Positions 1-64,000 of a stretch of 64,000 bases of DNA are shown one piece after another; position 1 is the first letter of the stretch, and each line of letters begins with the position of its first letter. Origin of the DNA: Amphiscolops sp. MND2022 (Eukaryota); the NCBI GenBank assembly GCA_964187785.1, contig OZ076409.1, forward strand, positions 27,344,001-27,408,000, given 5' to 3'. The notes under the pieces were generated by a model. The model searched no databases. It was not told the DNA's origin and worked only from the letters and a program-made list of their open reading frames with translations. A program made the translations under genes and the position numbers.

Positions 1-399
1 TGAAATCCCAACTTTTCTTGTGAAATCTCGATTTCATTTGTGATAGACATTTTCAACCATAACAAAGTTCAGCAAGCCAGTAATGACAACAACGCACCAC
101 CTAGTCAGCCGCTAATGAGTGACATTAACTTGATTGTGCGCAACAAGGCTATCACCATTTTTGGGTGCCTAGAATGGATAACGTCATAAAAGGAACCGTT
201 CAATTTCGTGAGACAACACGAAAGTATACGAACCTGCCTCATATTGATGTAAATACGGTAAAGAGGTATATGAACCTGGTATCCGAAGAATTGAGAATAA
301 TTGCCAATCTGCCCTAGATTAGCCTTACGTTCGACAGATGGAGTGGAAAGTCGACTCATTATATCAGAGAATAATAGCGCCTCAAATAGAGATGTAGGA

Positions 400-800
400 G
401 AAAAAGTTCCAAATTGCGGTAGGTATAATCTCTGACAACTGCGAAGTTAACCAGAATTTCACTGAAATTTGCAAGAAACCTTGTCAAGTCGCAACTCGCA
501 TCGATCCAATTTGGCAGTTGTGGAATATTTACAACCTCATCAGCATTTGATCAAAATAAATATGGGTAAGATGATGAACTTGAAACTGTCAAGAACTTGC
601 GGAGAGATCCTCTTGTAAACAGTTAAATAATGGCGTGACTGAAGAATTGGCAGAACTTGGCGAAAAAGAGGGCCTGCATTTTGCTAGTCATATTCTGTAG
701 ACGCGTTTGAAATTGTAAGAACCTTCGATGTATTGGAATTGCGCGTTTCTACTCCCGATGACTGTTTTCGAGATTTTTTCTACAAGGATTAAAAATATTT
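400..800 (+). pseudogene. Decayed hAT-like DDE transposase fragment (central part)
   Basis: Manual translation across frameshifts gives IISDNCEVNQ (~425-455) then SHR.NLAV..YLQPHQHLIKI, matching the DN..N / C..H..NL core of hAT-superfamily transposases. Many stops; boundaries approximate. Confidence 0.5.
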
Positions 801-1139
801 GATTGTCATTTAATTTAATTGCAATTGAAGTATCAGTTGATTGAAAAAATCGATTCTACGAAACTCTAAAATCTGACACATCTGAGTGAAATGCTTCATT
901 TTATTTTCCAGTGTCACACAGAGCAGCTGCTGGTTCGATCTTTCACATCACAGTTTCAGGTTGCGATGTGAAATCAAAGCCAATTAAGTCCTTGCATGCT
1001 ATACTTCCACCAGCTTGCGCCTGTAGATGGGCAATGTCAATGCAAAAAGGAGATGAAGCAAAGAAGGAAGTGGTTGGACTTACTGAATCATATGAAAACT
1101 AAACAACCCGACTGTGACAAAGATGATGGTAGGCAGCAG

Positions 1140-2360
1140 AGGATTGCAAACTACCTCAGCCTTGCCAAGGAAGCAAACTGCGTGTTCGGTTGGTTACAGT
1201 GGATCACTCAAACCGTTCGCTTTTATAGAGTGTCCTTTCACGGCCAAGTATTCCAACCTGAACCCGATGTCAATTCAGACCCTGAAGAAGTACATGCATT
1301 AGTAACCAAGAAAGAAGAAATAGCACGTAGTCTACCAGAAAAATCTATTTGGCTTGATGGATGGACGCGCAATTCCACCCATCATGTTCAAGTGTATGCA
1401 TCATTATCGTCGACCGATGCAAATAGCTTTCAAACCTGTTGACATTCAGCACTCTACGCTTTGAACTTTTTTGGCAACAGTGGATTTCACACTTTCAATC
1501 TATCGAAAGGATATCACGAACGTCAATGCTATTTGTGGTGATAATTGAGGAACTTACTAATCCCTCGCCTGAAGGGTTTTGCATCAACTATTCTATTTGA
1601 CTTGTACCGAATTGCTGGAGGAATATGGAGAAATCAGCCAAAAAATCGAAGATCTCATGGGCAATGTTGGGATGCCAAAGTTTTCGCGAAATTGAGACCA
1701 TCTACCGATGAGACCAAATCAAGCCAATACAACGTTAGTTTATCATCATCATCATCATTGTCCACCTTGTCCCAGACAACTGAGGTCGGCAGGGCGCCCC
1801 TGAATTAGCCAGCAACAGCAAGTCTAGCACGCATCAAGTGATAGACGACTTCTGCAGCTGAACGAATTTATGGTGTACATTGGAAATCCAACGTTGTATC
1901 ATTCCAACTCCGAAAGCAAACGCGACATTGCCCGAAATTCAACAAAAAATGGTGACACTGAATTCGGTTACCATTGTATTGCAAAAAGAGGGTACTGATG
2001 CTTCATGTGTCAGGCTTATTTTCAATGAAATCAAACGGAAATTTCCTATCTTGATGGTTCTGACAAGTATTTGACCCCGACTGCGAGAATAATTAGCAGC
2101 TCTAAGTTCGAATCTGGGATAGTGAAAATTCAGGATGGCAAGGAAAAAGAAAGACAACTGACGAACAACTGACCAGCAAAAACTTCAGAAAGCACATCGT
2201 GGTGGAAGAAGAGGCCCCAAATACTAGTGATTTCGCTAGTATGATTCTGAACAGGAAAAACGCACCATCGGCGAAATATCCCCGATGTGCGCTTTATTTT
2301 GCCACCTTCAAACAAAGCACTTTTTCAGTAGTGCTGGTATTGCTCGTGTGATTTTCGACA
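1140..2360 (+). pseudogene. Decayed hAT-like transposase
   Basis: ORF 996..1442 has KEEIARSLPEKSIWLDGWT..STHHVQVYAS (first catalytic Asp, DGWT). AICGDN at ~1527-1547; SVTIVLQKEG..VRLIFNEI in ORF 1880..2074; C-terminal DVRFILPPSN..LFSSAG at ~2284-2338 (hAT dimerisation-like motif). Frameshifted. Confidence 0.6.
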
Positions 2361-2439
2361 ACGAGTGAACCCGACGAACCTCGAGTAACAATTACAAGTA
2401 AAAACAAATAGACAATTTTGAGACACTAGAATAGATGTT

Positions 2440-3147
2440 TCACAATCTAAGGCCGAAGCCTTTGGTGATTGGCTCATTGCTGTTTGGGTTCATTCATCGT
2501 CATTTCGTATTTCAAATTTCTCCAGGTGTTGTCCAATTTCGCTTCAAAAACGTCAAGGGTTCCTGCCGACGTGACATCATCTGGCAGGCTATTCCAGTCA
2601 TTGGCTGCTCTTACAGTGAAAAAATTTCCTCTTGTTGATGTTCTCGATGGCTGCACCACAAGTTTTCTTTGATTTCCTCTTGTGATTCTGTCATTTTCCA
2701 TCAGCATCCCTCCAGTGACTCTCTTATCATACACTCAATTGAGTATCTTGTAAACTTCAATCATCCTACCCCGTTTCCTCCTGAAGTCCAGGGTGGGTAG
2801 GTCTAGTTTCATTAATCTTTGTTCATAAGGGAGAGATGCGAGAGAAGGGATGAGTCTTGTCGCTCGTCTCTGGGCATTTTCGAGGTTACTTCTGTGTTTT
2901 TGGAAATGTGGATGCCATGCTTGGTTACAATATTCCAAGTGGGGTCTGACAAGCGTCTTAATTAGTACACTCAGTGACTGGCAGTTCAATTTCATGAAAC
3001 ATTTTTTGATAATAGCAAGCATTGAATTCGCCTTCTTTATTTTTTCGGCAATATGCAAGTCAAAATTTAGTTTGTTATCAGTTAGTACACCCAAGTCTTT
3101 TTCACATCTAACATTTTCCAACATCTTTGTTGTGTTCATAAAGTAAT
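2440..3147 (-). mobile_element. 3' end of a CR1/L2-group LINE ORF2, truncated by the assembly gap
   Basis: ORFs 2735..3139 and 2474..2734: EKDLGV..D.KL.F..HI, TLVRPHLEYC, QRRATRLIP, RR.RG.MIEVYKIL, FFTVR....WNSLP, all typical of CR1-clade RT C-termini. Confidence 0.85.
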
Positions 3148-3347
3148 NNNNNNNNNNNNNNNNNNNNNNNNNNNNNNNNNNNNNNNNNNNNNNNNNNNNN
3201 NNNNNNNNNNNNNNNNNNNNNNNNNNNNNNNNNNNNNNNNNNNNNNNNNNNNNNNNNNNNNNNNNNNNNNNNNNNNNNNNNNNNNNNNNNNNNNNNNNNN
3301 NNNNNNNNNNNNNNNNNNNNNNNNNNNNNNNNNNNNNNNNNNNNNNN
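3148..3347. other. Assembly gap (200 N), followed by a short (AT)n tract
   Basis: Direct reading of the sequence. Confidence 0.99.
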
Positions 3348-3869
3348 ATATATATATATATATATTTAGTTATTAATTCTGTAATATAATGTCGTTGTGT
3401 TATTTATGTTAACCTAATCGTCGTATGTATACTTCAAATGAATGCTTATCGAATAGAAACTTCCTGCAAGTAGTGTTTTCCCCCACGACAATTCGATCCC
3501 TGCAATTCGATCAAAAGGTTCGACCTCTCTCCTTTCGACCAGAAAAATTCGACCTATTTACAGCCACCCTAAAGAGAGATAGAACTTTTTGCCCTTACTA
3601 CATGGAGGGCGTGTCAATGAAAAAAGAGTTTGGGTGTACGCTGGAAACTGCAGAGACTCCGTACAGTGTCAAAAATGGTCGTATGAAATAAATTTGGAAA
3701 ACATCGGTGAGTGGAGGGTAATTTATAAATTAGGACAGTGTATCCTGCGTGGCGATTTTGATAATGAGAGCCAATAAAAAGTGTCGCTAGTTTTGACGAG
3801 ATTAATTGACTGACAGAATAGCATGAGAGATTAACCAAGAGGAGATAGATGTAAATGAGCCACAAAAAT

Positions 3870-4592
3870 CTCGTCTCGGAGCCAACATCTGTGTTGCGCA
3901 TACGTGCAACTGTGGTAAAAGAGTTGAACGGGACGGTTTTCACGGTCTTTCTTGCACCAAGAGTGCTGGTCGCTTCTCACGTCATGCTACTCTCAATTCT
4001 CTCAAGAAGCAGACGTTGGGATCTCTTGACTTGCCTCCAGTGCTCGAGCAGCTCGAGGCTCTCTATTCAAGCCGGGAACCGGGAACTGCAACCGAGGCTG
4101 AAGCGCGTAAAATTGAGAAGTATTGCGAATTAAAAGACAATGGATAAATTTTTCAACCGGTGGCTTTGGAAGTAGAGGGTTCTTTATGCGAGAGCAGTGA
4201 AATTTTCATCACGCGTCTCTGTAAAATATTCTGTCATTCGCACGACGATCAACAAGCTGGCAACTTTTTGAAGCAGCAGATTTCAAGGGCTCTTCAGATC
4301 GGCAACGCGGCCTGTGTTCTAGGAACTGTGAGCTACAGAGATGCGTTCGAAGAAATTTATTGCATATAGCCTAATTTTTTTGAACTTTATATCAAAGCAG
4401 CTAGAAAAAAAGCAGCTGCTGGTTCGAGTAGTTTGTTGGTTGGTATTTTTGTTACTGGTCTACTGGGAGTGCCTAGTATGGGGTTCCCTACGTTCGTTGC
4501 AGACCACGGTTGTGTGTGTTCTCCCCCCAACATGATGATACACATGGCACTTGATTGATGACGAGGATCAATGATATCTGATAAAGGGAGAA
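3870..4592 (+). mobile_element. 5'-truncated non-LTR retrotransposon with restriction-like endonuclease (CRE/R2-group-like), copy 1
   Basis: C.CG..V...G.HGLSC.KSAGRFSRHATLNS (CCHC knuckle), AEARKIEKY, P.ALE.EG, FLKQQISRALQIGNAACVLGT. The 3' tail 4470-4590 is shared with copy 2. Confidence 0.75.
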
Positions 4593-5083
4593 AATTCTTT
4601 TTATCTAGGGGGAACATAGTGTACCGAGTGATGTAGGGGGACACAGTTAAAGAGATCCATTCATTCATCGCACTCAGTTAATTCCCATCGCGTTTTACCT
4701 TCCAACGTCTTAAAGTTCCCCAGAAAAATTCCGAAAGTTCTTCGTTCCGAAAACGGAAGCCAAACAAAAAAATGCAATATCATGGATGCGGATAATGCCC
4801 CAGACCACACATTACAGCCGGTACATTGACATTTGAGCTTCAAATATGAGAAAATTGTTTTTGGAAGCCTGTGTCGCGCTGTTTTACAAAGATTCTGAAG
4901 ACGTTTGGTATTTAAAGGAGCAACCGGCCCGATAAAAGTGAAAACGTTCGGGTAACCTGCAGCGCCAATGTAAAAGGAATTGCAACTTTTTTTGCACCCT
5001 CTCGCTCACTTCTAATAAACTGATTTGCTCCAGTGAGTTTTATTGAGTTTTCAAATTGCTTGTTCATGATTATTTTTTGAGGT

Positions 5084-6486
5084 TGTTAGGGCCTGAAATC
5101 CTGATCGTGGCTGGGTTGTCGGATTATTGAAGATCGATTATTGTAAATACTTTATTCTGAGATGTGTGTTGAGAAAATGAATCAGTCAAGTGAAGATAAA
5201 AATTACAGGTACATGTTTACAAACAACAATATTAAACTAAATTAGTTCAGTCTGGTATAGTCTGAGTTTTTCGAACGTCGACGATATTTCGAGGACTCGG
5301 CTGGCTCTGCCCGCTGAGATGGGTGGTCTTGGGGTTGGCCTCAGCTTTTGGTGCGAGTCATTTTCTCACGACGATTTTCTCGGAAACACTCGAAGATGTT
5401 TCGTTTTCAAAAGCGCTTGAGAAATGGTTGAGTTTGACGAATGAACAAGAAAGTCCTCTCGATGGAACTCAGAAAAATTAGCCACAACCTGTCCACGTCA
5501 AAACCGCCCAAGATTTGATTTCTTGAATCGATGACAAAGATTTTACCGCTCATCAAGGCAAGTTGGGGTCTCAATGGCTCATCGTCGTTCTTTGCAAGAA
5601 CCTAGGCCTGAAACTTGATGATCAGCAGCTTCGGATTTCAATTGGTTTGCGTCTCGAGGCCAACATCTGTGTTGCGCATTCGTGCAACTGTGGTAAAAAA
5701 AGTTGAACGGGACGGTTTACGCGGTCTTTCCCTCACCAAGAGTGCTGGTCGCTTCTCACGTCATGCTACTCTCAATTCTCTCATGAAGCAGACGTTGGGA
5801 TCTCTCGACTTGCCTTCAGTGCTCGAACCGCGTGGACTGTACCGAACTGATGGCAGACGCCCAGACGGTGTTACCATGATTCCTTGGAAATGAGCAAACA
5901 GCTGGTGTGGGATGTCACGGTTGTGGATGCTCTTGCATCAAGGCTCTCTATTCAACCCGGGAACCACTGCCACCGAGGCTGAAGCTCGTAAAATTGAGAA
6001 GTATCGCGAATTAAAAGACAATGGGTACATTTTTTAACCATTGACTTTGGAAGAGGCAACAGATTTCAATGGCTCTTCAGATTGGCAATGCGGCCTGTAT
6101 TCTAGTAACTGTGAGCGACAGAGATGCGTTCGAAGAAGTTTATTACACATAGCTTATTTTTTAAAAAAAACACTATATCATTGCAGCTTTTAAAAAAAAT
6201 TCTACCGGTCGACTGCGATAGTGGCTGGTATGAGTTGTTTCTTTTTGCTACTGATCTACTGGGATAGGACTGGGATAGGGACTGGTATTGGGTTCCCTAC
6301 TTTCGTTGCACACCACTTGTGTGTGTCTTCTGCCTCCAACATGATGATACACACGGCACTTGATGACGAAGATCCATGATATCTGATGGAGCAAAAAAAA
6401 TTTTAAGAGAAAAAAATGAATAAAGGAAAAAAATGTCTGAGTTATTTGAACTTCGATGGTCCTTTGACCTTCATCGGTCTCTAACA
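5084..6486 (-). repeat. Copia 3' LTR, split into 5084-5276 and 6435-6486 by a retroposon insertion
   Basis: Both parts align colinearly with 9552-9782. Confidence 0.85.
5277..6434 (+). mobile_element. 5'-truncated RLE-type non-LTR retrotransposon, copy 2, inserted in the Copia LTR
   Basis: LPAEMGGLG; SRHATLNSL; EPRGLYRTDGRRPDGVTMIPW..KQLVWDVTVVDALA..AEARKIEKY (PD..D..K RLE motif). A-rich tail 6393-6433; 17-bp TSD gtctgagtt(t/a)tt(c/t)gaac at 5260-5276 and 6435-6451. Confidence 0.85.
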
Positions 6487-9400
6487 CACCCGTTCGATGA
6501 GAGTTTCCGAGGGTTGTTGGTGGTTGATAATGACAAACCACTGTGCGTGACTATCTGTCGTGTCAAGGCAGCAGTTGAGAGGGCTCTATCCATCAGTTGA
6601 AGAGAAGTTAAAAGTCGTCATAACCCTAGTTGTAACATAAACATAAGAATGGGTAAATTAAAAGGACTGAGTTGTGAGTGAGGCAAAGTTAAGTTGATGA
6701 CTGAAGTGACTGAATGTCAAAGAGTTGCGATAAGAGCTCAATCAAGGCAGACTTGGGTAGGTTCTTGGTGAAGATATCAGCCATGTTGTTCTTTGAGGAG
6801 ACATAAGACAGTTGAATGTGGTTGTCCTCAACCAGTTGACGGATGAAGTGGTGTCGGGTTTCTTTGTGTTTAGCAAGTTTGTGGGCGACAGGGTTGCTGG
6901 CCAGTGCGAGTGCACCTTGATTGTCACCACACAACAGAACAGGCGTGTCCACCGTCATCAAGCAGAAGAATGTGAGCAAGCCTTGCAAATAGGCTACTTC
7001 CTTGCAGCCAAAGCCAACGAAACATACTCGGCTTCACAAGAGCTACGTGCCACACACCCTTGTTTTCTGAACGCCCAAGAGACAACACAACAAAAATGAC
7101 TAAGTTTGAAGCAAAAACCCGAAGTTGACTTGTCGGTGACCAATCAGAATCCGAAAAAGCAGAAAGTTCGATATTTTCAGAGCGGTTATACACAAGAGAT
7201 AGAGACTCGGTGCCTCTGAGAAAACAGAGGAGGTGTGTCAATGCTCACCAATGGGCTTTGACACGAATTGCGCTAAGTTATAGACAGCAAAGCAAACATC
7301 GGGACGACTAACAACGGACAAATACATTATGTTTCCAACTAAGCTACGATATTGTTTCCGATAGCAAAACTCAAGTGAATTTTCACTGTCTTTGATGGGG
7401 CCGCCCGATTTAGACTACTTCATATGGGGTATAGCTGGCGTACTGATTGGTTTACAATCAGACATGTAGTTTTTGCGCAAAGTTTTCTATAAAAGCACTG
7501 CTTTCAAGGGCATCAATGTTTTCAGATGAAACAACATCTACAGATGAACGAGTTGTTTGGTCGGTTTTCAGTCGGTAAAATAGGAAATGAAGACTTTTCG
7601 GGAAAATGTTTCTGTGTTTCAGGCAAAACTTGTTTCGGTGCCGGCTTTTCGGTTACAAATGCTCGGATGTTTTGACTTGGGTGCGCAGCGGGAAAACGAA
7701 GTCATTTTAGAGTAAGGATTGTACAAAATGTATGCTTCGGAATCCTTGGAATAACCAACAAAAATTTCTTTGGTGGCTTTATTGGAAAATTTGTCTTGAT
7801 GCGTTTCAATGTGTTTAAAAGCAGTACATCCAGAAACTTTCAAATTGGAAAGATCTGGTTTTCCACTAAAGAACATTTCGAAGAACGTTTTTCCTTTTCG
7901 AAAGATTTTCTTTTCTCCTCCAGTTTTTGCAAATTTCACAACAACAAAGTTTATCAAAAGCACTGTGTTCCAAGCTCATTCCCGAAACAAGATGAGCCAA
8001 ACGTTTCACATTTTTGAAATTGTTGTGACTAACGCGATGATGTCACAGCGGAAAAAGAACAAAGATCAAATGTCTTTCCTTCCAAAACGTAAAAAATAGC
8101 GTGCACTTCAAAAGGAAAAGTTGCTCTTCCATTGACAAAAAGGCTCAGAGATTGTCTGAAGTTCATTTGAGCCCCGTTTTGTTACAACTTGCTTACGCTG
8201 ATTAAGTTCTGAGAATGATCAGGAAGAAAGAGACAGTCGGAAAATGTCACACAAAGTTCGATCCCAGTTTGTCCAAAAGTGAAAAAAAAATTTCCAACAC
8301 CCTCAACTTGCGGAAAACTCCCATTCGCATTTTTTACTTTGCGTTGTGTTTCTTCGCTAAAGTCGAAGAACAGAGAACGGTCAAAAATACATGCGAGGAA
8401 GCACCAGAGTCGATGACCAAAGTGTGCTTCTTCACCTCGCTTTTTTGGCTAGTGAGTGCAGTCTCACTATGATCGCAAAAGAAAACTAAGGCCTCAGCTA
8501 GGTTTGACTCCTATGTCTGAGCACTTGACCTAGGGTTCGCTTGAAACATTGACACTCTTCGTGGTCAAAATGCCTGCAAAAGTTGCACTGGAAGACTCTA
8601 CGAGGGGCTTGTTTATGTCCACTTTCACCGCAACGCCTACACTTCCCAGTGAATTTTTCAGGTTTGCGCCCGGAACTTTTCGCAACACTTCCTTTGGATA
8701 ACAAAGCGACATTTCCATCACTATCTGTCGCGGTTTGTGGCTTACGAGAACTTTCGAAAATTTTTAAGGCCTTCTTCACTTCCTCAAAAGACGCTTTATT
8801 TTTCGAAAAATCGTGCACAGTTTTGAATTAGTCATATTCGGAAGGCAATCCCCTGAGAACTATTGAAAGCAACATGTTTTCAGAAATTTCCATACCAGTG
8901 AGCTCCAACTGCTTACTCACATACTCCGCTGGAGTCAACCATGCTCTCCGTGCGCTCCAATCTAAAGGTTGTGAACTTCTCCAATGGGTTCATCAACCTC
9001 GGTGTTTTTTTCGGTGCTGTTGAAGTTGTCCCGCAGTGGTTGCCATGCCTTCGGACCATCATCTTTGCAGTCGTTCGTCAGCATCAGGACACTGCGGCTG
9101 TCGAGACACTGCACCAAGTACGGCCAATTTTCGTACTCCTTGTCAGTCGAACCAGCATCTGTTCCATTAAGCACGTTCAGCAGCTTCTTCCTGAAACAGA
9201 ACCCCTCGAATCTCTTCTGCCACACAGCGAAGTCTTCTTCCTTGCCAAAGAACTGGAGATACGGCAAAGGTCGATCCATCCCTCACAAACTCCAAGCAAA
9301 AGCCCGAAACAGGCAGAAGGAAGTAACTGAAAAGAAATGGGGCAGCAAAACAGAAACTCCCACGAGGATAAGCAAGAAAGTTAACGGAAGCAAAACGGCG

Positions 9401-9537
9401 TTAACGGACGGCATAAAAAGCAAAAATTGTGGATACCCAAGACGCAAAAAGCAAAAACTGAGAACGTGAAATAAAGATCAGACGAGTATAGTTGGTAAGC
9501 AGGAACATGTTGGAAAACAAACAAACTCGCCAAATTG

Positions 9538-9551
9538 CTGGGCTGATAACC
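9538..9551 (-). promoter_or_regulatory. Copia primer-binding site (internal tRNA-iMet-half type)
   Basis: Minus strand reads GGTTATCAGCCCAG directly after the LTR, a 12/14 match to the classic copia PBS GGTTATGGGCCCAG. Confidence 0.8.
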
Positions 9552-9782
9552 TGTTAGGGCCTGAACTCCTTCTGATTGTGGCTGGGTTGTCGAATTACTG
9601 AAGATCGATTTTTGTCAATACAATATTTTGAAATGTGTGTTGAGATAGTGAATCAGTCAAGTGAAGATAAAAATAACAGGTACATAATTACAAATAACAA
9701 TAATAAACTAAATTAGTTCAGTCTGGTAGAGTCTGAGTTTTTTAACTTTCAATGATCCTATGACTTTCATCGGTCTTCAACA
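9552..9782 (-). repeat. Copia 5' LTR
   Basis: TGTTAGGGCC...TCTTCAACA; aligns with 5084-5276 plus 6435-6486. Confidence 0.88.
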
Positions 9783-10007
9783 GTGCTTTCAATTGGAAGT
9801 TGAACTATTTTTGAAGCTACCTCGGCGTCTCGTTGAGTAGATAAAACTACCTGGCGCCATCTGTGTCTGGCATTACCTCAGACTTTTTAAAAACGAAATC
9901 ACTTTTATTGAACTTTGTTTATTCAAATGACCTTCTTCCCGGACTTTTTTGTTGTGAACCAGTGGATTTCAGTTACTTAGGACTCGATTTTTGACTTTGC
10001 AATAAGT

Positions 10008-10810
10008 TCACTTGTCAGGGGGTTGCTTCAGACTGAACAGCTCCAGAGTAGCTGTAACTTCTGCCTCGATAGCCAATTGAAACATAAGGACTATTACTTT
10101 TCTCTCTTTGGTTGTTTGACAGGTTGTCCGATTGTGAGGTGTCCTTATTCGGAGACTTCGGTCGTTTTGGAAAGCATATGTTTCTTTTGGTTGGGAAGGT
10201 GGGTTTTCCTGGTTCAATTTCTTCTTTTTCAATGTTCCACAGTACTCGATACGGTGTGTTGATTTATTGAAACAGTTGCAAAGTTTTGCTGCATTTTTGG
10301 GTCGTTCAGGTCATAGATGGCACTGATTTGGTGACTTTCCACCAACTTGTTAATTTCATCCAATATTTTTTCTTTGTTTATGAAACGGGCGTCAATTGTC
10401 CCTGTTGGAATATGGGAACTTGAACGTTGCAAGCCGGACATTTCGGCACTCACAACTAAACTCATTTCTTTGCTTTTGATAAGAGTTTGTACCGCGTCCC
10501 ATGTTTTGTTGGATCTAAAATCAATGCTCGATGAGCTTTTTGTTTAAGTCCCAGGGGCATCAAACTTCCTTTGAAGTAGTCTTTGTACTTCTTAATTCTC
10601 TGATTCTCGCAAGCTGTGACTAGCTCTTTGTTGCCAATTGATGGTATTGGCCAACGTCTTTATTCGGTGAATGTGACTTTCGACATTTCCATTGGGCTGT
10701 CTTCTCAGATTCTCTGCCTCACTTCGAAATCTATATTGCATCTTTCCGTCCGTGAACCTGTTTATGAATTGTGTTTTCATTTCTTCCCATGATTCCGCAG
10801 AGTCAACTGA
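10008..10810 (-). mobile_element. Isolated LTR-retrotransposon gag fragment
   Basis: SWEEMKTQFINRF....QYRFRSEAENLRRQPNGNVESHIHRIKTL resembles the retrotransposon gag core; fragmented ORFs 10592..10780, 10229..10465, 10008..10232. Confidence 0.55.
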
Positions 10811-12399
10811 ATCAGACCCTCATGGAATTTAGTTACCTAGGACTCGTTTTTTAAGTTTGCACGAAGTCTCAAAATTTGTTATAAGGGGCCTACGTATTAG
10901 AAGGGAGTTAGCAAAAAAGATATTTTTTCTAACTCTGGTGGTTTTTGAACTAGAAATGTTAGAACAGTTTCAAGTTAGAATTTTGGACGCTTTGTCCAGG
11001 GATTTTAAGGGAGTGTTCAATTTCAGAGCGCAAGGAAGGAAAGAAAGAGTGAAAAGAAGTCTTATTGCAGTCGTGTTCCGCGTTGAAATGAGGACCTATA
11101 TTTCTCTCTGTAGCTCCGGACAGATGAGCTCTCCGTATTTTTCTACTATATTTCACTCTGTACCACTGTCGCGTAGCTTTTTTTCCTATTGACTGAGCTC
11201 TGAAGGAATTTGGAAAATGCACTTTTCCTTTAGAGCGTTATTCGTCGAGAAAGTAAAATGCTGTAACAAGACGCTCGCTGGTGTTCCGTCCAAACTGTTC
11301 GAACAACGACTTTTTTGAAGCTCAAGAGAAACTTTTGCACTATGAAAACGTATAGAAGTTTGATGAAAAACGTTCTGACACTTTTTGATTGAAACTATCC
11401 CATTTCAGAAGGAAAAACTTTAAGAACACACAATGTTTTGTTGTCGGCCTGTGCGGATACCAAAACTCAATCGACTAATTTTCTATATCTGTTACGGAAA
11501 TTCGTTAAAAATGTCGAAACTTTTTGATTTTTCGAAAACTTTGCGTCATTTGAAGCACAATTGTAAGAAACCGGAGGTATCTTTCAATAAACGCCTAAAG
11601 GATACCGGGTGCAGTCTTTGTTGAATTGCGAGAATTCTAATACTAAATTGAAAGTCTTACAAAAAAGTCTACAAAATTTCAAAAACACGAAAAATTTGGG
11701 TTATTGTATTTTTCAAGTCCTTCTGACAAAAATTTTATATTCAAAATTGTAAACTTTTTAAAATCATTCTGCATACTATTCAAAAACTTAAGAGTTTTTG
11801 AATTTTGCAAAATTTTGGTATCTTCCATTAAAACATTAAATTTTCGAACATTAAATTGAGTTTCAAAACATCTACTTTATGTTGCGTTCGTTTGCTGTTG
11901 AAAGGTTTCATTCTTCTTATTTTCGGAATCTTCGAAACCTATAACAAAATTCGTTTTTCGGCTCAATCGGGTCATTCTGAGATAAAGTTCTACCTAAAAA
12001 ACAATAAAGTTTTCCTTCAAACGGCGGAACTGCATAGCGTACTGCATAGCTCGTAAAAACGTCTGAAGCTTTAGGACCATCTTTTTCACGGAAAGGTTCG
12101 CAAACAATCACTAAAACTGTCAAAAACAGAAAAAGTTTTGGTTTCGAGTCCTTTTGAGACATTTTCCAAACACAAACCAGCAAACACCTCCCACAACTAA
12201 CTCGATATCAACTGCAATCGTTGTTTAATCATTTTATTTTTTAACCACAAAAACATTTCGAAAACTTCTCAGACTTAGCAGAAACGCGCTAAAAACTTTC
12301 CAATTTTCTACTTTCCGACTGTTTGGGATCGTTTCGAAGTATTAATGAACGTGTATCAAAGAAAAATTTTACATACCTAAATGTTTTGCCTTTGATTGT

Positions 12400-13210
12400 T
12401 TTGAGCCTTTTTTCTCACAAAAAGCTCAAAAATTGTTTCCGAATTTCAAGAAAAGCTGCATAAGCTGGAAATACAACTTTTAGGCTTTTCTACAGTTTGG
12501 GTGCAAGATAAAGCATGTTTTTCAAATCGAAAACTGCACTTATCTCTTCAAAAAGACTACTGGACAAAAAAGTCAGGAGTTTCTGAACTGAATAAGAGTT
12601 TTACTTTATTAAAACAATTATAATTTAACAAAAACTGCCTAGAATTTTTTTAATTCAACTTTTTTTGACAGTTTTAGGGTCAATGTGGCAATATTTCTTG
12701 CAAAACGGCATCTAACTCTCCAAATGACACTAATGGACAACGAGTTCATTCGTTGTTGAACGTTTTCAAGGTTCTGATCCACTAAATTTCTTGAAAATTT
12801 GACAAAAAAAGCATTGAAGCGTGAAAAGTCAGTAAATTTTGGAATTTTTGTCATATTCGGCCGCAATTTGAACCTTTTATTCTTTAGAAAACTGCATTCA
12901 TTTCTGGACACAATTTTCCCGGAAAATAATTTCTTTGCTTCTTGAACGTTTTCGACATTCTAAATCAACAAGTTGTTCAAAAACTTGACAAAAATGGCAA
13001 AAAACGTTAAAAGTTTAAACTTTTTGGAGTTTTTCTCAGACTCGGTCTAAATCTGAGGGTTTTTTAAAAACAAAAATTGATTTATTTCCCCAACGAAGAC
13101 TTTAGGACATCAATTTTTGTCCTGATGAACGTTTTAAACAATCTAAGCCAGAGCAATTTTGAAGTGAAAAAAGTGTTTTTGAGTCTTTTTTGTTTTCGGA
13201 CATTTCGACA
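12400..13210 (+). repeat. Degenerate tandem units of a dispersed AT-rich repeat related to 51290-51975
   Basis: Recurrent motifs aaagactactggacaa, ttgaacgttttc.acattctaa and aaatttgacaaaaa..gcat are shared with the array at 51.3-52.0 kb. Confidence 0.6.
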
Positions 13211-16200
13211 CTTTGCTAAACACTAAACCTCGGATAAACGTGGGATATGATAGACCTCGTACCTTATGCAAATGTCTTAGTGTTGCTTACTGTTAATTTT
13301 GTTTCTTTCGTTAACCTTCAAAAAGTGTTCAGAAATTGCTTCGAAATTCCAAAATTTCAAAAACATTTCAAATCATTCGTCAGTAATTTCACAATTTTTG
13401 AACAATAACATAGGAACTCTCCCAATATTTTATTCTTTGAAAGTTCAAACACTACCCCAAAATACTTCACAAATAGTCAAAGTTGAACTTTGGAGAATTT
13501 GGCACTTTTTGTCTCTTTTTGGTGGCATTTCCGGGGAAAATTTTTCCAAAAAGTTGAAATACTTCAGTTCATGCTTATTTCGGGTATGAAATTGGAACAC
13601 GACTGTTACGAGTTGTACATGGGTCGTTATTTTGAATACTATTTATTCTAACTGATTTGGTAGTCGTGTAAAAACTTCTCGTTTGGCTTTCGAGAGTAGT
13701 TTAACTTCTTTGTTAACACATTCCCCTGTTTTAGTACTCAACATTTCAAGAAGTTATCGCTGAGACTCTTCTAGCAAATTCTTGATCTCGAAAGGTCTTT
13801 CCTCCTTTAAAGAAGTTCTTAGACTTTCGAAAGAACTATTTCCAACTCTTGGAGATTTGGAACAGGAATAACCCGCTCTCGAGACGTCTTTATCTACCGG
13901 ACCTTCACTTTTAACTACGATTGGAGATACCAAACTTTAATCTACAATTTCGTTGCTCTCTTGAAAAATATTCCTTCTGTTTTGACTTTTGTAGACATCT
14001 TTGGAAGAAAGTTTCGAGTTTGGAATTTGAAATGATTTTTGAGAGAAAATTGTTCAACTGAACAAAGTTGTGCAGATTATAAGACTACAAAAAGGAACGA
14101 AACTTTTACAAAAATGGGCCGTAATTATACCCTTCTAGCATCGTTTGTTCGGAATAGCGTACCTATATTTTCCTCGAACAATTAGTCTTTTCCTGTTTTT
14201 CCGGGGTAAACTTCATCCAAAACCCCAAGCTTACGTCGACATTTCGTCAAATTGCAAGACACGAAGATCTTAATCTAGTATTAGTCATCAAATAAGATCA
14301 TATCATTTCTTTCCGGCGTCTTTTTATTTCCTCCCAAGCTGGAAGTAGATATTACTTCAAACTGTCAAACCGGAAATGCTTCCCTGTTTTGCAGCTGTGG
14401 TTAGCGGGAAAATTGACTGGGAGATGAAGCTGATGTGAAGAACTAATACCTGACTTTGAATTTCAACTTGAAAATTTTAGTGACTATTCCTTGAAAATGT
14501 TGATTTGGAATGATGCTAGGGAAGGGAAAATTCAGCAGTATAGCTAAAATTGCAATTACTTTTCAACTGCAATTTAATGTTTTAGTACAAATGATTAGAT
14601 GAACGTCCTTGCCACGTTAAATGGGCGAAACAATTATGAACGCAAAATTACAGAACAGTGTTACTGCATCAACATCAACCATCAACATACATGGATAAGA
14701 TATACATGTGTATTAGCAACAGGCAACGAACGGGATTTAATAATTAGTGAGACAAAACAATTTTTGATTTCAAAATACTTAGCAATGTAGTAGAAACTGA
14801 TTACGTCGTACCGACGTCAATTTGAACAAATAGTTGAACAAGTTAGAGATAAACCAGAGTATGACAGTATAAACAAACAAAAAGATCTCCAAGATATAAA
14901 ATCCATTCATTCAGATGCGTTAGGGAAAAAACTGTGACTTTCATGTACAAATCTTTGAGATATCCTAATCTAAGATACAATTACGAAAATTGTTCCTATC
15001 CCGTTTACTTTCAATCTCATTTCTCACGAAGGAAACTATACATTATATTATTGACTCTTTCCTTCATTTGTTAATAGATGGTATATTCAAACGTAGAATA
15101 AAACTGAATTTTGCTAAAGAATTTTCGCCAAAACGATGTTTTCTTGAGGTTAATTTGGACCAGGATGCATAGGTTTATAAATAGAGGACGTAGCGTGGAC
15201 CTAGCGTGGACGTAAATTTGATGCTAGGCCTAGCTGGCCATTGGAGACGACGTAGTGTGGAAGTAAATTCAGAGTCAGACTTCGGCTAGTTTGCTAGGCA
15301 GTGACGTCATTAGGACGTGGCTTTGATTTTACTAGTTAGCTGCTACGATATTGTCACGTCATAGACAAATAACAAAATCAGTCGGTGTAACTATTTGTTT
15401 ACTTAACGACGTAATATCGTCCTACTTTGCATTAAATGCGTTCCTAAGCGCAATTAAGTTGCTTATCTCAGAATAGGCGTAAAGCTTTGTTCTCTAAACA
15501 TCAAATGTAATATTCATTTTAGAATTAGCTATGAGTTTGCGAATCTTAATTCAAATAACATTTCAGGTGGAGAATGCATTTGGACATGACGCGGCTTGAA
15601 CGTCTTAGGGGAAATGTGTGAACTTATTTTGGTCTGCTCATTTTAGACTTTAGTTTTCATTTTAGAGTGTTTAGAATTTGGTTGCTGTTTTCCTCTTAAG
15701 TCACAGTTTGTTTTTGTTAGAGTAGTTTGTGAGTTTAACAGTACCAACTCGTCGATCTTGATGTGCACCCGTGGACTCTTTCCAAGCTGATTGTCCCATT
15801 GTCCTGCAATTACATCCCAGACCGGGCGCGGGCTGCAACAATGACCCATTTTGAAGAAAAAAACGTTGCTCACTTAATATTTTTTTCCGTACGGAATTAG
15901 GGGCGGAACTTTGGCTGCAGTTTCCAATAGGTTTCCGGTGAAAAACCTTTGACCTGTCTTTGACGGAATCAAGGGAAATAAGCTGGAACTGCATTAGTCA
16001 TCACACTTTCTAAGGCTTACAAATACTTCAAATTTTTCATGGAATTGTTTCTGAAAAAATATCAATTATCTCACGCTTCCGAAGGAGAGAGGGCCCTTTA
16101 ACCTTGGAAAAACATTTTAGCTTAGCAATTTGAATAGAAATGTCAAAATTGGAGGGAGGGCTTTGAACGTTTTGACCCTTTTTAAATAATAGTCTTTCAG

Positions 16201-16851
16201 AACTTTTTGTGGAACATTTTTGGCCATTTTGACAAGAAATTGAAGAGAAAAACAGCCGAGAAGTCACTGTAATAGTTGCGTGTTTTATTTCATAAAGCGC
16301 CGACTAATAATTACACCTCCTTCATAATGAACTTCGAACACGTGTGTTAGTTCTGGATTGTGAGCTATGCTAGACGCAGAATGTAAAATTATTCAACTGG
16401 TTTCGTTTTATTTTCTTTCTCCGAAAATTTGAACATAATAAAAATAATCAGAACACCTACCTCTTTTCACATCATGAAACTCGACCCAAATTTCAAGTTT
16501 ATTGACATTATTCTTTAAAAGTTCACGGTTTCTTAGTTAGATTTGCACACACCAGTTTGAGTGCGAGACTCTTTCTCTTTTTGAACCACACTAAGTTGCT
16601 GAACGAAGAGATTGAAATCTGTTCTCGGCCAATTGATTCATAAGTGCACAAGTGACAAATCATGAAAACATGACGAAATTGAGAAACACGCACAAGACTA
16701 ACACGCATTAAAACCATCAAAAGAAACTACACATTTTATCGAGTTTATCAAAGTGATCAGGTCAACACCGGAGAGATTAAAGACTGGGTGAGTTTGATCA
16801 GTATTGCTTCCGTACGTGTGCGCTGGAGTTTCATTATTTCACTATAGTAAC

Positions 16852-16952
16852 TATAGACCTTTCAAAGAGTTCGCGACCGAAACCCCAATACGACATGCAA
16901 CCTCATATTGTGACTGGTACCTAGTCTCGCGAACTTCTTGAAACGGTCTATA
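16852..16952. mobile_element. ~100-bp MITE with ~26-bp imperfect TIRs and TA ends
   Basis: tatagacctttcaaagagttcgcga ... tcgcgaacttcttgaaacggtctata. Confidence 0.7.
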
Positions 16953-16955
16953 TAC

Positions 16956-17328
16956 TACTAGGTGAACCAAAAAACGGAACGCATAGAAATTTAATATTCT
17001 CAAATTTTGACTTTTGAAATATTTGTCAACAGACTTTCAGAACAACTTTGAACGCAGTTGCCAATCATTAGAATCAGCTACTTTTCTCAGAAGCGAAAAA
17101 TTTTTCACTTAAGAATTTGGAAAAGTGAAAACAGTTGGAAAAGAAGTGACTGGTCAAGACTTAGACTCTTTCTGATGATTCAAACCATCTTTTGCTGGAG
17201 ATGTGATTACTTAATATGAAAATTAATCAAAACAATTGATAGAAAAGGTTTTCAGTATCATGTTTTCAAACAAAACGATTTTGAAGACGCAAAAATTTGT
17301 GCGTTCCGTTTTTTTAAGTCGCCCGGTA
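16956..17328. mobile_element. Tc1/mariner-like MITE
   Basis: TIRs tactaggtgaaccaaaaaacggaacgca / tgcgttccgtttttttaagtcgcccggta, bounded by TA. Confidence 0.65.
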
Positions 17329-19341
17329 TTTCTTCAAACTGAAAATCAAATATGAGTAAACAAAACAAAAATTTGTGTCAGGACGATGGATGAGTCTGAA
17401 TTGAACTCGAAAAAGTGCCAAACGTGTTTTCAAAATGCCCCTGATCAAAAAGTGGATTTTGTTGGAAGATTTCATGATTTAAGTTCAAAGTACCTGTCAA
17501 TTCTGTCTGATGCGAAATCTGTCTGATCTTCGACACTGATGTTGTCTCAAATGGTTGACAAGCGACAAAAGGAAACTCTGAAAATGTTTGACATCCTGTT
17601 GACAAATATTCACGTTGTGATTTTGCTAAAAAAGTATCTTCGATTTTAAAAATTTGTTCATCAGAGTGCTGATGTTTGTAGTCCAATCACGTTTTGGTTG
17701 ATAAGTTATGAAATCTTGTGTTTTGGTTACAAAGTTTGAAAATGGTTTATCATCCTCACTCTGGAGCGATGGTTATGTTCCCTAGAAGTTTACCAAAAGT
17801 CAATGTCTGGAATGTTTCAAAAAAATGAACAAAAAACAATTAGTTTTTTCATCGCGTATTCAACTGAAGTTTAGGTAAAAATTACCTTTATTGAAGAAGA
17901 AAATTGTATGAATTCCTAACTTGTGGCAGAGCATGAGAAATTTCATGAAAATTCAATTCTGGGGAAAGTTGCTAACCAGAAAGATACCAAGCAAAAATAT
18001 TACACCAATATAGAATATAAAGTTTAATATCGTTGTAACCAACATCGAAAACCTGTCAATAATGATATAAAATGAGAGTTGATATCAAACTGTAATAGAA
18101 TCAAAAACAATGACCTTATTTTTTGTTAAATGTTTTATTTCTGAAGAGTTACGCCAAAAATTGGCTTCGAAAGATGAGTCTTTTTGAATTAGCATCGGTG
18201 TTTTTTCTTTATGGCGGTTGTATGATAAAAAGTATTTCGTCTGTGTCTTCCGCATGCTTTTGTTTCTGGACAAATAGTAGAACAAAGTTATCGCTGCTTT
18301 CATCATAGCACTTTCGGCCTTTAAAAGCAAAATCGAACTCATAAAAATCGAGCTAGAATCATGCAAACTGAGTTTCCTAAACTTTTGAAATTACAAACGT
18401 TCAGGAACTAATTTGAGGAACAGCTAAGCCATCGTATTCATCAACGTTATCGAAATTTCGTCAATTTTCTTCTTGAACAAGTTTTGCAACTTAAACGTTG
18501 AAGTTTATGACGTCATTTTTATGTGATATACTCCTTCATTTTGCGTTTTGGAAACTATATCGGAAGGAAAACCTTCAAAGAATTTTGAACTCAAACTATA
18601 GATAATTTTGATCATACCATTTGATTCTTCAATAAAAATCAAAAACAACGTTAATAATACTGCCATTTCAAGCCCCTTTTATTTGAAGACATAATTTCTA
18701 AAATTGAACATTAAATTGGTGTCACATTGATTTTACTCAGTGACTGTCATGGTTGGACATCTCCCGAATTCCAAACTAAATTGTCCATATTTGAACCCTT
18801 ATTGATCAAACATCTAGCATCGGGCATAATTATCAACGGAAGTTCTCAAATCTCAGCACCGAATAATTATTGACCTTACTCAACTGAAAGGTTTCTTTCT
18901 TGCCAAAGTTACAAACAACAACCCATTATTACGCAACTAAAGTCAACTATTCTGTTTGCTAACTTTTGTTTCGCGTTTACTCAAACTAGTTTCAGTTTGG
19001 AGGTTTCAGCAGTCAGATCCAACCTATCTTATTACATATCCCATTGCTGTATGTCCAAGTTGCACCAAGTTTCAGTGACTTGAAGTTTACAATTTGAAGC
19101 TTTACGTCAAGAAACATCCAAGCACAAACTCACACCGATAATTGCTGATTCATTTTATGAGGTGGAATTAGAATTCAAACGAGGAGCGCCAACCTTAATT
19201 TGCATATTCAACTTACCATTCCAAACGTCTGCTGAGTCGTGCCACCACGTGGTGTGTTTGAATTAAAACATCATAACATCTTATTTTACAGGCCAAACTC
19301 AGAGCTTCAAACTCGAGCTGAAAAGTTGGCATATTTGCAAA

Positions 19342-19458
19342 ATGTCGGAGCTTAAGTGTACCATCATCAGCGCTAAGAACTTACCCAGCAAAGAGCGCTT
19401 CGGCAAAAGTGACCCCTACGTGTTGGTTGAATGCGCAAATCAAGAAAAGAAAACCAAG
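19342..19458 (+). CDS. Coding exon 1: start of C2 domain
   Basis: MSELKCTIISAKNLPSKERFGKSDPYVLVECANQEKKTK (A.NL...SDPYV C2 signature); ATG in AAAATG context; donor AAG/GTGAGA. Confidence 0.92.
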
Positions 19459-22400
19459 GTGAGATGTCTTTTTATCGTTTATTATCTTACAAATCTTTCC
19501 AAGATCTTTACAGGCCCTTGCAGTATCTGGCAACAACTTGGTGGATCTCTTCGCAGTTTCGAAATTTTAGCTCAAATCTAAGCTTGATATAAATTACACA
19601 GGTTTACAGGTCATGGTTTTCCATGCATGATTCATGGGTAGGTTATGCCGAGAATCATTCCATGGATGAATGATCATGGATGAAAAGCCACGATGCCATG
19701 GATGATCATGGATAAAAAACCATGATGCCGTGGACGAAAACCCATGAATTTAATCATTAAAATGCTTCAACTTCAGTTCATTTTGGTATTAGTGATAGTC
19801 ACCACTGGCACAGAATATTGGTGGACTGAAATTAGTTGTTCCTCGTCTAAAAGTGAGATATGCTGATTCATTTCAAACTCTGTTTCATATAACAACAACG
19901 TTGTGAATCTATTTTATTTCAAAACACTTTTTGGATGTTTTCTAAATTTTTGTAGGTTTTAAATGGGGAGACAGAAATTTCGTCGCCAGAAACTTCGTCG
20001 TCAGAAATTTCGTCGTATTGATTAAAGTTAACAGCGTTCACGAAAAGATATCATTTGAATTATTCAATTATTTAATGATTAAAACGAGGTTTCAAGAACA
20101 AGTTTCATTTTGACACTAAAATTGAGTCAAAACGTTAATTGCGTTCAATCAACTCATGAAGACGCTTATTGAGAAATGGTATATTTTCAGTCCTGAACAA
20201 TTTTACCGGTGTGCATTCATTTCACCCAAGTGAAAAAGTGGAACGCGAAAAAACTTTTAATTTATGGCGGAGAAGATTTGCATTTAAATCGGGGCTTTAC
20301 TGTACAATTTAAGCTTGTTCCAGGGGGTTACAAGACAAAAGCGCACCAGACAAAAGCGGCCCAGTCAAAAACGCCCAAAAGACACAGTCAAAAGCACCCA
20401 AAAGCAGTCATAAGCGCCCGAATCAGAGACCAATCAAAGGATTTGCTGACTCTTTTCCACCACCAATAATACGTCCTCTCTCCAAATAAATAATTATAAG
20501 TATTTCATCTCACAAAGTGATTCATTAACAAATTGATATAGTTTGTGCGAAATTGCCAAAATTAGCAGTTTAAATTATTTTCAATTGAGATTTGTTAGGT
20601 GTGAAAATGTCCAATCCGGCAATTACCAGAGGGTTAATCTTGTCTTTGAACACCTTCTATTAAGTTTAATTAGAGGCGGTGAAATCAACTATGAAATTAG
20701 TAAGACGTATTGCATTGCGGTGCTTATGACTGTGTAAATTGGGCGCATTTGACTGGGGCGCTTTTGTCTGTACACGGTCCCAGGGGTGTGAAATTTTGCT
20801 TTTTTGTCAAAAAAATATCAAGAAATCCGGGTAATTTTTGCTTCAAGTGTCGAATCAACAATCAACGTCGTGTTTGGAGGGAGGATAAGGAAACAAGGTG
20901 TATGTGAGGTGGGAGGGATAAGGATCATAGTCCGAAACTTTCTCTTTCAAAACCATAACTAAAAGTAGTCAATGATAACAATAATTGCAGAATTAACGAT
21001 AATTATTTGGATAATCAACAAGACTCGATAATTAATAATAAACGATTCCTAATAGATTATATGAAATGCAGCGTTTTATAGAACGTAATTACCGACGGCG
21101 AACTTTCTGACGATTGGTTTTTGCTGAAATGCATAATCTATCACAAACTTGTCAAAAGCTTCCATTGTTAACAAAACATTCAGCTATCGGTAATGGTTCT
21201 TCATGGATGAATCATGGGTTTTCATCTTAGCCTTGATCATGGTTGATTAGCCATGAAAACGAGAACCTTGATAGAAAACGTATACGTTCACTTTTGTATG
21301 ATGTTTCTGTTTGATAACTGAAAAGACTGACATTTCGATTTTTGTACGCTGACAACCGGGTGATTTTTTGAACTTTATGAGAAGCACACTCAAAGTAATC
21401 TGGGCCATTTGGCGAGGTTTGCTTAGAACTTATGCAGACATTTTAACATCAAGGCAGTGAGAGGACAACTTTGGATCTCTAAGTATCTTCTATACTCTTC
21501 CCATTACGCTAGCGTGCAAGAAAAAATCAACAAGAAGTATTATTTTGATTCTGCGAAAGTTTGAAAAGTCATGACGTCCCTGAAAAAAATGAGAAGTTTC
21601 TTTTCACAAGTGAACAATTAAACACAGACATAAAAAACCTTGAAATACTCAAGCACAATAGACTTTTCGAACTTTTTGTGCAAAATTTGTTCTTCTTTTG
21701 GCTGCTTGGTGGGTAATACAATTCGAACATTTCGAAAACAACAGAAGCACAAACTTAGCACACTTTCAAGAGAGAATTCTGAGGTTTATTATGAAAAAAC
21801 CTTGTATATTTCAAAAAAAAACTGAATTCTAACAACGGTCTTTCTCGAAAACTTTGTCTTTTCTATAATGTGCTTGCACGTTTCGTGGGAATTGTCATTC
21901 ACAGTGCTAAAAAACAAAAACTAAGTATACCGTTTTGGATAAACAATTAGTTTTTTTTTTCAATTGAAAATTTGCATGAAATGCATCAAAAGGTTCCATT
22001 TTTCATCAAAAGGTTTTCATTTTCCGACTATTTAAAACAACTTTTGTCTAACTTTCGGATCCTTTGGCGAAGATGAAAATAGAAACCTACCAAGCGTTGA
22101 AAATGAAATTAAAATTGTAAGATGTTGGAATCAGTTTCGATTTCCCTCAAACCATTTTGTTGAGTTTAGTTCTCTGGTATGGCCTTGAGAAAGAGCAACA
22201 AGCAACAAGAGATCACAGATTCAAGCCAACCAACGTTTATTACTGGGATTTTGTTTATACTTTTGTATCTTGCTGAGAAGAGTAACTGGAAAAACACCGT
22301 TTTAGATGAGCATGTATACTTTTTGGCTTTTAATGTGAAGAATTGGGGAGTTGAACTTTCAATTGTGTTTTTACAAAAAGATTCTTTGTTGCAATTGCAT

Positions 22401-25400
22401 TTTTTGGACATTTTTGAAAAATAAGTATCCAGAAATTTCCATATCGAAATAGTTTGTGGCTAATCATACTTTCGTGAAGCGAACTATGCAGTTTTGTGTT
22501 CGAAAAATTATTGTGGTGACCCAAGAAATGTCAAACTTTTGCATTTTTGGTCAGGTTTTGGCAAGGATGTAAATTTTTGAAAAACTTTGTGAGTATGAGT
22601 TTCCACAGCTCCGCAGTGTTCAACAGAACATGAACAATTAGCTCTTAAACATGTTCTCGCCCAGAGGGTTTTTTTGATATAGGGATACTTTGAATCGAAA
22701 AAATTTTCATAAATCTCCAACGTTAATTCTCCACATGTCGTAGCTGAAATAGTTCTGGTTTAAAGTTTTCCCGCTGCTCAGCGGACGTCCTGTTGATATT
22801 TCTGGCTCTCAAACAAAAAAATGAAGTTTTCCGAAAGATATTTATGCTTTCAAGCCTTCGATCGTAAGCAAAACTTGCATCTTGCTTCAATTTCCAAAAA
22901 ACGAATATTCAAAACTCAAATTTTTGAAATCGCTGTCAAGTTTTCTCATTTTTGGCGATGATCACAATATTTGTGCAACTACAATTTGTTTGGTTTGAGT
23001 TTCTAGCTTTTGATTTCTGATAAATTTTCGTAAGTAGAGGAAAATGCGTTCCCCAAACAATTTCCTCGCAATGTTTTAACAAGCCGAGAACGGCCAAAGT
23101 CGGCGCCATATCTAAGACTCAAAATTGAAAAGGGCGGACCCTTCGGGCTTTGTGAAACTCCAGCTGGTTGCAAAAAATGAAAAAATGAAGGGGGACCCTT
23201 TGGGGACATGAAAAAATTTCCCGAAAAATTTTTTAAAATGAGATTTTTGAACAGTGTCCCAGTGCCGAAAAATGAAAAAGGGGGGACCCTTTGCGATTTT
23301 TTGACATCCAATGTGTTGCAATACTGCAGTTATTACTCTAACCTTTTAATCCCCCCAACGCTATTACAAACTCATTTCCGTGATATAGGCTGGAAGAATG
23401 AATCAATGGAATTTTTTTTTCAATAAAATGCGGTATATTTAATCATCTATTGAATTTTTTTCTAAGATCGCGAACTTTGGTCACAAAGCAGTAAGATGTT
23501 TTAAAGTCTACACAACTTTGATTCGCTGAAAGCAGACTCCCGTTTTTTTTGCATTTGATAAAATAGAGTTTGCCAGTTAGCCATCTACACTTCATTTGGG
23601 CTTTTTCATTGGAATGCTTTATTGCTTCACTGCTTCTTATTATTAGTGCTAGCTTTTTTGCTCATGACTTTGCCTTCAAGGGTATGCTGCGTTTCAGATT
23701 TTTATCTGCTTAATTAGGTAAACATCAATAATTTCGAAAACAGATTCTGTCTGTCAAACTGTGCGTATGATATATCTGGCACTCTTTACACTTCTGTTGC
23801 GTAGTCTCTGCATCAAGTGGCAATCTTTGCTCTTCTCGAAATCTAGAGATTGCAGAGCTAAGAGAGTTGAGCAACAGCTGTGCTGAAGCCATAAAGTAAG
23901 GAATATTCCACCAGTAGTTTGATATAGATTTTTTTGTTGAGCCAAATAGATCTTTTTCCTGAGTCATTATCTGAGTGAAATTAATGAACTTGATATACCT
24001 GCAGAAAAATATCAAAACAAAATCGGAAGAACACCATGAGAAATACAAAAAAACGAAAAGAGGTTAACATGAAAATAAAAATTGTAAAACGAAATGATTC
24101 GTCGAAATAGCCCAAACGAACTATTCAGATATGTAAAAAGCTTGAAAAGAGAAAACATCTAAATGAAAATTCCCAGGAAATTCTCTGCTGATAATTTCAG
24201 CAATTATTTATTCACTGTTTGCGATCTACAAAAAATCACTCAAGTTACCAGCAATTGTGTACATGATCAAGGGTATCAACCGCAAACGATTTTTTTCTTT
24301 CGAGTTACAAAAACTGAAATAGATTATCTAATTGCGACATTGAAAAACAAAAACTTTGTAGGATCGGACGATTTAAGAAAACCAGATTTCTATTTGAAAA
24401 TGGCATTTAATAGATGCATAGCAGAAGGCGTTTTTCCACTAGTAGCAAACTGTGTAATTGATAGGATTAATGTGAGAGTAGATGATAAACGTTCAGCTAT
24501 GAAATCAATCAATCAAACTCGGTGTCCCGCAAGGATCAGAACTAGGTCCCTTTTTATTTATTTGTATTGGTGATCTCGGTGCAGACGAAATTTGACAGAG
24601 TGAAACTATAAATTACACAGATGAAACAGTTTTGATCGAAAATCTAGACCATAAATCTGAGGATGGAAGTTTGCTTGACTGTTGGATGTCTAAAAATGGT
24701 GTAGATTGTAACTACATGGAAACTAAAATTACCGTTTTTGTGAAGAGATCAACTAAACTTTCAAACATTGTAATTGGTGGCCATGAAATTTCCTCCTGTG
24801 AAAACTACAAGTACTTGGGCTTACATATCGACGAAAAATCGAATTTTATGACATTGAAAACATTGTCTCAACGCTAGCGCAACATTGCGGCACACTTTAC
24901 AAACTGAGGAAAACACTAAACCAAGGCCACTTAAAACAGTATATTTGATCGTATGTGGAAAAATCTTTCCAAAAATTCGCCATAAAACAAGCCAAAATAA
25001 ATTTAAACAAGACGGGACCAGCCCAAATCGGGGCACCGCTCTTTTAAGTATACAAAAAGCACTATTTTTAATCTATATTAGTTTCCTTGTGTCGAAAAAT
25101 ACCCCCAAGGGGTACGCATTACACTCAACCACTTTTTCTCCAGATGAAAACAAAAAATTTCAATTTTGAAAATAGTTTTTGTCATTTTTTCAGAAAAGTC
25201 TCATAGTCTCAAAAAAGATTTCAACCCTCGAAATTACACTTTCTCGACCCAAAATTGTAAGTACTCCTTGACCAAATGATAGTTTCGGAAAAAAAACGCA
25301 CAGAGTTGAAACAAGCCGGGAACAGCCCAAGGCGGCGCCATATCTAGGGCTCAGAAATAGCAAAAGAACTTCAAAGTGTCAAGTATTCTCTTCTACATTA

Positions 25401-28400
25401 TCCGCGTGAGGAAAAATTTGAAAAAAATTTCGAATTCTTTGAAAATTTTTTCTTCGATTTTTTTGGTCTCCGGTAAGTGGCATAGTGCCGAAAAAGATAA
25501 AAGGGGGCCCTTTGGGAGGTTTTGAACATCCATTTTTTTGCAAAATAGAAAAAATGAAGGGGGACCCTTTGGAGACATTGAAAAAATTTGCGAAAAAGTC
25601 TCACAAAGCCAAAAAACCTGCACAAAAAAATTTTTGGTCACGAGCGTGACTCGATTACACGTCCTTCTGCTTGGCAGACCTCAAAAAAGCCTAATTAACA
25701 TCTATGCCAAGTGCCAGTAGTCTCTATGTATGCAGTTAGTGGAAGCCAGCTTATAAAGCCTAAAAAATCGTTCATTTCGTTGGTCTTAAAAAAAAGTCAG
25801 TACTATAGTCTACGTGTTTCTACGAACAGCGCCGACTAAAAAACGTCTGAAAAAGAATTTTCCTCAATCAATACGAAACCTCATCAGTGCCACAGCATCA
25901 TAAAGTAGCGAAGAAGTCAGGAATCAGGAACCATGTTTCCTTTACAGAAAACCTCAAAATACCAAGAATCATGAAATATTTTTCTATAACTTTTATTGAA
26001 CGTTTTTTTACTTCGGTAAGTTTTATAGTGCCAAAAAACAAAAATGGCAATTTATGCTCACAAAACGCTGTTGTTTCTGATAAAAATCAAGGGAGAGATT
26101 TTGTGTTTGGAAAAAAATGTGAAAAGTTGCACAGTGCCGAAAAATTTTCAAGGGGGCCCTTTCGCCCCTACTTTTGCATACGTGAACATTGTTGGTTCAG
26201 TGCGCTCGAACGGACGTAACCCTGCTTTACGAAATTCGCGTTAACCACTGGGCCAAGTTGCAGTGAGAAGGTAATTGATAAAATGGAGAACTTTTGGTAT
26301 AAGTGATTTAAACAGATCAACTGTTTCGAAAAACTGAGGAAGAGCAATGACTGTAGTCGCTCTTTTTTAAAGAAAAGTGCCTACTAAAAAATGGCAAAGA
26401 TTCAAACATATTCAAAGTGCTTTGAGAGGTTCCTTCTGTGAAACGTCTACAGTCAATCTACAGAGAGCTATATTAGGCCAACGAGGTCCCCTCTGCATAT
26501 TGTTTTTAGTCGGAGTTTTTCGTAGCAAAACGCAGACTATAGTAGTATTTTTTTTCTTTTTTTCTAAGATCAACGAAGTGACAGAATTTATAAGCTTTAT
26601 AAGCTGGCTTCCACTAACTGCCACACTCATGTAGCTTCTTCTGCTTCCGGAGATTTTTTGAGATTTTTTGTGGGCTGCTAAGCAGGAGGACGGGTTCGAG
26701 TCCCGCCCATGACCAAAAGTTTTTTGCGCAGGTTTTTTGGCTTTGTGCATCGATTTACAAGCATTTTTGAGTGAGTTTTTTGTCAAATGTATGTCCTAAG
26801 AAAAGTATAGTTTTTAAAATTTTGGCTGTCTTTAGCTTTTTGATTATATAGTGTATAAACGTTTCGAAGTTCTACTTTTACAGAATTGTTTTAATGTGAA
26901 CAAATGTAAATTTTGCACCACGTTTTCTTTTTTGTTTGATTTGTTTTTATCAAACACTTTACAACGGTGGTTTAGGGGTTACGTGACCCTCCAAGTCATG
27001 CCAATTGATGTTATTTCCCTAAATTTTCAAGTTATCTTTAATATAAATTGTTTTTAGTGTGCTGTTTTGGGTAGAAAACTTGTTCGATAAATTCCCATTT
27101 GTGTAAAAAAATTAATCATAAGGTTAGTTTCAATTGGGAACTCTTGCAAACGTAGAACATGACTTTTTACTTTTGTTTTTCGTGTGATATTCTAGACTCA
27201 GTAAAATTGGCATAGAAAAGTTTCGAAGTTTTTCATTCAAATTTGAACAAAACAGAAATGAGGGACAAATGGGGCCCTTATTATTCATGCAGCAAGCACT
27301 CACGCTAGAGTTTTTGATTGGTTGCGCAATTTGTTAAAAGATTGGTTTCCGAACTTCTTTTTGGCACGGTCGCCTGTTGTTTGTATTGCTGGCAATATCA
27401 TCATTAATTCAAATTCATAAGGTTCATTAATGTCGAAGATGTCTAGGGTTATTGTTTTGAATTGTTTCAAGGTCATCGACAACAACTTGGACCCCGTGTG
27501 GAATGAACTGCTCAAGTTCAAGTGTGACGAGAATGCGGCCGAGATGGTGTTCACTGTGTGGGACAAGAACTCCTTCACCAGCGACGAGCTCATGTGTTTT
27601 GGTGTGGCCCCTCTGGCGGGACTCATTCAGAACGTGGACAAGGAGTACACGATTCCCCTCAGAGGTCAGACAGACAAGATTCTTTCTCACTTTTGCAATT
27701 AATCAACTATAAAAGTTATGAATTAATTATAATAGTTCCAATTACAAGTGAAAGCTTCTTGTCAAACGTGAGAAAATCTTGTCCTAGTTTGAAATGAAAA
27801 AAATTTCATTGAGTTGAAAGAAAATTTGAAAACTGGAAAAGCGATTTCATCTTGTTTTTCATTTGTTTTTCAATGACTGTTTTGTTTCCCAATTGAACGT
27901 TTATTGGACGATAATTGGAATAATCTCCGAGATATGCCGACTGATATAATTTGACCATAAAATCGACAAATGATGCCAATTTTGATAGTTGTCGGAAGAC
28001 AAAAATGTTGAACGTTTTTAGTTGGGTATTGTTTTTGGCTCATTTATATTGCCCATTTATATTCCTGTAAAAAAATTTTTTACATTCTCAAATCAAATTT
28101 TTACATTTTTTGAATGTTTGCTTTCGTAGTTTTCGTTTTCTAGCACAATGTTCTGCATCTATTTGTAGGTGTAAATACTAGTTAGATTTTTCTGGAATGT
28201 TTTTTTTCGACCTTTTTCGACCAAACAAAAATCAATTTCAGGCTAAATAGAAGTCGATTTCAGGCTAAGAATGGCGCAAGGCGTGCCGCAAATGCTCATG
28301 TCTGAGACTTGTGAATCTAATTCAACTGTATACAGTTGAATTAGATTCACAAGTCTCAGACATGAGCATTTGCGGCACGCCTTGCGCCATATATACAGCT

Positions 28401-31400
28401 CTTATTGGTGAAATTATGAAAATAACATTTGACAGTTGGTTGGAACTTCTGTGCCATTCAGAAAATTGCCAAATTTATTGAAAAATATTTGAAAAAAAAA
28501 CCAGCTTTCATGAGTTTTGCTTTGAGTTTTTTTCTTACATTTAGTGCTTTGAATGTGTTTCCTTTGAGCAAATAGAAAAGACCCTGGAATTATTGGGGAA
28601 AAATCTTCCTGGTTATGAAAATTTTGTACGGTGACCATTTTTTGTTTTAACGGCAAGGCGAATTTTTGGTTCTGTTTGTTCACGAGGTTTTGATTTTGCA
28701 GGAAGAGGTGAGTGAAATCGATAAGCACACTAACCAATGTTGTTTAATGAACTGATCTAGTCTTCTTTCAGAAAATTGGTAACCACCCAGTGTTCAATGT
28801 TGCTTATTTTGTTCAATTGTTCTTAGATAAACACCCGGGTTGACTCTCTTACTAGCATCTTGGCTGTCTTAGCAAGATCTTACCAAATTCCTACTCCATC
28901 TTGGCGACCGTGGAACCCATGGCCAGATTCTTAATAAGATCTTACTAAAATAATACATCATTCCAAAGTCGTATCAGCCGAGACTCAATCTATAGGCTCA
29001 TTTCACCCAACAGCGGCTATTTCTACTCGTTTTTATAACCAAAATGAAATGAATTTACATGCAAAAATGTGCGAAAAATTGCGATAACGTATTCTGGCTT
29101 CCGAAATTTTGACGAGAATCCTAATAACTCCTCACCAGTTTAAGACTAAAAAATGCGAATGTACCAAATGAACGCTCATTTCAAGGAATTTTGAAAACTT
29201 GTAACTTATCACTCCTGTCAGTTCCAGACACGGAGAAAAATGGTCTCAAACATCCAAAGCCACTATCGGAAAGTTACACAGGGAACACTAAGAAATCCGG
29301 AAATTTTTTGTTATCATATCTGTTTGGATAATGTCATATCGAGTTTGGGTAATGATTCAGCCGTTGTTGGCGACGGTTTTGCATGATAGAACAATTCAAT
29401 AATCAGTGAATGCCATCAGGACTCTTCAATCAAATTGTATAACCCGCTAACAGAAAATTTTGCGGCAAATTTTTTCTGGGGAACATAGCTCTCTTAGATC
29501 TTACCATGACAGCTTGCCAAGATATTACTAAGATATCCATGGAGGACTGCACCAAGGACACTGTTTGCCTACGGTGCGGAGGCGAGCACAACATTAAGGA
29601 GTGTGACGAGACAAGAGAAGCGTGCTGCCCCAACTCTCAACAAAACCACCCTGCATCTTACCGAGGCTGCCCTACTCAGAAGTTGTCAACAACAGGAACC
29701 TCCGCCCAAAGAAGAACTACGTAAGACAATCGAATAAAACACCACCAAAACAGAGACGGATTTACACCTCATCAAAGAAAGATTCGAAAGCGATCACAAA
29801 CAAGCCTTGGAAGAAATGGTAAAACACTTGAAGAAAATGGAAGAAGGAGTATTCGTCTTTATTGCTTCTCTGACCTTGCTGATCAAAAACCTTGTAGGAG
29901 AACAGAAGAAACCCGAAGCAGTCAGAACTCTAAGACAAGTTGCAGAGCTAGCCAAGAAAGCTTTCGGCAAAGAATTCTCTCCAAACCTTCAGGAATATAA
30001 TAGGAAGGGAAGAACAACCTGAAGATACTGCAACTCATTTGCCTAGGATTGAGACAAAAAGTGCAAATTGTGGAAAAATACCTTGAAGTGAACGACATTG
30101 ACATAGCGATCTTCAATGAAACGAAAGAGAACTCGAAAAAGCAAGTCAAGTTCTCGAGATGGCAAATTGCAGTTAGAACAACCCATCGATGGCACAGAAG
30201 AATGATCTGTGTGAGAAACGGAATGTCTTACAAAGAGGAAACCAGCGCATCCACCAACGAATACGAGTACATCAGGCTCAGAACAGGCGACTTGACAATA
30301 AATGCTGCTTATGTCCAACCTGAAAAGTCTATGTCAGCAACAGAACTCCTCATCACTAACACCAAGGAACACCTCATAACCCCCAACTGCAACAAAATAA
30401 ACCCAACAACCGATGCCTATCGAACAAACTTGAGCAAGACCAATTCCATCTGGAATGCACGGCTATGACGGAGATCTCAAGGAGAGCCTAGCAATCAGAG
30501 CGGACGAGAAAAGACCTTGAAAGACAAGAAGTCAAAATCAGCGGCAGATGTCGACGGAATAACCTACAAGCATCTGAAAAACGCACCCATGGAACTGAAA
30601 GAGCTCATCTGCCAATTGATCAACGGATGCATATGGCTCAGTACCACACCCGACAGATGGAAACAAACAATCGTCAAAATTATCCCTGAAGGGAACAAGG
30701 ATCCAACCAAAGTAACTAACTACAGGCCCATCAGCCTAATCAGCTGTCTTGAAAATCCTCGAATCCAAAGTAAAGGAAACCATTATGAACCACTGCATCG
30801 GAAACGAAGTTTTTGGCGAGAACCAGTACGCCTACCTACCAGGAAAAGGAAATCAGGACAGTCTAACGAGGCTCAGCAACGAAATAGCAACGACCATCAC
30901 AAGAAAGGGAGCTACAGCAGTGGCCTTCATGGATGTCGAAAAAGCCTTCGACAGCGTCTGGCACAAAGGACTCTTACACCAGATGAAAGACTTGGGACTC
31001 CCATACCACATGATTCTATGGACTATGGACTATCTTGAGAAACGCAAAGTGCAAATCAATCACAGCGGAGCACTATCAGAAGTTTTGCCATCAAGAGCAG
31101 GCGTCCTTCAAGGAAGCACAGTGTCACCAGTGTTCTTCATCATCTACGTCTCCAAGCCATCTGTCACGAGATGTAAGTTGCTGCAATTTGCCGATGACAT
31201 TGCGCTCGTGAATTAATGGAAAACCACGGAAGGCGCTAAGAACGGCCTCATTCGGGGCATGGACGAGCTGAACGAGTGGTGCAGCAAGTGGAGAATAAAA
31301 CTCAACCAAGGCAAAACACAAGTAATGTTCTTCAACTGGAAATTCGAAGCCACCACCCCTCTAGTCTATTTCAAAAACAGTATCCTGCAACAACCAAACG

Positions 31401-34400
31401 AGATCAAGTTTCTGGGCCTAACGTTCTAGAAGAGGCTTCAGTGGAGCCGACACATCGAGGAGACCAACAAGAAGATGAGAGCCAAAGTGGCGCAACTGCA
31501 CAAACTGAGAACCCGAGGAGTTTCAGCCATCAAACTCACAGAGTTGTATAAGGTTCTAATAAGATCACACATGGGGTACTGCACGACAGCTTGCACGAAC
31601 ATACCCAAATCGCTTGTTCAAAAACTGCAATTTACCGAAAACGAAGCATTGAGGACAATCATGGGTAAACCCCCTCGGACAAGGATCGAAGATCTACAAA
31701 AGGAAACGAGGACCCCCTAGTTGCAGATTTCCTAAGAAAGCTCAACAATCATTATATTACAAAACGCCAAGAAAAAGGAAACTCAAGTGGAACATCAACT
31801 GGAAGTAGCTGAAAGCCTGATAGGAGTTCGAAAGTGGAAGACTCCAATGATTGCAATCTTAGAACACATGCACTGAAGAATTGAAGCAACTGAATCAGTG
31901 ACTAAGTTTCATGAGGTTCCGGACAGTGTGGCTAACACTGGAACTTGGCGAGTCCACACAGGCGTTCAAGCGAGACGATTCAGTTGGATAACCCATATCT
32001 GACCTCTAACCAATGTCTTGAGCTTTCTCTAAAGCACCATGCTCCTCAAGCACAGCTATCACCACTGTACACCGGATCTTGCACCGCAGAAACTTGGAAG
32101 TCACAGGGATTCGAACTCGATCCTTCAAGCCCACTGCTAATTGAGCTAACCACTATGTTACAACTTGACGAAGTCAGGTACCTACAACTCGATAATATTC
32201 AGACAGCACAACGAAAAACGACAACTTTTACTAACGAGCTTCCTCATTAGGTATGAGTTAAAAAATGCCTTCGCTTCAGGAAAAACTTAAAGCCTGGACC
32301 AATCAAATTCAAGAGAAATGACAGAAACAATGTAGTCACAAAAGGTCCCATCCCCCATAATTGTCCCCGCAACCAAGACCACCAACAACTCCCTGGAACC
32401 AAGCCCACCCAACGAAGCAGCGACCTCCTGATGGTACGGGATCAAGAGGGGATGGATGGATGTATCCCTCTAGCTCAGAGCAACCTTGCAACCTTCAAGC
32501 TCCAAGCAACTTAACTCCTAGCAGCAACCAACCAAGAATACTCCAAGCTCCAAGCAAGCTCCTAGCTCCAAGCAGTAGTTTGGGACCAACGAAAAACAAA
32601 GTTAGAGCAAACCCAAAGAAGACCACTTGAAAGGCTGCGAGCAAGACGCAGCCTGAGAAGTTTGGAAGCGAAAGCTTCCGGAAGTAGAAGACGAAGGTTA
32701 TCAAATCTGTTTGGATAATGTCATATCAAGTTTGGGTAATGATTCAGCTGTTGTCGACGGTTTTGCATGATAGAACAATTTAATAATCAGTGAATGCCAT
32801 CAGGATTCTTCAATCAAATTGTATACCTCGCTAACAGAAAATTTTAATGTCTAACAATATAAATCTGCGAAAATGTTCGTTTTTGTTGACTTCCTTTCAG
32901 AATTTTTCTGGCCAAATAGGATTTTGCGGCAAAATTTTTCTTGGGAACATAGCTCTCTTAGATCTTACCATGACAGGTTGCAATTCTTGGCAATATCTTG
33001 GCAAGATCTTAGCTAATACTTTTCCAAGGTCTTGCCAAGAAAATACTAAGATATCTATGGAGGGTCGACCCGGGTATGCTTTCTTGTGCAAACGTTTACA
33101 CTTACTGTTTCGAATTGAGAAAATCTGCTGAAATGAGTGTTACAGGGAAAAAGTGTTACATGGGAAAAATATTCAAGATATTCATCATTTCCAGAAAAGG
33201 GGATCAGAAATTGTTTCTTGGAATGAATATCTGAAAGATATGCATAGAAAACATTTTACTTCAAAAACTCAATCTAACGGAACGATATTTAAGTTCCTGA
33301 GTTCGAAATTCGAGCATAAACAATGTCTAAAATAGTGCAAAACCGGCGGTTGAGGAAGCCAATTATCGTTAATCTGGAAAACACAAAATCGTTTAGCATG
33401 AGAACGTTTAACGCTTGAATTTCAATAACCTGATATTCTTGAAACAAATAAGATCGACGCATGCTAAAAAGGTTCAAATTCATCGACTGGAAATGGAAAC
33501 TCGTGGAAATGCAAATTGGTGCCTAAAATAGAAATGCACATGGTATTAGACAGTTTTAAAACGAATTTTAAAAAAATGTATGCACGCTGCCCCTCGCCGT
33601 TGAAAAATCCCTAAGTTTCTTCACAAGCTTCGATCCGTTAGGTTTCTTCACGGACCGCGCTTAGTGAGATATCCTGTTTGTTTTTGCATATTGACTGAGC
33701 GTGAGCGGAAAGCTTCAGTTACTGCGTATCTCTAACCACTATCTCAAGTTTGCAACATAGCATAGGCTGGAATAAATTTGCCGTGGTTTGTAATGAATTT
33801 TCTAATGTAGTAATTTCGGTGCGCTACTTTGTACGCATCTTCCGCTTTGTCAGTGTTAGTGGGACGTCTGCTTCTTTTGACATGTTTTACTAGCCGATAG
33901 AAAGAAAATGGAAAAATGGATTTTTTTAAAAATTTTCAGCCTTTTTGATATTTCCCCGAGTTTAACAGTGAAAGACTTCATCGTTGATAACAGTGACGTT
34001 TATCTTCCTTTCACCAAATTGTTGCTGTGAAGCTTAATGGGAGAAAATGCTTTAAGCTTGAAGCTAGTCCAATACATCTACTTCTATATTAAATTTTCCA
34101 TCTTTCAAACCAATCGAATAATCGTTCAGCACAAACCTTTTTGGGGGTAAATTTAACCTTACAATTTTTGCAACCATTGTTCAATTTGATAGCAAAGTCA
34201 CTTAGTAAAATGTCACTCTAGTTTGGGTCAACCAATGAATTGTCCACGAAAATTTTTTCCTACAAACAGTGCCCAAATACCTGTCTATAGAATAGTTTTT
34301 CGCCTAATTAGGTTCCCGATTGTGTTCGTATGAAGACATCAGTTTTAGATGGATGTATGGTGGCTGAAAACATAAGAGCGATATAAACGTTTCTTCGACT

Positions 34401-37400
34401 AACATTGAGATTTTTCTACATGACGTGCCGAGTATACCTACCTTTTGTCACTCCAAATATTTCATGAAGCTAATTAAAGTATCAGAACAGTTCGTCAGGA
34501 CGTCAAAAACTTCAAGAGGGTTCTAGCTTGGAATAAAGGGAGAAAACGAGGAAAAAACTTTTCAAATATCAATGTTTTTCATTTCAACAACAAATGAAAT
34601 TAAATATCAAAAAATGTTGGAAAAAGGCATTTTAGTAGTTGAAATGAAAAACATTGATATTTGAATAGTTTTTTAGTTTTCTAGATTTAACTTATTGAGA
34701 GCGAACATTATTGATTCCAGGCACATGTGGCTGGAATCAATAATGTTCCCTCTCAGTAATTTAAATCTAGAAACCATTCGTTCTCTTATGGTTAATACCG
34801 CTGAAACATCTTGTTTATTTGTAAAGTTCAGAAAAGAATTTGGCTTATTCTAACGGATTAAAAAATCTCGAATATCGACGATACTAGACTGTCTATTTCC
34901 ATTAGCGCCGACAAAGATGTCTAATTGATCAGCCATGAATTTGTTTGTATATTACTGGAACTAAATGTTGGTCCAGGTTAAATTTTTCAGCATAAAATTG
35001 TAAACGCAAAATTTTTATTGCAAAAAATATCCATGCTTTCGAAAAATTTGATATCAGAATTAGTTTCATTAGGGGCTCAGAACGATCGTTTAGGCTGTGG
35101 CATGAAGCAGCCAATTCATGGCCAATACATAAACAAGTTCAAGTACCTGCTAAAATGATGCCACGTACTATTTAGCATACATTACGTTGATGATTTAAAA
35201 TACAGTTGAATTCTACAGTACATGATACTTTGTCTGAGTTGATAATCTTACTTCAGTTTTAATTCAATCTTATTATCCACCTTTCTCCAAATTTATTTCA
35301 TGACGCAGTTAGCAATCTGGAAAGAACAACATGGAAAATCATTCCAATCCAAACTCAACGGAAGATGGTCCGAATACATCGGAACAGTCAACCAGGACTA
35401 ACAACAATCAAATAATATCCGAATGGACGGAACGAAGTAAATACAAAATACCGATTTTATCGGACAGAGAAACGGACCTCACAAAGATCAACCCAAAAAT
35501 GTGGTGGGAACAGATATCGGAGTATACACCTGACATACAACCGAAACCTTGGCGAAATCATAGATCAAGAAACCGAATATATGGACCCACACAACGTATA
35601 TTACATAAGGGGTGACGTCATCTGGGCGCTCGGCCCAAAAGCCAGACACGAAATGATGAGAGGCCAATGGGGCCGAGAATTGAAACACGTGATCCTACCG
35701 GACCTACTGACGTTATTCAGGAAAATTTTTCTTCCTGTAAGAAACGTATTTCACAGCAGGGCACAATTTTTATTAACATGAAGCAGGACGACAACCAAAA
35801 CACTAGAGGAAATTTGGAAAAGATTGGTGGACATCGAGAGGAAGTGCGATTTCAATAGTATCACAGCCGAAGAAATTATTACATACAAATTCGCAGCCAC
35901 CATCAAAGTCAAAAAAGCCCGCGACAAGTTCATTCAAGGCCCACTGAAAATACAATTGGTATTCGAAACCATCGAACTTGATAACTACAACCGTAAATAC
36001 GGGATAAAAAACCGAAAAACAAAAAAACCCAGAAAAATATCAAACAGCTCATCAGAAGATGAACAGATCGGATACACCAACCAAGCACGAAAACGAAAGT
36101 AAACAATGCCCGCCAAACATTCTCATACTCGAATTGCCGGTTTTGCGGAAAACCGAATTGGACACTGGAATACACATGCCCGGCACGAAAACCGCAGTGC
36201 AATAATTGTAAGAAGATGGGACACTTTGCCAAGGTGTGCAAACCCAAGACCGTCAACCGGCTGAGTGAAGCACCGACATCGTGCAGTAACACCGAATCAT
36301 AGCCGGAAATTGATCAAACTCAGTCCGTCAACAGCATCAGTCGAGTAGATTTCTACAAAACAATCCTTTTGGTCCAAGAACAACCAATAGAAATTATCGT
36401 TGATACCGGCTCCCCAGTGACAAATATACCGCCGATAATTAATCCAACCGAAAGAAATAAGATAACAAAATTCTTCGTAGACGTGCACAAAAACCCAATA
36501 AAAGTCAAAGGCGAGGCAATGGTGGAAGCGAAAACGGAAAAAAGCAAAGAAAAATTACCAATTCTCATCACAGAAAACAAATTACTCAACCACTATTGGG
36601 CCTAGATTGGTTAGACAAATTGGAAAATGGTCTACAGGGTGGCAAGAAAACAAGTATCATACGACATGTGGATAAAGACGAAAGACTAGAAAGAATCGTC
36701 TATGAGTATGAAGACCTATTCAAACACAACCATACTATTAAAGATCTGATATTCGACAATCAGCTGAAAAAAGACTCCAGACCAATACAATAAAAAGGAT
36801 GTCAATGATCGATTTGGATTACGCTTATGGGCAAGCAAAATTATCCGAAGAAGCGGCCAAACATTGCGTATTCACGATTATCGGAGGAGATTTGACGGGA
36901 CATTATCGCTTCAAGAAAAGTTTTTACGAGCTGTCGGATATCCGCACGGTATTCCAAGAACATATAGACTACGTACTGGAATTTAAAGCACCAGTGTGGA
37001 TAGACGATATTATTTGCCTGACAAACGGCAGCATTAAAGACCACAACCGGGAAGTGCGAGCAGTTCTCACCAAATTGCAAGACGCCGGTGACCGAGCCAG
37101 TGAAAGGAAGACTGAATTATTCAAAAGGGAACTGACGTGGCTGGGCTATTATATTAACCGAGAATGCGTGAAACCAATCAAAGACAAAACGGACGCAATC
37201 ACCAAACTGGAAGCCCCGAGGAACGGTAAAGAATTAAAATCCTTCTTGGGTCTTATTCAACATCTCTCGAAGTTTATAAACAACCTATCAATGAAAACAA
37301 ACAAAATGAGGGAACTCCTGAAGAAAGACGTCAGCTGGGAATGGACGTCGGAGATAGTTGAAGACTTCGAAAGACTGAAAAAAGAGATCACGGATGCCCC

Positions 37401-40400
37401 GTGTTTGGCCTATTTCGACTCGAAGAGAGATAGTTACATCACGATTGTACACGGGATCATCATGTAACACGGGATTGGGAGCAAAACTGTGGCAAAAGGA
37501 AGGTGAAGTATTCAGACCTATAGCTTTTGCAAGTAGATTTCTAACAGATTGCGAGAAAAAAATGCAATAATTAAACTAGATCTAATAGGGGCATTATGGG
37601 GGCTAGAATGCTTCAAGTATTATGTTTAAGTGAAAAGGGTTAATTTGTTAACAGACCACCAAACGCTTCAACGATTATTGAAAAAGAATAGAGCACACAA
37701 CCAATACAGCGCTAGATTAACACGTTGGTTGGATAGATTGAGCCATTTTGATGTTAACGTGCAATACATGGCCGGTAAAAACATTCGCTTAACGGACTAC
37801 TTGAGCCGACATCCGATCGTACCCACCAAGATTACTGAACTAGAGAATTAAGCGGACGGACAAAACGAAACGAAAGCTGGAGAATAGTTCGTAGTTAATC
37901 GAATATACGGCCTCTTTGACTTTAATCAAACGCGAGGAAGCATAAAATGAGTTATCGAACAAATAGCTGTGAGTGAAAATTCCGACCAATCACAGAGCGA
38001 CAAACACGTACGTGAACAAAATCAAAAATCATTTGCTCAAAACGTCATCGTTACTGAACGGTATCAATTGAATCGCTTCAAGTAAAAGTCACCGCCAAAC
38101 AACTTGTACTCGATTAGCAAAAGGGACAAAGTCAATGGTATCGACATGGATACGTGGATTTCTTTAATAAAAAGCGGGGCCATTCCCCAGAATTGGAACG
38201 CCTGTGGATACAGAGAAATCATATCCTGAAGCCAGATAAGACGAGAATTGTCGGGAAGGGCAAGGACAGCGAAAGAATACAGGAGTACCAACCGCCGCAA
38301 GCGGATCGTCGAACTGAATATCGAGACATATAACCGCTTCTTCCACTACTGTGAGCATCTGGGATCAACTCCTCTGCAAAAGTTTCAACAGAACAACAAC
38401 GAGTCCTGGATCAATAACAATCAATCAGACGTGGAGAGTCGAGTAAGCAGGACCAAACAGGACAAATGACCCACGAGTGCGCTGAAGGAGCTCCGCAAGC
38501 ACGTAACTTTGAACTTAATAAGACTGAAGCAGACAGCAAAAATCAACACCCTTGATCCGAACCAAAACGAAGGAACAACAGAAACCATAAAAAGAGCCGA
38601 TGGAGATTTCTCACTGCATCTGCCATTACTCGTAGACGAGACAACCCGGGGTGGAAAAAGCCTGAACGCCATTTCAGCCATTGAAAAAGATCAACTGGAA
38701 AGCATCTTTTATCCCTGCCGCCCCACCGACTACACAATTCGGGCTATTGTTTTACAAAGATGAAATTGTTATCCCCGAAACAATGAGAGCAACCATCATC
38801 GCCATGTTGCATCAAGGCCACACGTCGACAGCAAAAATTGACCAACTTGCCGAAGCTTTCTGGTGGCCAGGAATACACTGGGACATTCAGGAGAAGGTAG
38901 AGACATGCCCTAGCTGTAGAGCGGCAGGTTAAAACATTGAAACACATATTCCATCAACGAAGAAAAGTAGACTGGAAATTTTAACCGAACCGAACCAAGA
39001 AAGTCAATTGTACTTCGCCGGTCCAATCAAATCGAAAACACGCGGCTATGTATATATTTTAGCAGCCATTGGCCGTTTTAGTGAATGGCTCACCGCACAA
39101 ATTTGCAAAAACGCGGCGACACGGACTGTTTTGAAATTTTAAACGAAATATTTCACAGAAAAGGGAACGACACGGTGTATTCGAACTGACAACGGCAGCT
39201 GTTTTAAAAGTAACGAATTATAACCAATTTTATTTCAGCCCAGCCAGCTGAACTGCAGGTGTTTACAATCAACGATTCGGACGGCGAGATGGCCGACTAT
39301 ATGGTACTCAACGATACCAGGAAAAGAGGCCGTTAGGTAAGCCGGAATTTTAAAAAACTTCAATTTTACGAAAAGGAGAACAATCCCAACTCAATGAAAT
39401 GTGGATTTAAAACTAAGAAAGTTTAGACTGCGATAAAGGAAAGTGACCATACCATCACCACCTCCGAAGAAAAATCATACGTAAAATCATACGAGTCGAA
39501 AAGATCCATCAACAGGTGCCGCAGATGCGGAAAGTTCAGCAGTGGTGAGTACTGCGAGACTCACAGACGCCTCATAGCCGAAGGAGGCATGACCAACGAC
39601 CAGGCTAAAAACGACGCCGGGCCAAGCTACACGATGCCAACCATGCCATCCAAGAAGCCTGTCTACAGTCGAGTAGACCGAGTAGTCATGTACGATTCCT
39701 CTAGCCGCGATTCAGACTCCATCGCGTCAAATGCAGATAAAGACGACTCCGCCACGTATAACGGCTCCGAGGTGACCGATCTCAGGACCGAAATTGAACG
39801 GACAATCGAGACACTCCGGACACAGACACCGACGATGACATCATTAATCGGATGTAGCACCGCTATAGCCCCCACTACAACACACCACGATCCGTCGGGC
39901 ACCCCAATAAGATGCCAAGAAACAAACACCGGCACAGCGGAGGACTAGACTAGAGAAGGACTGACAGGTAAAATAAGGTCAAAACGCGTAAACAAAGAAA
40001 TAAGGAACAAAGCTAGATTTGAATCAGAACCACGTAGATCAGAAAGAATAAGAACATCAAAAAGGGTGGAAAAACCCGGTGGGGGTCGAATATTTTTCGA
40101 AAATTAGTTGTTTAGGAAACACGCCTAGCCCTATTCCAAGACGCTATCCAGTTCCGCCATTCCCTCGTCTGAAGAAGGACATGCCCAACCACGAATGGTT
40201 CCCCTAAACCCGCGGAGAGGGAAATGTTGCATGAAGCACCCAATTCATGGCTAATACATAAACAAGTTCAAGTACCTGCTAAAATGATGCCACGTACTAT
40301 TTAGCATACATTACGTTGATGATTTAAAATACAGTTGAATGCTACAGTACATGATACTTTGTCTGAGTTGATAATCTTACTTCAGTTTTAATTCAATCTT

Positions 40401-43400
40401 ATTATCCACCTTTCTCCATGCATGAAATAGTGGAGACCACTGTTAACAAAAATAAAATTGTCATCGACTGCGATCAATAGTAGAATTGGCTGCAGCATGA
40501 AACTGAATGGGATACATTACTATAACTTATTCCATGCTTCCTATCTGCTCGGATGAATTTCGTTGAAACTTCATTGTGTTACAGGTATTCACACACTCTA
40601 ACGTTTGTCAGTCCAAAGATTTCCATGTAGCGAGGCTAAAATATTTTAATTTGAGGCATGTTTGAAGTGTTAATAAACAAGGCATCATGGAAACTTGTCA
40701 CTAATTCTACGAGTTAGGAAGTTTTATTGTGTTATTCTGGGACCACTGAAAATGAGAAAACTAAAGTTTTTGTCTGATGTCATTCTAATGTTTGATTATT
40801 TTGTTACCAGTTAGCGGTTTGTAAATCTTCGTTCAATTGGTTTTTCTAACTCAATTTTTCTAACTTCGTTTTTCTAACAGCTTTGTTTCCTATCTATCTT
40901 GGAAAACTGATTTTGTAGAAATTAGCGAATTCGGATATATATCTAACTACAATGTTCACTAAAAGCTGTTTAAAGATGACTTGGAAAATGACCCCAAACG
41001 TTTCAACTGCGTTTCAATACCAGACATCGCAGTCCTGAAAACGCAGAAATTTCAGCTTTACTTTCAAAATTTTTACGTTCGAGCAAATTTCATTTTCGGC
41101 ACAAAATATATTCAACGTCTGAGCTTTTGGGACAAAGTAGGTTATTGCAGTGGCTAGTTTTGAAAAATCTTTTTTCTGATCAGAGTCACATCTAACATTC
41201 AAAGTCGTTTTAGGACACCACGGTGACGAAAGTTTCCCCTTTGGATTTTTCCGACATTGTGCGAATTTTTCTGAATGGGTCCCCTCCTTAACTACGGATG
41301 GAAAAATCCCACTTTAGGTTGTTTAACCCCGTTTTGAAGATTCTCAAAAACGCGTCCCTGACCAATTTGAAGGAGTTAACGTTTTTGGATTCCTGAGCAA
41401 ACTTGGGTTATTCTGGTGCTGAGAAACTTTCCTTACAAACCAGGGGATTATCAACAGATTGTTCATAGATAGTTAGTAAATAACAGATATTCAAAAATTC
41501 CGGCACTGAAATGGCTTGGACTGAAATGCCTGTCTGTCTTCATGAGACTGCATTGTCTGGGTTAAAATAACGGTTTTTATGGTAGAATAGTTTTGATAAC
41601 GATTTGAGTAACTATATTCACGATGACTACAGTTATTTCAATGAAGGTGTACTTTTTATGGAAATACAATTTGAATTTCATTCATTTTCTTGTGGTTGAC
41701 ATACCGACTTACTAACATGATGTGCTGAAATATACCGACCAGTTTGGGTATCTATTTGTTCTCTTTTTCCTCAATATGGAAGGAAACACTTTTTAACAAA
41801 CGCGCTCAGATCAATGATGAATACCCGGGTGCCACGCAACATGCAATTACATGCATTTCCATGGAATTTCTGGTTCCATACGATAAATTCATGTTTTCAT
41901 AAATAGAATCACATGGAACCATATGAATTGATGTGGAGTTGCATGGATTAATGACATAATTTACACATTTTTCTCTAATCATCGTTGAAATATAAACGGA
42001 TATTTCAATCCGGAGATCACAGAAACGAAAGAGCTGGCATCAGACAAGGCACCGATGTTTACATGAATTAAACCTTGCTTGCTCAGAAAATAATTTAATA
42101 ACGCGAAGATGTAAAACACATTGCTACAGTCAGAAACCTAAATTCAGTCAAATTAATACCTTGTCGGACGGTAAAAATTTGTAAAACGTCATTCATTTTT
42201 TTCAGAATTAGCTTGCTTTTTCAATCTTGATTCCAATTGGTTAATTACAAAAATTAGACATTCAAAATTAACGAAATAAACTTAATGAAATAAATTTAAT
42301 AGCATACGCTTATATCATGGCACTGGAGAGGAAGAAGCGGCCGAAAGTTTCAATCTTAATTATAAGCGGTATGCGAGCAGTGGTCCGCGGATGGGTTACT
42401 AAAATCGAATGTCGATTTGGGATATTTTAATGTTTATTTAGAAAATTTACTTTTTCATTTAATTGATTCAGGAATTTTGAATGTGGTTTTGCAAATTTCA
42501 GCGTCCTACATCGCATTGACTTAACGGAGACCACCCAATGGAGCTGCGATAAACTTTGAACCCGAAAAATTCAAACTCTAGAATAGATTTCACGCACAAG
42601 GGACCATGTGTTTTAACCCCCATCCCCCCAACAAGAAAACACATTTTGTTCTTGAATAAAAAATTTTCAATTAAGAAATATGAATGTAATTACTTCGAGG
42701 ATTGAGTTAGGTCCATATGTTATCATACGAAACACTGTATGGTTCCATGCATGGAAACGCATGGAATTGTTTCAGTCGAATGATTTATGGGTGGAATTAC
42801 ATGGAAGCTTCATGAATTTGGATTCGGATAATTAGGCGTCTGATATATTGCTTCCTTGCAGAAAAACAATGTGTTCGAAAAAAGGCAACGGATGATTCAA
42901 GTTTTCACCGATGGTTATAAATACCACTATCAACAGAATACTCCGCCATAATTGCGTGATTGGAACTCACTGTTCGTTTTCTGATACCTGATCTGAGTCT
43001 GTTCAAACTGTTTTTCAGGCAGTAGCAACAAATGTGAATTGCACATCAAACTGAACCCCAACTACGAGACAGCGCTAATTAAGAACCAGAGAGTCGTTCA
43101 AGAACTCACTCAAACTAAGGCTGAAATCGAAGCTCTCTCCGGAGAAAGGAAAAAACTGCAAGCGGCCGTGGGTGATTTGGAGAAAAACAACGCGACGTTC
43201 AAAGCCCACATTGACACGCTCTCGGGAGAAAACAATAAATTCCAAGAAAACAACCGGAAATTGGAAGAACAGGTGAACGTGATGAAGGGAGAAAACGACA
43301 GATTCAAGGCTAACAATGAGAAGCTGGAAAAAGAGAATGCTAAGTTTGAAGAAAACAACAAAAAACTGGAACAGCAAGTAAGTTCAAACTCTTAAAGCAT

Positions 43401-46400
43401 AGAAAATATCTGTTTACAAGCAATGGCACAATTCTCGTCACATCGTACCTGATCATGACACACCTTCCATGATCATGTCACATCTTGCATGATCATGGTC
43501 CATACATACATGGATAGAATAGATAACCAAATTAGTGCGATCCACAATGTGAAATAGTCTTCCATCTATGCGAGGGTGAGAGTCTATGTGAAGGCAAAAA
43601 TCAATGCTTTTGGTAGATGGTCTGAAAATTGAAATTTTAAAACTAACTGAAAATTTGGCAATAAATCATGAGGAATTTCAAGTTTCAGCCAGTTCTCTTG
43701 AAGTTTCAAAAAACATCGAGCTTTTTCCTTGTTTGGTACATCCAGACCTGCCAGTTAAATTCTGAAACATATCTGAGGGTTATACTTGATAAAAAACGAA
43801 CTTGTTGCGGATGGATTTTGTTATGGAATGTTTGGTGCAGTTCTTCTGATAGCAAAGGTCAAAGTATCCCGAGATAATGACCACAGAAGTGCTCGTTGCA
43901 TTTGAAATTGACGTCTTCGACTTTCTCTCTGTTACATAATGGCAGAATAACGCTAGAGTAATAGTGGATAAGGCATCTTTGAACCTAGAGTGCACATTTA
44001 GTTTTGTTCAGGTGTTCAAGATGGGAGAAGAGAATGCCAAGTTTGAAGCCAACAACCAGAAGTTGGAGCAGGAAGTTGGCAAGCTGAGTGGAGAGGTGAA
44101 CAAACTGGGCGAGGAGAACAACAAGTTTGCAGAGAACAATGCCAAGCTGGAAGCATCAGTGACAGCTCTCACAGGAGAAGTTGACAAATTCTCTCAGGAA
44201 AATGAGAAACTGGCCCAGACTAATAAGGTTTGTCATACTCAATACTACCCTGGAACATATTTGATTATTCAAAGAGTGTTCAATCCGCTGCTCGTATTGT
44301 TCTACTTCGATTAACATTAAGAGCGAATAATTGAGAAAAAACAGTTTGACCACACAGCTCTCGGATAACTTGCCGATGCATTTTTTTCAACGTTTTGATA
44401 GTTTTTTGTAATTGAGGTTTCTGGTATGCATTATATATACTGCTGATCCATTTTTTCTCAGTTTCGTTCTCTTGAAATACGGATTGAGAGTGGTTTGATG
44501 AATGAAGACGAAACTCCGGTATAAAAATCGAAGCAATTATTAAGAACTACTTATTTTTTGTTCAAATTTCGATCACGCAATGCTGTCACCTTTGTCGAGA
44601 ACCGAATTTATGATCATTCTATTTGTGAGAAAGTTCAACATTTTGAGGTGAGGACATGAAATTGTTAGTTGTATGTGCTAAGTTTTTCTTCCAGTGACAA
44701 GATTCCAAATTATTCGAAACTCAAGCTATTTGTGAGCTTCAAAACATTCCGAGGTTGACGACCATGGCTGATTCTCGACTTTTCATTCATGATCATGGTT
44801 TTTTTCATGGAATTTCTTTCGAATCATTGTGTATCATTGATGATTTTCATTACAATCGAATCATGTCTAATCATCCATTGTAATTTTTATTACTATCGCC
44901 TCCATGATCACGGCTCTAATGAAAATCCATGATTCATCCATGAATTATGGATATTTTCCCACAATCATGGAATGATTCTCGACATGGCGAATCCATGAAC
45001 CATGGATGGAAAGCCGTGGCCTGTAAACCTGGGTTGACCTCAAACGATTGCCTTCTGGAGATTCAATGAACGCATCATGACATTTAAGCAATTCAGTATT
45101 TGCATTCATCAAAGTTTTAGCGGCTTCAAAGTTATTTTTTTTTGTTTTTTAGTTGGCGCTTCTCGTACAAAACACAGACTATAGCTTTGGCTTTTTTAAA
45201 GACCTAGGAGGTGACAGATTTTGTAAGCTTTATAAGCTTCCACTAATTGCCACATTAAACTTCTATTGCCACTTGGCATCGAGGTTAATCAGGATTTTTT
45301 GAGGCCTGGGAAGCAGAAGGACGTGGGGTCGAGTCTCGCCCTTGACCAAAATTTTTTGATCATGTTATTTCGGCTTTGTGAGACTTTTTTCCGCATTTTT
45401 TAAATTATCTCCAAAGGGTCCCCCTTCAATTTTTTGATATTTTGCAACAAAATGGGTGTTCAAAAAAATTCCCCCTTTACATTTTCGGCGCTATGCCACT
45501 TACCAGAGACTTCTGCTGGTAAGTGTACTTTTGCATATGTGAAAAACTTTACTTTTTTGAACCTTCAAGTTGAGCTGGGCGCCGACTTGGCCCGTTGCCG
45601 GCTTGTTTTGCTTATCCGTGTAAAAGATAACTGTAGAAATGATATCGAAAAGACCAGTCAATTTCAGGCGTTGGAGAACAACGTGAACAAACTTGAAGGT
45701 GAGGTGAACAAGATGACTGAGGAAAACAACAAATTCGCAGATAACAATAAGAAGCTCGAATCGCAAGTTAACCAGATGACGGCTGAAAACGAAAAACTGG
45801 CCGAAAGCAACAAAAAATTGGAAGAAAATGTGAACAAACTTGAAGGTGAAGTGAGCAAAATGACTGAACAGAATAACAAATTTGAGGAAAACAACAAAGC
45901 GCTGGAAAACCAGGTTGGTGAAATGAAAGCAGAAAATGAGAAAATGGCCGAAAATAACAAAGCCCTGGAAGAAAAGATTAACCAATTTTCTTCGGAGGTT
46001 GACAGACTTTCTGGGGAAAACGATAAAATGGCAGAAAATAACAAACAATTGATGGCACAAATCGGAAAACTCAGTGAAGAAACAGAGAAAATGTCGAAAC
46101 TGAACGACGATCTTAGCAAAAACAATGCTGAGTTGGAAGATAAGATTAAACAGCTTAAAGAAGAAGTTGAGAAATTCGCCGCAGAAAACGAAAAATTCGC
46201 AGCGCAAAACAAAGCTTTGGGAGAAAATGTGGACGCTTTGGATAAGAACAACAAAGCTTTAGAAGCCAAAATCAAGGAGCTAGACCAACAAATTGCCAAG
46301 TTTAAAGAAATTTACGACAAACTCACAGGCGAGAACGAAAAACTGGCCAAGATCCGAGACGACTTTCAGAAACTAAAGGACCTCTTTTTTGACCAATTGG

Positions 46401-46651
46401 ACGAAAAGATGAAGGCAATGGACAGGTCTCTGTTGGAAAAACTAGCAGCTGATATTGAGATGATGGACAAGGAAGAGGGAATGTCACCCGACGAGTTTGA
46501 CAGGTTCTTAGCCCGGGTGCCGAAACACTTGAAGGAGAAGTTCAACAAGATTGCGACAGATTTCGAGAAGTACGACACAAATAAAGACAACGTCATCGAC
46601 TACAAAGAGCTGTCGAAAATGCTGGACTTGGTAATGGATGATGATAAATAA
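19342..46651 (+). CDS. C2 domain - long coiled coil - EF-hand protein, 5 coding exons, 622 aa: join(19342..19458,27472..27664,43019..43377,44012..44227,45668..46651)
   Basis: All four introns are GT-AG with compatible phases (0,1,0,0). Exon lengths 117+193+359+216+984 = 1869 nt form one open frame ending in TAA. The C2 motifs and the heptad register run unbroken across the junctions. Confidence 0.9.
19597..21360 (+). mobile_element. CATG-rich non-autonomous DNA element with nested MITEs (intron 1)
   Basis: The left end cacaggtttacaggtcatgg... is the reverse complement of 44940-45033; a CATG-rich right portion lies at 21190-21260. Right boundary approximate. Confidence 0.55.
20326..20776. mobile_element. 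MITE with repeat-rich TIRs and ~9-bp TSD (MULE-like)
   Basis: gacaaaagcgc.cc repeats at the left end, gggcgcttttgtc at the right; flanks gttccaggg (20317-20325) and gtcccaggg (20777-20785). Confidence 0.65.
23078..23322 (+). mobile_element. Truncated copy of a high-copy HINE/Helentron-like repeat
   Basis: Begins aacaagccgagaacggccaaagtcggcgccatatcta, as do the copies at 25310, 45607(-), 50970(-) and 58362(-); contains gggggacccttt internal units. Confidence 0.6.
24100..24880 (+). mobile_element. Heavily decayed LINE reverse transcriptase remnant
   Basis: FNRCIAEGVFP; GVPQGSELGPFLFICI at ~24521-24568; YKYLGLHIDEK. Confidence 0.7.
25310..25843 (+). mobile_element. Near-complete HINE/Helentron-like repeat, nested in a related copy (~25005-26390)
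   Basis: 5' aacaagccggg...ggcggcgcca; 3' actatagt palindrome then gcgccgactaaaaa (subterminal inverted repeat plus hairpin). The family assignment is inference. Confidence 0.6.
26503..26790 (-). mobile_element. 3' part of the same repeat family, inverted
   Basis: tttttagtcgg...gactatagt...ataagctggcttccactaactg is the reverse complement of 25730-25843. Confidence 0.65.
27472..27664 (+). CDS. Coding exon 2: C2 domain core
   Basis: Acceptor tttcaag/; VIDNNLDPVWNELLKF...FTVWDKNSFTSDELMCFGVAPLAGL; donor AG/GTCAGA, phase 1. Confidence 0.92.
28271..28390. repeat. Perfect 120-bp palindrome (60-bp arms, no spacer)
   Basis: 28271-28330 is the exact reverse complement of 28331-28390; centre TGTA|TACA. 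Confidence 0.97.
28834..33074. mobile_element. CCC...GGG-terminated MITE (CMC/EnSpm-like) interrupted by a LINE
   Basis: cccgggttgac ... gtcgacccggg termini, AAGATCTT-type subterminal repeats; colinear with 48153-49233. Confidence 0.8.
29546..32696 (+). mobile_element. 5'-truncated Jockey/I-group LINE (ORF1 zinc knuckles, AP endonuclease, RT), decayed
   Basis: CLRCGGEHNIKEC...NHPASYRGCP; DIAIFNETK (APE); NYRPISLISCL, FMDVEKAFDSVWHKGLL, GVLQGSTVSP, LQFADDIAL (RT); decayed (GAA)n tail 32681-32696. Confidence 0.9.
34552..34773. repeat. Two adjacent imperfect inverted repeats (34552-34674 and 34678-34773)
   Basis: ttcaaatatcaatgtttttcatttcaac / gttgaaatgaaaaacattgatatttgaa; and tttctagatttaa...ccaggcacatgtggctgg...ttaaatctagaaa. 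Confidence 0.85.
35096..35289 (+). repeat. Gypsy 5' LTR
   Basis: TG...CA; 4 mismatches against 40225-40418 by manual comparison. Confidence 0.9.
40225..40418 (+). repeat. Gypsy 3' LTR
   Basis: TG...CA, directly preceded by a polypurine tract. Confidence 0.9.
41824..42840. mobile_element. CATG-rich element starting CCCGGG, right end degenerate
   Basis: cccgggtgccacgcaacatgcaattacatgcatttccatgg...; second CATG cluster at 42715-42820. Confidence 0.45.
43019..43377 (+). CDS. Coding exon 3: last C2 strand and start of coiled coil
   Basis: Acceptor tttttcag/GC completes the split Gly codon; SSNKCELHIKLNPNY...KLEQQ; donor CAA/GTAAGT. Confidence 0.92.
44012..44227 (+). CDS. Coding exon 4: coiled coil
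   Basis: Acceptor ttttgttcag/; VFKMGEENAKFEANNQKLE...LAQTNK; donor AAG/GTTTGT. Confidence 0.9.
44749..45033 (-). mobile_element. Short CATG-rich MITE with CC(G/C)...GGG ends and TT TSD (intron 4)
   Basis: tt|ccgaggttgacg ... taaacctggg|tt; inverted homology to 19597-19750. Confidence 0.7.
45145..45607 (-). mobile_element. HINE/Helentron-like repeat ending ~60 nt before the exon 5 acceptor
   Basis: ttagttggcgct...gactatag ... gggcgccgacttggcccgttgccggcttgtt, the reverse complement of the 25310-25843 structure. Confidence 0.7.
45668..46651 (+). CDS. Coding exon 5: coiled coil and EF-hand pair, stop codon
   Basis: Acceptor atttcag/; ALENNVNKLEGEV...; atypical EF-like MDKEEGMSPDEF and canonical loop DTNKDNVIDYKE; TAA at 46649-46651. 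AATAAA hexamers at ~46716 and ~47766. Confidence 0.92.
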   Translation, partial: ALENNVNKLEGEVNKMTEENNKFADNNKKLESQVNQMTAENEKLAESNKKLEENVNKLEGEVSKMTEQNNKFEENNKALENQVGEMKAENEKMAENNKALEEKINQFSSEVDRLSGENDKMAENNKQLMAQIGKLSEETEKMSKLNDDLSKNNAELEDKIKQLKEEVEKFAAENEKFAAQNKALGENVDALDKNNKALEAKIKELDQQIAKFKEIYDKLTGENEKLAKIRDDFQKLKDLFFDQLDEKMKAMDRSLLEKLAADIEMMDKEEGMSPDEFDRFLARVPKHLKEKFNKIATDFEKYDTNKDNVIDYKELSKMLDLVMDDDK

Positions 46652-47873
46652 GATCATTGAATGCCTTCTAGGATACCCACTCCAGTTAGAGAATTAATTA
46701 AGTAGTTAATTATTCAATAAATTAATGAACAACTAATTAACTTGATTGTCTAATTTTAATGCTCATCCCGTTTCTGGACTCACCTGCTTGTGTTGAGGTG
46801 TCTTTTGTTCTCACCCATCAGTGGCTAGTTGAATGGATCAGTACCTGAATAATTGTTTGAATCTGTCTGTTTTTAACCATCAGACTGACAAGCTTCCTGA
46901 CTGTGTGTTTGTTTGTTTGTTTGTTTGTACCCCGTTAGAGTAAAAAGCTGTTATTAATAGATTGGCTAACTTTTTAAAGTGATTCCTGACAGCAGAAGAA
47001 AAGCTAATTGTTCCACCTTTTAGATTTACACTTTATACTTCTTTCATCTCCTGACTATACACGGTTGGGTTGCTGGTCAGAGTCATTTTGGTTTAGAATC
47101 CAATTATCCAAAATCCGAAGTTATAGTTTTCGGTTAACTGCGGTTGTTCAGCTCGGCCTTTTTTCTTCAATGAAACGAAGTGTGATTAAACTTAATAGTT
47201 TCAAATGCGATGGTATTTGTTTGCTATTTCTTCAGCATTATGAAGCCATTCGGCTGAACAGTTTTAACGAGGAGTGAGATCAAGAAAATGCCGGAAACGC
47301 GATAAAAACCAAAGATTGAAGATGCAATTTGTTTTGAAAATGAGATGCGAGCTTCCCATGTATAGTGACCCATCAATCATAGACCTACATTGCATCTTTG
47401 AAGGACCATTCCTGATGATGCAGAATGTCTGAACTTTCCGTCAGTGAAACGACCCTATGAGAGCCATCTGATTTGTAAGTACAGTTATAACCAAATTCAG
47501 CAACATTCATATAAAGTGGGCCCATTTCCGACTTCCAGAAAATCGATGTGTACAATAGGGCGTATATCATACACAGTTTAAGCATGTTTAAAGCATGGTC
47601 AAAGACAAATTCCAAACTTTTGATAAAGTGTCTCAGACAATAGCCCATTTAGTCAAATGATTGGTTATATCTGATATGACATGGTATCTACTGCATTTAG
47701 TTGATATATCTATGACTTAAGTTAAAGATTGAAATCGATACTTACAAACATCTTTACCATGTTCCAATAAAACTGTGCCTTCAGATGGTTTAAGAAACTT
47801 TTGGGCTTCAACTGGTGCAATTACTCGCGTTCGTTTTTTTTTCATTTTTTTCAAGAGATGGAATGTGACGTCG

Positions 47874-49295
47874 TATAAAAATAGCGGCCATTGATTCTCA
47901 TTATTTGGTTCAACTCAGATCTGATTTTTTGCCCACATTCCAAAATGAGGGAAAAAATAAATCTCTATCAGTGTTTTTAAGAGCCAAAGAGATTCTAATG
48001 TTACCAAAAATACTGATTTATATCTCAGTTGTCCTTTCTATGCATAGAAAGGACAACTGAGATATAAATCAGTATTTTTGGTAACAGTAGAATCTCTTTG
48101 GTTCTTAAAAACACTGATAAAGAGATTTATTTTTCCCTCATTTTGGAATGTGCCCGGGTTGACCCTCTTACTAGCATCTTGGCTGTCTTGGCAAGATCTT
48201 GCCAAATTCTAACTACATCTTGGCAGCCATGGATCCCATGGCAAGATTCTTATTAAGATCTTACTAAGATAATACTTATTCCAAGATCGTATCTTATCAC
48301 GATGGACAATATTTTAAGATTATAAAAAAACACTATACCTTCGGTACAAGCAACCGAGACTCAATCTAAAGGCTCATTTCACCCAACAACGACTATTTCT
48401 ACTCGTTTTCATAATCAAAAAGCTTAAACCTGCTGAAAAAATTTTGCATGCAAAAATGCGTGAAAAATTACGATAACGTATTCTGGCTTCCGAAATTTTG
48501 ACGAAAATCCTAATAACTCCTCACCTGTTTAAATTTGAAAAATGCCGAATGTACCAAATGAAAGGTCATTTCAAGGGCTTTCCAAAACTTGTAATTTATC
48601 ACTCCTGTCGATTCCAGAGGCGGAGAAATATGCTCTCAAACGTCCAGACCCACTATCGGAAAGTTACAAAGGAAAGACCTTGAAATCCTGAAATTTTTGT
48701 AATAATCATATCTCCAGCTTTCTTTGAGCCTGTTTCGCAGCCTTACTACTGCTAGAAACAGCGGTCATTGCTCTAATTTGGGTAATGATTCAGCTCAAAG
48801 CTTTTCTGACGCCGTTGTCGGCGACAGTTTTGCAATTGAAAGAACAATAGCGATATCCAAATGGTTGTAAAAATCATTCATTATTTTTGTTTTGAGTGAT
48901 GTCTAGATTATTTTTCCATAACTCTTAAGTTAATGGTTTTCTGATTCTACTTTTTCTCGATATCGAGCAGTTCGTAGCAATTTTTTTCTTGCCATATTCT
49001 GCTTCTTAGTTAGATTTTTCTTGCCATATTGGGCTTCTTAGTAAGATTTTTCTTGCCATATTGGGCTTCTTAGTAAGATTTTTCTTGGAAACATGGCTCT
49101 CTTGATAAGATCTTACCATGGCATCTTGCAATTCTTGGCAATATCTTGTCACGATCTTAGCTAAGATTTTTCCAAGATCTTGGCAAGATCTTGCCAAGAT
49201 CTTACTAAGATATCCATGGGGCGTCGACCCGGGTGGGCAAAAAATCAGATCTGAGTTGAACCAAATAATGAGAATCAATGGCCGCTGTTTTTATA
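47874..49295. repeat. ~340-bp palindromic (foldback) element, right arm interrupted by a MITE
   Basis: Centre TATG|CATA at 48042/48043; left arm 47874-48042; right arm 48043-48152 plus 49234-49295; TATA at both ends. Confidence 0.92.
48153..49233. mobile_element. CCC...GGG MITE (CMC/EnSpm-like) with 2-bp TSD TG
   Basis: tg|cccgggttgacc ... gtcgacccggg|tg; the empty site ggaatgtgggcaaaa can be read from the opposite palindrome arm. Confidence 0.9.
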
Positions 49296-50482
49296 ATTTT
49301 CCGCAGAAAAAATTTCTGACGCGGAATTCAAACATTCACGCAGAGAAACTCACGTTAACCTCCGAGCCAAGTAAAACGAAGTTACAGAAAACACAATGCA
49401 AACAAGTGCAAATTGTGCACACTGGGACCACACTGGGCGACTTTTTGAAATTTTTTAAAAGCTGATTTTAGCAGAAACAAAGATCTTGGCGGTCATAAAG
49501 GCTCCCTTAGAGATTTTTCGCACTGTGGTAATTTTAAGGTTATGTGGGACTGATGAGTCTTATTTTTTACTAGAAGTTCGCTGTTTTGTTTTTTTTTTCG
49601 ATGTTTTCAATTTATAAAACTGCGTTTTTAAGCCTAACGTGCCACAGCTATGGGTAACTCCGGCACTGTGCTTTTTTCGAACAGAAAAGTTTCAGAAAAA
49701 TCACGATTTTGTTATAACAAAGTCTTTTCTTCACCCTGAATTTTTCTCGTAACACTGTATAAAAAATATCGCAGTACTTTTACGACTGTTGATTTTTTTC
49801 AGCATGAATGTGAGCAGAGGTCAACCACAAAACAATCAGGTGCTTGGTAAATTTTCTGTTGCAGATAAATGTTTTTTTTTGGTGTAAAATTGTGGCAAAG
49901 TTGGTGATTTTTTTTCGAATTTTCATAAAAACTATGGAGTTTTTTTCAATGTTTTTGGCCCGTATAGATAGCCGCAGAGTTCAAAGAAAAAACAATTAGC
50001 TCCTAAGCATACTTTTTATCGTCAAAATTAAACGTTTTTATCATATCAAAAAATTACCGAAACGATTATTAGAAGGCTTTTTTTAATGCAGAAAAACGTC
50101 CATTATTCGAATTTATTTTTTGTAGAACAGTGTCAATTTTATTCGAAGATTTCAAAAAACGGGTATACTTTTCTGCAATGACAACTTTTGTTGTTTTTCA
50201 AGTCGACGTGAATGTATACGAAAGTGTAGAAATTTTGAAAGTCTTGAATGGAAAACTAATTTTTGAAAGTTTGTTGTTAATTTTGCTCGAAGTTTGCGCT
50301 TACATTAGTGGGTTATATGTAGGAAAACCATTTTTAGGTGGAGCCTATTCCCGCGTAAAAAAATGTATATTGTACTATATAAAAAATTTTATATAGTATT
50401 TGATGAAGCCGAATATAATGGAGATAATTTCTTCGACGTTCTTCTCGGATTATTAGATTCAACCAAGACACATGCCTCATTT

Positions 50483-50970
50483 TTAGTCGGCGTTTTCGAA
50501 GAAAATCCCGACTCTTACAGTGGCTAGTTTTTTTTTCGTCAGTTCAACGCGAAACGTCTTTTTTTGTGCATTAATGCACATTTACCATATGTACTTAGTA
50601 CTTCATTTTCAACGCATCCAAAGCCTCTAACATGTGATAAAAAGCCATTCCAAAGCAGAAGGGTCAACGTTTTTGACATTATGAGACTTTCTCTTTTTTT
50701 CGGCCGTGTGAGACTGATTTTTTTCCGAAATTTTTAAATTGTTCCTCCCATCAATTTTGGATATTATGCAACAGAATGGATGTTCAAAAAATCCCAAAGC
50801 GTCCCCCCTTTTACATTTTTCGGCACTATGCGACTTACCGGAAACTTAAAAAAAATCGGAAATTTTTTTTTGCTCAATTTTTAGTTTTTTGAGAGCTTTT
50901 GTTGTCTCCAGTTGTAGAAAAAGTGGTTTTCGTTTTCGAGTCTTTTTGAGCCTTAGATATGGCGCCGACG
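50483..50970 (-). mobile_element. HINE/Helentron-like repeat copy
   Basis: tttagtcggcg at the left; gagccttagatatggcgccgac at the right. Confidence 0.6.
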
Positions 50971-51289
50971 TGTTGATTGATATCAAGACCAAATATTTTT
51001 CACCGAATCAAACATCTGTACAGCAACCAATAGGTTGTTCCCTTACAAAACTTGGGCTCGTTAAAAATTTTCAGGACTTTTGCTTGTTCCTTTTCGACGG
51101 TGCCAGTTAGAATGGCTCGTGCCCTTCAGATGCTTTACCCTAAACTAATACATTGTACCTGTTACACCATTACGTTAGCACGCTTATGTGCCAAAATTGT
51201 GGAAACAGAGCCTTCTGTCAGCACTGTTACAAAAAATGTGAAACAAGACGCCCGCGGACCAGCGGGATATTTTCTGCCCCTAATCTTTT

Positions 51290-51975
51290 CGAAAAAGACT
51301 ACTGGACAACAAATTTGTTCCTTGTTGACTCTTTTCAACATTCCAATCTACGAAGTCTGTCGAAAATTTGACAAAAATTGCATAAAAAACTTTGAAAATT
51401 GGAAAATTTTGGGTTTTTTGTCATTTTCGGTTTCAATTTGATATATTTTTCATTTAGAAAACAGTCATTATCTCTTCGGAAAAGCATACTGGACAACGAA
51501 TTTCTGCCATTCCTGTCACGTTAAGCGTTTTCAACATTCTAATCCACGAAGTCTATCGAAAATTTGACAAAAATTGCATAAAAACGTTAAAAATCGAAAA
51601 ATTTTGGAATTTTTTAATCATTTTTTTGGTAATTTTTCTTTTAAAAAACCGCATTTATCTCTTCAGAATACTATTGGACAACGAATTCGTGCCTTGTTGA
51701 ACGTTTTTAACATTCTAATCCACGATGTTTATCGAAAAAATGACAAAAATTGCATTAAAACGTTAAAAGTCGAAAAATTTTGGAATTTTTGTCATTTTTT
51801 TGGTAATTTTTCTTTTAAAAAACCGCATTTATCTCTTCAGAATACTATTGGACAACAAATTCGTGCCTTGTTGAACGTTTTCAACATTCTAATCGACAAT
51901 GTTTATCGGAAAAATGGCAAAAAATGCATGAAAACGGTGAAAATTGGGAAAGTTTTGAATTTTTGTCATTTTCGG
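51290..51975 (+). repeat. Tandem array of ~4 units of ~175 bp
   Basis: Marker cattctaatc recurs at 51535, 51711 and 51885, with a variant at ~51339. Confidence 0.85.
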
Positions 51976-52149
51976 GTCATATGGGGTCATTTCGGTCATT
52001 CCCAAAAAAGTCCAAAAATCTTTACAAATACATAGCGCATGGAACTAAATTTATGTCAGTTGAATTCTGTGAATGTACTTCTTCATATTACGTAAACAAT
52101 AATTCTTGGCAAATTTTGTAAAAAAAACCCGTTTGATTTAAATATTTTC

Positions 52150-52751
52150 CTTTCCCATATGAAATATGGGCGGAAAATAAAAAATCTTTGAAAAAGTCAT
52201 GTTAAAGACTGGGTGAATTTTGAAGAAAAAAAGATCCCTTTCCTCTTCCGGTCCTAATTCGTTGGGGTACGTGGCTGAATGCGGTTGTATACGCATCACA
52301 GCACTGGGGACAATTACAGAGGTACTTGAAAACAATACCTGAAAAAGAGAGTGCTGCTGCAATGAGAGCTGTTTCTGAAATGGGAAAAGCCGATGTCAAG
52401 CAAAGAATGTGATTTATTGCTGTTCTGGGTTTTTTGTGTCCATTGATAAAGATATCGGAGTCTTCAAATTTCACAGCTGTCAAGGCCATGAAACAACTTG
52501 ATACCATCAACGAGAAACTGTTGGGTTTGGCAGAAACTGGAAACTCATTGGCAACTGCGCTTGTATCTAAAGTTTCCGGATTGATTGAAAAGAATTCAGT
52601 TTTACAGAAAATTTCAGCATTGGGACGCGGAAAAGGTATTGACGACCCGCAGGAAATCGAAATATTTTGCTTTGCCCCCTCTACATCAGTGGAAATTGAA
52701 CGATTCTTTTCGGTGCTGCGTGGGTTCTTGGTGAATCGACCGAATATTTAG
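52150..52751 (+). pseudogene. C-terminal fragment of a hAT-like transposase
   Basis: PLPVLIRWGTWLNAVVYA at ~52240-52295 and FAPSTSVEIERFFS in ORF 52434..52751 (RW and S...ER.FS motifs). Confidence 0.7.
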
Positions 52752-55426
52752 ATGTTTTCCGCCCAAAAATGGTTTTCTTAGTTATATGTGTTGTTCAATA
52801 TTTCATGACTTGCTTTTCAGCTCAGGTGGTTAGTATTTTTCATTTTGGCATGCATTTTTAGTGACTTTGCAAAGAAAACAAATTCTTACGCCCATTGAAT
52901 TAGTGTCTTTATTGATTCTAAGTTTTGCGATCAACTATTTTAGTCTCAGCCTCAAAAGTTCGTGAAATTTTGCTTGTTCGTTATGATGTCATTTTGTATG
53001 CTTTTACATGTCGTGTAACATGTTGTCATTCGTGTTTCAATTTCAATTAACCGGATGTTCATAACTAATAATGACCAGTTGAATTTACTAAAAGTTCACC
53101 TCTATCCATGGAGTCTGGAAAACTCATTCAATGCATCTTCCGGTGAAGGTAACGCACTCATTTTGATGCACCCAAGAGAATGGTTTTGTGGCAGTGTTAC
53201 CGGGCGGGAGCTCACGGTTGATTCTTGCAATTGATTGGTGCATCACTTGGAAAGATTCTTTGTTATATAATTTATAGAAACTTCATAACAACTTCTAAAT
53301 ATAACTTCTTCTCTCATTACTCCATGATACCAAAAGCAGATTGTTTAATTACAATTCCATTTTAGAAGTTCTACTTTCAAGATGGTTTAGATGAATTATT
53401 AAAAAAGCTCGAGCAAGTATTTAACTTGTGCGAAACATATTCAAAAGATCAGCTAGCGAGACATTTAATTCGTGGGAAGTATTTCCACAGCAGCTAAATA
53501 GCGTTTATAAACTTTAGTAGAAAAAATGTCACGAGCCTTAAAATTTCAAGAAGGGCTTGTATTTTGAATGTAACTAAAATAACGGCAAATTGCGTGGGGA
53601 AATCTTTGTCATCTGATCAATAGTAAGAGTGGAATTTTGGATAGTTCAAACGAAGTCTAAATTTCTGGTCTAGGAAAATATTTGACTTGAGCTGTAATGT
53701 CAGTTTATTAGATTCAACAAACAAGGAACGGCAAAAGTCGGCGCACCGTTTCAGGTTCAAAAGGCGCGAATTGTCCAGTAACTATTTTCGTAAAAATTCA
53801 AAAGCCGAATTATCAGAGCCGAAGAATTTCAAAACGAGGACTTTTTACGCATAACGAAACTTTTTGAATGAATAAATGAATAAAATCGAGGTGAGAACTG
53901 TTTTATGAAGCGAAAAATTTTTCAAAAAAGTCGCAATGCGAATAAATCCACATATAGCATGTATAATTTCGAACCAGGAAGTCAGACATTGAAAAGAAAG
54001 ACCCTTTGAACCTTTTTGATACTCGAAAAAGTTTGATCATTCGACAGGATTAAAAAAAATGAACAGAAATCTTATGATAGTCGCTTTTATCTCATGAAGT
54101 GCCAACTAAAAATTCCTTTTGAAAAATTCCCTCCAAATTTTGTCGATTAGTATTCATCGTTATAGGATTTTCAATTATAATGTGAATGGCTAATAACAAT
54201 AACTCAACAATATTGATGTCAGCATCAACATTCATACAGTTTAAGCCCAACTGCTCAAATAGATCGAAAGTGCTCTAAATGAATTCAATTGATGAATGAC
54301 AATGTTTCAATGTTATAATGTTCAAATGAAGTTTTTCATTGTTCTTCTTACTTAGTTGACTTATGACTAACATTGTGGCTGCCATATCAAGATTTTGACT
54401 GAAATTCTTGTTAGCATCTTTAAATTTCTATTTTTTTCACTTCTAAATCATTACATAACGGACTTGATTTCTTTAGATTGATTTCATGAAAAATCTTAAA
54501 TAAAACCTTACTAATTTGAACTATCAAGGTATAAAGGCAAAGTCTTGAAAAATCGGAATGTGAGAGCATCATTCTGGTCTCTTACGAGACAATAAAATCT
54601 TAACTAATTCGTTTGATCAAAATCGTGGGTTGACATTTTTCTCTGAATTTTCGCAAAAAAATCCAGTTGAATCAATTGAGTTTGCACGTGAAAGGTTTTC
54701 ATTCAATTTTTAATTGACAGTTGAGAGTTTCGAAGGTTTCACTGACAGACAAAGGAAAATTCATTTCATTGAAATACTTTCATTTTGTTTTTTTTTCTAT
54801 TCAACTAACAGTCGATCATTTTCTGAAAAGTCGCATTCATGCACTTGCTTCAAATTATCATTTCTCAGTTTTTATTTAGCTCGCCATGAGGTTTAACTTT
54901 TATCATTCAATGAATCTTTTGCAAAACAGCTCAACAAAGACCTCGACAAAGAAGCAGGGAAATGTTAGAAAGAGGAATATAAATATTCTGGTATCTACCT
55001 ATTTGAGCATTAAATAGTTCCCGTTCTAGTAACTTTGAATTATCAATACATGCATTTGTTTTCATCGTATTTTCAGACCAAGTTCTAAAGCACTTTTAAT
55101 CTACTTTAGTCAGGGGCATTAGATGCTATTTATTGACTATAATTGGAACAAAAGCCAATATCAGTTGTGCTGAAAAAGTGCTCGTACGCTTTAAGCAGAA
55201 GAAAGAATCTAGAGACGTAAATAGACTACTGAATTTCCGCCCATATTCAATAAAATGGTAGAGCGAGCACCTACCTATCAGCCTCGTTTCTTCTTACAAA
55301 CTTTGCCATTTGAGCTCTTTCTAAAGAATTCAGCAAAAAACAATCTCAAAATCATAATCCCTAAATTGAAGCTTTTTTCGTATCCTGGTACAGGAAGCTT
55401 CTAGGGTGAAAACTACTCACTGGCTT

Positions 55427-56622
55427 CCCAGTGTAAAAACTCTTGGAACTCTTGGTAAGAATCTTGGGTAATCTTGGATTTCTTGGTAAGAATCTTGCCA
55501 AGACTCTTACCAAGAAATCCAAGAAATTGCAAGATCTTGCAAGATCGTGCCAAGAAATTCAAGAAATTCCAAGAAAAACCAAGAATAGGCAAGAAAATGC
55601 AAGAGGTTTCAAGATTCCCGTTTAGAACCTCATTCATCAATAAACCTTCAGAAGTCTCGGCAAATGAGCTAATAAATTATCCAAAAACATCCAGCATTAT
55701 GGAATTACGATCTAAATATTTCAGGCCCAAAACTGATCATGGAAGATCTAAAAAATGCACCTGACGTTGAAAAATCATTGGATTATGCTCTCACAATTGC
55801 AAATTCAGATCTAAATTAATCAAAAATATGATCTAAAAGGATTGAAAACAAGATCCAATAGGTATGTATTAGGGATATAAAAAATACATGTTTCAGACCC
55901 GGAATTGATCATGAAAGATCCAGAAAAGTGCAACTGAAGATGGAAAATCGTAGGATTATGCTCTCACAATTGCAAATTCAGATCTGAATTAAGCAAAAAC
56001 ATGATCTAAAAGGATTGAAAACAAGATCCAATAGGTATGTATTAGGGATATAAAAAATACATGTTTCAGACCCGGAATTGATCATGAAAGATCCAGAAAA
56101 GTGCAACTGAAGATGGAAAATCGTAGGATTATGCTCTCACAATTGCAAATTCAGATCTGAATTAAGCAAATATATGATCTAAAAGGATTGAAAACAAGAT
56201 CCAATTGGTATGTATTAGGTATCTAAAAAATACATGTTTCAGATACAAAATTGATCATATAAGATTGAAAAGTTGCCCGAATTGGTAATTGCAGACAATT
56301 GGCCTTTGAAATTGGCCGTAAATAAGCTGAGAAAAGGTAAATTTTGTAGATTTTTCCATAACATAGCCCAAAATTACTGAAAACATGTCTAATTTTGACG
56401 CAAATTCATCAATTTGAGACACCGCACTGAATTTTGAAATAAACGAAATTTTCAACTCCCGGATTTCTTGATAAGAATCTTGGCAAGATTCTTGTCAAGA
56501 AATTCAAGATTTTTTGGAAGAAGTAAGAGTTTCCAAGATCTTATCAAGAAATTCAAGAGGTAGCAGGATTTTGTAGGAGAATCCAAGATCTTGGTAAGAA
56601 ATCCAAGAGTTTTTACACTGGG
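55427..56622. mobile_element. CCC...GGG MITE with TT TSD carrying an internal 173-bp tandem repeat
   Basis: tt|cccagtgtaaaaactcttgg ... ccaagagtttttacactggg|tt; caagaa/tcttg subterminal repeats; unit marker gattatgctctcac at 55781, 55954 and 56127. Confidence 0.9.
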
Positions 56623-58069
56623 TTACTAAAATAATGCTTCTACAGCGCTAAAGTTCACGAACATTCGGTCTTAACGTTGCGAATATACGACTGAAATTTC
56701 AAACGATGATTGATCGCATTTTATGACTTTTCCAAGAAATGTTTTGCAAATAATCCTTCCTAAAAAGGGTTCTTAGAACAAATTTTTGATTTTGAAGGAC
56801 TGCTGAGACAAATTTTGTTGGATTTTTGATATCATTTGCACCAAAACTTTATTGCTCTCAATACATTCATGGCTCAAACAGATTTAAGATGTACACAGCT
56901 TCAAAAAAACTAAACTTCTCAAATGCTCAGATAACCTTAAGGGCGTCACTGAACGAATGGTATTCGAAACGAAGCAAAAAAATTAGGCAAAGAGATGGCA
57001 ACCTTTCAAAATTGTTGTGTTGTCCCCTCAACAAACAATGTACAACACAATGGCCCTTGCTTTGTCCGATTCACATCACGTTTCATTCGGCATAATAGAA
57101 AACGTTGTGCTTCTGATGCACGCTCGAAGAAACTGATAATTTGGCCGTTGATTTTGGTTCTGCTGAAAAGTTCGAAAAACCACTATTTCTGAATTCATTT
57201 TGATATACGAGATATAGCTACATCACAATCACTTCGGGAACTTTTTGAGCTTTTATTGATCTCTGCGTTTTCTGATAGTTGCAAATAAACACCAAGTGGC
57301 GTACTCGTCACACAACCAATTTCTAGGTCTGTCTATCACAGCACTAAGTACTCATTGTTTTTAGTGTGAATAGTTTCTTTGAAGGCATTATTATGTGGAA
57401 TCTGGAAAAATTTTATCAGTTTCCACTGTTTCGACAGCAGTGTCTATAAATCCTTACTGTTTCCTTTCGCCGGTTTCACTCTTTTCGTTCTCTAGTGAAG
57501 AGCTTCACTTCCACACTTTAGTTTCTCAAGTATTAAACTTATGTAATCACTGCTAGTCTAATTGCACACAGAATATGACGCTACTTTTTTTTGAAAAAAC
57601 GCTCAAATATGCAGTACTTTGATTAAGAATTTATCCCCCGCTCGATTTGAGGCTCGATTATATCGAAGTCGATCGAAAATTTTGAAAAACAACAGAAATA
57701 AAAACAAATTAACAAAATTCAAGGTGTTGATAATGACGCTGAGCTCATCGAGGTAAAATTTCGTAATCACTGTATTGAATTTGTCCAAATGCCAAGTAAC
57801 TAAGTGATCGATGAATTAGTGACTAAGTTTTGACCATTTTGTGCTGTTTTTGAATGTTCTTTTTTTGTGAATATGAACAGAGTCAGAGTTCAACAACAAA
57901 ATTGGCAAGGAACTTTTCATCAATAGAATCAAATAGTCGAAAAAGTCAGAAACTAGCTTTTTGAAAGACAATTGTTCATGGAACAATATTGTGCAAACAT
58001 TCAACACAAAGTGTCAAAACGTTCAATTTTTGGTAATCATGGTGATTTTTTTCCGAAAATGAAAATTCC

Positions 58070-58362
58070 CCCTTCAATTTTCTGATGTTTTGCGACAAAA
58101 CCCCTTCAACTGCGACAAAAATGTTGACAATTTCGGAAGTGTCCCCCTTTCAGCGCGCCAGGTGCTCGCGCTAGCGGGCCCCGGCGCGTCACTCGGTCCA
58201 TTTTTTGAGTATGTAATTTTTTCGAAAATTTTTTTGTCGTAAACTTTTCGATTTTCGAGTACTGTAAAAGAGAATACTCGACACTTGCTATCTTACGAGA
58301 AGTCTTTTTGCTATTTTTGAGCCTTGGATATGGTGCGGACTTAGGCCGGTCTCGGCTTGTTT
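58070..58362 (-). mobile_element. 5' part of a HINE/Helentron-like repeat
   Basis: Ends gagccttggatatggtgcggacttaggccggtctcggcttgtt. Confidence 0.6.
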
Positions 58363-58455
58363 ATTTTCTGACGCCACAAATAATTTTGGGGGAGAAAAAT
58401 CATGATCTGTGATGCGTTTTTTTTCAAATTTCGCCAAATCTCCTCCCGACCTCAC

Positions 58456-58660
58456 TTAGTTACTTGACTATTTTTAGTTACTTGACTATTGTAGTAGGTA
58501 AAATAGTCAAGTAACTAAATATCTTGTAGTGGGGAATAAGATCTAAAGTCAAAAAGGGAATAAGATCTAACGGGAATAAGATCTAAAATTTCAGGACGGG
58601 AATAAGGTCTACCCGAATAAGATCTAAATTTTAGATCTCGTTTTTTTAGATCCTATTCCC
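58456..58660. repeat. Cluster of short direct and inverted repeats (MITE remnants)
   Basis: ttagttacttgactatt twice then inverted; gggaataagatctaa ~5 times then inverted ttagatcctattccc. Confidence 0.75.
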
Positions 58661-58879
58661 TCCTCCCAGAATAGCTATGGCTTAGTTGGTGAAGGCAAAA
58701 AGGGCGGAAACTATCCCTGTGCCTAGCGGGCGTCTTGTTTCTCGTCAATTGTTGACTGCTTTATCCAACTGGTTCACAATTTTTGTATTTAACCATGCGC
58801 ATCAGTTTCAAGACAGATCAAAAACAAAACAGTAAGTTACATAGCAAACTTTTGTGTAAAGAATAAATGTTTTTTCTTT

Positions 58880-60261
58880 TTAAAAACAGGTATAACTGAA
58901 CGGCCTTTTAGTGTATGGTTTGTAGTTTTTGAAGTTTTTGTGGGTGTAAGGACTACAACCTGTGGTGTCCCCCAAATCTCCTACGGACCTTGAGTCCTTT
59001 TTGGCGATCTTCGTTTTGGGTGCAGATGCGTTTTCCCTGTTTTCCTGACTATTAGGGGACATACTGTCCTCAGTGTCCCTGTGACCTGCAGACGACATTG
59101 AATTTGCTATATTTTGAATCTCCGGGTTGAGCTATAGCTGTGGTTATAGCCCTGTTTATCTGACTATGCATCATGGACATCATTGAGTCCATTTCTTGGG
59201 ACAGCCTAAGATTGAATTCATTTGAAAGAGCCTCAAAGGACTGTCTAACATCGTTTTGACTCATAGAGTCATTTTCATATGAGAAACTACCGTACTCCTC
59301 TCTATGGCACGTATTTGTATTTGCGTCCCCGTGGACCGATGATTGCTCTATAGCGTCTGCTAATTCTCTTTCAATGGGATTGTTTTTATCATTTCCCAAC
59401 ATTACGTCTAAGTTATCGTAGTCGGACATCATGTCAATTTCTCTAGATTTCCTGGCTTTTGCCTTTTGTTTTCTTGTTGAAGGCATAAGAGATTGTTACA
59501 AGATAAAGATGTAAATTATCTTTGGCTTGCAAATTTAGTGTGTTTTTACTAAGCGATAAGTAACTTCAACATGTAGTATCATTCAGCAATTGTGTCCCCG
59601 GGACTGAATGTCCAGGCTATATATATTAGAAACTACATGACATTCAAAATATGAGTTGTCATATTCTAAAAATAGCCTTAAGGGATTTCTAAAAATAGCA
59701 ACAGTTCTAAATATAGCAACGGTTAGCTAGTGACATCATCATGATGCGAGTGACTTCAAAAGAGTTTTCCCGACAGACAACTTGTTGGCGGAAGCCCGTG
59801 TGTCTACTAGACATATTAACAGCATACATATACTAAAGGAGAATACATGCGTTTCATTAGTTTACATGAGATTTATCAATAGCACGCTACATTTCGTTAA
59901 TATGCAGTCTTTTGTCACTAAGTGTCCATTTTATGAGAAATTAAAGGCCTTTCCAAGTTCCAAGTAAGTGTACTTATTATTTAGCACCTTTAATTCAAAA
60001 GTGGACTCAGCGTCCAATCGACATGGCAGTCCTAATTTTATTTGTTTACAGGCGGCACATGGCCGTCTAGTCCATTGATCAAAGCGCCGCATAAAGTAAT
60101 AAATAAGAGCACTGGTTAATTAAATACGGCCCTCTGATTGGTTGAAGCTCATTCGGACTTGCTGTCTAAGGCGACAGGCGAGGAAACATTTGAAAACGTT
60201 TCCTCTATCTGTACGCCTTGGTGTCCAATTTACTAGCAACGTACAATTAGCGCCGGTATTA
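58880..60261 (-). mobile_element. Putative 5' end of an LTR retrotransposon (candidate LTR plus N-terminus of a gag-like ORF)
   Basis: Minus strand begins TGTAATACC at 60261. ORF 59070..59486 (MPSTRKQKAK..., helical FNLRLSQEMDSMMSMMHSQINRAI) continues by frameshift into 58880..59098. No catalytic motif or second LTR is visible. Confidence 0.45.
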
Positions 60262-60361
60262 CATAACACTAAATCATAACTTTAAATGATATTTTACATT
60301 CAAAATAATTAAATTACATGACTTCTAAAGTATGAATGCAGTTTAGTTTAAGAGTTTCAAT

Positions 60362-61192
60362 TTAAAGGGATTGTGCTGGGTAGGGCTTTTCGATAGTCAT
60401 TGCAAATAGAATACATGTTGCTATCACAGGCGCCTGGGACACTCCCCCTGGGATTAGCATGAAGCAGCCCACCTTCATCCCTTCTAGGAACGCTAGTCTT
60501 CTGGCATTAAATTGCTCTGGAGATTCCCCCCGAACGGCCGTCTTGTGAAGGTAGTCGATCACTGCTTCATCTTGAATCTGTTCAACAGATTTTCCGCAAA
60601 TGAGGCAGTCTGTGCAGCCCGTGATGTAATGGTTGTTATCGCCGCTTGGTCCTTCAAAGTAGTTTCCACTCGGACATTGTTCCCTTTTGCCCGTAGAAGA
60701 TTCTGTGACTGTTCTCCAGTCGCCTGTAGGGTATTTATCCACTGCGGGGGGCGACATTGATGTGTCCACCATCGGGATTAATTAGCTGCAAATTCTGATC
60801 GGGTGGCCGTTTCTGAGACTTGAGTCTCTTGCAACTGGCCCTCTCCCCATCCCTAGGTCGGAGTATCCAGCGTCGAACATAGGTCCGGGGATGTATGAAA
60901 GCCTGGGGGTCCCTGCACGATTTTCCCCTCGTTGATTTGAGCAAGAGGGCACTGGGATGCTCTCTGAGGCCGTTGGGAGTTCCATTTACCTTTCTATGCA
61001 TTCAGCTAGTAGGGCCTCTTCATCATCGTCGGACAGAGAGTCCAGTTCGTCCACTGACGCGCTGCTCGCACATTCCATCTCGTCGTCGCTGGATATATAG
61101 ATTATCCCGTCTCCCGGGGCTGCTCCCTGAAAATTTTCTGGGTAGAATTCAGGAGACTCCGAGTCAACATGGCTTGATAGAAACTTGCCCAT
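60362..61192 (-). pseudogene. ~276-codon reading frame of unknown function with two in-frame stops
   Basis: ORFs 60986..61192, 60782..60985 and 60362..60772 share one frame: MGKFLSS..., acidic tract, C..C..C (CTDCLICGK) followed by helices. Confidence 0.6.
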
Positions 61193-62447
61193 TATTATTT
61201 TCCTTGCAATTTTTGAAGAAATCTACAAACTTTGAGTTTTGATTTTGATAAGCAACTGGTTGTCGAGAATGATTGTGAAACAATGGCGATCTTCCCCTCT
61301 GTCGACTTGCGGGAGTTTCCCGTTTCAGTTTCCCGGGGTTTTGCGTTTCCCCCGAAGGATAAATATTCAATAACAAATTCCATCTTGGTAATGTTTTTCA
61401 ACTATCCGCCTTCTCTTCTTTGATAACGCCGATTACGGCCTTGTTGGCTTACATCAGTTATGTCAACACTCCCATATTAAGAGTGTCGCTTCAAGTATTT
61501 ATTAACACTCATCAAGCACTTGAGGGTTTCAAGAGGGTGAAGCTATGGCAGTCAGTCACGCCGTCCACCATCAATCTGATCAACCAATAGGAATGCAGCA
61601 AATTTTCTTCCAAGTTAAAATGGCTTCCCAAGGTCGTAAATCCATATAAAGAATAATATAAAATGACCTTGAAAGTAAGTGAAAATATGATAAAATCATG
61701 AAATAATTCTTAAAAATAACGAAGATTTCGAAATAAACAAAATGATGTAGATATCGCTGGCAGACTTTATCCACATAATGCCGTAAATTGTAAATAGCAA
61801 CAAATTCGACACCAAACTGTATAGCCACGAACTCCAATCTTGACATCTTGTCACATAACCGATTCGCCTTTCAATTCTTTATCACTCATTTTTTCTCATA
61901 TTACTCTTTCCGTCGTATTATCCAGTATTTAATCAACTTTAGTCTTTCAGACTTTGAGTCCTATTTATTCACATTTATTTGAAGCTTTCTTTGTATCATC
62001 TCCTTGAGACATCCCGTGTATTCCTCATCGCCTCTGTGGATTTCCTTGGTCTGGCCGTGGACAATCGACACTGAGTCCCCCTTTTGCAGTTCCAGCCGCC
62101 TTCAACATTTCTTTCCTTCTTCAAAGAAGATTCTGTTCTTCAGTGATTCCAGACAGTGAGACATCCTGTCCAAATTCCTTTGGCTATCCTTCCTTGCTGC
62201 AACACGCTTCTTCCAATTTGAAAATCGACACAGGTCAGTAGTTCTCAGGGTTTTTCCTTACATTTTTATTTGATAAGGAACTAAATCGAGGCTTGATCAG
62301 GGCTCTCTCTTCGTTCACGTACTTCCTGTCCTTAAACACAAGAATTCACTTGAGTTCAAAAAATCTACTTTCGGAAGAACTTTTAACGCGGTAATGGACT
62401 CTTTCTCAGGTAGTTTTCCGCTTGAGATAATCGCTTTCTATTCAGAC

Positions 62448-64000
62448 ATGTCGTCCGAAGATCGTAATGAAGCCACTCCTGAGTTTACTGCTGAGACGCA
62501 AGTAGAAGAAAGCGTGGCACAAACACTCATGGAACCAGAAGCTGGGCAAAGTAGTGAAACCCGTGTCGATGCAGCACCAACAGCATCCAATAAGCCAGAA
62601 GGGACAGAGGGTGGTACAGTCAGGGTCAAACCGACCTCCAGTCCGTCCACCGATGAGAGTATCTCCGCTTACATTGAGCGCACCCTGCAGACACCTGACT
62701 GTCAATGAACAGGACTTGACATCACTTTCCTTCCTCCTACTGATCCTGTTAGCAATGTAGAGACACAGGAACTAGAAACAGAGAAAGCCTCCGAATCTGA
62801 CCCTATTCCACAAGTTGCCGCTGACCAGGGAGGAAAAGCATCAGTTGAAGGAGAGTCAGACCGACAGACCGACGTCAATAGTGAAGCCGGATTTTCCACC
62901 ACAAAAGTGGAGTATTTCCAAACGGACACCAGCGAAGTGGAGGAACTTTTGGACAGCTCCGGGGCGGAGACTGCTAAAGATCCGCCAATTTGATCCCCCT
63001 CGATGATATGAGTACCGCTGAGACAGAAGTTTCCAAAGAGGCCGAACACACTCCCACAGGAGGGATTGCAGACTCGAAATTGCTCTTTCCAAGTCGGCCA
63101 TTATCTGCTTCTGCACGGACATTGATTAACCAGCATTTTGCTGAAACCAACCCCAGCATCTTACCAGTAGGCCATTCGACAGTGGCATTCAACCAGGGCC
63201 AGGTCCTTTCTACCCTGTGGGCCGTCTCCAGTGAGACTCTGATCTCATCAGTGCACCTGATGAAGAATATGCTAGAGGAAGCCATGAAGGTAGGGGTGCG
63301 CACTCAGAGCAGTTCGCAAGGAACTAGCCGCCCGATAATCAAATGCATTCGAAAGCAGTCCGAAGGGTCTGAAGCAAGCGGACTGGACAGTGACCCTGGC
63401 ACAGAAGGGTACATAAGCGGTGCTCTCAGCTCTGATGACGAGTTTGTCGTCAATTCGCAGAAGAGGACTCGGGAAATCATAATCACGAGGCCCGGCAGTC
63501 CATCCAGCCAAGCCACAACCACAGCTTCAATTCCGTCTACCAGTCATCAGGTCCCCAGTCCAGGATATTGCGCTACAGACTATGATCCCTTGTCAAATTT
63601 GGCTGTAGATCGATCGCCAAACACCAGTACTCCACGCAAACGCCGCCGCCTCGAGAGCCGATTTGGAAAAAATCATGGAGGAGGCCTATTTCAAGGGCAT
63701 AAAATGGACCCGAACCTTCGCGACTGGCCCACTAGACCCGGAACACAACAAGCATAAATTTTATTGCCAGATTTGTAAGACGGATGTCTCAATCTGTTCA
63801 AAAGGTGCCCGGGAGATTGTTCGACACTTCCAAAGCAGGTCTCACTTTCGCAAAGATCAGCGTTGGAGATTCGAATATCAGAAGAATAGAGACAGGGTCA
63901 CTGGCCGAGAAGTCCATGAGGTCCGAGGGAAGAACGGACAAGTGCTCACGCCTCTAGAACTTGAGAGGGAGAAGCCCATTTTCATGAAGTCAACCTTAGT
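62448..64000 (+). pseudogene. Long ORF with acidic disordered N-terminus, NLS-like motif and CCHH zinc finger (probable transposase-like gene), running off the window
   Basis: ATG 62448 after acceptor ttctattcag; in-frame TGA at 62706; frameshifts at ~62990 and in the A6 run at 63667-63672; PRKRRRL; then FYCQICKTDVSICSKGAREIVRHFQSRSH, open to 64000. Confidence 0.65.

Follow-up and report, generated by a model that had tools for sequence, protein, structure and literature searches.

The question raised by this locus is whether five coding segments, spread over 27 kb with transposon-rich introns between them, encode a single protein with a calcium module at each end of a long coiled coil, and what such a protein might do. 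The answer that we favour, with about as much belief as doubt, is a membrane tether or spacer that Ca2+ would recruit and whose head would bind a partner. We considered as the window the whole stretch of 64,000 nt of Amphiscolops sp. MND2022 DNA, in which all the exons lie on the forward strand. Precisely, coding exon 1 (19342..19458, aa 1-39) holds the first part of a C2 domain, with loop 1 and its residues E18 and D24, and exon 2 (27472..27664, aa 40-104) holds C2 loops 2 and 3 (N43; D70, N72, D77, E78). Exon 3 (43019..43377, aa 104-223) encodes the last C2 strand and then the start of the rod (first d position aa 143, at 43135), exon 4 (44012..44227, aa 224-295) continues the rod with its heptad register unbroken, and exon 5 (45668..46651, aa 296-622 plus stop) encodes the remaining rod (last d position aa 535, at 46385) and an EF-hand pair. 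Joined, the exons give 1869 nt, or 622 aa and a stop codon, with no internal stop and with GT-AG borders at all introns; the five-exon gene of the original prediction, with C2, 57 unbroken heptads and EF-hand pair, was thus recovered in full.

Upstream of the ATG, a likely splice acceptor region was read from the sequence at 19280..19341 on the forward strand (AG at 19290-19291, with the frame open from the AG), and an upstream exon, if there is one, may contribute a 5′ UTR or lengthen the N-terminus. Relatives P0001 and P0002 carry N-terminal extensions of ~63 aa and ~145 aa, respectively; no matching upstream coding exon was found in the window.

Intron 2 (27665..43018) separates the C2 exons from the rod exons by 15.4 kb and contains broken retroelement pieces, including a reverse transcriptase (RT) piece (30740-31213), an RT/RNase H piece (36742-37464) and an integrase zinc finger (38666-38929). 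Such an element-filled interval might divide two separate genes, a reading that we find hardly credible. In fact, exon 3 still encodes the final strand of the C2, and the model of P0001 has a strand at this place, followed by a helix. Moreover, C2 exon 2, the rod and the tail each match this locus only in searches of the genome itself (the copy count being a lower bound), and four intact relatives hold C2, rod and tail in one chain, aligned across the junction. P0001, P0002 and P0003 are collinear with the model (identity 29-32% in the C2, 45-52% in the rod and 56-65% in the tail), and one of the three lies on an uninterrupted 2.4-kb contig (L027); KAH8098759.1, of the alga Aureococcus, has the C2 (E 1.7e-14), rod and tail as well. 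Because of these intact chains, we consider it very likely that the C2 and rod exons belong to one gene, as was predicted. No additional rod exon was found in intron 2 or elsewhere in the window, and no paralogue was seen in the own-genome searches, which give lower bounds, so the gene appears single-copy in this animal genome.

The protein had been treated as isolated. Sequence comparison instead places its rod and tip in a larger, unnamed family with members in algae, bacteria and an animal, which is new here. The window protein has the marks of this family, namely a match of the tail profile over both EF-hands, a D-x3-G-x4-E-F loop, and a rod with N/V at a and L/F/M at d. Among the 76 sequences with a full tail, a hydrophobic N-terminal segment (median span 58 aa) occurs in 36 and a C2 in 5, none was seen with both, and 35, many of them truncated, have no detectable anchor. 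In Bryopsis, Thiotrichaceae, Campylobacterota and further sequences a predicted membrane hairpin stands in the place of the C2. These transmembrane (TM) forms have a rod of 47-135 aa in the same style as the C2 forms (N at 97 and V at 78 of 404 a positions; L at 256, F at 61 and M at 41 of 412 d positions), and their tails are mostly 20-40% identical to that of the window protein. Those that we scanned reached no Pfam or NCBIfam cut-off for a described family. The C2 forms make one branch with SH-aLRT 99 in a quick tree of 95 columns with 30 of 69 inner branches open, so we claim no donor and no order of events.

As regards sampling, word-based searches produced 523, 454 and 5620 candidates, of which P0001-P0003 alone were true relatives, and missed others that HMMER found; hence the absence of named animal orthologues is weak evidence. 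A metagenome scan gave at least one locus among the 600 matches listed, 35 and 85 pattern matches in viral contigs were not confirmed in any case, and no neighbour was common to more than 3 of the 22 bacterial loci. An Atlas search with the tail returned leads under 0.9 only. Separately, look-alike "hypothetical protein" Atlas clusters, mostly from diatoms, scored 0.95 and are an unaligned lead. Sequence and fold searches of the PDB gave no solved relative of the whole protein, only generic C2, EF-hand and coil matches.

At the N-terminal end, the Pfam C2 match covers positions 2-40 of 104 in exon 1 and 41-89 in exon 2 (36 bits each, against a cut-off of 22), hence the two exons carry complementary halves of the domain. 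Foldseek assigned the P0001 model to the C2 fold with E ~1e-9. Counted strictly from Asp70, the classical ligand set is E18, D24, D70, N72 and E78. This corrects the earlier count of three ligand Asp out of five, with Glu and Asn at the other two positions: the fifth position is Glu78, with Asp77 adjoining it. Nor should the Asn be read as a loss. When exon 2 is aligned to the cPLA2 C2 (6iej), D70/N72 and N43 fall on D93/N95 and N65, and PMC6550875 describes N65, D93 and N95 of cPLA2-alpha as ligands for Ca1 and Ca4; since the Asn matches a calcium site of the cPLA2 type, it is no defect. In loop 1, compared with the cPLA2-alpha ligands D40 and D43, D24 is present and E18 was placed by motif spacing and not by alignment. 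F74 aligns, across a one-residue gap, with cPLA2 Tyr96, a residue of phosphatidylcholine choice, and is not conserved in the relatives. In the five C2 sequences compared, four positions of the cPLA2-type set are kept (D24, D70 and N72 in all five), the N65 equivalent is Ser or Gly in two, and the fifth position varies (E, N, V, D, absent). No TM segment had been predicted and none is seen, since hydropathy over 19 residues peaks at 1.2 ahead of the tail.

At the other end, the second EF loop (46574..46609, aa 598-609) is of the canonical 12-residue Ca2+ type and exceeds two Pfam cut-offs (EF-hand_5, 27.8 vs 25.9; EF-hand_6, 25.3 vs 25), in agreement with the original prediction. The first loop (46466..46495, aa 562-571) has no Pfam EF-hand match and is not a canonical 12-residue loop. 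It consists of 10 residues, D562 to E571, in the D-x3-G-x4-E-F pattern, and what had been called atypical turned out to be the most conserved feature of the family: the pattern occurs in 67 of 76 tails, with D562 kept in 76/76, G566 in 91% and E571 in 97%. In the tail model (mean pLDDT 94), the rod helix runs on to D562 as the entering helix. The canonical second loop is present in 29 of the 76 tails and in none of the 16 bacterial ones, therefore Ca2+ sensing by the head is not family-wide. Elsewhere, in FIP3 and ninein, the EF pair holds its partner with no Ca2+ bound (PMC7655957).

These counts bear on a Ca2+-independent spacer, in which the C2 would bind acidic lipid or protein constitutively and the EF pair would be a fixed docking surface. 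To this alternative we assign a small probability. It is consistent with the better conservation of the non-canonical loop and with a C2 ligand set that differs from the classical five Asp. However, all 9 C2-type tails keep the canonical second loop and all five C2 sequences keep D24, D70 and N72, which suggests selection for metal binding.

Between the two modules, 57 heptads follow one another (aa 143-535), and every one of them has L, F or M at d, also where exon 3 joins exon 4 and where exon 4 joins exon 5. The rise of a coiled coil is 0.148 nm per residue, which gives ~59 nm as the predicted length of the 399-aa rod. The ~60-nm rod with ~57 heptads of the original prediction agrees with this, but the length is not fixed, the relatives having 31 to 53 heptads. 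A fixed ruler is made less likely by the C2 forms measured, which vary between 31 and 57 heptads, and by the Aureococcus rod, whose register is broken. Asn fills 29 of the 57 core a positions, and Asn at a is described as favouring a parallel dimer (PMC11948332); this points to a parallel, weakly zipped dimer. The g-e' pairs (2 attractive, 3 repulsive) give little support for a stable parallel dimer. A dimer prediction for aa 440-622 with Ca, at 0.14 against a mark of 0.32, speaks neither for nor against a dimer.

An unbroken rod, with neither proline nor register break over 399 aa, might also be the subunit of a cortical or ciliary filament, built by lateral packing or by contacts between EF-pair heads, with the C2 doing no more than fastening the polymer to the membrane. 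In fold, the head is similar to the EF pairs of S100-type proteins and alpha-actinin (Z 7.6-8.1, rmsd 2.5-3.8, 69-80 residues aligned), and such pairs often self-associate. On the other hand, a Z near 8 is an ordinary value for an EF pair, the rod is acidic (net charge -18 per chain), and the rods of the TM forms are short for a filament subunit; we regard a filament as unlikely, although worth keeping in view. With clearly less conviction still, the Asn-rich core, which would zip weakly, could be read as that of a protein that zippers two membranes towards each other before fusion or during repair, like SNARE-mimic TM-plus-coil proteins. The rod does weakly match NCBIfam LegC2/C7 (NF043058), whose members are called SNARE-like in the title of a paper (PMC4961411), but at 28-44 bits against a curated cut-off of 350, over ~64-107 residues of the coil only and in 4 of the 6 proteins scanned. 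We rejected this family as an assignment. SMC and Rad50 coils match too, and the head would be up to 59 nm from the anchor, hence zippering is in our view a very faint prospect.

Returning to the Ca2+-recruited tether or spacer, its parts would work together as follows. The chain would be the product of one gene, as its sequence and the collinear intact relatives indicate. The N-terminus would be a membrane anchor, in view of the C2 fold and of the predicted TM hairpin that other family members have in its stead, an exchange that also lends the tether idea indirect support. The cPLA2-type ligand set, with four positions kept in five C2 sequences, suggests that this anchor would depend on Ca2+. 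Asn/Val at a and Leu/Phe/Met at d would hold two parallel chains in register, weakly zipped given that half of the a layers are Asn and that each chain has a net charge of -18. The head, predicted to be continuous with the rod helix, would be a binding module with one canonical Ca2+ site. When Ca2+ rises, the two C2 domains would dock on membranes, and the EF-hand head, ~59 nm away, would hold a partner or another rod, making a switchable tether or spacer. Candidate processes are vesicle docking, cortical spacing or wound sealing.

A bolder version, unlikely to be right as a whole, extends this to a family of membrane-anchored calcium rods of algae, animals and sulfur-oxidising bacteria, in which a Ca2+-dependent C2 took the place of the integral TM hairpin on one occasion. 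The barely zipped, half-Asn rod of 30-60 nm in the C2 branch would then be switched from both ends, Ca2+ at the head stiffening or cross-linking the rod while the C2 grips the bilayer, so that Ca2+ would trigger tethering in secretion or wound sealing; lateral transfer would account for the patchy spread.

All the parts are known domain types, and the function that we infer for the protein is read from them. The combination had been predicted to be undescribed, and keyword, accession and locus-tag searches found, among the papers listed, no description of a C2, coiled-coil and EF-hand architecture or of the TM/coil/EF relatives; a Pelagomonas preprint among them is unrelated. The locus defines an unnamed protein family in which the same rod and head are set on a predicted permanent or a predicted calcium-switched membrane anchor, a natural experiment. 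If the tether reading is true, it adds a Ca2+-regulated membrane-tethering module of which these searches named no member in standard model animals. A natural coil of 57 heptads with Asn in half of its a layers would directly test how much buried Asn a long dimer tolerates, and the bacterial members are small, simple versions for structure and assay.

Among known systems, Rab11-FIP1/2/5 (C2 class) and FIP3/4 (EF-hand class) are described as joining a coiled coil to a C2 or to EF-hands (PMC5997156). The window protein is alike in its N-terminal C2 and coiled coil, and unlike in having C2 and EF pair in one chain, with the EF pair C-terminal. A Rab11-FIP identity was rejected, in line with the original prediction: there is no C-terminal Rab-binding domain (RBD), the last 70 aa, searched at E up to 10, match 8 Pfam families, of which six are of EF-hand type and none is an RBD, and Pfam Rab11-FIP3-like reached 24.4 against a cut-off of 31.9.

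In the EF-hand dynein adaptors (CRACR2a, Rab45, ninein, KASH5), too, an EF pair adjoins a long parallel coiled coil whose opposite end is linked to a membrane, KASH5 being laid out as EF pair, coiled coil and membrane link. With its EF pair, its long coil predicted to be parallel and its presumed membrane-binding C2, the window protein might likewise be a motor adaptor, as are CRACR2a, FIP3 and ninein, the EF pair gripping a motor and the C2 a cargo membrane; against this, the same head is found in bacteria, which are not known to have dynein. Adaptors need ~35 nm of coil, a length that the 57 heptads exceed, but their motor-binding EF pair is N-terminal to the coil (PMC7655957) and here the chain order is reversed, so we judge an adaptor role very unlikely.

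Alpha-actinin and spectrin share the succession of binding module, rod and C-terminal EF pair, and the head aligns with that of Entamoeba alpha-actinin (Z 7.6, rmsd 2.5, 69 residues). They differ in having calponin-homology actin-binding domains where the window protein has a C2, and spectrin repeats and an antiparallel arrangement where it has a continuous heptad helix, modelled as long single helices and predicted to be parallel. The C2 resembles those of cPLA2-alpha and NEDD4 in its D-x-N loop 3, and that of cPLA2 in its loop-2 Asn; unlike cPLA2-alpha, NEDD4, MCTP and E-Syt, the protein has no catalytic, HECT, SMP or TM part, and its first ligand position is Glu. Long coiled-coil tethers such as the golgins are likewise long rods with an anchor on one end and a module for capture on the opposite one; the window protein differs from them in its calcium modules at both ends, and it has no sequence family match above generic coil level. 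The TM-hairpin/coil/EF-pair proteins (Bryopsis GMH37387.1, Thiotrichaceae, Campylobacterota) have a homologous tail and the same a/d pattern, and differ in their predicted integral anchor, their short rod and an often degenerate second EF loop.

The five plus-strand exons at 19342-46651, spliced conceptually from the window sequence, had GT-AG borders throughout and joined into 622 codons without a stop, as originally predicted. The C2 domain placed at the N-terminus was recovered by Pfam as complementary halves, exon 1 covering positions 2-40 and exon 2 positions 41-89, each with 36 bits against a cut-off of 22. When its own genome was searched, exon 2 of the C2, the rod and the tail (the C-terminal EF-hand pair, or head) each matched this locus only. 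That genome, of 1.07 Gb, gave seven matches to Wnt genes, which marks it as an animal's. The tail alone, used as query, retrieved P0001 (675 aa), P0002 (724 aa) and P0003 (427 aa), all with an N-terminal C2, which is the outcome that a single gene predicts. These proteins aligned over the full length of the window model, exon junctions included, with identities of 29-32% in the C2, 45-52% in the rod and 56-65% in the tail. The order C2 (E 1.7e-14), rod, tail was also found in Aureococcus anophagefferens KAH8098759.1 (444 aa), and one of P0001-P0003 occupies a single open frame on a 2371-base metagenome contig (L027). The five-exon model is a real gene, with C2 and rod very likely in one unit as had been claimed; a split into a gene of C2 exons and a gene of rod exons is extremely improbable.

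A good acceptor site and an open frame lie upstream of the ATG, at 19280-19341. P0001 and P0002 have a short motif in common at the starts of their low-confidence N-terminal extensions, but the upstream part of the window showed no such motif. G+C is 54% in exon 2 (27472-27664) versus ~36% in the DNA around it; at third codon positions it is 57% over the whole model. Intron 2 (27665-43018) contains broken plus-strand elements of the LINE-like and LTR-retrotransposon-like kinds (29443-31720 and 35313-39948), a 194-bp direct repeat of 98% identity (35096-35289 and 40225-40418) that may represent long terminal repeats, and two long palindromes, one perfect of 120 bp (28271-28390) and one of 96 bp with 92% identity (34678-34773), both probably element-derived.

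A model of P0001 matched, by fold search, solved C2 domains of MCTP2, E-Syt and Munc13 (C2B) with E ~1e-9. The classical C2 count takes five Asp ligand positions. In the window protein these are E18, D24, D70, N72 and E78, so that the Glu and Asn originally described are present but the tally of three Asp in five did not stand. D24, D70 and N72 were kept in all five C2 sequences; four of the five have Glu at the first position (in Aureococcus an Asp lies one residue farther outward), and the fifth position is variable. By HMMER alignment, N43, D70 and N72 of exon 2 fall on N65, D93 and N95 of the cPLA2-alpha C2, for which PMC6550875 gives D40, D43, D93 and N95 as Ca1 ligands and D40, D43 and N65 as Ca4 ligands. 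Asn, earlier regarded as a departure from the ligand set, is thus a known ligand type. The window C2 likely has at least one predicted Ca2+ site, and a spacer working independently of Ca2+ is an unlikely reading.

The unbroken rod of ~57 heptads and ~60 nm was borne out: Leu (33), Phe (15) or Met (9) occupies the d position in 57/57 consecutive heptads (aa 143-535), giving a predicted length of ~59 nm, computed from the heptads and the rise per residue of coiled coils. At the a position of these heptads, Asn occurs 29 times, Val 16 times and Ile 7 times; the rod has no proline and a net charge of -18, and g-e' type edge salt bridges contribute little (2 attractive, 3 repulsive). Asn at a favours parallel dimers and lowers their stability, according to PMC11948332. 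The rod would be a dimer whose chains run in register and zip loosely, the two C2 domains lying together at one end and the two heads at the opposite one; that the rod acts as a fusion zipper is the least probable of the functional alternatives. Relatives have 53, 52 and 31 heptads, which argues for a rod length tuned or free rather than fixed.

The terminal EF-hand pair was recovered in a high-confidence model of aa 440-622, built from 62 aligned rows (mean pLDDT 94), as a four-helix EF pair in which the rod continues directly as the first helix; the last 70 aa contain one canonical loop. The first loop, two residues shorter than canonical, is non-canonical as noted originally, but is not merely atypical: it is the most conserved feature and a family hallmark, its pattern being present in 67 of 76 full tails (D562 76/76, E571 97%, G566 91%, E559 91%). 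The canonical second loop was found in 29/76 tails, including 9/9 of the C2-type and 0/16 of the bacterial ones. Given a first loop kept widely and a second kept patchily, the head likely owes its ancestral function to the surface of the first EF-hand; the C2 branch likely retains, in addition, a conventional predicted Ca2+ site. The 100-aa match P0023 consists of three tandem copies of the first-loop segment.

A four-tail profile was run against 1.84 billion representative sequences, with 308 matches at E <= 0.001. The best 150 of these were pooled with 12 of 22 bacterial translations, four full-length relatives and the window protein, giving 167 rows: 76 matched the whole tail, 44 part of it, and 47 were generic multi-EF proteins, left out of family counts. 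Among the 76, 36 (Bryopsis GMH37387.1 among them) had in place of the C2 an N-terminal hydrophobic segment (median span 58 aa, enough for a putative two-helix membrane hairpin) followed by a 47-135 aa rod with the same core pattern as the window protein. Five had a C2, four by sequence pattern and Aureococcus by Pfam, and 35, many of them truncated, had neither. As a lead only, look-alikes of the Bryopsis protein in the Atlas are mostly diatom clusters (score 0.95). An N-x-P-like motif precedes the membrane segment in 26/36 TM rows, by a loose pattern, in both bacterial phyla and in eukaryotic members. Among 41 short matches examined, 28 had the core motif (60-82% identical to the tail core of the window protein), and in 21 of these similarity ended directly after the first-loop glycine, which looks like an intron shared by many other genomes and suggests that the C2-type subfamily is common in a group of intron-rich genomes. 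The window gene itself lacks an intron at this point. Many such exon-sized fragments occur among the short matches P0020-P0100.

In a GTDB scan, 112 pattern matches yielded 22 genomes that carry the TM form as a stand-alone TM-hairpin/coil/EF-like gene; those found belong only to Thiotrichaceae (8) and Campylobacterota (14). Ordinary bacterial genes surround it, and no neighbour was conserved, any one being common to at most 3/22 loci. A quick maximum-likelihood tree was built from 72 tails and 95 columns, after three short rows and one duplicate were dropped from 76. One branch (SH-aLRT 99) united the five C2 proteins with two relatives truncated at the N-terminus; 16 bacterial rows, from both phyla, formed another (SH-aLRT 96) within an unresolved fork of TM forms. 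Being unrooted and weak at depth, the tree shows clustering and not direction.

The strongest functional clue is this swap, at one and the same position, between a predicted integral anchor and a C2: the N-terminus likely keeps the rod membrane-bound, in TM forms permanently and in C2 forms when Ca2+ rises. The head, up to 59 nm from the membrane, would then bind a partner or another head. We infer a tether or spacer at about even confidence; a filament subunit is doubtful, though less so than the Ca2+-independent spacer.

No family reached cut-off in six proteins scanned with NCBIfam or six TM forms scanned with Pfam, and literature searches, mostly of open-access main text (supplementary tables may list members), gave no description of the anchor-rod-EF family. 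The protein was still undescribed within that scope, as proposed. Apparently undescribed too, the family combines known parts; its anchor swap is informative and its distribution is odd. Another C2-plus-EF combination is the unrelated 1445-aa P0015, which we take to be RPGRIP1L-like; besides a coiled coil and C2 domains it has many EF-hands at its C-terminus. Fold search with the head gave nothing beyond generic EF pairs of the S100 and alpha-actinin types (Z near 8), and alpha-actinin has only its outline in common with the window protein. Rab11-FIPs have a Rab-binding domain in the layout given in PMC5997156, whereas the domain check of the window protein's end showed none, as originally stated, and this identity was ruled out. 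EF-hand dynein adaptors, as described in PMC7655957, have their modules in the reverse order to the window protein, for which a motor adaptor role is improbable, if slightly less so than the zipper.
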